A DNA stretch of 63,978 nt, the filler included, from Conidiobolus incongruus B7586 (Eukaryota), in NCBI GenBank assembly GCA_000697335.1. It is 15 parts of 15 records of this genome, joined end to end, with 100 filler letters (N's around TTAATTAATTAA, not from the genome) between each part and the next. Parts side by side here need not be neighbours in the genome. Positions count along the whole stretch, not along the records: positions 3,111 to 4,534 come from JNEM01005670.1; positions 4,635 to 6,162 come from JNEM01005675.1; positions 6,263 to 11,954 come from JNEM01005676.1; positions 12,055 to 13,976 come from JNEM01005680.1; positions 14,077 to 16,514 come from JNEM01005681.1; positions 16,615 to 18,230 come from JNEM01005688.1; positions 18,331 to 20,175 come from JNEM01005694.1; positions 20,276 to 28,715 come from JNEM01005695.1; 7 more parts are not named here. The stretch is one strand, 5' to 3'. The translations under genes and the position numbers were made by a program. Shown piece after piece: positions 1 to 63,978 of the stretch. Positions within the stretch are counted from its first letter, which is position 1. Every line of letters begins with the position of its first letter. Below the pieces are notes generated by a model, which saw nothing but the letters and a program-made list of their open reading frames with translations, was not told the origin of the DNA and searched no databases.

Positions 1-2570
1 AAATATTAAATTTGAAGAAAATTCTATTTTATTAATTATTTTCAATACTTTATTAAGTTATTATAAATTTATTATTATAAACTTTAGTTTATATTACCCT
101 TATAACTTTTATTTAATTTATAAATTTTTTTAATCTTATTTTTAATAACTTTATTATCATTTACCTTAATAATATCTTAATTTATTAAAAAACGAAAGAA
201 GATTATATTTAACATGTTAATTAAGTTTTACAAATTATTTAAGAAAATAATTTACTTTAAAAATCTATTGAAATATAGTTTTAATACCTCTTCTCTTTTC
301 TTCTATAATTATATTATTTTTTTAAAGAAATAAGATTAATTCAATTAAACTCAGTTATATAAAAGCTGTTACTATATTAATAAACAAGGATCAACTTAAG
401 TTTATACTTAGATTATTAAATTATTTTAAAGATTTCATTTATTTTTTTGTTGAGCTTATAATCTTTTTAATTAATCTTTTAAGTAAAAACTTTTTTTTGA
501 ATAAACCCTATTATATACTTTTGATATAAATACTTTAATTATTTTTATTATTAATATTCTTATTTTATTTATTTTTGATCTTAAATTACCTATCATTATT
601 TTTACTAATTTGAATTTTTTTGTAATTAGTAGATAATTAATTAAATTTATATTTAATTATATTTTAACTTTTTATTATAAGATGAAATAATAAATAAAAG
701 AGAATAAGTTAGGTTTAATCTTACATATTATTATTTTAAAGCTAATAATATTCTAGTTAAGAATAATAAAACAACTTAAATTAAAATACCTAGTTAATAT
801 ATATAAACACTCTTTATTTTAATAAAGATAATTAAAAATCCCTTATATTCTTTATTTTGCAATATTTCCTTAATATTTACAAATTATAAATCACTTATCT
901 ATTTAAATACTTAGAAGCATTTATTAAGAAAATAAACTAGATAGATCAAAACTATCTAAGCTTATCTTTTCTTTATCTAATACCTTTTAGGTTAATAAAA
1001 TTATACTATAGATAATTTGTTAAAAAATTTTATATACTTATCCTTTTATTCTAATTATAAAAAACCAACAAACATTAACTTAATAATTATTAATAAAAGA
1101 AATAAAAAATTTATTAAAATTTTTTAAAAAATACTATTAAATAATAATTTCTTTATTTAGTTAAAGAAAAACTCTTTAATTTATTAGAATACTAATTAAA
1201 ATATGTCAAAAGATTTAAAATTATTGTTAACCTATTATATTATAATAATTATTAATATATCTTTAATATTATTAAGATTTAACAAATAATATTTGATTAA
1301 TATTATAACTTACTTATTAAAAAATATTAAAACTAGTTAAAAATTATTAAAAAAATTGAAATAAAATATTACTAGCTTTCCTTAATTAGATTAATTTAGA
1401 AATATACTAATACCTATAATATATGTTAAAAAAATAAATATAATACCCAATTAAAATATAGTAAACTTATTTCTTTATAAGTCCCTAATAAAATTTAATA
1501 ATAAATCCAAATTAATTTCATAAAAATTCTTAAATCAACAAATAGTTATAATAACTTACTAATTATAATTAATTTATACTTTAAATATGTTTATTTTATT
1601 CTTGTTTCAAAAATTATATAGTTAAAGATATTATATAACTATTATTCTTTAATATCTATACTTATTATAAAATTCCACAAACTATTATAATTAACAGAAA
1701 TATATAATTCAACTTTTATTTAGAAATTACTATCTTATTTTTTAAAATTAACTTAATTATATTTATTACCAATTATCACAAAACTAATAAACTTATTAAA
1801 AAAATTATTAAAATATTAAAATAAATCATTATAGCTTATATTGACATTAATCAGATAAATTAAAATATTTATATTTATCAACTCTAATATTTATTTAATA
1901 TTTTTATTAATAAATCAGTAAGTTTTAACTTTTATTTTATTAATTATAGCTAATATCTTAATTTAATAATTGTTTTAAAATATTAAAATAATATATCTTT
2001 AAATATTGTTATATTTTAATCTAATATCAAATATATTAATATCCTTATTAAATTTAATATAGAATAAAATCAAAGGATTATAAAACAATAATATTTAAAG
2101 TTATCTAGAAATTTATATAAAAATAAAATTAGTACATTTGTATTCTTAGAATAATTTACCTTTAAACTTATTTTACTCAAACCTAGTTTAAATCCAAAAT
2201 ATTTACTATAATATTATAATCTTTATAAGATTTAGTTTATCAATTCAAATTTTAAAAATATCACATTAATATTACTTCTAACTTTAAGGATCAAATTTAT
2301 CTTTCATATATCTAAAATCAAACCTTATTTTCAAGATTTTAATATTTTTCTTAATTGATTAAAAATATTAAAACTAGATCTAATAATTAAATAAGATAAA
2401 GAAGAAAAATACTATATTGATTATATAATTAAATTTAAATCTATTAAGAATAAGCTTTATTTCTATATAAAATAGATAGGTTATTTTATTAAAAAAGTTA
2501 TATAAGAGCCATTAAAAAATATTAAAAATATTTTAGCTTATTATACCTATTTGTAAAAATCTAAATAGTG
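1..2570 (+). mobile_element. Degenerate Ty3/Gypsy (chromovirus-type) LTR retrotransposon pol remnant: RNase H, integrase, chromodomain
   Basis: Manual translation. ~930-1025 K*TR*IKTI*AYLFFI*YLLG**NYTIDNL resembles RQARW...YRPG..N..ADAL. ~1660-1720 YKIPQTIIINRN resembles HGIP..IISDR. ~2270-2330 LLLTLRIKFIFHISKIKPY resembles LP..RIHPVFHVS.LKPY. 2401-2520 EEKYYIDYIIKFKSIKNKLYFYIK*IGYFIKKVI*EPLKN is a chromodomain with both Trp codons turned to stops. Confidence 0.85.
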
Positions 2571-2599
2571 TATCTTTTCTAAAAAACTTATTAAAAAAT

Positions 2600-3010
2600 A
2601 TTAAGGAACTAGTTTTTTAAATTTATATATATATTTTTATATAATTCAATTCATTATAAATTATATAATAAATTTATATTTTTATAATTAAATTAATTAT
2701 ATAAATAATATTAAATTATTAAATAAATTAAGTTCTTTTTTTTCTCAATTTTTACTATTTTTTATTTTTTTATTATTTCTAAGATTGAAACTATATCCTA
2801 TTAATATTATAATATATTAACACTATTTAATATATATCTTAATATATTAGTAACTCATCCTAATTTGAAGCTTAATTGATTTTATTTATATTTATACATT
2901 ATAGCTATATAATAATATTATATTTTATATTATATTACTTTTATATTAAAGTTTTCCTTTATATTATATTAATATTTTATCACTATATTTATAATATTTT
3001 TGGGTTATAA
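2600..3010 (+). repeat. Probable 3' LTR of the Gypsy element
   Basis: Directly follows the chromodomain. Homologous to 18331-18640 (shared 'attgaaactatat' and 'aatttgaagcttaatt'). Confidence 0.55.
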
Positions 3011-3110
3011 NNNNNNNNNNNNNNNNNNNNNNNNNNNNNNNNNNNNNNNNNNNNTTAATTAATTAANNNNNNNNNNNNNNNNNNNNNNNNNNNNNNNNNN
3101 NNNNNNNNNN

Positions 3111-4455
3111 TATTATATATAATATTTTATATTATACTAAATTTTTTCTATTAGTATTATTATACTTAAATCCCTTTTTAAAAAAATTTACTTATATATC
3201 AATTAACTTTATAAAAAAGGTAAATCAACTTATGATATTATTAGAATTACTAGTGTTAGTTACTTTACTATAGTTAAAGTTATTAAAAATAACAATAAAA
3301 AAACATTTAAATTTAAATTTAAATATATTAAAATTATAAATAAATATAATAAGAAGTATATTTATAGGTTAGTTAATATAATCAAATATAATACTATTAT
3401 AAAAATACAACAAGAATTATAAAACAATATAACAAAATTAGTTAATACTAATATTATTATATATATTTTATATTAATATAGATATTACTTATATCTTAAT
3501 AAAAAACACTTTTAATTAAAAAAATCTTATTATAAAGTTAGATAAAAGTTTAAATATCACTATTAATATTAAACTAAAACTAATTAAATATAATGCTATT
3601 TAATTTAATAAAAATAAAATTATATTTTAATAAATTTAATAAAAAAACTAGATATTTTAAAAAAATATACAATTACTTTATAACTATCAAATTAATTTTA
3701 TTTAATAGTATAATTGTAAGTTAATTATTATTTAAAGATATATATTGTTTTTAAATATAAGATTTCTTTATAAAGTTAATAAAAGAATTAATACTAAAAT
3801 ATATTAAAATATTCTAAATAATAAATTAAAAAAAGACTATTAAATAATATAAATTAAAACAATCTGATGTTATTTTCTAATAAAATAATGTTTTTTGTTA
3901 TACTATAGCTTTTACTACTAAATAACTTAAAAATAACAAGATAATAAATATAAAGTAGTTTCTTTAATCTTTTAACTTTAATCTAATTAAATACCTTTAA
4001 AATTAGTTAAAAAAAGCTATTAAAGCTTTTCCCCTAATAAAAATTTTAAATAAACTTTAAAAATATATATAAGTAATATAAAACAAGATTAACTTTTTTT
4101 AATATAATAAGTTATTTGATTTTATACCTTACAAACTTAAGAAAGTTAGAAAAGTTAAAGATAAATACCCTAGGTTTTAATTTTTTTTATCACCAAAAAC
4201 CTATAAATTTATAACTTACCCTAAGTAAAATTTAAAGATTTATATTTTAACCAATTAATAACTAAATATTATGATTTAATGATATATATAATGAATAAAT
4301 ATAATAGATTTTGAATATTTAATTTAGATTTATTTTATTAAATATTAATCAAGTTATTAGTAAAAATATAAGTGTTTTTGATTTTATAACTTACTTTTAT
4401 AGGTTAATATATAAATGTTTTTAATTTTATAATTTATTTTTATAGGTTAGTATAT
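3111..4455 (+). mobile_element. Tc1-family DD34E transposon, degenerate copy (5' end lost in gap)
   Basis: Colinear with 18656-20175 and 47948-49520. Ends in the family terminal repeat (ttttataacttacttttataggttaata), present twice in tandem. Confidence 0.85.
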
Positions 4456-4634
4456 ATATTTATTTTATAATTATAGTATAAGTTATGTTAATTAAATATT
4501 AATAAATTCTCTATTAAATTATATATAATTAAATNNNNNNNNNNNNNNNNNNNNNNNNNNNNNNNNNNNNNNNNNNNNTTAATTAATTAANNNNNNNNNN
4601 NNNNNNNNNNNNNNNNNNNNNNNNNNNNNNNNNN

Positions 4635-5627
4635 ATTAGGTAAATTATTTTAAAACTAGAAGAAAAATTATCTAATATTTATTAAAATTTAAAAAACTAA
4701 TTTTAACTATGATTTTTTTGATTCTTAATAGAGAAAAAAAAATATTGAAAGATATCTTGTTATTTTAGCTAGAGAATTATCTAAGCATTTTAATACTAAT
4801 CTTATAAATATATTAAATATATTTGAATTTAAACTTAAATTAATAAATAAAAACCCAAAATAGGTACCTTATAATTTAACTAAAATTTAAAAAAAAACTA
4901 AAATAGCTATTATTAAACAAAACTTATTTAAGTATTACCAGAAACCTAAGATTTTAAAACAAATATTCAAAATTAATGAATATTAAATCCTTTTGTATAA
5001 TTCTTTACTAAAATACAAATCAAAATATAAGATTAAGCTAAATCAACCCCTTTTATAAATCTTTTTAAATAATATTTTATTAATAAGTGAATATTAAATA
5101 ATACAATGAATTATAATAATTTATATTACTTTTATTTAGTTTCTAAAAAAAATCAATTAATAATAAGCTTTATACTGCTTTTTTAAATAAAAGTATTTTT
5201 AATTAATATTTTCTATTAAATTTGAAAAAACCTATTATTTTATATAATAATTCAAATTATATAAATTTAAAGTTGCAAAAAAATCTTCTAATAAAAAATA
5301 ACTAAAAAAACTACCATATTTAATATACTCTTTAAATTATAACTTATATAACTATAATTGTTTTTGGTAATTAAAAAACTAACTTATATGAAAAAATATT
5401 TTTACAAGAAAATTAAATTAATTTGTAAAATATCAAATTCAGTCTTTAACAAAAAGAATTATATTATAAATATTAAAAGTTTACCTAAAATATAGCAAAA
5501 AGTTATTAATAATCAAAGGAACTCTTAAATTTATATTATTTATTTATTTTTATATATTATATATCAAGATATTTATTTATTTTTGATTAAAAAAAAATTT
5601 CAAATTTTCAAAATATAAGGTAATAAT
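4635..5627 (+). mobile_element. mariner DD34D transposon, degenerate partial copy
   Basis: Colinear with 9230-10222: 'taggtaccttataat' (WVPH-like), 'ctaccatatttaatatactct' (PHPPYSPD-like), right end 'aaaatataaggtaata'. Confidence 0.85.
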
Positions 5628-6869
5628 AAATTAATATAAATAACAGAAGTTTTTGAAAAATTAAAATTTTTTTATATTTAATGATAAATTTTTATTTAAT
5701 TTTAATACAAATTTTTCAATTTATTAATAAAATTAGAATTTTTTAATAAACTATTAATTTAATTATTATATACAGTCAAAAACTAAAAAAATAAATTAAT
5801 TATAATTAAATAATCATCAATAATATAATTTAATTTTTAAATTATATTTATATTCAAAACAGTTAATAAAATACAAAATAATTAATTATATAATATGTAT
5901 TAAAATAATTAAACCAAAATTAATATAAATAATTTAGTAAATTATAATTTATTATAAAAAATTAATTAATATTAATATATAATATATAATAATTAAAAAT
6001 ATGATGAATATAATATATAATAATAAAATATCAAATAATATATTATTAAATATTTAGTTTATTTATTAGAATATATTTAAAATATTAAATAAATCTAAAA
6101 CAATAATTAAATATAGTTTTTTGGTTAGATAATAATAGCATCATTTATATAAATTTAATTTANNNNNNNNNNNNNNNNNNNNNNNNNNNNNNNNNNNNNN
6201 NNNNNNTTAATTAATTAANNNNNNNNNNNNNNNNNNNNNNNNNNNNNNNNNNNNNNNNNNNNAAAATATATTTTCCAATTTAAAATATATTTTTGATAAA
6301 ATATAATTATTTACTATATTTATCAATTCTTATAATTATATATAAAGTTCTATAAACAAGTTTATATATATCTATAGAAATTATTAAATTAGTGTTTTTG
6401 ATTTATATTTTAATATTTACATTTAAATTAATAAACTAAAGAAGTTTTCAATAAATATTACGGAATAAAAAAACTAATTAAATAATATTAGTTAATTAGT
6501 TTATAATATAGTAGTTCTAATATTTAATATTATATTAGAAATTATAATTAAACTTTTAACCTACTAGCAAAACTCTATTAAAAATAAAGTTGTTGAAACT
6601 TATAAATAACTTAAGGATAATTTTCTACTCAGATTATAGACTAATGTTTTTTTATTAGCTATCAAAAATGTTTATTAAAATATTTTATTAAAGTATTTTA
6701 AAAATATAACAAAATTAAAAAGTAGTGTAATAATTACTTATTAAGAATAATATAATAATTAATTTCTTTCTTTATATCCAATTTAAAAAATTTTTTAGAT
6801 ATATTTAAATATCAATTAATAATTATATTAATTATTTAAAAGGTATTTATAAATTCATTTTCCAATTAT

Positions 6870-7400
6870 AAAACACCAATGGCAATAAGAGAAGCTAAAT
6901 TAAGTTATAAAGAAATAGTTAAAAAAGTTAATAATTAAGTCTAAAAATCATTTTTAAAAAATCTATTAAAAAATATAATAAGAATAAATGAGGAAGAAAT
7001 CAATTTTATTTTATAACTAGGTAGACTTCTTTATTAATCTTAATTCTTTTTTTACTTATTAATAAAAGATTTAATATAAAAAAACAGTTATTGATAATTA
7101 TTTAAAAAATAAATAATCATTAAATAATTCTTTTCCATTGATAACTCTAAATAATATAAATCTAATAATATATGTGTATTTATTTTAGTTTTAAAAAAAA
7201 GAAAAAGAGTTTAAATATATATTAGTTGATATTATAAATAATATTTAAATATTAACTATTTAGAAAAAAAAACAACTCAAAAAATATTGGTTATAAAACA
7301 CTTAAGACTATAAAGTATAAGAAAATATGAAAGATAAAACAAAAAAATTATTAAAACAAAAGTTTTAGTTATTGAATAAATTATATTATTTATTAAATTA
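6870..7400 (+). mobile_element. Possible Tc1-like transposase N-terminal remnant of a different family
   Basis: MAIREAKLSYKEIVKKV... followed by LGRL (GRP-like); heavily decayed. Confidence 0.3.
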
Positions 7401-8199
7401 ATTTTTATAATAATAATTTTACATCCTCCCAATTTTTAAATACTTCAAATTGATAGAAATTTGATGAAATACTAAATATATTTGTAAAATAAATAATTTT
7501 TATTTATTTCCTTAAATTAGAATGATATTAAATATATAATGAAATTCAGCAAAAGGTTTTAAAAATATTAAATATATTTATAAATAATAAATAATAAAAT
7601 TGACCATTAATAACTAAACAATATTCTTTATATTTTTAAATTATAATATAAAATTTTTCAAAATTAATAAAATTAAGAACAAATTACCATATATTAAAAG
7701 CTTAATATAATCAAAAAAATATAAAAAGACTATATTTTAATAATGTTATATAGAATATAAAAAAAGATAAATATAAAAATTAATTTTTAAAAATAAACTA
7801 TTAAAAAAATTAAAATGATTATCAAAACAAAATTACTAATAAATATCTAAAAAATATTAAATTTTATACTAAACTTTATTTAAAAGTAACAAAGAGTTAG
7901 TTATTTGTTAAATCTATAAAGTAAACAATTAATATAAAGCTAACTTATCAATATATTATCCTTTTGCCAACTAATAATAAAGTAATATCTAATAAAAATA
8001 AATAAGGATATTATATTATTATTAATTCATTATATCTCTTTAATAAATTATAAAGAATAATAATCAAAATAAAAATAAAACTTTTTATTAATATATCACT
8101 AAATAAATACATTAATACAAAAAAACAGAGAATTATAAAAAAATTAAAATATTAATTAAAACGCTTAATAAAAATAAAAAAGCTATTTTTTTTAATTAT

Positions 8200-8700
8200 A
8201 AACATCATTAATAATTATAAAATTATATTATCAAATATTAAGCTTGTTATTATTGGAATATATTATATTTTAATTTATTATGTTAAAATTATAAGAATAA
8301 TCACTTAACTTGATTAAAACCCATTAAAGGTAAATTTTAAGTTTTATCTTAAATTTATATTTTGTTAAAAAAAATTAATTTAACAATCTTTATTAATTAT
8401 AGAATTGATATAAATATAACCTTTGAGGAATATGACAAAAGCTTTAAAAATAGCTTATTATAAATATCTTATTATAAGCTACAAACTAATAAATAAGTTA
8501 TAAATATTGAAGTTAGAATTAATATTTTCAAAATTAAAGATATTCCTTTTGAGTTAATTTTTAAATTATTAATTTACTAAATATTTATATTTACTTGGTC
8601 ATTTATTTTTTGAAAAGGAGAAAATTTTAATCGAATAAGCTATTAATGTTTTTGTTGTATTTTAATATAATATGGCTAAATTTTTTTAAATTATTAATTA
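8200..8700 (+). mobile_element. Possible retrotransposon integrase remnant
   Basis: ~8467-8500 SYYKLQTNK*V resembles the integrase motif AYHPQTNGQVE; the rest is too decayed to read. Confidence 0.35.
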
Positions 8701-8908
8701 AAAAAGATACCAAGAAAATATAATTAAAATTAATCCAATATCAATCATTTATTTATATTTATATAAATATTAGATATTCTTTTAAGGAAAAAAAAAATAA
8801 AATATCAAAATATAAAAACTAAATTTTTGATAAAAAGAAAATTGTAATCTTTTGATATTATTACAATAATTATGTTATATTTTTATATTACAAACTCCTT
8901 AATATAAA

Positions 8909-10222
8909 TATAATCTTGAATTTAAAATAATGGGAAATCTTTTAATTTCTAATTTTTCATACATATTATTAATTTGAAATAAATTAATATATACAAAATT
9001 AATAGGGAATTATATATTTTTAAAATATATATATATAATATTTTTTTTGATTAAAAAATTAACTTTTTAAATTTGGTTGTTTAATTTAATCATGCTTAAA
9101 CTAAATAGTGATCATCAAAAGTTTTTTATTTCAGTATTAGTAAAACTTAACCATAAACCCTCTAAAATTATTTAAAATTTACAAGCAACTTTTAGTAATG
9201 AAGTATTATCTGAATCAACAATTTATTGCTAGGTAAATTGCTTAAAGGCTAAGAGAAAAACTATCCTAAACTTGCCAAAATCTAAAAGTTTAACTTTAAT
9301 TGTTATATTTTCAATTATTAATAAAATGAAAAAATAAATTGAAAAATATCTTTTTATTTCAGCTAGAGAATTATGTAAACACTTTAATATTAGTCTTATA
9401 AGTATTTTATATATATTAAAGTTTAAACTCAAATTAATAAATAAAAATGTAAAATGGGTACCTTATAATATAACTAAAGCTTAGAAAGAAGCTAAAGTAG
9501 TTATTACTAAACAGAACTTACTAAAATATTACCAGAAGCCTAGATTATTACAATGAATAATTACTATTGATGAATCTTAGATCCCTATGTATAATCTTTT
9601 ACCAAAACAAAAATTAAAATGCTGGATTAAACAAAATCAACCCCCTGTACAAATCCCTTTAAATAAGCAATTTATTAATAAGTGAATGTTAACTATTATA
9701 ATAGATTATAATGATATATGCTATTTTTATTTAGTTCTTATAGGAAAATCAATTAATAGTAAACTTTATATTGCTTTATTAAATAAAAGTATCTCAAATT
9801 GGTTTTCTTAATATAATTAGAGAAGACCTATTATTTTGCATAAAAATTGCAAAATATATAAATCTAAAGCTATAAAAAACTTTGTAATTAAAAATAACTG
9901 GAAAGAACTACCACATCTGATATACTCCTTAGATTATAACCCATGTGATTATAATTACTTTGGATAATTAAAAAATTAGCTTATAGGAAAGAAAATTTTT
10001 GCAAAAAAATTTAATTACTTTGTGAAACATCAAATTGCAGTTATTAATAAAAAATACTATTTTTTAGGTATTAGAACTTTGCCAAAAATATAGCAAACAG
10101 TAGTTAATAATAAAAGAAACTATTAAATTTATATTATATATTTATTTTTATATATTATATATTAAAATATTTATTTATTTTGAATTGCAGAAAAATCCCA
10201 TTATTTAAAATATAGAGTAATA
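8909..10222 (+). mobile_element. Full-length (~1.31 kb) mariner DD34D transposon; transposase frame 9092-10126 with 12 internal stops
   Basis: TIRs ta-taatcttgaatttaaaataatggga / tcccattatttaaaatatagagtaa-ta. Motifs KWVPY, IITIDES*, IILHKN, PHLIYSLDYNPCDY. 34 residues between the 2nd and 3rd catalytic positions. 344 codons, no net frameshift. Confidence 0.92.
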
Positions 10223-10899
10223 TTATTGAATTTTTTATTTTATAAGTAATAAATATATATAATTTAAAAAATTATAAATTTGCTAAAATCATTGTTTTTG
10301 AATGACCTAAAATAGAAAAAAAGATAAAAAAAACCTTTATAAATATAAAATCATTAAAGATATTTATTATTGATAAAATTTTAAAATAATTATATTTTAT
10401 TTAAAAAAATAAATAAATGTAAATATAAATGAATTTTATCATAATTAATAAGGTAAGTATTAAAAACATTTATTCTCTAATATTATTTCTAAACCAATTA
10501 AATTAATTTTAACAAATAGTTATTTCTTTAATTTTTAATCATTTCCTTAGTTATTATTAGATTAAAAAAAGAAAGATAAATATAAAACTATTTTCAGTAT
10601 TATATAGTTGATATTAATATAACTAACTTTTATTTAACCTAATTAATATCTTAATATTTTTTTATTTATTTATTAATAATATCTTTTATTGATATATTAA
10701 ATATATATAATTATTTAATAAAATAATATTTTTAACTTATTAAAATAATCAAAATATATTTAACTTATTTAAAAAAAATATTTATTTTATTATAATATTC
10801 TAAAATATATAATAATATAAAAAAATATTCTTTTAGTCTCTATTAAATTTATTAATTAAGTTATTATATTTTTAAAAAAATAATTAAATCTAGAAGATT

Positions 10900-11500
10900 T
10901 AAACTAAAAAAAACTTTTAAATCCCTTAACTAATATAACTAAGGTTTATTTGTTTTTAAAAGCTAATAATTATTATAAAAGTTTAATTAAGGGTTATTAT
11001 TATATACTTTGCTTATTTATTAAATTAACCCTAAAAAATATCCCAAATATTAAAATATTAGAATATAATCAATATTATAATAGATTATAAAGAAAACTTA
11101 TTTTTTACCTAATATTATATATCTTAAAATTTAACTATCCTATTATTTTAACTATAAATGCTTTAAACTAAATAACCAAAAGCAATTTAAATTTAATATA
11201 ATAATGATTATAATAAATATTTTATGAGATATTAGTTAAAATAATTCTTACTAACTTTAAAAAATATAATATTATTATAAAAAAAAACTTTATTATAATT
11301 ATTGTTTAATATTTCTATTATTATTTAATAGGTTAAATATTTATATTTCTATAGATCATTTACCCCTTAAGTTTTTCTTAACAAGTTTTAATTTATCCTT
11401 TAAATAAACCTATTAAATAATAAAGCTCTTAGTTTATAATTATATTATAATATATATACAATGCAAAAAACACACTAATATTGATTTTTTTAGTTATATT
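10900..11500 (+). mobile_element. Degenerate Ty3/Gypsy RT-connection/RNase H remnant
   Basis: NNYYKSLIKGY (cf. NYYRRFIKGY), FNYPIILTINA (cf. ILTTDAS), YYLIG...IDHLPL (cf. YL.G..F...TDH.PL). Confidence 0.7.
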
Positions 11501-12094
11501 AAAACATACTTATATTTAGCTTAATCTACAAAAGGTATTAAATATTAAATAACACAATATAAACCATAGTTAAAAAATAATTAGTAATATATAATCCTTT
11601 ATGAAATATCTTAAATATAATAAAACTTAAACTAAATATAAAAATAATATAAAATATTTAATTTAAAACAAAATAGGTTTTTAATTAGGATTAATTTAAT
11701 AATTAACTATATAAAATTATCCTTAAAATTTCTGAAAAAAAACATAGAAAGTATTTATTTAAAAATAAATATTATTATTATCAAATTATTGCTAAAAAAT
11801 ATCAACTATATTATTAATAGCTTAAATAAGTCATTTAACTAAAAAACTATATTTAAATATAAAAAAGTATATTAATAATTAAAATATTATATTTTGAACA
11901 ATTTTAAATAAATCATTAAATCTTTTAATTAAATCTTTAATTTTTATTATTTATNNNNNNNNNNNNNNNNNNNNNNNNNNNNNNNNNNNNNNNNNNNNTT
12001 AATTAATTAANNNNNNNNNNNNNNNNNNNNNNNNNNNNNNNNNNNNNNNNNNNNAAAAATTGATAAATATTTTATTTTTTAATCTTTTAAATAT

Positions 12095-13650
12095 AATATA
12101 ATAATTTCCAAAAATAAATTATAAAATCAAAAACACTTATATTTTTACTAATAACTTAATATTAATTAAAATAAACCTAAATTAAATAATTCAAATCAAT
12201 TATATTTATTAAAAATATATAATTTTATATTAACAATTAGTTATTAATTTGTTAAAATATAAACCTTTAAATTTTAATTAACATAAGTTATAAATTTAAA
12301 GGTTTATAATAATGAAAAAAATTATAACCTAGTGTTTCTATCTTTGGTTTTTTAACTTTTCGAAATTTATAGGGTATAGAATAAATTAACTTCTTATACT
12401 AAAAAAGTTTAATCTTGTTTTATATTTCTTAACTTTATTTTTAAATCTATAAATTTTTTATTATAATAAAGCTTAAATATCCTTTTTAACTGTTCCTAAG
12501 AGTATATAATTAAGTTAAAGTTAGGATATTAAAGAAGTTTTTTATAACTATTATTTTGTTATTTTTTAATTTATTTGATAATAATAACTAAAATATAACA
12601 ACATGTATTATCTTATTAGAAAATAATATTAGATTTGTTTAACTTAATATTATTTAATAGTTTATTCAATTTATTATTTAAAATATTTTAATATAACCTA
12701 GCATAAATTCCAATATTAATTTTAAAAAAAATACCCTACATTAAAATATAAAATATATATTTAAATAATAATTAACCTATTATTATACTTTTGGTTAAAA
12801 TTACCATAATAGTTGCTAATTCATTTTATATATTTTTTTAAATCATTTAACTTTTTTATTAAATTTATTAAAGTATATTTTTAATATATTAAATTAAATA
12901 ACTTTAATTAATTTTAATATAATATTATTTGCAAAATTGAAACTCCCACCCAGCTTTATAATAAAGTTTCTTTAGTTGTGGGTGTTTTTTCTTAAGGTAT
13001 AAGTGGTATCTATTCTAATATAAAGCATATATAATAGTATTAGAATTAACTAATATTCTTAAATAGTCTTATAGTTTTTGTTGGATTTTTATAATAATAC
13101 TCTATTTGCTTATATTAATTTACCTACTGATATATTACTTAATATATTTATTTATTATGCTAATATACTTAAGTTTAAATTTAAATGTATTTTTATAGAT
13201 ATTCTTAATATCCTTAATTATATTAAACTAGCAAACATTAGAGATTCTAAAAATATCATGAGTTGATTTAACTTTTTAATTAAGTTAATTAATATACAAG
13301 TGTGTTTTTTTAGAGAGGGATTTTAGTATAATGATATTAAAATAAAATTTAATATAATTATAAAATATCATATAAAATAATAATAAAGAAAAATAAGATA
13401 TGGCTATATATTATTAAAAACATCCTTTTATCTCAAAAACCTACAAATTTATTACTTATTTTGATTAAACAATATAAGTTAATATTATTGCTAATAATTT
13501 ACTAAATATATCTAAATCAATTTATATATTATCAAATAATATATTTTAATTATGAATTAAAGTTTCGAATAATCTGATATTTATACCTATTTTAGTTATT
13601 AATTAATATTTATAAATTTGATTTTATGACTTATTTTTATAGATTAATAA
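12095..13650 (-). mobile_element. Tc1-family DD34E transposon, near full-length degenerate copy
   Basis: Reverse complement aligns with the + copies; terminal 'attttatgacttatttttatagattaata' at ~13621-13650. Confidence 0.85.
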
Positions 13651-14199
13651 ATATATTTTGAAAAAATATCTATTAATAAATTAAATAGAAAAATAAATAT
13701 CATTAAACTATGTATATTATATAGATATTTATATATTAAATTTTAATTTTTATATATATTAAAATTGAATAAACTAAAAACTTTTAGTTAGATTTAATTA
13801 TAATTAAATTTTATTATAATTTTTAACAAGTTTAATTTTATATTTTTTAAAACTTAATTATTAATTATATAAAAATATCTAAGCTTTTCAAATATCTTAT
13901 AAAGTTAATATATTTTTTAAAACTATTGTATTTTATTAGATATTTGATTTTATTGCAAAAAGGATATTATTCAAAANNNNNNNNNNNNNNNNNNNNNNNN
14001 NNNNNNNNNNNNNNNNNNNNTTAATTAATTAANNNNNNNNNNNNNNNNNNNNNNNNNNNNNNNNNNNNNNNNNNNNTATTTATAAATAATATGCTTATTT
14101 ATCTAATTTTATATAATACATTATTTTAACATAATATTTTATTAAGTTAAAAATTAATTTGAAAATTAAAGTTCATTAATAGTTTAAATTTAATAAAAT

Positions 14200-14790
14200 A
14201 ACCTCCATTTTTGTTTATATTTTAGTAAATATAGTGTAGCTTTAGTTATTCTAATATTTTTATTATTAATTTCATTAATCTAATTAAGTTTAAATATTAA
14301 TTTATAAAATATACTTATATATTTAATTTTAAATCAGCTTTATAATTATTTAATTAAAATCAAAAATTAGTTTTAAAGATATATTTTATATTATAAATTA
14401 AAGAAAAAATAATAATTAAAATTAATACTTTATATTTAGATAAATTTTAAATAATATCCCTTTTAGCTTTAAATTGACAAATTTAGGAATAATTGTTGGT
14501 TTTAAAAAATAAATCATCTTTATAAATTATTTACAAAATTTAAATGCTTTGTAAAAGTTTAAGGTTAAGCTTTAATATTATTAAAATAAAAGTCTTTTGA
14601 TGATTAATATCAAATTAAAATATAATTAGAATTAATTTTAAATTCTTAAATAAAAGTAATTTAGTGAAAATAATAATTTAATATATATAATTAGAAAATA
14701 CTAATTGTTTCATATATTTTGTATATATTATATTTTTTAATACTAATAATATATTTAAAAAATCAGAAATTAAAAAATTTAGTATTTGTA
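14200..14790 (-). mobile_element. mariner 5' half, strongly degenerate
   Basis: Reverse complement matches 8930-9500 ('aaaatcagaaattaaaaa', 'aaataaaagtcttttgatgatt'). Confidence 0.6.
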
Positions 14791-14819
14791 TCCATATTAA
14801 TAATTTATTATATCAATTA

Positions 14820-16050
14820 CTAGGCTTTTGGGCTTTGGCTTTATAATCAATATTTGAAAAATAGCAATTTTCGAAGTTTTTATATAATAGATACGTTGAT
14901 ATTAATTAAATTATCAAAATAATTAAACGAAATATCTTATATTAATAATAGTTTTAATTTGATAATAAAATCATAAAAAATGAATTTTTTTAATTATAAT
15001 ATTCAACTATTTTTAATTATCCTAATAATTATATTTTTTTTATTCTTTTACTAAGTTTTCTAATATTTTTCTGTTTCCATTTTTAAACCTACATTCAAAG
15101 TTATAAATTACTGTGATTGAATTTGAATTAATATCCAATCAACGATTAAAGATTCTAGAATAGTAATATCACCATATATATAGATGGTTATTTAAAATGG
15201 AAAATTGTTATGTATATAGGTTTTTTATTATGATGATTCCAGTATTGGAAAGTGATTTGATAGATAGTATAATTTAATGGTTTTTATCCAAAATTTAATT
15301 TTACATAGCAAGATAATACTTTTGATATGTTTTTCATTTTTATTAAATTATATTAAAATTGTTGAAAAATATCTTTGTAATTTTAATATAATTTTCTGAT
15401 GTGGGTGTAATTAAAATTTGAATGATTTGTTAACTGGAAATTTATATCTAATTCTCTGGTTAATTGGGTTTAAAAAGGAATAAATTCATTTAATTATGAT
15501 TTTTTAAGTATATTGTGATCGATATTGAATTATATCATTGATAATTAAGACAATAAATCTCCCAATTTATATTAAGGTTGTTATTATTTGTATAAGGTCC
15601 ATAATTTGTAAACATACATATTGTGACAAAATTACCTAGTAATTTTGTATACTGGCATCGATGTTAATTGAATTATTAATAACAGTTTTTCATTTCGGAC
15701 TACCAGAAAATATCTTGAATTAGGCAATGTGTGTATCACATTATTTTTTTAATATTGTGAAAATCACATTTTGATAATAATATATTTCAATTTGATCAGA
15801 ATAATATGCATCCATTTTTGAAGCTGGTATAATCTTCTGATAATTTTTTTCTTTTTCACCTTAATTTGTATTAAAGCAAAAAATAACTTTCAATTAAACT
15901 AGTTATATATTTTTTTTCAATACATATTATACTAACTAATCCAAGTATTGTTATTATGATTAACAACCATCAAATAATTTTTTGAATGTGATATGATATA
16001 GAATTACTCAATGGTTTATATTTATATTATGATGGAAATAATTTAACATA
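14820..16050 (-). pseudogene. Possible decayed coding sequence, perhaps of an F-box/LRR-like family
   Basis: Higher GC than the flanks. Fragmented coding-like text with NYL...LGLVSIIC near the 5' end; no intact ORF. Confidence 0.25.
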
Positions 16051-16624
16051 AAAATTATATTTTAAAATATATTTTATATAATAGTTTTAGAATAATTTAA
16101 TCAAATTAAAAATAATATTAGTTTGGATATTAAAATAGTAATAATTTATTCATTTTATGTTTAATCATTTTTATTATCCTATATTAATATAATTTAACAT
16201 TCTGCTATATGTCATTTTATACTTATTTTAGCTGCTATATTAATTTATTTTGTTATCTAAAACCAAAATCCAAAAAGTATAACTATATTAATATTTTTGA
16301 AATAACCTATATTTTAAAATTATTCATTTTTGTTATTTTAATAAATATTTTAAAATATATTATTTTTTCAATGACTGGTTATTATATTAATTATATTTTA
16401 TTTATCGATATTTTTGCTTTAATTTTTTGTTTCTAATTTTAAAATATTATATCAAAAGTTTTTTATTATTTTAAATTATTAAACATTCCTGAATATATAA
16501 TATTTTCTTATAATNNNNNNNNNNNNNNNNNNNNNNNNNNNNNNNNNNNNNNNNNNNNTTAATTAATTAANNNNNNNNNNNNNNNNNNNNNNNNNNNNNN
16601 NNNNNNNNNNNNNNTAAATAAATA

Positions 16625-18192
16625 TATATTAACTTATAAAAGTGAGTTATAAAATAAAAACATTTATATTTTTACCAATAACTTGATTAATATTTAATAA
16701 AATAAACTTAAATTAAATAATTAAAATCTATTATATTTATTAATAATATATATCATTAAATGATAATATTTAGTTATTAATTAGTTAAAATATAAACCTT
16801 TAAATTTTACTTAAGATGAGTTATAAATTTGTAGGTTTTTGGTGATAAAAAAATTAAAACCTAATATATCTACCTATAATTTTTCTAATTTCTTTAAGTT
16901 TATAAGGTATAGAATCAATTAACTTTTTATACTAAAAAGGGTTAATTTTATTCTATACTTCTTAAATATATTCTTAAAGCTAATTTAAAACTTTAATTAA
17001 GGGAAAACTTTAATAGCTTTTTTTAACTAATTCTAAAAGTATTTAATTAGGTTAAAATTAAAAAATTAAAAAAGCTATTTTATAACTATTATCTTGTTAT
17101 TTTTAAGCTATTTGGTAGTAAAGGTTATAATATAACAAAAGGTATTATTTTGTTAGAAAATAATATTAAATTTGCTTAACCTATATTATTCAATTGTTTT
17201 TTTAATTTATTATTTAAAATACTTTAGTATATTTTAATATTAATTCCCTTATTAACTTTATAAAAATAGCTTATACATAAAGATAATATATATCCTTAAA
17301 TAATAATTAACTTATTATTATATTTCTAGATAAAATTAACATAATAGTTATAAAATAATTCTATATCATTTCTAAAGTATCTAGTTTTTTTATTAATTCT
17401 ATTAAAATATATTTTTGTTTTATTAAATTAAATAACTTTACTCTAATTAATTCTAGTTTAATATTAATAATAACATTTAAACTCTTGTTTAGTTTTATAA
17501 TAGGATTTCTTTAATTAAAGATGTTTTTTCTTAAAGTGTAAGTAGTATCTATATTAATATAAAGTATATATAATATTATTAGTGTTAACTAATATTATTG
17601 TATAGTTTTATAGTTTCTGTTATATTTCTATAATAGTATTATATTTGCTTATTCTAATTAACCTATAGATATACTTCTTATTATATTTATTTATGATTTT
17701 AACACATTTAAGTTTAAGTTTAAATATGTTTTTATTGTTATTCTTAATAACTTTAACTATAGTAAATTAACTAACACTAATAATTCTAGCAATATTATAA
17801 GTTGATATATTTTTTGATAAAGTTAATTAATATATAAATAGATATTTTAAAGAGGGATTTAGGTATAATAATATTAATAAAAAAAATTTAGTATATTTAT
17901 AAAATATTATATAAAATAATAACAAAGAGAGAAAAAAGATATGGTTATATATTGTTAAATATATCCCCTTATCTCAAAAACATTAATTTATAGCTTATCT
18001 TAGTTAAATATTAAGAGTTAATATTTTTGCTAATAATTTACTAAATATATCTAAATATATTTATTTATTATCAAATAATATACCTTAATTATATATTATA
18101 GCTTTAAGTAATTTAATATATATAATTATTTTATTTATTAATTAAAATATATATATTTTTGATTTTATAACTCACTTTTGTGAGTTAGTATA
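16625..18192 (-). mobile_element. Tc1-family DD34E transposon, full-length (~1.57 kb) degenerate copy with both TIRs
   Basis: Left tatattaacttataaaagtgagttataaaat and right attttataactcacttttgtgagttagtata are inverted repeats flanked by TA. Confidence 0.9.
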
Positions 18193-18330
18193 TAAAATTT
18201 AAAAATATTGATATTATTATATATTTTTCANNNNNNNNNNNNNNNNNNNNNNNNNNNNNNNNNNNNNNNNNNNNTTAATTAATTAANNNNNNNNNNNNNN
18301 NNNNNNNNNNNNNNNNNNNNNNNNNNNNNN

Positions 18331-18640
18331 TTATATATATTTTTATATAATTTTATTAATTATATAGATAATATTGAATTTTCTAATAATTAAGTTTTTT
18401 TCTCTCATAATTTTTATTATCTTTTATCTTTTATATTATTTATAAAATTGAAACTATATTTTATTAATATTTTAGTATATTGGTATTATCTAATATAAAT
18501 CTTAATACATCAATGACTTATCTCAATTTGAAGCTTAATTAAACTTTGTTTATATTTACACACTATATTCTATACTACCTTAATATATTTTATGCTATAC
18601 TATTTTTATAACTAATTTCTTTTATATTTTATTAGATTAA
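18331..18640 (+). repeat. Second copy of the putative Gypsy LTR
   Basis: Alignable by eye to ~2690-2960. Confidence 0.55.
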
Positions 18641-18655
18641 TTATTTTTATACTTA

Positions 18656-20175
18656 TATACTAACTTATAAAAATAAGTTATAAAATTAAAAATATATATA
18701 TTTTAATTAATAACTAAAATAACTATATATATTAAATTACTTAAAATTATAATATATAACAAGATATATTATTTAATAATAAATAAATATATTTAGATAT
18801 ATTTAGTAAATTATTAGCATAAATATTAACCTTTAATATTTAATTAAGGTAAGTTATAAATTTAAAGGTTTTTAAGATAAAGGAATATATTTAATAATAT
18901 ATAACTATATTTTGTTGATCTTTTTATTATTATTATATAGTATTTTACAAATATTTTAAATTGTTTTTATTAATATTATTATATTTAAATCCTTGTTTAA
19001 AAAATTTTAATTATGTATTAATCAATTTTATAAAAAAAATAAATCAACTTATAATATTATTAGAATTACTAGTATTAACTAGTTTATTATAGTTAAGTTT
19101 TTAAGAATAATAATAAAGATATATTTAAACTTAAACTTAAGTATATTAAAATTATAAATAATCATGATAAGAAGTGTATTTATAGGTTAGTTAATATAAG
19201 TAAATATGATATTATTATTAAAATACAATAGGAATTATAAAACTATATAAGAATATTAATTAATACTAATATTATTATATATACTTTATATTAATATAGA
19301 TACCACTTATACCTTAAAAAAACACCCCTAATTAAAAAAATCTAATTATAAAGTTAAGTAGAAGTTTAAATATTACCACTATTATTAAATTAAAACTAAT
19401 TAAAGTAAAGTTATTTAGTTTAATAAAATAAAAATATATCTTAATAAATTTAATAAAAATGTTAAATATCTTAAAAAAATATAGAATTACTTTATAACCA
19501 TTATGTTAATTTTACCCTAAAGTATAATAGTAAGTTAATTATTATTTAGGGATATATATTGTTTTTTGATATAAGATATCTTTATAAAGTTAATAAGGGA
19601 ATTAATATTAAGATATACTAGAGTATTCTAAATAATAAATTGAAAAAACTATTGAATAATATAGGTTAAACAAATTTAATATTATTTTTTGACAAGATAA
19701 TACCTCTTGCTATATTATAGCTTTTATTACCAAATAACTTAAAAATAACAAAATAATAGTTATAAAATAATTTTTTTAATGTTTTAATTTTAATTTAATA
19801 AAATATTTTTAGAATTAGTTAAAGAAAGTTATTAAAGCTTTCCCTCTAACAAAAGATTTAAATTAGCTTTAAAAATATATTTAAAAAATATAAAATAAAA
19901 TTAACCCTTTTTAATATAAGTTAATTAACTTTATACCCTATAAACTTAAAAAAGTTAGAGAAGCTAAATATAAATACACTAAGTTTTAATTTTTTTTATC
20001 ACCAAAAACCTATAAATTTATGACTCATTTTAGGTAAAATTTAAAGGTTTATATTTTAACCAATTAATAACTAAATATCATTATTTAATGATTTATAATA
20101 TTAATAAATATATATATAATTTTAAATATTTAATTTAGGTTTATTTTATTAAATATTAATTAAGTTATTAATAAA
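18656..20175 (+). mobile_element. Tc1-family DD34E transposon, degenerate copy
   Basis: Left TIR tatactaacttataaaaataagttataaaat. IIF*QDNTSCY at 19681-19713 (cf. FQQDNAPCH). 34 residues separate this D from the E position, now AAA. Confidence 0.9.
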
Positions 20176-22038
20176 NNNNNNNNNNNNNNNNNNNNNNNNN
20201 NNNNNNNNNNNNNNNNNNNTTAATTAATTAANNNNNNNNNNNNNNNNNNNNNNNNNNNNNNNNNNNNNNNNNNNNCAATGGAATAAATTTTCATCATTTA
20301 AAAATATAATTAATTACTTTGTAATTTTTTTGAATAATAATATTCATACTGTATAACTCAAAATTTATAAATATTTTATATTTAAATATTGTTAGATTTT
20401 ATTTGTAAAAAGTATAAAATGATTAAAATTATTTATATTAGGAATTTAACCTTTATTTATATACTATAATATTTTTTATAAAAAATAGCTTTTATTATGG
20501 ATATCAAGTAGTTAAATACTTTGAATAATAATTATTTATATAACTTAAAACCCTTATTTTCATAATTCAATTAATTATAATATTCAAAAAATATTAATTT
20601 TCAAAACAGAGTAAATATAATATATTTTATACTATAATCTGCCAAATATTTTGGTCTATATATTTCCTTAGTAATAAACTAATTATATATTTTTATAAAT
20701 AATTAGCTCATATAGTTAAATGAAAAGTATATTATAAAATGAAATAAAGTAAATAAATATTCGATAGTTAGTTAAAATTAAGTATTGTTTTATATCTCTT
20801 TATTATATGAAAATAATTATTAAATTAAAAAAAACTCTTTAATTATATATTAATATATATTATAAAAATATATTTAAAGTAAGAGTAAAATAATAAATTA
20901 AATAAAAAATTTATTATATTGCGCTTAGTTTTTGAAAATAGTATAAAAATATAAGGAATTTGTATTAATTATAGTATTTTTTTATTTAAGGTAACAATCA
21001 TAGACATAATATTATCTATGAGTAAATAATAATTCAAAAATAAATAATTTACAATTTAAGATTATTTAACTTAATTATATAATTTTGGCCTAATTAAACA
21101 CACATAATATTATTATATAATTAAATTATTAACTAATAAAAGTAAAACTGGCATAATAAATAATATAAAAATTATCAAACAAATAAAATATATAACTATA
21201 TAAGAAACCTATACGTGACATATTTAATTAATATTAATTATAATTAAAATAGTTTTAATGAATATAAATAACTATATTATATATCAGAAATATATAACGT
21301 AAAATTATTATTAAATGTTTTTTGATTATCTAAGAATTATAAATTGATTAGCTTGTATTTAAATATTTGACATAAAAATATCATTTAAAACTCTGAATAT
21401 GGTTTGTATCACAAAATTAATTTCTTTGTAACATTTTATTGATAGTAATACAACTCAAAATATATACTATTAAAAATCATTTGAATAATTTTATATACTA
21501 TCTTAATTATATATTAAATAAATGCAAAATATATTATATAGAGTATAGTTATGTTAAGAGAGATTTTTAAATTTTAAAAAATCATATATATATATATATT
21601 GGTTTGAGTTTAATTATTAAAAATTATATATGATTAAATATAAAAATTAATATATGCATAATATTTAGAATAAATTATAAATTTTTTTGAAAAACCTTTA
21701 ATTAATAATATTCAAAGTATATTGTAAAAATATGAAGAATTTTGAACGTTACGATCTAAAAATATATTTATACCATTGAATAATACTTTAAATATTCAAA
21801 ATTCTCCAATAGCTGCATTTTTCTATTTTTTTATATTTACATTATTATTAAAACAAATATTAGCAATAATAATCTCATAAAATATTATATTAAAATAATA
21901 TATTTCATATTAAATAATTTCTTTTATAAATCATAAAAAGTTTTGTATTTTAATAAGATAATAAAGTCATAGAAGAAATAAATTAAAAATTATAGAGAAT
22001 AAAGGTATTATCAAAATACTTATTACAAATCCTCGTTA

Positions 22039-22112
22039 CGCTCCCAGGTGGGCTTGAACCACCAACCTCCCGATTAACAGTCGGACGCGCTAGCCAATTG
22101 CGCCATGGAAGC
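22039..22112 (-). tRNA. tRNA-Asn (GTT)
   Basis: Reverse complement GCTTCCATGGCGCAATTGGCTAGCGCGTCCGACTGTTAATCGGGAGGTTGGTGGTTCAAGCCCACCTGGGAGCG folds as a cloverleaf with a GTT anticodon and GTTCAA T-loop. Confidence 0.96.
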
Positions 22113-22990
22113 AATACCTTCGAATACAATGTTTCAATAATTTCAGAACTTTAATTCGATAACTACTTGAAGTTTTTTGTGTTATTTAAAATGGATAAAT
22201 TTTAAATTATCTTATTGTATTATTCATAAATAAACCTTATCTATAATATTTTAATAGGTTTTAACTTTATTAGTATTAAATCATATTTTTATTAAGTGTA
22301 ACAAGTTATTGATAAATTTAGATTTGACCTTCTTTTAAGAATATTAATGATATTGACTCGGATTCAAAAATATTCTAACTGTAGACATTCTAATAAGTTC
22401 GCTACCTATCATATTGAATATTTGATAATATCAATAATGGAATTAAATATAATTAAAAAATAAAAATAAATTAGGCTATATTAACTGAGTAAATTTAGTA
22501 ACTTTTAATGGAAATTTATTTGATAAATGTAAATGTAAATGTGATATTGTCACGTTTGAGAATCCGAGTAGTTTTTGAGGTTTAATTTTAAAATTCGGAT
22601 GAAGTGATATTTCGATCTAAGTATTATGATAGTGGAAAATAAGAAATGTTAACTTTATAGTCTATTTTACGTGGAAAAAAAATGAATGCTGGGTATCATT
22701 AGGCTCAAATAATAGTTATCAATAGTAATTAGTAATTAAGTAGAAAGTAATGAAAAATTTAAAATAATGATTAAATATTTTAATAAAAAAATTAAATTAT
22801 GAATAATATAGGATAAAAAGAATTGAATAATATTAAGCGAAATTAATTATTAACAAAGGGGAGTAAGAGGGGCAGATAGAAAGAGAGCCTATTCATAAAT
22901 TCATTAAGTTGTTAAATGCACTACCTTTAGTGATAGGGACAGTTTGGGATTAATGAAATATACAAATCGACTCTTAAATAATTAAACTAA

Positions 22991-24100
22991 TTAGCATTGG
23001 ACTTCGATCTTGGGTTCTTTACCAGAAGCGTCAGCAGCAAAGTTTTGAGTGTAGTATCTACCTTCACCAGAGGATTCACCATATCCAAAGAAATCGTAGT
23101 CTCCAAGTAAGTTATCACGGTGGTATTGAGATTCTTCCCATCCCTTTTGGGCTTCGATGTAGGATTCTTGGCCGTTAGCAATGTTTTCGGCAGCACCTCC
23201 CCATTTGAAACCTTCAGATTCGATACGTTGAGCGAGTTGAGAACCGTTGGAACCATCATGGCTGAGTCTGTCAATGTTCTTCATATCTTGGGAGTGTTGT
23301 TGGGCAGCAACGGCGAGCTTGTCACTCCAGTACAAGGCCTTCTTTCCATGTTGAGCACGGAATTTGTTGACAAGACAGAGACATTTCTTACCGGCATCGG
23401 AGGGAGGAACATTGTTAGTGGGTTGTTCAGGCTTCTTGGGGGGTTGTTCGGGTTCAACAGGCTTGGTAGGGTATTGGGGTTGTTCAGGTTGAGTAGGATA
23501 TTGAGGTTGTTCGGGTTGAGTGGGGTATTGAGGTTGCTGAGGTTCTTCAGGTTTAGTGGGGTAACCGTTACAAACGGGAATGTAACCCTTATTACCTTCA
23601 GCAGCAGAACCCAAAATGACGGAAGCGACACCGTTGTTGTAGCTGCAAGAAATAACATCAAAGTCAGCGCTGAAGAGATGGCTCTTCTTGTCAGCAGAGA
23701 TAGAATCAGCAATAGCGTCTAAGGAAGGGAAACCGGCATAATATTTTTCGGTGTACTTGCTCAACGAGAGGCCAGCTTGTTGGAACTTACCGAAAAGGTC
23801 GGTATCTTGATAACCCTTAGAAGCATATTGAGAAGCAAGGAATTGATTGATGGATTGGAAGTTGTCAACGACAGCAAGAGGCTTAAGGCCCTGTTGGGCA
23901 CGAGCGTCATTGAGTTTACAGACAAAGTATAGATTATCGTAGTTACCGGGTTGGCTGGGCTTGGTAGGGTAACCAGGAGCAGCAGTGGGGTAAGAGGGAG
24001 CAGGAGTAGGGGTGGGAGTGGGCTTGACTACCTGATAATGAGCATCACAGATGCTGATATAGGAGATAATAGCAGAGATGATGAAGTTGGAGAACTGCAT
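22991..24100 (-). CDS. Secreted CAP/SCP protein: degenerate N-terminal CAP domain, Pro/Gln-rich linker, canonical C-terminal CAP domain
   Basis: 369-aa ORF with a signal-like N-terminus. Motifs LVNKFRAQHG, AAQQHSQDM, SHDGSNGS, AAENIANGQ, WEESQYHRDNLL; PQYPTQPEQ repeats. Confidence 0.92.
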   Translation of the reverse strand: MQFSNFIISAIISYISICDAHYQVVKPTPTPTPAPSYPTAAPGYPTKPSQPGNYDNLYFVCKLNDARAQQGLKPLAVVDNFQSINQFLASQYASKGYQDTDLFGKFQQAGLSLSKYTEKYYAGFPSLDAIADSISADKKSHLFSADFDVISCSYNNGVASVILGSAAEGNKGYIPVCNGYPTKPEEPQQPQYPTQPEQPQYPTQPEQPQYPTKPVEPEQPPKKPEQPTNNVPPSDAGKKCLCLVNKFRAQHGKKALYWSDKLAVAAQQHSQDMKNIDRLSHDGSNGSQLAQRIESEGFKWGGAAENIANGQESYIEAQKGWEESQYHRDNLLGDYDFFGYGESSGEGRYYTQNFAADASGKEPKIEVQC

Positions 24101-25587
24101 AATGAACCAGAAAATAGGGACTAGACGCTATACTTGTACAAATTATTATGCCATTGCTCCCATTTATATAAAACTTAGCAATGCATACTGAATTTTCAGT
24201 TCTCCATTACCGGTTTTTGTCAGGTTAGAATCGAGTTACCTTTAATAAAATTTGATTTGTTCACTTTGAGTTGAAGACTTGTGAATTTGATAAATGAATT
24301 TTATTACTATGGTGTGTGGTAAAAATTAGGCATAATATTACAAACCATATTGTTTACAGATTATGAGGCTTAATAACAAAAATTTCTATACCATATATAT
24401 ATTATTAAATAATAGCTTAAATAGCTTATATCTATAGTTTGGTTTAAAAAATTATATAAATTTTAAATAATCAAAATTATTATATATGTACACGTTTTTC
24501 AAGAATAAAAACAGGAGAATAATGTATGCAATAGTCATCACCTAAAATAGTAAATTTAATATGTAATATTACTGAAATTTATTTAAGTAAATATATTGAT
24601 TAATATCTTATATTTCAAAAACATAATATATTTATAGGTATAAATTGACAAATGGTTGTTCACCAAATTTTAGATAATTCGATGATTAATTATAAAAACA
24701 GTATTAATTTTAAATATCATATATATATATACCAACTCATATTTGAATAATATATTGTTGATTTATTATCAAATATATAATTTTAATTTAGATTATAAAC
24801 ATAGATATTTCTTTGAATTAGGATTTGTAAACATAAATATCTCTTTTATTATATACTACCTAAATCAATTTTTTCAACTAACCTCTTAAAAATTGTTTTT
24901 GATTCCAGCTATTTTACGATAAATAATTAGTCAATCTACTTTTAATGATAGAATAATTACTGTAAATAAATTCAAGAAATTTCTCAATATAGTGTAACTC
25001 AAAATCCTTAACAAATTTCAAAATAAATTAAATTTTAAATTGATTGAGAAATTTGGTCGTGAATGGTTATATTAATGATAAATCAGTTATTAATTTTATC
25101 TAGTTTGGAACGTTAAATCAAAGCAATTGATATTCAATTAGAATAGTGTTTTGAACCAATTTTTTAATATATTATTTATATTGTAAATATTTTAATCAAA
25201 TATTCAATTATTTGATAATGCTCTTCTTTATTTTTTTGTATATGTAATATAATGAATTCAAAAAAATATTTTTGATATTATAATATGATATAATAGAGAA
25301 TTATAAACAACTTATAGAGAACTTTGATAGTTAAAAAGGTGTAATTTTTACTTTGTACGCACACTTAAAAAGTTCTAGAAGACCCTGTCAATAAATCAAA
25401 GAAATATGGATATTCAACTTTGGTTTGGAATATGATAAAACTTGATGAGATTGTAATTATGAAATTTATAATATATACTCTCCAATATTATAATTTTTGT
25501 TCAATAAGAAATCAAATAATAATCCTAAAATTTTCTTCATTATTCAATTCTTATATTCAAGATCCTTGGATATTTTTAGTCTTTTTT

Positions 25588-26247
25588 CTACATGGATGCT
25601 GACAATCTTAAATCAAGGGTTATACCACTACAGTTTATTTCGATCTTGGTATCTTTTTTAATCAAATTGAAAGCAAAATTTTGGGTGTAGTATTCGGGAT
25701 TATCGAATTGGGCGAAACCAAAGAATTGGTGGTCACCGAGCATGTTTTTAGAGTGTTCAAAGGACTTGTACCAACTTTTAGTATCTTCTTCATTTGAATC
25801 ACCTTGAGCAATGTTTTCGGCAGCTCCGGACCATGCGAAGTCACGATATTTGATACGATCACCTAAATTCTTTTCGTCTTTGTTAATCCTGTGTACGAGT
25901 ATGTTTGTCTGCGTCATAAGGTCATTTTGATCTTTTGCAGCTAGAGCTAGTTTGTCGCTCCAATAAAATGGTTGCTTATCATGAAGTTGATGTATGGCAT
26001 TGATACGACAGAGATGTATCTTACCAGGATCATCAGGTTTGACTGTGACTTTGTTATCAATAGGGAATTGTGGTTGATTAGTGTCATTGAGATGATTGTG
26101 AATAGATTGGGAACCTTGTTCGTTACTGCCATTGCGATTAATGGGAGTAGATTTGGAGTTCGAAGTGCTATTTTGCCACTGATTGATAGAATCACAGATG
26201 CCAAAGTAAGAGACAATAACAAAGTTGATAATTTGGGAGAATTGCAT
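25588..26247 (-). CDS. Secreted single-domain CAP/SCP protein, paralogue of 22991-24100
   Basis: 219-aa ORF with a similar signal peptide (MQFSQII..). Motifs YWSDKLALAA, GAAENIAQG, YYTQNFA. Confidence 0.88.
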   Translation of the reverse strand: MQFSQIINFVIVSYFGICDSINQWQNSTSNSKSTPINRNGSNEQGSQSIHNHLNDTNQPQFPIDNKVTVKPDDPGKIHLCRINAIHQLHDKQPFYWSDKLALAAKDQNDLMTQTNILVHRINKDEKNLGDRIKYRDFAWSGAAENIAQGDSNEEDTKSWYKSFEHSKNMLGDHQFFGFAQFDNPEYYTQNFAFNLIKKDTKIEINCSGITLDLRLSASM

Positions 26248-40329: not shown

Positions 40330-40824
40330 TATGTAACTTATATTAAAGTGTCTTAATAATTTTTTAACTCAAATAAAAAAATACTTTTTAATATAATTTT
40401 TCACTTTATTAACAATTAAAAAAATAACAGTTGAAATTAATCTTTTAAATTTTAATAAGTTTTAGGTAATTTCTCTTTTAATTTTAAAGTAATTTACCTA
40501 GTAATAAATTATTAATTTAAATAATACTTCATTACTAAAAGTTGCTTATAAATTTTAAATAATTTTAGAGTGTTTGTGGTTAAGTTTTATTGATACTAAA
40601 ATAAAAGACTTTTAATGGTTATTATTTAGTTTAAGCATAATTAAATTAAATAACCAATTTTAAAAAATAAATTTTTTAATCAAAAAAATTATTATATATA
40701 TATATAATTCAAACCTATTTATTTTCCTATTTGTTTTATATATATTTTTTATTTGAAACTAATAATATGTTTGAAAAATCAGAAATTAGAAAATTTCCCA
40801 TTTCTTTAATATTCTATAGTAATA
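40330..40824 (-). mobile_element. mariner 5' portion
   Basis: Reverse complement matches 8909-9400; ends tttcccatttctttaatattctatagtaata. Confidence 0.85.
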
Positions 40825-41646
40825 TTATAATAAATTAATTTTTTAATTCAGTTGATTGATTTTGATTTTATAATTTATACATTCAACATTAATAATACCT
40901 GGTATTGTTTAGTAATTCATTTATAAGCTTCTAATTTGAATTTTATATCATATCAAGCTTTTAAATTTCAATCTATTTTATAATGTGATTATTTTACTAA
41001 ACTATAACAAAAATAAAATTTGATTAAAAATAATAGTAAGTATTATTACCTATCTATTTAAAATATTTTATAATATAAAATTTGGTACTTATAAGGCTTA
41101 ATTAAATAATATTCTTAATATAAAACTTCAACATATACTTAAATCCAAATGGATTTTATCGAATAAAGCTATTGATTATCTATATTAAATAACTACTAAT
41201 CAATGTTTTAACAGTATTTTAAGAGTATAAATTACAGACTAATTTTGTGATATTCGTTATTTAAATAAATTAAAATAATATAAAAATTAAAATCATGGAA
41301 TAAAGAATAAAGTTTAGTTTATTATCCTACCAGCTAAAAGATATGTTATTTAACAAGAACATTTTGTATAGATATAAAAGGCATGATTATTTATACATTA
41401 ACATATATTCATGGAAAAACATGAAAAATTTTAATTTTAATGCATTTGATGAAAAAAAATAATAATGAAAAATTAACTTGATTAGAAGAATCCCATAATT
41501 GTTAATGAATAAAAGTAAATATAAATGGATATTATTAATTGAAACCTAAAAAAATGAATATACTAAATTATATTTCAATAATAATAAATTATAGAATTAA
41601 TTTTTTTTTATTAAACAAGAGCTTAAACTAATAAATAATTTAAATT

Positions 41647-42695
41647 ATGAATTCAATCATTAAAAATTCAATTAATTATAAGTTGGTTAAATTCAACCAA
41701 TCTCAAGTTAATAAAGCTTTAGTATTATTAAACAGTAGCCAATTTTCTACCTCTACTTCTATCCAAAGTAGACAAAATACACACATTAGATTATTCACCC
41801 ATGATTTTGGTGTTTTCGGTAAATATATATTTATTATTTACATTTTTAATTGATATTAATTTATATTAATAGATTCTTTTATCCCTTTAAATCCTAAAGA
41901 TAAACCTTCAATTTTAACTGAACAAGGTCGTAAAATTGCTAAAAAACATTTTAAAAATTTTGTCGCTTCTACTTTTAGGTAGATATATCATTATTATAAT
42001 ATTTTAAAATATTAATTAATTAATTAATTTTTATAGTATAGCAAATATTAAAATGAAATTAAAGGGTTGGAAACCTAAAGTTTTCGCTAACGAAGCTTTA
42101 GATCTTTATTTGGAAATGAATTCTTCTTATGCTAAGTAATTTTATATTTGATTTTTTTTGAAAAAAAAATTAATTATTAATATTAATTTTTTAGGGGAAA
42201 TACTGACGCTATCGATTATTTATGTACTCCCAATTTAGCTGCTGTAACTTATATTTTTATCTAATGCTTAAATCAATGATTTATTAATTTATTTTAATTT
42301 AATAGACTTTGAAGAAAGATATTAAGAATCGTAAGGATAATTTCCAATGGAGCTTTAAAGATGCTGTAGAACCCCCCAGAGTTATTAATGCTAGAATTGG
42401 TCGTATTGCTGATGGCATGACTTTGGCTCAGGTTACTGTTAGATTCCACACTCTTCAGGTAAATATTGATTAATTAGGTATGATACTTATTATACTAATA
42501 ATTTTCTTTAATAAACAGAGTATGGGAGTTTATAACAAATCAGGAAAATTAATTGCTGGTGACCCCGAGAACTTCCAACCCATTATTGAATATTACGTTT
42601 TCCAAAGAATGGTCTCTAAGCCTAAAGACTCTCACTGGCAACTTTATTCTAAGATTTCTCCCCAATCTGTTGAGGAAATTCTTAAAAATAACTAA
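41647..42695 (+). CDS. MBA1: Mitochondrial Tim44-like domain protein mL45/Mba1 (6 exons)
   Basis: GT-AG spliced product with a presequence-like N-terminus and KVFANEALDLYLEMN, LAQVTVRFHTLQ|SMGVYNKSGKLIAGD...IEYYVFQR...HWQL. Confidence 0.85.
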
Positions 42696-44039
42696 TTGAA
42701 TAAAATATTATTTATATTGCAATATTTTTATTATAGTTGTATTTACTACAAAGCAATATCATTATAATTGACAGTTAAATAATCAATTTTGTTCAAAATG
42801 CTATAGAGTTAATATATACCATTAATTGGGTTTAAAATATTATTCTTTATTTCAGATAAAAATGCTGATCTCTAAAAATAGCTTATTATTTAATATGAAT
42901 AGAATTGAAATTTAAAATTTAATTTTAAGTAATAGGTTATGTTTATTAAAATAATGGTTTAACACCCTAATATATTTAAATGAAATGGAGTTAGAATGTT
43001 CTAGATTCATTAAAACTGAAATTTTCAATAAATATTCAATCAAATATATTTGGAAACATCAATTTTCAAATAACAAGTCTGACAAAGAAAAGAGTTCTTG
43101 TATTTTGATGTATTTGAATAAACAAAAAAATTATATCCAGAAATCAGATAATTTCTTTGTTAAAATTTGAGTCTCAGTTTAAGAAATTTTCAAAGTCATT
43201 CATAATAGACATCTATCTAAATTTAACAAGATATATCGTTTCAAAGAAAACTTGTATTGCATATAATCTCAAATCGTTTTTACTAATCATCGATTGAATA
43301 ATATTGATTTTCACAAGTAATACTGGTTGTAATGATACAAATTGATCTGTATAATAATTTAATATAAAAATTCAAAATTAAACCAAGTACAAATTAAAGG
43401 GCATAGTTTACTCAATTCAAATTGGTTCAATTTCTTGGTGAAGATTTAATATTAAATTCCAATATAGTTTTAAGTTTATAAGTATAAAATATCAGCTAGA
43501 AGGTTGTAAGTTGAATTAATACAATTGGTGTATATATCACAAATAAGATTCCTAAAATGGGGCTAAAATAGCTTACTACACTATAAAAATATATTGTAAT
43601 TAGGTGAGTAAAGATATTTGGTGATTAACTAGTAGTTATTAAAATATTCAACTATAAAATTATATATTAGATTTCAAGATAAATGAATAATACCAGCTTA
43701 ATTTTCATCTGGAAATAATTTCATTATTTGAGTGAGGTTTTTCCAATCGAAATAAATAAAAATAAGATATCCTTCGAATTAAATTCTTCTGATAAATCCT
43801 TCTTGAAGGAACCCTGATGCAACTCTTGAAAACATACAATAACTTGAATTTTCATACTTTCAGTTCATACTTAAAATCACATTTCTATGACTCTTCATGT
43901 AAATTTCTTGAAAATTATATATTTAATAAATGATGATCAAATTCATATAATATGCTCTGGGAATAGAATGACCTAATTCGAAAACGAAAGTAATTGGTAT
44001 GGTATCAATTTAAAATGATATCAAATACATGTGACTAAC

Positions 44040-45073
44040 TTAAGAGCGGGAACGGCTAGGGGGTCTTCTATCATCGCGAGTGTAGCTAGGGCTGCGGTGG
44101 CGACGACGATAGTAAGGACTTGGTGAGCGACGACGACGATAATAAGGACTTGGTGAGCGGCGACTATAATAGTGACGAGGACGTCTGTGGCGATGACCCA
44201 TGTATTCTCCAGGGGTAGGGCTGTGAGCACGTTGAGTGAGAGAGTAGTCAACACGAATGATACGGCCATGAAGTTCCTATTTAAAAAGAGTTAGACCATG
44301 AAAATATTTTTATATCATATCAATAAATTATGTACCACTCCGTTAGTTCTTTCCTTAGCAGCGGTGGCTTCTTCAAGAGAGTCAAAAGAAACGAAAGCAA
44401 AACCACGTGATTGGTCAGACTAAAATAATTTAGTGACTTAAAAGCAAAACTTAAAAATATTTCATACCTTCTTATCGTATACTAAAGAAATATCATTTAA
44501 AGTGGAATATCCAGAGAAGAGTTCTTTCAAGTCTCGTTCTCTAGTATTCAAGTTGAGACCAAAAACACCAATAACCTTGGAAGGAGGAGCTGGTTCCTAA
44601 AATAATAGTCAATTATTTGTGAAAAAAAGTCAAAAATAAATAAAAAAGGTATTTACGTTGCGGTGACGGCCGTGAGGACCTTGAGGATGATATCTACCAC
44701 TATGACCACGATCTCTGTAACTGCGACGGGGACTGCGAGAGCGACTAATAAATCAAAAAAAAAGGTTAATTTGTCTTAACATGTATTTTAAAATATCAAA
44801 TACCTTCTATAACGGTCTCTATAATAAGGACTACGACTACGAGAGCGAGAGCGAGGCGAACGAGAACGAGAACGAGAGCGACGATATTGGTCGCGATAAT
44901 AATCGTCTCTTTCTCCTCTTGGGTCTCTTAAGTCTCTTGGGTCTCTATCTCTAGGAGAGGGAGGAAGGTCATCAACGTGCTGAGGTTTTTCAGACTAATT
45001 TAAGGTTAACAAATTAATAAGATTATAGAAATTTATTAAATTTTACTACTTCAGGGTTGCGATCAGACATCAT
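44040..45073 (-). CDS. TRA2: Transformer-2-like SR splicing factor (RS-RRM-RS, 6 coding exons)
   Basis: RSRSRSRSP repeats. RRM PSKVIGVFGLNLNTRERDL..SRGFAFVSF. Tra2 linker IRVDYSLTQRAHSPTPGEYMG; RRSPSPYY x2. Confidence 0.9.
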
Positions 45074-47947
45074 TTCAGACTACTAAAAGATCTAAGTTAA
45101 AAGTCAGTAAAATTATAAAATACAGTTATTTTATAATAATAATAATAATAATAACTAGGAATTAAATTAATAAAAATAGGAAAATTCTTAATTGAATGAA
45201 AAAAAATCTTGGGAATAAGATTGTAGTATTTTAAAAGAAAAAAAATCATGGAAATTTTTGATATTTTCACTGTGATAAATTGCCAAAAATCTGTGCTGTT
45301 TTTCTATAAAAATATCCCATTTAACATTATTGAATACTGTTATAATATTCGAATATGTTTATCATACAGTGTACTTGAACAAAAATTGAGAAATATAATG
45401 TATATTATTTTAATTGTTAATTATCATACCTAATTCAGAATCAAAGTAAAGCAACTACGTTTTAAACTATTTGTCTTAACTTTGTACTAAAATCTCGCAT
45501 TTACCAAATGCTAAATTAAAGGATTTGAAATTTAATAAACTTATGGGAGAATTTTAATTTCACTAAACTTAAATAGGTTTTTATCAATTAATTGAAAATT
45601 TTTAATTATTATTATTGGATGAATTTTGAATATTGTGTCTCAAATTTCAGGAAATTAATAAATTTCAGGATACATTTAAATTAAACAAAGTATTTATTGA
45701 AATTCTAAGATCCAATTAGAGATTTCATATATTCGTAATTTTAAGTTCACCATAATAATTTTAATATGATAGGTTTATGAATTATATATTGAATTTAATT
45801 ATTATCATTATTTGAACGATATTCAATTATTATTATTATTATAGCTGTTAATTTATTTTAAATTGTAAAAATTTATATATGCAAATGATGATTCAATATG
45901 ATTTGATATCCTTACATATTAATTCATAAAGTTTTTACAAAAGCGTATATAATTTATATTTAAGTAAAATTATATTTGTTATATATAATAGTCAAAATAC
46001 AATTATTTTTGTAATTAAATCTGTGCATTTAATTCAACATATATATAAATTCCATAATCAATAACGATGAATATCGCATTGTTCTAAATAACAAATAATG
46101 TGAAATATTAATCCAAAAATAATCTAAAGTTAATTGGATATGTGGTATTTTATACTATTTAGCCTTATATTAGCATATGAATTAGTTTTAAGAGGATGAA
46201 TTTCATATCTAATAATAAATCTAAATACTGTATCCAGGAATATTAATCTTGGAAATACTTTAGAGAACATCAATATTGCTGAATCAAATATTTAATTTTG
46301 ATTTTTTTTAAATATATTCCAAAATTTATATTTACAAGGAAAATGTACATCAATTTGAATAAAACATGTCATTTTAAGCGAGTAAATATATTTATTTCAT
46401 CACTTGATATATGGTATAATGCTATTGAATGAATAAAAATAAATATTTGTATTTTATAATTGTTTTTTACATGAATTTTCCAAATAGATAAATTCCATTT
46501 GAGTGAGAGATAACACATTGATTCACAGTTATTTTTTGGGTTTCGTTTTATGTTAATCAATATGATATATAATTAAACTTAATAATATTTAGTTCATTAA
46601 TACTAATTTTGATACATATGTATTATAAACAAGAAAATATGTTTTAAATTCCATATTTATCAAACTTTACGGAATATGATATACAATCCAATATCTATTT
46701 TAATTATAATAATTATAGATAACACAATATTTATTCCATTTTAACTCTAATTTAGTCTCTTCAAATGAATTTAATGTAAAATAATTTAATTATATCTTTA
46801 TCATATTTCTTTGAAAATCTAGGGTAATAAAATTAATTTTGTACAAAACCTTTAAAAATTTAAATTCAGTAAATAAATTTATTCAAATTAAAATTAAATT
46901 GAATATATAAATATTTTAATAAACAATTGATTTAAAATTGGTATATTTGATATATTTTTAAAATATTTGGTTATTAATCTAAAATTATATATATAATATT
47001 GTTTGATTAGTGATGTTATTTTTTAAAAAGCTATTACATATTTGAAAAAATAATTTATTAATTATTCAAATAAAATCAATCTTATTATAATAAATTGGTT
47101 TTAATATACTAACTAATTACATACTAAAACTGATATTTGAAAAAAATAATATAATTCATATTAATAATTATTAATAAAGTGATATACCATATTTTTGTTT
47201 GCTTAAAATTAATTTTCACATATAAAAATTTGAAATAATTGAAAATAATAATAGTAAAAATTCAAATACAATTATTATTTAAATTATTAATTTATTTGAT
47301 CAATATAAGAAATATATTTTTTTATTTAATTGTTTTCAATGAGAGGTTTTCCAGAATATTGAAATATGTTTTTTAAATAAATTTGATTAAACATTTTATT
47401 TTATTTTATAATTTATTATATTTTAATAGTTTATATTTTATCTCAAATTTAATAAAATAGGAATTTTTATTTAAATATATTATTAATTTCAAAAAAAAAT
47501 ATAAAAAAATAAATAGAAAGAAATAATTTTAAATCATATATATTATTATATATTTTTTATATAAAAATTAATTTTAAAGTTTATTAAATTTAATTAAATT
47601 TGAAGCATTTATTAATTATCAAGGGTCTTATAATTTAATAATAATAAAATTCAACAATATATGTTTTAAAAATAATTACATTTGATAAAAAACTTATTAA
47701 GATAATATTTTATATAAATTAATTNNNNNNNNNNNNNNNNNNNNNNNNNNNNNNNNNNNNNNNNNNNNTTAATTAATTAANNNNNNNNNNNNNNNNNNNN
47801 NNNNNNNNNNNNNNNNNNNNNNNNATTATTAAAGAATTAATTAAGTCATTTATAAAATCATAAAAAATTTTAATTTTATAACTTATTTTTATAAATTAGT
47901 ATATATATATATATATATATATTATGAAAATTATTAGATATAATATA

Positions 47948-49520
47948 TACACTAGCCTATAAAAATAAGTCATAAAATTAAAATTACTTAAATATTTACC
48001 TATATCTTATATAATTCTTAATTAAATAAATTTAAATAACAATATATAGTTTACCTATATTAATTGATTATAACTAACTTTATTTGATTATATTTCATTA
48101 TCTATTGGTTATTATATCAAAACCTAAAATTTAATTAAGGTGAGTTATAAATTTATGGGTTTATAAGTTAAAGGGATATAAATAACAAAATTTATATATA
48201 TCTTTTTTTTCTTTTATTATATTATATATATTATAAAACTATTAAGCTAATATTTTAAAATTAATATTATAATACTTAAATCTTTTTTTAAAAAAGTTCA
48301 CTTATATATTAATCAACTTCATAATGAAAATAAATCAACTTATAAGATTGCTAGAATTATTAGTGTTAGCTAATCTATTAAAGTTAGGGTTATTAAGAAC
48401 AATGCTAAAAAAACACCTAAACTAAAACTTAAGTATATTAAGATTATAGATAAACATGATGAAAAATATTTTTATAGATTAGTTAGTATAAATAAATATA
48501 ATATCATTATAGAAGTATAACCAGAATTACAAAACTATATAAGAATATTAGTTAGTATTAATACTATTATATATGTTTTATATTAAAATAGATACCACTT
48601 ACATCTTAAGAAAAAACACCCCTAATTAAAGAAGTTTTATTATAAAGCTAGGTAAGAGTTTGAATGTCAATACTAAAGTTAAATTGAAACTAACTAGAGT
48701 AAAGTTATTTAGTCTAATAAAATAAATATATATTTTAATAAATTTAATAAAAAAGCTAGATATTTCAAAAAAGATAAAAAACTATTTTATAACCATTATG
48801 TTATTATAACCTAAAAATATAATAATGGGTTAATTATAGTTTGGGGATATATATTATTTTTAGGTATAAGGTATCTTTATAGGGTTGATGGGGGAATTAA
48901 TACTAAAATATACTAAAGTATTCTAAACAATAAATTAAAAAAATTATTAAGTGATATAGATTAAAAAAATCAAATATTATTTTCTAACAAAATAATACAC
49001 CTTGTTATATTATAAACTCAACTATTAAATGATTTAAAAATAACAAAATAACTATTATAAAAAAGCCTCTTTAATCTCCTAATCTTAACCTAATTAAATA
49101 TCTTTAAGATCAACTAAAAAAATCAATTAAAGTTTTTCTCCTAGCAAAAAATTTAAATCAACTTTAAAAGTATATTCAAGAAGCTTAAAATAATATTAAT
49201 TTTGCTTAATATAAGGAACTAGTTGACTTTATGCCTTGTAAACTTAAATAAGTTAGAAAAGCAAAAGATGGATATACTAGATATTAATTTTTCTATCAAT
49301 ACTAAAACCTACAAATTTATTACTTATTTTAAATATACTTTTAATTTTAATATATCAATTATTAATTAATTAAACTTAACTTTATATATTATATTATAAA
49401 TAAAAAATATATATAAATTACATAATTCAATATAAGTTTATTTAAATTAGAATTGATTAAAATATTAAAAGAAATATATATATATATTTAATTTATGACT
49501 CATTTTTCCAAGCTAATATA
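47948..49520 (+). mobile_element. Tc1-family DD34E transposon, full-length and comparatively well-preserved copy
   Basis: TIRs ta-cactagcctataaaaataagtcataaaat / atttatgactcatttttccaagctaata-ta. Frame from 48272 gives STYKIARII, KVI*SNK (KVIWSDE), KYNNGLIIVWG (KHGGG.IMVWG), *SPNLNLIKYL* (QSPDLNPIE.LW). Confidence 0.92.
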
Positions 49521-49999
49521 TATTTATATATATNNNNNNNNNNNNNNNNNNNNNNNNNNNNNNNNNNNNNNNNNNNNTTAATTAATTAANNNNNNNNNNN
49601 NNNNNNNNNNNNNNNNNNNNNNNNNNNNNNNNNAGTTATATATATATATATAAAATTAGTAATAAAACCAATATAATATAAAAAAAGATATAATTTATTA
49701 ACTATATGATAAATTAATATATTAGTAATTAATGGTAATTTAAATTTTAGAAATAAGTCAATATAAATATATTAAATTATAACCTCGATAGTATCGACAA
49801 AATATAATATTGATAAATATTTACAATATTACAAATTAATATTAGTAATCAAATAATAATAAGCGTTAAAAAGAAAAATAAAAGACAAATTTAATAACAA
49901 AATTATAATTAAGTATAAAATCAATTTAAATATATAAAAATATATATATGAAAATTAATCTTATAATTAAGTAAAAAATAATTTTTTGATAATAATTAT

Positions 50000-51200
50000 T
50001 TCATTATTATTTTAAAATTTATTTTAAATCAAAATAACTTAATAATATCTTATTTTGATTATATAAAATATAACCATCTAGGAAATTTTCAATAAAAAAT
50101 GAATAATTATTAGAAATTTTAAAATATTTTATAAACCAAACAAAAAAATATAGATTTAAATATTATATTATATAATATATCCAATATTGATTTTTTACAA
50201 AATTTTCAAAATAATAATTAATAATAAACAGTTATTAAATTAAATTATTTTTAATTAATTTAATTAATTCAAAATTAAAAATTTAATATAAGAGGATTAC
50301 CATATGAATATTATTTTATATCTATCATTAATAAAAGAAATGAAAATAAAATTAAGAAATATTTTAAATAATATCCTAATATATCAATAAAAAATAGAAT
50401 TATTTTCTATTTAATATCAATTAAAATATTATCTTATTAAAAGATATTTTAACATCAGTTAAAAAATTAAAAATATGGGTAGCTTATTTTTACTAAATAT
50501 CAAATTAATAACAAAAAAGATATAGCTAGTAAAAATTGATGTTATTATAATACTTATAATATAATTTTTTAACAATTAGGATAATAAATAGATTATAGGT
50601 GTTATTTATCATTTATTACTAAGGAATAAAAAAAATACTTGTGTAGAAAAATCAAAGCCAATATTACAAATTCCAAAATAAAAATTATTTAAAAAATATT
50701 ATAATTAAGCAAAAATATTGATATTATAACATTTTGTGAATTATTATGAAAAAAAATAAATTATAATAATTGAATGTATTATAGATTTTTAAAATACTGT
50801 GATAATAAATAGTATTAAAAAATTCAATTCAAATACCATTTATTTTATATAATAATAACTCTTTATATAACAAAAATGATCAAAAATTTGATTATTGAAA
50901 AGAACTGGGGTTTATTACCACATCCACTATATTCACCCGATATGAATTAATGTGGGTATGATTATTTTGGTAAATTAAAGAATTTGATTTGGGCAAGGAT
51001 ATTTGATAAATTTAAACTTTAAAATTTCAAAATCAAAGATTGAATTTGAAGATAAATTATAAAAACCTATGTAAAAGGGTGAAGCAATTATTATTAGTAT
51101 AGAATAATATAATCGAAAAACAAGGAAATTATTAATTATTAATACCATATTATTTTTGCTTTGAATTTTTTTTATTTTACTAAAATAACAATTTGAAATT
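50000..51200 (+). mobile_element. mariner-like remnant of a related subfamily
   Basis: IWVAY at ~50475 and LPHPLYSPDMN*CGYDYFGKLK at ~50915-50980; boundaries uncertain. Confidence 0.65.
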
Positions 51201-51334
51201 GGTGAACTTGCTTTTTGAGCCATTATATATTTAGATATAAATATAATTTAGCACTGGAGTCAAAGTCATATTATGTATCATAATTTTTTAATATTTATAT
51301 TAAATATTGATTCAATTCTATTGTAATTTTAAAT

Positions 51335-52443
51335 TTAAAAAGTTGCAGTACCTCGAAATGCTAGCTTTCCAAAATTATTTTCTACCCAAATTTCTATACT
51401 GTTGGATTTCATATGTCGGAGTAGGATGGTGAAGGGACGATCGCAAAACAGAGGTTGGAATAATCGATAGTCGAAGAATTTCAATTTAGTCCAGTCAAGT
51501 TGGTTAAGTTGCATATATTGAGTTAGGAGTTTGAGACTCAGGGTAGTTGTAAGGGGACCGTGGACTAAGCAATCTACATTTTATTAGAATATTGAATTGT
51601 GGATAATATAATTAAATTACCTGGATAGCCTTCAATGCCCGTAGCATACTTGTAATCGTAGTGAATTTTGTGAGCGTTGAAAGTGAGTGCGGAGTACCTA
51701 AACAGTAGCAAAGTGTTGGGATGTACTTCGACCTTAATGTCTGCAGTTTTCGATTTGGAAGATTTAAATCTTGACTTCTCATGGGCAGGCTGTGAAGGTT
51801 GCTTATACCCAAATTTGATCTGATCTTCAAGACTCAGGAAATAGCACAGAGTTCGATACTCTTTTAGACAGGTGCCGTGATCATTTGTATATTCTTTTAG
51901 CATTTCCACACATGTCATAGGACCTTTAGAAGCGCTCAAAGTATGCTGAATGTTATTGGTCCTCGTAATGAGATCGACTTTTTGACCCACCCTGATTAAG
52001 TTATTGGGATTGAACTCAATTTTGCCTTTAGCCCAAACTCTGTCGACATACGGGCTAGGTGGTGCAAAATCTGGATCGTAACCATCCTTACCTAACTGAG
52101 TCTCTGGTAAATGTGACGGATGGTAAAGTAAATGGTAGTTGGGTTCAATTGGCGTCCCGTTATCGATCAACTTATCTAAAGGTAAGTCATTGAAAGGAAA
52201 AATATCGTGCAATGAAGCATTCAGCAATTGAATTGGACTAGAATTAATCGTATCAGATTGGAACTGTTTTCTATTCCTCAAAATATCCAGCTCCCTTTGA
52301 AAAGCTTCAGAGTTGTGAACCTTTAATAGTTCGGGGTGATAACATTCACTGGAAAATCCTCTGTAACTCCAGTTCTTTAATATTATATCGCTTAATTTAA
52401 ATTTTGAAGGTTTTTTAATTTGATTAAATAAATTAACTAACAT
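51335..52443 (-). CDS. HTD2: Mitochondrial hydroxyacyl-thioester dehydratase HTD2-like (double hot-dog); intron 51574-51620
   Basis: LGKDGYD, RVWAKG, LLFRYSALTFNAHKIHYD..YA...EGYP|DCLVHGPLT; exon 2 is open to TAA at 51335. Confidence 0.88.
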
Positions 52444-53704
52444 TTTTGAAATAATATTAAAATTGACTGTGATATCTAACCTCTAAATAATATCGAATTA
52501 TTAAATTCTAAAATTATGGGATTTAGAAAACAATTATATTTTAATATAAATATTTATTTTTTAATTTTAATCATTGTAAAATACAATTAATTATTAGTTG
52601 ATCATCGTTTGTAACAGTGTAAACTTAAATAAGAAGGACTTTATCATCATTATATAAAGATTTGAATTATCACTTTGTTTTAAATATTGATAATTTAACA
52701 ATTGATCCAAATCAAAACAAATATTATCATTATTTAAAATTTGAAAACTTTAAAAATATTTTAAATTTGGACTATAACTCAATTCAATAGCAATATACTT
52801 ATCGTTTAATGTAGATTCTATCCCTAATTATTCTTAACAATTTACACTCTCAACAATCTCAAATAATTCAATTTAACTAAATAATGTTCAATTTTTCTTC
52901 CTATTTCAAAATATATAATACAATCTAAACCTTTAGGTATAATTAAATATTCCTAATATTGAAATTAACAATTGTAAACAAAATGAATTATTATTCAATA
53001 ATAAATTAAATAATTTATGTTTTCACTTAATATATGTATCTATTAATGAAAATTTATCAATTAGAATCTAAATCTATTCATTTTCATATTCATTTTCATA
53101 TTCATTCTAGGGTCTTGATTGACAATGCTGAGGTCTATATTCCAGAGAGAAACTCATAATAAAAAGTGGTATTTATACTGCATTATAACTATTATTTTAA
53201 GTAATCATTTTTTAGAATTTTTAAAGGGACTCAAATTATAGGATAGGAAAATTCGTTTTATTTATGCACAAAATATCTTTGGACGATATAAAATTTATTT
53301 ACAGAAAATCATATTAATAGGTATAAAGATTGATAAATTGAAATTTAAGTAATAATTGATTTAAAAGCGGAGGTATTTTGAAATGATAGGATATTGATAT
53401 AACATTTTGGAATGTGAAAGGTTTAATTAACTAATTTAGTATCATATTATATTAAATAAAAAAATTTAAAATATTTTTTGAAATATCAATTTACTCAATT
53501 ATTGATGATAATGAATTGTCAAATTAATATTTATGGGATTAACCATAGAGTAAATTATTTGGAGTGAAAGGTCTATTGAAAATGATTAACAAAAATTTTC
53601 CCATAATTTTTTCATATTATTAATAAAATTTAAAAATCTGTAATTGATATGAAAAGAAAAAATCAACTCAATTTATCCAACTTTTTAACAATTATTTATT
53701 AACA

Positions 53705-53917
53705 ATGCATCAAAAATCCTTTAAACCGCACAATGAAGAGGAAGAAGAAGACGAATACGATTTACGAATCAAACGCACTGGATGTTACGACCATCACATC
53801 AAGTTGCAAGACTGCTACTTTGACAAAAAAGATTGGCGTCAGTGTAAAGAAGAGATGGTAAATTTCAAAAAATGTATGGATAATTATCAAAGTCAAAAGG
53901 ATGATAACAAGGAATAA
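53705..53917 (+). CDS. COA4: Cytochrome c oxidase assembly factor 4 (twin CX9C)
   Basis: DEYDLRIKRTGCYDHHIKLQDCYFDKKDWRQCKEEMVNFKKCM. Confidence 0.88.
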   Translation: MHQKSFKPHNEEEEEDEYDLRIKRTGCYDHHIKLQDCYFDKKDWRQCKEEMVNFKKCMDNYQSQKDDNKE

Positions 53918-53984
53918 TTAATAAAAAGCAAATTGAAATTATTTATTAATTTAATTATAAAATCAATAATATGGGAATGATTAG

Positions 53985-55265
53985 TTATTCGGCAGTGTGC
54001 CTGATTAAACTATTGTTATCTCCTAATATTATGAAAGGTCAATTTCTGAATTTCAATAGGAATAATCTGATCAATATCAACCAATAAACGTAAGTGAGTA
54101 CAAACTGTTCGCTATATCTATTGAGCTCAGATTCTTAATTGAACATCCAAATCAAATTCAACAATTCCGAATATGAGAAGAACCAGTCATACTTCATCCT
54201 TGCGATTTTAAATAATTGAGTGTCTGCCAATTTTACATGACATATTCATGTAGTTTTGATATTTTTGGAGCTGTGGAACGTAGTAATTTCGTTATGGAGG
54301 GATTCATCGAAAGCTATCAATGGGGCTTTTGTTGCTGTATAGGAAGCTAAACAATTCAATGCTAATATTTTCAATTGTATAGTATAATTGATATTGGTTA
54401 CACGAGAGTGCAGAACTTGCAAAACCCAAACTTAACTGATATTGACCTAATACAAATTTTTTATTATAAAAGCAATGCGAATAAATTGAATAGCTTAAAA
54501 TATGTCCCTTGCTATTCTCCAAAAACAGAGGCAATACCCTATGTGTTACAAGCGTTATTTCCAATAGGTTTTCATCAATTCTAAAATAACATTGATAAAA
54601 GTATAGATATAAGAGTGATTTTCTTTTTCTCTAAATTTTGCCATTTCAATTTACAAAATCTCTTATCCTCATTAAATGAAGTTGTAGTATTAGTAAGGAT
54701 GGTAAGAATTCCTTATTATTTAAAATTAATATCAGAGTTCAAATAATAGAATAAAAAGGATTACTTTATTGCTGATATCACATTGATTGAATCGTATTTG
54801 TTCTGATAAATATATTAGAACTAAATAAATTTTGAACATTTTTGGATAATTACCATATTAGGGTCTGGAGGTATGATATCCAAAACTGCTACGGTTGTTC
54901 CTTGCAATACAGGTCCTTGGGCTATGGGCTTCACGAGACCTTGAATTCCTAAATATCATTTGTCAATAAAATATATGAATATTAATTAATATATAAATAT
55001 CTTTCATCTCTTGTTAACACTACAATTTGGTCCTTCCAACCCTAATCCAACTTATCACCCGTCTCTCTAAACAACTTAAGTATGCCATCATACGTTAAAA
55101 TTAACACAATAGCTCCATAACAACCGTAAGCTATTCCGGAATTGACATCAAAGCTGAATATGCATTCAAAAAAAATACAGAAAGATGATTAAGATAGTCC
55201 AATGCAGGAAAATAATAGCAAATATTGTCTAAAATTAGTCAATATCTAAAGAATTTTTTTCATTT
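53985..55265 (-). pseudogene. Unidentified multi-exon gene or pseudogene
   Basis: GC-richer exon-like blocks with AT-rich intron-like spacers, e.g. GIQGLVKPIAQGPVLQGTTVAVLDIIPPDPNM|gt. I could not assemble a stop-free frame. Confidence 0.35.
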
Positions 55266-55361
55266 TTGGTAAACTCGGTTAAGTTGAAAATTTATCCCAA
55301 AATATTTGGAATATAAATTAGTGAAATAAATAATTCAATTAATTTAAAATCTTTGTGAAAA

Positions 55362-56430
55362 ATGTTAACTTTAAAATTAATTAAAAAGAGGAATCAAAGT
55401 TTGAGGACTTTTCACAAATTGAATGGAATAACTATCACAACCGAAGAGTTTCCATTATTCTCTAAAGAACCTACCCTATATTTGTGTCTTACCAATTTGG
55501 GATATGGCGGTGTAGGAGGTATTAAACCTCAAGAACTTTGTCAATTACTCAAAGATTTGGATATAGTTGACTTTCAGTTGATATGCCGCAACGGCAAGGT
55601 AATCATAATATAACAACAATAATGATAATAATAGTTTACAATATATTAATTTTGTTATTTAGCCTTACAGTTTTTTAATTTTTCAAGAGTTACAAAACGC
55701 TCAAAATGCCTATAAATTATTAAATTTTAAAGAGGTGAAAAATTGGAATAAGATCATTTTTTGTGAATATTTAAAAAATCTACCAAATAACAATTTATTA
55801 AATAATAATAATAATTCAACTAATATTGATGGATTAAACCTAATTAATGAATTTTTAACAATTGACGAAGAGCAAAATATTTTGAATAATATCAATAACG
55901 ATACTAATTCTTGGTCTAAAGTTCAAAATCGATTCGTAAAACATTATGGCTATCAATTCGACTACAATACCAACTCATTCGGTAATGCAACATCCGAACT
56001 TCCTGAGTGGGCAAAACGAATTCTACAAAAACTATACCATTTAACACAAGATATCAACATTCGAGATATGGATCAAATGACAATTTCTAAATATCCTTCA
56101 GGAACTGGAATTCCGCCTCACGTCGACGCTCATACTCCATTTGGTCCAGTTATTGTGAGTGTAAGTTTACAGAGTGCCGCACAGATGGAATTTTATAATC
56201 CCCAAACGCAAATTAAACACAATGTGAATTTAATACCAAGATCTGTATTAATCATGTCAGGTGAATCGAGACTTGGTTGGCAGCATTGTATTAGGCAGAG
56301 AATGTCGGATTTAGATGGGAATGGTAATTTAGTTGAGAGAGGGGAGAGAATTTCGTTAACATTCAGAAAGATTAATCCAGATTTAAATTGTAATTGCGAA
56401 TTTGAATACTTGTGTAATAGAACTAAGTAG
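55362..56430 (+). CDS. ALKBH8: ALKBH8-like RRM + AlkB 2OG-Fe(II) dioxygenase with C-terminal Zn site; intron 55599-55662
   Basis: In-frame splice NGK|PYSFLIF (RRM). Motifs RFVKHYGYQFDY, GIPPHVD, WQHCI, RGERISLTFRK, CNCEFEYLC. Confidence 0.87.
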
Positions 56431-57308
56431 TCATCAGATAGCATCAAAATTTTTAATTAATAAAATTAGAATTCACAATTTTAATATTGAATATTTCATA
56501 TCATAATCCATATTTTATAAAATTGCCAATAAATGACTATTGATTAATATTTTCAATTTGATATTTTTTCAATTATATTTTGGACTATTTATTATTCTAT
56601 TCATATTCAATTAAATATTAAAATATTTTAAACTATCAATATTGAATAATTCCTTGATACGAATTTCCAGAATGCCAATTTAAATTCAGGTGCTTGATTC
56701 AGAAATTTCAAATATAAAATTAGTAAATGATAATAGTCACAATGGATAGTGTATATTCATAATTCAATTTAGTATCAATATCATTTGAAAATTTTAATAA
56801 TGTTGAAACTAATACCCTACACTTTAATCGTTAAATCGATTGAGAATTACCGGAAAAATATAGTATGAATGATAACATATTTTAAAAACTGAAAAACTAG
56901 TAATAATAATTATTAATATTCAAGTTTATTAATAGTATCTATTTCATTTAAAACTACAGTTTTTAGAATTGAAAATAAATTATTTTAAATGAGAGATAAT
57001 TTTAAAATTTAATTAAATCTTGATCCAATTTCTAAAGATGAGAAATTAGGAGTTGAATAAAATTCTCACATTAAGTCCAAAATTTCAACCAAAATTTAAA
57101 CTCCTTAATTTAATTCAATTCAATAGAAAAAATTGTAACCAATCACGTTGCGTCATCCAAATTTCATTATTTTAAATAAGCATTCCATTTTTCACTATTG
57201 CAACAACTTTTAAATGCTTAATTGACTAGAATCAACCCAACAAAATATATAATATATTTTATTTTAATTATAATATATTAAAATAACTGTGATTTCATTA
57301 ATTATATT

Positions 57309-58835
57309 ATGACAAGCCGTAATAATCCTAATGGACGTCAAGGCCGACCTGACGGCTCTTCGGGAGGCGGTCATCATTTTCATCCTCTGTTTACGAGAGC
57401 TTTAAATGGTGCTCAAGGCATTAAACGTGCTCCACTATCACCAGTGACAGCTCCCTCTACTCGTGCCACCCCTCCTCTATCAACTCAGGCAACGCCTACA
57501 GTCCATAAAATCTCATCTAATCACAATTCTTCAACTACTATTGTTAATTCATCTACTCTATCTAATAATGGAACATCTAGAAGAAATATACAAATTAAAG
57601 GAACTTTCGCTTTTCAACAAATTTTGGAATCGGCCTCTCGCTCCAACAATCTTTCACCCAAATCTTCCAATACAACTAACACTACAAATAATGTTATTTC
57701 TATTAAAGGATTAGCTAATCGAGAAACTACTAAGCCTAATAACAATAGTGATTATAGTAACACCTCTCATAGTAGATCCTCAGTTCAAGATATTCCGGAG
57801 GAGGGAATCTCACTGAAACGTTTACGTGCTGAGCGCACCGAAAGACTCGAAATTAATTCAAGATATGACCAATCGCATCAGAGCATGTCCAAACATCGTC
57901 GAGGTTCTCAGGACTATAACAGGGGTCATAATAGCACTGATTCGAGAAAGAAGCCCAATTATATTAATAATATCTCTAGCTTGTCTATTGAAACTACAAA
58001 ATCTTCTGTGCAGAATGCATCTCATAGAAATCTCGACAGTCCAAAGTATGGAAAGCAGTTGAGTCCTTTCCAGTCTACTAATCGCAATCCTAACAATGTA
58101 CATTATTCTTCACAAAAAACTGAATCTGTCTCTAACCAGGGTGATACCACCACCACTACTGGTGCTATCACTAATGAAACTGATTCACCTAACACTAACA
58201 CATTCTCTGAACAGTATTATCAGCCATTCGAAGGTTATTATATTCGTTGTCGCTATTTTCCAGTTTGCAATTTAGGAAACAGCTGCAAATTTTACCACCC
58301 TACAGAAATGTGCCCTCTGTACCCCAACTGTCCAGCTCCCAGCAACCAGTGTATGTATATCCATCCCACGACTGAAAAGCCCAAGTTCAATCCAGAACTC
58401 TCTGCCAAAATCCCCTGTCGTTATGGGAAATACTGTCGTACTGTTGGCTGTGGATTTTTGCATACACCCGATATGGAGGAGACCAAATGTAAATATGGTA
58501 AATTGTGCGCGAATGCCGATTGCAAATACCCCCACGACATGAACTACATTCCACCATTTGTCGTGAAGCGGGTCCTTCCCGTCGATCCCGTCACCCGTCT
58601 GCCACTCAGTATCAAAGACACTTTGACCAAACGCTCCAATGAAATCTTGAAAACTTGGCAACACAATATCGACGTGAACACGCGACGCCTCAAAGATGCT
58701 ACAATCGCCAATGCCCAAGAAGTCGCCGCCACCGAGGACTTTGAAATCCACATTGCTGAGGAGCTGCCTCCCAAAGGCTCCAAAGCCACCGTCATCACCC
58801 AAATCATTCCATGCTTTCCTATTGTTTCAGAGTAA
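57309..58835 (+). CDS. Nab2/ZC3H14-like tandem CCCH zinc-finger protein
   Basis: 508-aa ORF with a low-complexity N-terminus and four fingers: CRYFPVC..CKFYH, CPLYPNC..CMYIH, CRYGKYC..CGFLH, CKYGKLC..CKYPH. Confidence 0.8.
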   Translation: MTSRNNPNGRQGRPDGSSGGGHHFHPLFTRALNGAQGIKRAPLSPVTAPSTRATPPLSTQATPTVHKISSNHNSSTTIVNSSTLSNNGTSRRNIQIKGTFAFQQILESASRSNNLSPKSSNTTNTTNNVISIKGLANRETTKPNNNSDYSNTSHSRSSVQDIPEEGISLKRLRAERTERLEINSRYDQSHQSMSKHRRGSQDYNRGHNSTDSRKKPNYINNISSLSIETTKSSVQNASHRNLDSPKYGKQLSPFQSTNRNPNNVHYSSQKTESVSNQGDTTTTTGAITNETDSPNTNTFSEQYYQPFEGYYIRCRYFPVCNLGNSCKFYHPTEMCPLYPNCPAPSNQCMYIHPTTEKPKFNPELSAKIPCRYGKYCRTVGCGFLHTPDMEETKCKYGKLCANADCKYPHDMNYIPPFVVKRVLPVDPVTRLPLSIKDTLTKRSNEILKTWQHNIDVNTRRLKDATIANAQEVAATEDFEIHIAEELPPKGSKATVITQIIPCFPIVSE

Positions 58836-60249
58836 TTAATCTTTCCAATCAAAAACCAGCATTTTAATTGTATTATATCAAACTCCCAAAAAACATCATT
58901 ATTATTATTTTTATCAGAATAAAAAATTTTTAGTATGTCTAAATCTCTGTTTATCCTTAATATGCTATAATTTTAGTTTTATTTTTCTATTTTTTGTTAA
59001 TTTCACTTTGAACTTTATCAATGTTTCCAAATTAAGATAATATTTATATAAATATAACTAAATAAAGTAAATACAGTTCAATTACATTTGAAATTTATCA
59101 AATTTTTATCTAAACATCACATTTTTTTATTTGAACACAATTCAAAATTATTTTATATAATATATAATTTAATCATATATAGAGGTAATTGTAAAAATAG
59201 GTGAATATGAATATATTAAAATTAATATAAATTTTTATAAATTTATAGAATATCAGTGAAATAAAAAATATCATAAATTATATTTTAATAATATTGATAT
59301 CAGTTATAATAAACAAATGAAGAAGAGGTTATGAATTAGTACGTATAAATCAATAAGTACATTACATTTATTTCTTTAATTATTCATAAACTAATCAATT
59401 TTTAATTCATTTACTATTAATTAATTGAAGTTTTTAACTTATTGAGAGGTTAATTAAACTTTAAAAATAATTATTTTTCAAAGTTCGAGATAAATTTCAG
59501 TTGCGTTGATTTATTATGATGAAAAGATATTTAATTGAAATCAATATGATAGGGTGTTAGTAGTGTAACTATTTAATAAAAAATTACCAATATTATGTAA
59601 AAATTTTGGTTATATTACTTAACCACAATTTTTCAAATTAACTCACTCAATTTGGATAATTCAATATCAATATATTGTATTGATATTATATTAATTTTAA
59701 TACTAAACGTTTATTGTAATACTCTCATTTTATAAAAGAATGAGCTAATTTTAAAATTTAATAATATATAAATTTCGGTTTAAATTTTACAAATATTAAA
59801 AATTTTAAATATTTCTTTTCAAGAGAATTGCAATTTTTTAGTCAAGGATGGCAAGATTTAACCATTTGGAGGGCAATCTACTTTAAAATCATTTAAACAT
59901 AATTCTTTTAAAATTGGGATGTGGTTGGGTTAGGCTTTATTAAGAATTATGCTATCAGTTATTAGCTTATATTAGTAATTTTAAATAACATATATATTAT
60001 TTCTAATAAAATAATGCTATATTTCAAAATTTAAGGAATATTTTATATATTTTTTATTCATTAATTATATATTGAATTAATATAATTATGATTGTAATAG
60101 CAAGTACATTTTGGTTTTCAATTAGAATTTAATTTGTTATTTAATTTTAAATTTATTTCCTTAAGTTAATAATTTCTTGATTCATTATAAAATCTAAAAT
60201 TCTTAAAACTAAAGAAAAAAAAGGCTATCTACCAAATATCTTAATCTTA

Positions 60250-61250
60250 TAATAGCATTACCACAAGCTTACAGTGTTTATATTAACAAAATCTTTAAGT
60301 TTTATAATATATTGATTCTAGCCAAGTTTAATATTCTAGTCAAATTGAGGTTTATATTCATCAAATAGTCAAAATTATAAATTTTGAATTTTTTTTATTC
60401 ACCCTTATTTTGGCATTTAATATATCATACTTAAGACTTGATTAATATTCATTATTGATTTTTAAAATTAATAAAGTAATAAATATTAAAATATTTCACT
60501 ATTTTTCTTAACAGCGCCTATGATAAGTAGTGAAAGATATTAAATAGTTTGATATATTTATATCCTTTTGATTGAACATTATATAAAATTATTATTAAAG
60601 CTATAATGTGTAGATTAGCTTAATTTTAGTGATCTTAAAATAGCTTAAATAACTTTATTAATAATTTATATAATATATGTATTATCTGTTCTTTATGAAC
60701 AGTAAAATTAATTAGTTTAAAAATTAAAACTTTATCTTATTAAAATTAAATATATAAGCTATTACCCAATGATGTTATACAGCTTTCGTAGCCAAAAAAA
60801 ATCAAAATATCATAATCCTTGAGACATATGATATAAGGGAGATGCTTCTGATTACTAGCCTATAGAAAATCAACTCTTATTATTAATATTATTCCAAATA
60901 ATATTTAATAAAAATTAACCAGATCAATATTATTTATATTCACTTTATAATGATATATATTGAAGCTCAAGAATGTTAGATTTTAATTTACAAAATCGTC
61001 CTTACATTTCTACAAATAAACTCAGTTTTTACATAAAGCACTTTTAAAATATACAATTGATTACTAAAGACAATATTTATCATAATCCAAAATAGAAATA
61101 TATATTGAATTATATATACTATGGTCATAATTACCAATCTGTTATCACTATGATTTTTGAATAAAAATTTAACAATAAGGTTTATTTTTTTATAATTTAT
61201 ATAAGATTTAATTTTTAATTTCATAATTTTTGATAATAAATGCAATCAAA
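60250..61250 (-). pseudogene. Possible decayed multi-pass membrane protein gene
   Basis: Hydrophobic fragments (HSDNRLVIMTIVYIIQYIFLFWIMINIVF) interrupted by stops and frameshifts. Confidence 0.2.
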
Positions 61251-62845
61251 CTCTTAATTAAATTTATTTTATTCTTTTATATATCTTAAATAATTTTAAC
61301 TATTTTCCCAATAATTTATAAATCAATGGAAAAAATTAAAATTCCATATTTATTTAATATATAAATGATCTAAAAATATAGGTTTATAATCCTATATATA
61401 GACTCAAGGCTATTAACTATTATTTTATATTAATTTTTATATAAAATTTATTAAATATAGTTTTACTTAATTATTAAAACTTCCTTCAAATTTATAAAGG
61501 TAAATAATTTCTTTAATATTTAGTTTCTTTATTTATTTTTATCTAGAGTTTAAATAATATTAAAATAAATCAATGAATATTAAAAAAACTATCAAATAAA
61601 TTTATTATCTATATTTTATTTCTAAAAATTTANNNNNNNNNNNNNNNNNNNNNNNNNNNNNNNNNNNNNNNNNNNNTTAATTAATTAANNNNNNNNNNNN
61701 NNNNNNNNNNNNNNNNNNNNNNNNNNNNNNNNATAGTTAATTAAATTATATAAATATATATATAAGAATTTATGGAATTAATATTAAAAAATTTTATTAA
61801 ATAATTTTTTAAAAAATATATATTTATTAAATTATTAAAAATAAATATAATAAGATAAGATATTTTTAATATATTTTAAAGTTTATTATATAGCTTTTAT
61901 AATAAGATAGCTTATTTATTAAATATATAAATAAATTTTAACCCTAATATATTGAAAATTAATTATATAGTTAATATAGTATTATCTAATATTATTATTA
62001 TCAATAAATTAATCTAGTTTTGAGATTTTCAATAAATTAAAAAAGTATCAAAATTTTCAAAATAAGTTTTGATTTTAAAAATATAAAAAAAAGTTTAACC
62101 TCAAAGTTCAAAATATTTTCAAAATTTAAATTAATAAATTCAATCTTAAATCGGTTGTAAAATAATAACAAGTATTTTAGATTTTAACTAAATTTAAATA
62201 AGATAGATATAACAAACTATTATTTTAAATAAATAAATATAATAACTTTATATTTAAAAAAAATTTCTAAATAACTTTGAGTATTGTTATTTTTTGATCG
62301 TTTAATTTTCTTCTAGATTTAATTGAATAAAGAAAATAATATACTTAATATTAAATTATAATTTAATAATATTTAAAAATAAATTTAAAACTTTATTACA
62401 ATTAATATGATTTATGTTAAAATCTGTTGATTTATTTATAGAGATTTTGAGTAAATATTTAAGTTAATAGATATAAATATCATGATTAAATTAATTAATA
62501 TTAAAATAAGCTTATATCATTTGTTTTAAGGTTTTAATCATTTTTCAAAGATATATGAGTTTGATAATAATTAATAATAGATATAACCAAGTTAATCTTA
62601 AGGAAAATAAATAATAACCTCCAAACTTAGAATTAAAATTAATTATTTTTATTTGATATAATTATTGATCAGATATATATTAGATAAAACTATTAAAAAA
62701 TAATAATTATATACTGCTCTTAATTATAAATTATTTTAAATTACGAATAAAACTAATATATTTAAAAAATAAATTAATTAAAGTTATTAAGTTATTATAA
62801 TTAATTATTGATTTAAAGACTTTTATATAATTATGTTAAATTTAT

Positions 62846-63653
62846 TATTCCTTTATATCTCAAATAATAAGAATTTTTTTATAATCAAAAACTAATATAT
62901 ATTTTGATATATAATATATAATAATAAATATATAATATAAATTTAATGATTCCTATTATTATTATTAACTTTTTACCTTATTTTTGGTAAATTTTTAAGA
63001 CTTAAAAAAAGTGTTTTTTATTATAGGCTAAAATTTGATATTTTACAAACTAATTAAATTTTTATATAAAAATTTTTTATAAATTGTTTTTTTAATTACC
63101 TAAAATAATTATAATTATATAGGTTATAATTCAAAAAATATACTAAATATGGTAGTTTTTTTATTTATTTTTTATTAGAAAATTTTTTTATAATATTTAA
63201 TTTATATATTTTTATATAATTTAATAGAATAATAAATTTTTTTGAATTATATCAAGATCATCAATTAAAAATAATTTAATTCACAAAATAATATAAAGTT
63301 AATAATTATTAGATTTTTCTATAGAAATTAAATAAGATTAATATATATCATCATATTCCATTATAATAATTAACATTTATTTATTAATATAATACTTTTT
63401 TAAAAGGATTTATAAATGGGGTTGATTTTACTTAATCTAGCTTTTTGATTTGTATTTTAAAAATAACTTATATATAAGAATTTAAATTGATCAATTATAG
63501 TTATTTACTATAAAAGCTTAGGTTTCAGATAATATTTTAGTAAATTTTATTTAATAATAGTTATTCTAGCTTATTTTTAAGCTTTAGTTAAATTATAAAA
63601 TGCCTATTTTATATTTTTATATATTAATTTAAGTTTACACTTTAATATATATA
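62846..63653 (-). mobile_element. mariner 3' two-thirds, interrupted by a Tc1 insertion
   Basis: Reverse complement aligns with ~9410-10222, including the right TIR. Confidence 0.8.
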
Positions 63654-63978
63654 CATTAGCCTACAAAAATGAGTTATAAAATTAAAAATATTTATATTTT
63701 TATGAATATCTGTATCAACTCTAATTTTAATAAACTTATATTAAACTATGTAATTAATATATATTTTTTATTTATAATATAATATATAAAGTTAAATTGA
63801 ATTAATTATTAATTGATATATTAAAACTAAAAATATATTTAAGGTAATAAATTTGTAAATATTAATATTGTTAAAAAAATTAATATTTAATATATTTATC
63901 TTTTGCTTTCTTAATATCCTTAATTTAATAAAATATAAAGTTAACCAACTTTTTATATTAAAAAAATTTAATCTTGTT
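63654..63978 (-). mobile_element. Tc1-family element end nested in the mariner
   Basis: ta-cattagcctacaaaaatgagttataaaat, then similarity to 12120-12420. Confidence 0.82.

Follow-up and report, generated by a model that had tools for sequence, protein, structure and literature searches.

Tc1 transposons decayed by context-dependent cytosine loss in a Conidiobolus relative, a likely RIP-like process linked to cytosine methylation

The window, the whole stretch of 63,978 nucleotides that was analysed, consists of 15 contigs with 100-nt spacers between them. Five substantial Tc1 copies, two partial copies, a second transposon family and a pair of host genes were located:

3111..4409, plus strand: Tc1 copy without its left arm (contig end); the most depleted, coding GC 12%
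12099..13649, minus strand: complete Tc1 copy with numerous small indels; the oldest by A<->T load
16627..18190, minus strand: complete but dead Tc1/DD34E copy of 1564 bp, filling 97% of its contig
18658..20175, plus strand: Tc1 copy, final ~50 bp missing at a contig end
47950..49518, plus strand: complete Tc1 copy from a distinct subfamily; retains most G/C
48272..49287, plus strand: broken transposase frame of the copy at 47950, 223 + 114 codons
32199..32714, plus strand: partial copy of the Tc1 family, left end, truncated by a contig end
63645..63978, plus strand: partial copy of the Tc1 family, left end, start approximate, truncated by the window end
8899..10225, plus strand: mariner (Mos1-like; Mos1 E = 1.4e-21, PF01359), the least mutated copy of its family
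4637-5759, 14255-14780, 39582-40113, 40264-40833 and 62722-63653: further mariner pieces
33762..38693, minus strand: pair of intact alpha-tubulin paralogues with their spacer, serving as control and host marker; CpA undepleted

The Tc1 copies could be aligned over 1.25-1.6 kb at 73-86% identity and represent elements of 1.55-1.57 kb with long IR/DR ends. The initial annotation had counted five near-complete copies; all five are real and three are complete, while those at 18658-20175 and 3111-4409 lose ends at contig ends. The four 21-mers it quoted were all found, at 3534, 12937-12957 (reverse strand), 19350 and 48644. Left and right arms were 66-78% alike over ~245 nt, and 14 direct-repeat cores were located at offsets 16, ~191, ~1370 and ~1550; in the copy at 16627..18190, which has TA on either side, cores lie at offsets 16, 1373 and 1547. 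TA was present at seven of the eight available ends (background frequency 0.19), but since loss of C to T itself creates TA, this evidence for the target site is weaker than it appears. A comparison of 28 flank pairs for sequence shared among copies yielded one clear match, between 2668-2993 and the left flank of the copy at 18658, with two further pairs barely above the shuffle maximum. No Pfam match was obtained for the six frames of a repeat at 1497-2657.

The elements belong to Tc1/DD34E, their Tc1 identity having been annotated from the start. Transposase pieces read with X matched Sleeping Beauty 5cr4 (E = 8.8e-10) and the intact homologue P0241 (E = 2.5e-15), a protein of 338 aa encoded in one open frame with HTH_Tnp_Tc3_2 and DDE_3 above cut-off. 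In the copy at 47950, 223+1+114 codons give a gapless alignment with P0241, with a one-base shortfall near 48941. Its catalytic positions fall at 48716 (D149), 48991 (D241) and 49096 (E276), giving 34 residues between the second D and the E, and D34E was found in 20 of 21 motif-matched homologues. None of the five copies retains the E or the first catalytic D; D241 survives in two. As mutated, the copies' protein identity to P0241 is 35-39% and their own DDE_3 match lies below cut-off (E = 0.004). An N-terminal profile had no match in PDB, N-terminal pieces had none in Pfam, and a C-terminal profile gave 0 matches among 7191 candidates in a word-index protein search. Tc1/DD34E elements with long IR/DR ends form the Sleeping Beauty group as described in PMC9777934, whose account agrees with the present elements in length (~1.6 kb), TA flanks, the 34-residue spacing, and arms of ~250 bp that each carry a pair of direct repeats. 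The transposase matches that of P0241 in its 338 codons; unlike P0241, every copy here is dead.

The host tubulins nest among paralogues of Conidiobolus coronatus (Zoopagomycota, outside Dikarya), and the host is a Conidiobolus relative. For a dehydratase-like gene, no close relative with a name was obtained, and exact matching of five host proteins against the protein collection produced no identical entry. Each of the five Tc1 copies occupies 81-97% of its own contig, and because these contigs were joined, the nearness of the copies within the window may be artificial. No host gene was identified on the five Tc1 contigs, which, together with the artificial spacers, would suit small gene-less contigs contributed by an ascomycete capable of RIP that was present in the sample. 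This source is extremely unlikely, given that mutated mariner pieces lie on the contig of the Conidiobolus-type tubulins (39582-40113) and on one bearing intron-containing genes (40264-40833), and that sequencing runs located via the tubulin region each hold ~17,000 Tc1-family contigs. The genome-wide pool comprised four runs made from a single sample, probably the source of the window itself; the copy at 18658..20175 served as reference for its variant table, and its depth shares favour the commonest allele.

Transitions made up 55-80% of pairwise differences, in agreement with the initial annotation. The bias was weaker (ts/tv 1.2-1.8) in pairs that include the copy at 12099 or the one at 47950, these pairs also showing many A<->T changes; for the three closest copies ts/tv was 2.7-3.9. 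Different copies do retain G/C at different sites, as had been noted: of 1006 ungapped coding columns, 257 were C/T or G/A and only 20 were invariant G/C. The 106 informative transition columns were spread evenly over all 10 copy splits (chi-square p = 0.98), the best tree accounting for 26 of them, and 87 of 92 two-state transversion columns were singletons. Such an even spread of retained G/C indicates that the copies mutated separately, and upholds the proposal of independent mutation after insertion. Direction was assessed with 28 full-length homologues, out of 150 listed, at the 60 columns where conservation among them reached 70% or more; there, 128 codons were the same, 139 differed by C>T/G>A only, two by the reverse only and 28 otherwise. 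G/C loss exceeded A<->T change by 10- to 44-fold, an underestimate. In genome-wide contigs over one copy, 247 transition and 40 transversion places were recorded, and in run X1 all 11 of 11 changes along a 108-nt stretch were transitions. Along none of the five copies was the loss clustered or biased towards one strand (p 0.32-0.94).

Loss depended strongly on context. The Tc1 copies contain two CpG in 7.6 kb, or 0.06 of expectation, and at ten putative CGN (arginine) positions CpG was kept at none, TAY/TAR predominating there alongside occasional TGT or CAY codons. At homologue-defined codons, CpA was kept in 17 of 140 cases (12%), with 19 of 30 CpA sites lost in every copy; CpC was kept in 81 of 184 (44%), and the mean for CpT, taken across 15 sites, was 0.36; the associated p values were 1e-5 and 1e-3. 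Standard RIP indices were 1.20/0.56 for Tc1 and 0.89-0.95/1.24-1.33 for three intergenic controls.

The near absence of CpG could have arisen through CpG methylation, spontaneous deamination and AT-biased drift, as in basidiomycete transposons, where a CpG-only signature has been linked to a Masc2-like Dnmt1 according to the part of PMC4352252 concerned; CG hypermutation has likewise been published for "some lower fungi" (Clutterbuck 2017). In simulation, this process predicts a surplus of TpG/CpA at 1.07-1.33 of expectation, whereas CpA+TpG stood at 0.55-0.59 in the Tc1 copies (1.05-1.14 in the intergenic controls). Moreover, CpA lacking an adjacent G (Trp, Gln, His, Cys and Met codons) was lost in 88% of cases. 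CpG deamination is thus already contradicted by the depletion of CpA, and we regard it as very unlikely. In simulations beginning from host genes, which stand in for the ancestor, composition was matched only by CpA-preferring models (best error 2.1), the error rising to 59 when CpA was no faster than CpT.

Untargeted neutral decay under a strong general C>T bias would suit an AT-rich genome in which intergenic GC is 18-21% and A<->T changes and indels occur, most of all in the copies at 12099 and 47950. However, copies with 1-2% A<->T change are already below intergenic GC (coding GC 12-15%) and differ from intergenic DNA in CpA and CpG content, while a simulated context-free heavy load leaves CpG at 0.84 and CpA at 1.04 of expectation. 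At fourfold sites the two tubulins are separated by 42 transitions and 31 transversions, which also speaks against a general bias, and neutral decay is accordingly judged highly improbable. On the scale of the window, genes and three intergenic spacers were spared and both transposon families were hit, mariner showing the same ranking of C loss as Tc1 (CpA 0.27, CpT 0.35, CpC 0.65). The tubulins are 80% alike and bear no mutation signature; the pair is older than the split from C. coronatus and so does not constitute a test of homology-triggered RIP.

The initial annotation had read CC>TT doublets as repeated rounds or a relaxed context. CC dinucleotides persisted as CC in 64 cases and became CT in 36, TC in 15 and TT in 20, which supports stepwise decay via CT and TC intermediates; the excess of CT over TC (p = 0.005) indicates that the 3' C tends to mutate first. 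Retention in the genome-wide pool also varied considerably within one context, the middle G of one TGG being kept at 3% and the G of two TTG-A sites at 77% and 84%. Together with a one-base shift common to four of the five copies, this may mean that masters already carrying damage were amplified.

An intact ancestral transposase, expected from taking G/C at each polymorphic column, could not be rebuilt from the window. The reconstruction kept 15 stops in 336 codons, the count falling through 24, 21, 18, 16 and 15 as one to five copies were pooled, and the start ATG reads ATA in all five. Relative to the closest intact homologue, 79 of 337 rebuilt codons differ by C>T/G>A only. By calculation, the chance of missing a site that 3% of copies retain is 86% when five copies are used and 5% when a hundred are. 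Of the 15 stops that could not be recovered, 14 are also stops in the copy at 47950, even though this copy separated from the others before its coding part had ceased to be conserved (private transversions 2.7% there, 15-18% in the arms). A programmed -1 frameshift was considered for the shared shortfall, but P0241 is encoded in a single open frame and has precisely one residue where the two parts of the broken frame meet. An extra A accounts for 20-26% of pool depth at the shared shift, and 12 of 22 indels lie in A/T runs of at least 5; with the open frame of the homologue, these observations make slippage or a defective master likelier than a programmed frameshift.

Taken together, the patterns show that cytosines of the Tc1 copies were turned into thymines separately in each copy once it had inserted, probably through a host pathway in which a cytosine methyltransferase marks repeats; judged from sequence, the mutator is likely RIP-like and methyltransferase-linked. 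Marked cytosines would be left to deaminate, or be actively deaminated, fastest at CpG and CpA and more slowly at CpT and CpC. Marking may be by a DNMT1/DIM-2-type enzyme, not necessarily RID, by analogy with Zymoseptoria tritici, where mitotic C>T mutation at CpA depends on Dim2 as reported in the section of PMC8016269 concerned. Documentation of RID is confined to Pezizomycotina (PMC5751038), and in the zoopagomycete Linderina 5mC has been reported to focus on repeats (PMC11258239). Conversion would have proceeded over many rounds or continuously, taking CpG through TpG/CpA to TpA and CC through CT to TT. Loss did not scale with copy age (Spearman -0.6, p = 0.28, n = 5 copies), the copy at 12099..13649 having changed at 4.3% of invariant A/T sites, and this failure to rise suggests that the process slowed, possibly once targets or copy similarity were exhausted.

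RIP in Neurospora crassa and other Pezizomycotina likewise combines directional C:G>T:A change across several repeat families with CpA preference, spared genes, satisfied indices and destroyed transposases. It is triggered by homology above ~80% identity. A true equivalent would require premeiotic pairing of homologous copies, here at a zygospore or resting-spore stage, and mutation of both by a RID-like enzyme until identity fell to near 80%. The CpA preference, the indices, the copy identity of 73-86% and the least loss in the oldest copy, as a similarity threshold predicts, are all consistent with this, and methyltransferases with a RID-like domain layout occur in Entomophthorales, Zoophthora radicans scoring 24% on a RIP index (PMC10515909). 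On the other hand, the host lies outside Dikarya, the strongest target is CpG, hit beyond CpA, and the five copies lack strand-coordinated clusters, although many rounds would erase these. C. coronatus and the seven other Zoopagomycota of a 2025 screen were also scored no_rip (PMC12543289, supplement file 12). Canonical RIP is therefore doubtful here, and homology-triggered RIP in Entomophthoromycotina, whether ancestral or independently evolved without RID, is a minority possibility of the same order.

The favoured methyltransferase-linked process has its closest parallel in the Dim2 mutator of Zymoseptoria, which, as described in PMC8016269, causes C>T at CpA only in repeats, does not need sex, and would yield unclustered loss on both strands. 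That account places >98% of changes at CpA with CpG spared; here CpG goes first and CpT and CpC are eroded too, so that two enzymes or routes may be needed. CpG plus CpA are the preferred contexts in transposons of Tuber melanosporum and Aspergillus as presented in PMC4352252, but those are ascomycetes and Tuber has RID and Dim2 homologues. Loss of transposon CpG outside Pezizomycotina is shared with the TpCpG hypermutation of Pucciniomycotina (from the portion of PMC3318451 dealing with it) and with the CG hypermutation of Clutterbuck 2017; in the Tc1 copies CpA is strongly depleted as well.

RIP has been regarded as a trait of Dikarya. The signature described here rests on alignments polarised by intact homologues, affects two transposon families in a relative of Conidiobolus, and includes a component outside CpG that CpG deamination cannot produce; it occurs in a fungal group where a repeat-targeted mutating defence had not previously been established. 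Should the pattern extend across the genome, views would need revision either of how widely RIP is distributed or of how many separate repeat-mutating systems fungi possess, and k-mer screens may overlook such systems in AT-rich genomes. If the process proves to be true RIP in Entomophthoromycotina, repeat-induced mutation would go back as far as terrestrial fungi themselves, and a relative of Conidiobolus that can be cultured would offer a direct test outside Dikarya.

Self-comparison of the window revealed five long copies of a Tc1 element (named here by start position as 3111, 12099, 16627, 18658 and 47950), two partial copies and two further repeat families. The four 21-mers quoted in the initial annotation were located at 3534, 12937-12957 (minus), 19350 and 48644. 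The copies are 73-86% alike over approximately 1,230 shared columns, with ts/tv of 2.7-3.9 when 16627, 18658 and 3111 are compared with one another and 1.2-1.8 for pairs that include 12099 or 47950. Complete copies measure 1551-1569 bp; their arms, 66-78% alike across about 245 nt, each carry one outer and one inner direct repeat, and TA was present at seven of eight available copy ends. With stops read as X, C-terminal pieces matched Sleeping Beauty (E 8.8e-10) and 259 proteins in a representative library, the best being P0241, an intact 338-amino-acid transposase with HTH_Tnp_Tc3_2 and DDE_3 domains. Copy 47950 aligned to P0241 without gaps, its 223 and 114 codons flanking a single missing residue, with a spacing of 34 between the second D and the E. 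This is an ordinary Tc1 element, fitting the Tc1/DD34E description in the available text of PMC9777934. Sequences of this family are plentiful: of the 493,904 contigs in run X1, one of four sequencing runs of one sample, 16,909 fell on one Tc1 copy, a figure that is not a copy number.

The window has a background of 10-14% GC with gene islands of 25-48% GC, and its 15 contigs are separated by 100-nt spacers. Many spacers coincide with transposon ends, so assembly breaks track repeats; as each Tc1 copy occupies 81-97% of its own contig, true clustering of the five is not established by the window.

3011-3110, as at all 14 joins: artificial spacer, in which a 12-nt linker with stops in all frames lies between two stretches of 44 N
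8899-10225, 4637-5759, 14255-14780, 39582-40113, 40264-40833, 47400-47724 and 62722-63653: mariner (Mos1-like) family pieces
1497-2657 and 61733-62849: third repeat pair, 75% alike, poor in CpG and CpA
2668-2993 and 18333-18657: 325-nt repeat, 83% alike

The mariner family is mutated like the Tc1 family, copy 8899 retaining a single frame with about 12 stops at 20% GC. A Pfam search with six frames of one copy of the third repeat pair gave no match. The 325-nt repeat at 18333-18657 ends at TA where Tc1 copy 18658 starts; that at 2668-2993 runs on into unlike sequence just ahead of the spacer preceding copy 3111.

The host genes are as follows.

33762-35102 and 37356-38693 (-): divergent alpha-tubulin genes in tandem, with 84% identity between the proteins
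22991-24100 and 25588-26250 (-): two adjacent CAP-domain genes
51574-52443 (-): dehydratase-like gene
55359-56430 (+): AlkB-type 2OG-Fe(II) oxygenase
57309-58835 (+): Nab2-type CCCH protein
41800-42700 (+): likely Tim44-domain protein, read by eye
44021-45070 (-): likely RS-rich splicing factor, read by eye

In a tree of 18 of 120 listed matches, picked as fungal rows of normal length, both alpha-tubulins were nested among C. coronatus paralogues in a clade with 100/99 support, sharing 86% and 88% identity with the respective nearest paralogue; rows from N. thromboides, Basidiobolus, Dimargaritales and Mucorales fell outside it at 74-76% identity. This placement identifies the host as a Conidiobolus relative in Zoopagomycota other than C. 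coronatus, and a mutated mariner piece lies on the same contig as these Conidiobolus-type tubulins. The tandem genes, each nearest to a different C. coronatus paralogue, represent an expansion of fast-evolving tubulins that is old and specific to the lineage. The CAP-domain products are likely secreted; the first gene (22991-24100) has Pro/Gln-rich repeats ahead of its CAP domain.

The loss of C in these elements is repeat-confined, directional, context-ranked and independent in each copy. At 60 columns conserved to at least 70% in the 28 full-length homologues used, of 150 listed, Tc1 codons were the same in 128 cases, differed by C>T/G>A only in 139, by the reverse in 2 and otherwise in 28. 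Nineteen codons are stops in at least four copies, and the aligned P0241 residue is W or Q in 13 of these and R in 2. Independent mutation of the copies, as initially proposed, was borne out: transversion columns are star-like (87 of 92 singletons) and the 106 informative transition columns are even across all ten copy splits (p 0.98), the best tree accounting for 26. Private transversions of copy 47950 amount to 15-18% of arm sites and 2.7% of coding sites, the latter leaning weakly towards third positions (13 of 26, p 0.06). This copy probably descends from a separate active ancestor, in which case the stops that it shares at 14 of 15 unrecovered stop sites would be repeated hits.

The suggestion that an intact transposase might be rebuilt from these five copies is refuted. 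Reading with G/C priority left 7 + 8 stops across 336 codons, even though the two frame segments were read separately, and none of the five copies retains the start codon, D149 or E276. Beyond the stops, C>T/G>A alone accounts for the difference from P0241 at 79 codons of the rebuild, and the private G/C of single copies includes new T>C changes too. Rare ancestral letters are present elsewhere in the genome, among the genome-wide contigs, so that many more copies could achieve what five cannot.

Sequence context was assessed at homologue-defined sites, which take in positions lost in all copies. Retention was 17/140 for CpA, 81/184 for CpC and a mean of 0.36 for CpT (p 1e-5 and 1e-3). At ten arginine positions, where the homologue suggests ancestral CGN codons, about 42 of 50 codons are TAY/TAR, six are TGT or CAY and none retains CG; CpG would thus have become TpA via intermediates themselves erased. 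Polarising on copy 47950 left the context order unchanged (1.0, 1.74 and 2.24 of 4 kept for CpA, CpT and CpC; p 1.3e-4), and the mariner family gave the same order (CpA 0.27, CpT 0.35 and CpC 0.65 kept). The Tc1 copies hold 2 CpG in a total of 7.6 kb, with CpA+TpG at 0.59 of expectation. As fractions of expectation, CpG and CpA+TpG were 0.41-0.76 and 1.05-1.14 in three intergenic controls, and 0.82 and 1.10 in host genes; simulated neutral, CpG-only and context-free models starting from host ORFs gave CpA+TpG of 1.04-1.33. The best fit in a 288-model grid was about 2-4 hits per site for CpG, 1.5 for CpA, 0.3-0.5 for CpT and 0.1-0.3 for CpC. The fate of CC dinucleotides (CC 64, CT 36, TC 15, TT 20) fits stepwise decay, in keeping with the earlier view of CC>TT doublets as repeated rounds or a relaxed context.

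Several observations complicate this picture. No runs or strand bias of loss were found in any of the five Tc1 copies. Where two other copies retain the site, loss was 35-48% and showed no increase with A<->T age (1.1-4.3%; n=5). In the genome-wide pool, sites of the same dinucleotide differed widely: the middle G of one TGG was kept in 3%, and two TTG-A sites in 77% and 84%. A length difference is also shared between copies.

48941 and 19646 (homologous site): A run shorter by one base in four copies, the separate subfamily included

The longer form at this site makes up 20-26% of genome-wide depth; here and at the preceding sites, depth shares favour the common allele. Amplification of damaged masters, or longer-range context, may contribute to the pattern.

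A cytosine methyltransferase would mark the repeats, the marked bases then becoming T. RIP has an identity threshold of about 80%. Premeiotic RIP of the RID type is an improbable cause of the loss, given that CpG is the leading target here, that no clusters of loss were seen in the five copies and that RID is confined to Pezizomycotina according to the accessible part of PMC5751038. On the same three points a DNMT1/DIM-2-type route is rather the more probable, the more so since excerpts of PMC7862722 and PMC8016269 respectively place Dim-2 in early-diverging fungi and describe mitotic CpA mutation driven by Dim2 in Zymoseptoria. The sequence by itself is compatible with either route.

The literature search found no alignment-level report for Conidiobolus, most matches being judged by listing alone. 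Clutterbuck reportedly described CG hypermutation in 'some lower fungi' in 2017, which may overlap with the Conidiobolus finding. The available portions of PMC3318451, PMC11258239, PMC13297926, PMC12387763, PMC11451569 and 10.1101/2025.06.16.659975 contain no Conidiobolus case. CpA has been linked to RID and CpG-only mutation to Masc2-like enzymes, for Dikarya only, in the text available of PMC4352252, and all 8 Zoopagomycota are classed no_rip in that of PMC12543289. The loss described here is a real feature, and such a mutational history is unusual in the lineage of the host.

What the first reader, a model, noticed from the sequence alone, without database searches (positions are those of the whole stretch)
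8909..10222. RIP-like C>T/G>A hypermutation of repeats in an apparently non-Dikarya fungus
Seen: the mariner transposase keeps one frame for 344 codons yet has 12 stops, each one transition away from CAA/CAG/CGA/TGG. The Tc1 and Gypsy copies show W>*, Q>*, D>N, E>K, H>Y and P>L at conserved motifs, many in CpA/TpG context. Neighbouring single-copy genes are intact and much more GC-rich. Established: this pattern marks repeat-induced point mutation, which is RID-dependent in Neurospora and mainly documented in Dikarya. Inference: a homology-directed mutator acts in this lineage, possibly with different enzymology. The taxon assignment is itself inferred.
Basis: partly seen in the sequence, partly recalled or inferred. 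Interest (0 to 1): 0.9.

Follow-up and report, generated by a model that had tools for sequence, protein, structure and literature searches.

The report
Transposon C-to-T hypermutation in Conidiobolus fungus
Dead transposon copies in this Conidiobolus-type fungus, which lies outside the fungal group where the RIP genome defence is established, carry far more C-to-T changes than any other kind while the non-repeated DNA beside them lacks that mark, likely because repeat-targeted DNA methyltransferases mutate them.

Summary
The mariner frame has 12 stops in 344 codons. Both window tubulins fall inside the Conidiobolus coronatus clade at 100/100, so the fungus is Zoopagomycota, not Dikarya.

At conserved transposase positions, 72 of 170 codons differ by C>T/G>A only and 1 by the reverse. 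In three Tc1-like copies, per-site C>T odds are about 30 times any transversion. Transposon DNA differs from unique non-coding DNA: GC 13.4 vs 18.8%, CpG o/e 0.10 vs 0.67, CpA o/e 0.67 vs 1.08. Neither AT drift nor CpG-only decay explains this.

It is not Neurospora-type RIP by context: CpG is absent, then CpA > CpT > CpC. C loss does not follow copy age. Homology trigger, timing and enzyme are untested, as no genome is held.

Best reading: repeat-targeted methyltransferase-driven hypermutation, RIP-like in outcome. RIP was already proposed for Entomophthorales from index data; a 2025 survey scored all 8 Zoopagomycota 'no_rip'. This scan noted similar patterns earlier in Endogonales and Dimargaritales.

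The parts
8909..10222 (+). Dead mariner (DD34D) DNA transposon, the best-preserved copy in the window; GC 18.8%, 0 CpG in 1314 bp
9092..10126 (+). Transposase pseudogene, one frame, 344 codons, 12 internal stops (TAG 6, TAA 4, TGA 2)
8917..8952 (+). Core of the left terminal inverted repeat (eroded)
   Evidence: local alignment to the right end
10179..10214 (-). Core of the right terminal inverted repeat (eroded)
4637..5628 (+). Mariner copy, 78% identical to the finding
62843..63658 (-). Mariner copy, 77% identical
40248..40833 (-). Mariner 5' piece at the end of a gene-bearing contig
39582..40113 (+). Mariner 5' piece on the tubulin contig; most eroded copy (GC 8-9% in the ORF part); links the family to the taxon marker
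14270..14780 (-). More distant mariner 5' piece (68% identical)
47915..49530 (+). Tc1-like element with long eroded inverted repeats; reference copy
16615..18224 (-). Tc1-like copy (close trio); 0.9% private transversions, inferred CpA loss 0.78
18602..20175 (+). Tc1-like copy (close trio)
3111..4420 (+). Tc1-like copy (close trio)
12096..13700 (-). Tc1-like copy with 6.4% private transversions and 7 private indels but no more C loss
32198..32714 (-). Tc1-like end piece on a gene-bearing contig
63645..63978 (-). Tc1-like end piece
1107..2657 (+). Eroded repeat with a second copy at 61733-63222 (-); read as Ty3/Gypsy integrase from recalled motifs only
   Evidence: Pfam blank
33765..35102 (-). 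Alpha-tubulin A, intact; taxon marker and control
37359..38693 (-). Alpha-tubulin B, intact, 89% identical to a C. coronatus tubulin; 79.6% DNA identity to tubulin A
35110..37350 (.). Largest of 10 unique non-coding control stretches (GC 18.7%, CpG o/e 0.77, CpA o/e 1.06)
50600..51040 (+). Divergent, indel-rich mariner relic without the family signature (CA+TG 40, CT+AG 16 over 50600-51013); internal control

Best explanation
Mariner and Tc1-like copies in this Conidiobolus-lineage fungus carry a large excess of C-to-T changes on both strands that the unique DNA beside them lacks, and the likely cause is repeat-targeted cytosine methyltransferases whose marked cytosines are converted to thymine. 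Shown: direction, size, confinement to the elements, and context order (CpG absent, then CpA > CpT > CpC). Inferred: a DNMT1-type enzyme accounts for CpG and a DIM-2-type enzyme for the non-CpG contexts. Also inferred: the conversion is fast, so most loss falls early after insertion and then slows as targets run out or copies diverge. That would make it RIP-like in outcome and closest in working to the Dim2-dependent mitotic mutator of Zymoseptoria tritici, without needing RID. How repeats are recognised (DNA pairing, small RNA or heterochromatin) and at what life stage is not shown.
For: Direction: at 49 columns conserved in 98 intact mariners, 170 codons from 6 copies gave 62 unchanged, 72 reachable only by C>T/G>A, 1 only by the reverse, 35 other. 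Size: Tc1 trio singleton odds per copy are C>T 0.52, C>A 0.019, C>G 0.006, T>A 0.016, T>G 0.002, T>C at most 0.043. The codon model puts C>T/G>A at about 94% (Tc1 trio) and 81% (mariner) of substitutions. Genome-wide copies: in run X1, 118 of 241 C/G positions vary to T/A in at least 5% of laid depth, against 12 of 241 to a transversion. Confinement: TE 15.9 kb has 7 CpG and CA/CT ratio 0.52; unique non-coding 13.6 kb has 81 CpG and 1.22 (CpG p 5e-20). At 4 element edges on gene contigs the ratio goes from 0.65 inside to 1.06 in the first 250 bp outside. Non-CpG targets: CpA/TpG is depleted, whereas CpG decay alone would enrich it. Conserved Trp codons read TAG 7, TAA 6, TGG 2, AAG 1, TGA 0 of 16. 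A prior-free trio test gives survival CpR 0.38, CpT 0.50, CpC 0.69 (p 0.003 and 0.0004). Not clock-like: private transversions span 0.9-6.4% with no relation to GC left (Spearman -0.14, p 0.70, n 10). Precedent: Z. tritici Dim2 gives >95% C>T in methylated repeats during mitosis (PMC8016269); Dim-2 and DNMT1 occur in early-diverging fungi (PMC7862722); five entomophthoralean genomes encode PF00145 proteins (PMC11105155).
Against: No methyltransferase gene or methylome of this organism was seen, as no genome is held. Published 5mC in Zoopagomycota is described as scarce (PMC11258239). Z. tritici Dim2 mutations are >98% CpA and spare CpG, unlike here. Overall Ts/Tv is only 1.2-1.3 and copies carry 1-6% transversions and indels, so ordinary decay is layered on top. 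How many CpG the active elements had cannot be fixed: only 2+2 column pairs show both TG and CA, so the model's CpG loss of 0.91-0.99 is partly prior. The model assumes a star tree; the trio shares some history (9 informative transversion splits, excess joint losses). The age test has only 10 copies and may be saturated. 'Unique' DNA was shown unique only within the window, and some low-GC unannotated stretches reach 10-13% GC with normal CpA, so background drift is itself strong.
Confidence: 0.5

Rival explanations
1. True RIP-type defence: duplicated DNA is recognised by direct homologous pairing around sexual (zygospore) development and mutated in bursts, by a RID-independent or divergent RID-like enzyme.
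For: Element-confined edges. Copies with about 1% transversions are already fully eroded and loss is unrelated to age. Full-length copies sit at 72-87% pairwise identity, near the roughly 80% limit recalled for RIP. A divergent mariner relic lacks the signature (CA+TG 40 vs CT+AG 16, p 2e-8 against family rate). CpA leads the non-CpG contexts. Z. radicans scored 24.2% RIP by index.
Against: CpG is the most depleted context and CpT is heavily hit. No strand-coordinated runs in 18 copy-tests, all |z| < 1.9, though repeated rounds would hide them. [quoted passage not shown] 8 of 8 Zoopagomycota scored no_rip. The family reached very high copy number (8,563-11,575 unitigs laid per run). The relic was found because it is well preserved and is partly eroded upstream.
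Confidence: 0.25
2. Slow passive deamination of 5-methylcytosine in long-methylated transposons (CG plus non-CG methylation), with no accelerated mutator.
For: CpG first, both strands, no clustering. 5mC sits in repeats in Phycomyces and Linderina (PMC11258239). Copies are old enough to carry transversions and indels.
Against: Non-CpG C>T runs 13-100 times the T>A rate per site, above the roughly tenfold effect recalled for methylated CpG in mammals. A passive clock predicts loss rising with transversion load, which is not seen.
Confidence: 0.17
3. A cytidine deaminase (AID/APOBEC-like) attacks transposon DNA.
For: Only the direction of change fits.
Against: Context depends on the 3' base, with little 5' effect, whereas deaminases are recalled to read the 5' base. 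Both strands are hit evenly without runs. DNA transposons have no long single-stranded stage (established knowledge).
Confidence: 0.04
4. Genome-wide AT-biased drift acting on unselected DNA.
For: Unique non-coding DNA is itself only 18.8% GC, and some unannotated stretches are 10-13%. About a third of pairwise differences are A<->T.
Against: TE copies fall below the unique-DNA GC level with non-overlapping intervals and an opposite dinucleotide pattern. A simulated drift to 19% GC gave 0.24-0.28 loss in all contexts and GC 0.33, against 0.35-0.91 and GC 0.15 observed (one run per scenario).
Confidence: 0.04

Closest known systems
Dim2-dependent mitotic C>T mutator of Zymoseptoria tritici (PMC8016269; passages read)
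   Same: C>T makes up most mutations (>95% there; about 81-94% here), is confined to repeats and includes strong CpA loss; no sexual stage is needed there.
   Different: There >98% of changes are at CpA and CpG is spared; here CpG is absent and CpT and CpC are also lost. That fungus is an ascomycete that also has RID. No enzyme was seen here.
Repeat-induced point mutation of Neurospora crassa and other Pezizomycotina (RID-dependent)
   Same: C:G>T:A on both strands of repeats, genes and flanks spared, stops from Trp/Gln/Arg codons, CpA the top non-CpG context.
   Different: CpG is more depleted than CpA; Ts/Tv overall 1.2-1.3; composite index of the named copy 0.0; homology trigger, premeiotic timing and RID untested; host is Zoopagomycota.
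CpG + CpA transposon signature of Tuber melanosporum, and CpG + CpA of Aspergillus niger/fumigatus (PMC4352252; passages read)
   Same: Both CpG and CpA are lost in TE copies; that paper assigns CpG to methylation-deamination and CpA to RID.
   Different: In that study every genome with a CpA or CpT signature was an ascomycete with a RID/Masc1 gene. Here CpA and CpT loss occur in a phylum where the passages read report no RID.
Index-based RIP proposal for Entomophthorales (Zoophthora radicans 24.2%; PMC11105155; passages read)
   Same: Same order of fungi, same hypothesis.
   Different: That work used composite indices only and flagged major caveats. Here copies were aligned and polarised with intact homologues, in a Conidiobolus-lineage genome.
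CpG-only TE erosion of basidiomycetes (DNMT1/Masc2) and TpCpG hypermutation of Pucciniomycotina (PMC3318451, PMC4352252; passages read)
   Same: CpG is eliminated from repeats.
   Different: CpA/TpG is depleted here rather than gained, and no 5'-T preference at CpG was seen.

Membership tests
RIP (Neurospora type) | C:G>T:A transitions on both strands of repeats, far above other changes | tested here: met
RIP (Neurospora type) | Confined to repeated DNA, unique DNA spared | tested here: met
   uniqueness checked only inside the window
RIP (Neurospora type) | CpA is the dominant target | tested here: not met
   CpG o/e 0.10 vs CpA 0.67; CpA 0.62-0.80, CpT 0.50-0.56, CpC 0.35-0.41 lost. CpA leads only among non-CpG contexts.
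RIP (Neurospora type) | Triggered by homology between duplicates above length and identity limits | tested here: inconclusive
   Divergent relic lacks the signature; the tubulin pair at 79.6% is intact but old and under selection; neither separates pairing from small-RNA or chromatin targeting
RIP (Neurospora type) | Episodic, strand-coordinated rounds | tested here: inconclusive
   No runs in 18 copy-tests; loss unrelated to age in 10 copies
RIP (Neurospora type) | Premeiotic timing | not testable with these tools
   needs crosses
RIP (Neurospora type) | Requires RID/Masc1 | not testable with these tools
   no genome held; literature passages list no Zoopagomycota RID
Dim2 mitotic mutator (Z. 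tritici) | C>T dominates mutation in repeats | tested here: met
   81-94%
Dim2 mitotic mutator (Z. tritici) | >98% CpA, CpG spared | tested here: not met
Dim2 mitotic mutator (Z. tritici) | Functional dim2 gene and 5mC on repeats | not testable with these tools
   no genome or methylome
CpG-only 5mC decay (DNMT1/Masc2 type) | Loss confined to CpG, with gain of CpA/TpG | tested here: not met
   CpA/TpG o/e 0.67 in TEs vs 1.08; a CpG-only simulation gave 0.25-0.31 non-CpG loss
Mariner (DD34D) transposons | About 350-aa transposase with D,D34D triad, and terminal inverted repeats | tested here: met
   columns D160, D251 (eroded in all 3 copies), D286; hits at E 1.9e-40; eroded TIR core
Dikarya | Marker genes group with Asco- or Basidiomycota | tested here: not met
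   Best identity 89% and 86% to C. coronatus, clade 100/100. No Dikarya row was in the tree; the only one among the 120 listed hits was 70% and partial.

The most novel reading that the evidence does not exclude
A homology-sensing, RID-independent repeat mutator works in Entomophthoromycotina. Repeat-directed C-to-T hypermutation would then predate Dikarya or have arisen repeatedly in zygomycete lineages, and k-mer and index screens miss it in very AT-rich genomes.
Probability: 0.25. Interest if true: 0.85.

Novelty: new variant of a known kind. Interest (0 to 1): 0.58.

Why it matters
Whether RIP-like mutagenesis exists outside Dikarya is disputed in print. One paper proposes it for Entomophthorales from indices alone; a kingdom-wide survey finds it only in ascomycetes and scores C. 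coronatus 'no_rip'. This window gives alignment-level evidence of strong non-CpG C>T loss confined to repeats in a Conidiobolus-lineage genome. It also shows that the standard index can read 0.0 on a heavily hit copy. Conidiobolus-type fungi grow in culture and many form zygospores (recalled), so mitotic versus sexual origin and the enzyme can be tested. That would show whether the DIM-2 branch of repeat mutagenesis is older than RID.

Tried and rejected
No whole genome is held, so no DNMT, RID or deaminase search was possible. Exact look-ups of 8 window protein references found none in the collection; two were off by one codon and were redone. A metagenome scan with tubulin B gave 78 loci, best 75% identity, so there is no orthologous non-coding control. 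No RNA holder was listed; three same-label runs shared next to no words and were not used. Reads were laid only on 8860-10100, so copy variation in the finding's flanks and in unique DNA stays open. Pfam was blank for the Gypsy-like pair and both flanks of the finding. A word-index search for Tc1 relatives was blank, so the Tc1 model used an open-frame prior only. The unconstrained nucleotide model misassigned CpG>ApG and underestimated ancestral GC, so it was replaced by the codon model. The first Tc1 codon run crossed a shared frameshift and was redone. No host-gene pseudogene was found as a control. Bewick et al. 2019 is not held and is known only through PMC7862722. Searches for prior reports. 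Among the listed results only PMC11105155 proposes RIP for this order; no alignment-based report for Conidiobolus was listed. I rejected the stop-codon argument as a tautology and the composite RIP index as insensitive here.

Full report
Setting. No whole genome is held. The window is 15 short contigs joined by fixed spacers. The finding lies on a 5.7-kb contig of 13.7% GC with 3 CpG. Gene-bearing contigs are 20-28% GC and their coding sequence is 43% GC.

Taxon. Alpha-tubulin B is 89% identical to a Conidiobolus coronatus tubulin, against 76% for Basidiobolus and 74-76% for Mucoromycota. In a tree of 28 tubulins (26 chosen from the 120 listed hits, no Dikarya row) both window genes fall in the C. 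coronatus paralogue clade at 100/100, each beside a different paralogue (bootstrap not fully settled). The organism is therefore Conidiobolus lineage, Entomophthoromycotina, Zoopagomycota. The repeats belong to it: a mariner piece shares the tubulin contig, and runs found with the tubulin stretch hold 8,563-11,575 unitigs that lie on the mariner (four runs, one sample, possibly the source).

The element. 9092-10126 is a mariner transposase pseudogene with 12 internal stops in 344 codons. It matches 1,354 proteins at E <= 0.001, best 1.9e-40, and has D,D34D spacing. That every stop is one transition from a sense codon is true of any stop. Against other copies, 5 of 12 trace to TGG, CGA or CAG, 4 are stops in all copies seen, 2 need a transversion and 1 is unclear. 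The window holds six mariner copies, seven Tc1-like copies and one pair of a third repeat. The Tc1 label has weak Pfam support and a mariner-profile hit at E 2e-7. The Gypsy label is from recalled motifs only.

Direction and size. I aligned 98 of 151 intact relatives (those of 300-380 aa). At 49 columns with at least 70% one residue, 170 codons from six copies gave 62 unchanged, 72 reachable only by C>T/G>A, 1 only by the reverse and 35 other. In the three closest Tc1 copies the singleton odds per copy are C>T 0.52, C>A 0.019, T>A 0.016 and T>C at most 0.043; two mariner trios give 0.52 and 0.43 against T>A 0.041 and 0.034. Raw Ts/Tv is only 1.20-1.29 because 85-90% of sites are A or T. Across the genome's copies, 205 of 256 variable places in run X1 are transitions.

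Context. A codon model infers active elements of about 37% (mariner) and 43-44% (Tc1) GC. Fractions of C lost are CpA 0.62, CpT 0.56, CpC 0.35 for mariner and 0.80, 0.50, 0.41 for the Tc1 trio. One simulation per scenario recovered the inputs; drift and CpG-only scenarios gave 0.24-0.31 non-CpG loss. Two checks need no prior: conserved Trp codons read TAG 7 against TGA 0 (p 0.016), and trio survival is CpR 0.38, CpT 0.50, CpC 0.69. CpG is nearly absent (7 in 15.9 kb, about 71 expected), but the number in the active elements cannot be fixed.

Is it repeat-specific? Ten non-coding stretches between genes (13.6 kb, no repeat in the window above shuffled level) have GC 18.8%, CpG o/e 0.67, CpA 1.08, CpT 0.88. 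TE copies have 13.4%, 0.10, 0.67 and 1.29, with non-overlapping bootstrap intervals. At four element edges on gene contigs the CA/CT ratio returns from 0.65 to 1.06 within 250 bp. A divergent mariner relic near 50600-51040 has decayed by indels to unique-DNA composition and keeps CpA; it was found by its best-preserved part, and its upstream motif is eroded. Against this reading, some unannotated stretches are 10-13% GC with normal CpA, so background drift is strong, and genome-wide uniqueness of the controls is untested.

Timing. Private transversions range from 0.9% to 6.4% among ten copies with no relation to GC left. Copies with about 1% transversions have lost 78-81% of CpA; the copy with 6.4% and seven indels has lost 68%. 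This favours fast early loss over a passive clock. The trio shares some history and saturation may hide a trend. No strand-coordinated runs were found.

Mechanism. The order CpG, CpA, CpT, CpC, dependence on the 3' base and even use of both strands fit cytosine methyltransferases (inference). DIM-2 and DNMT1 occur in early-diverging fungi (PMC7862722, passages). Dim2 alone raises C>T in repeats more than tenfold during mitosis in Z. tritici (PMC8016269, passages), and N. crassa DIM-2 prefers CpT (same paper; PMC13297926, passages). I therefore favour methyltransferase-driven, repeat-targeted hypermutation (0.5) over pairing-triggered premeiotic RIP (0.25), passive 5mC decay (0.17), a deaminase (0.04) and drift (0.04). 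No enzyme, methylome or cross was available, and 5mC is reported scarce in Zoopagomycota (PMC11258239, passages).

Prior work. PMC11105155 (passages and supplement search) proposes RIP in Z. radicans from indices, with caveats. PMC12543289 (abstract, passages, sections 8 and 9, supplement rows) finds RIP-like signatures only in ascomycetes and scores 8 of 8 Zoopagomycota no_rip. Seven of its supplements were not searched and three were too large; they may list Rid1 and Dim2 per species. PMC4352252 (passages) found CpA or CpT signatures only with RID. PMC5751038 (passages and supplement search), PMC3318451 (passages) and PMC9915587 (passages, no Conidiobolus) were also consulted. Earlier notes of this scan report similar erosion in Endogonales and Dimargaritales (unchecked AI notes, not support). 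None was found for Conidiobolus or Entomophthorales.

Verdict. Real, repeat-confined, largely non-CpG C>T hypermutation in a non-Dikarya fungus. It works like RIP in outcome but fails the CpA-dominance test and lacks evidence on trigger, stage and RID, so it is not filed as RIP. New variant of a known kind; interest 0.58.

Noticed in passing
window 50600-51200 (+): Divergent mariner relic about 330 bp from the 3' end of a gene: the motif WGLLPHPLYSPD is fully kept, with CpA sites and one CpG, while the motif about 60 bp upstream is eroded. A mosaic that may mark where targeting stops near genes.
   Followed up: partly
window about 48935-48955 and the matching place in the other Tc1-like copies: Four of five Tc1-like copies, from two subfamilies, share the same frameshift at an A-run inside the DDE region; the fifth differs there. 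Either a non-autonomous lineage or a slippery site.
   Followed up: partly
window 33765-38693: Tandem alpha-tubulin paralogues, each orthologous to a different C. coronatus paralogue; five C. coronatus alpha-tubulins share one contig length, so the array predates the species split.
   Followed up: partly
window 22994-24100 and 25591-26247 (-): Two tandem CAP-domain (cysteine-rich secretory) genes, 42% identical in the domain, one with a P/Q-rich repeat linker.
   Followed up: no
window 6263-8890 and 10230-11954: Both flanks of the finding carry the repeat signature (CpG o/e 0.29 and 0.00; CA/CT 0.65 and 0.46) but match nothing in the window or Pfam; probably other eroded repeats.
   Followed up: partly
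window 20276-21900, 46900-47724, 49634-50800: Stretches of 10-13% GC with normal or high CpA/CpT ratio; they suggest the background equilibrium may be below 19% GC.
   Followed up: partly
window 22039-22112 (-), 42474-42692, 43900-45000, 53648-53914, 55663-56430, 57309-58835: A tRNA gene; Tim44-like and CHCH exons; an intron-rich RS/RRM-type splicing factor read by eye; an AlkB-type 2OG-Fe oxygenase and a Nab2-type zinc-finger gene. All look ordinary.
   Followed up: no
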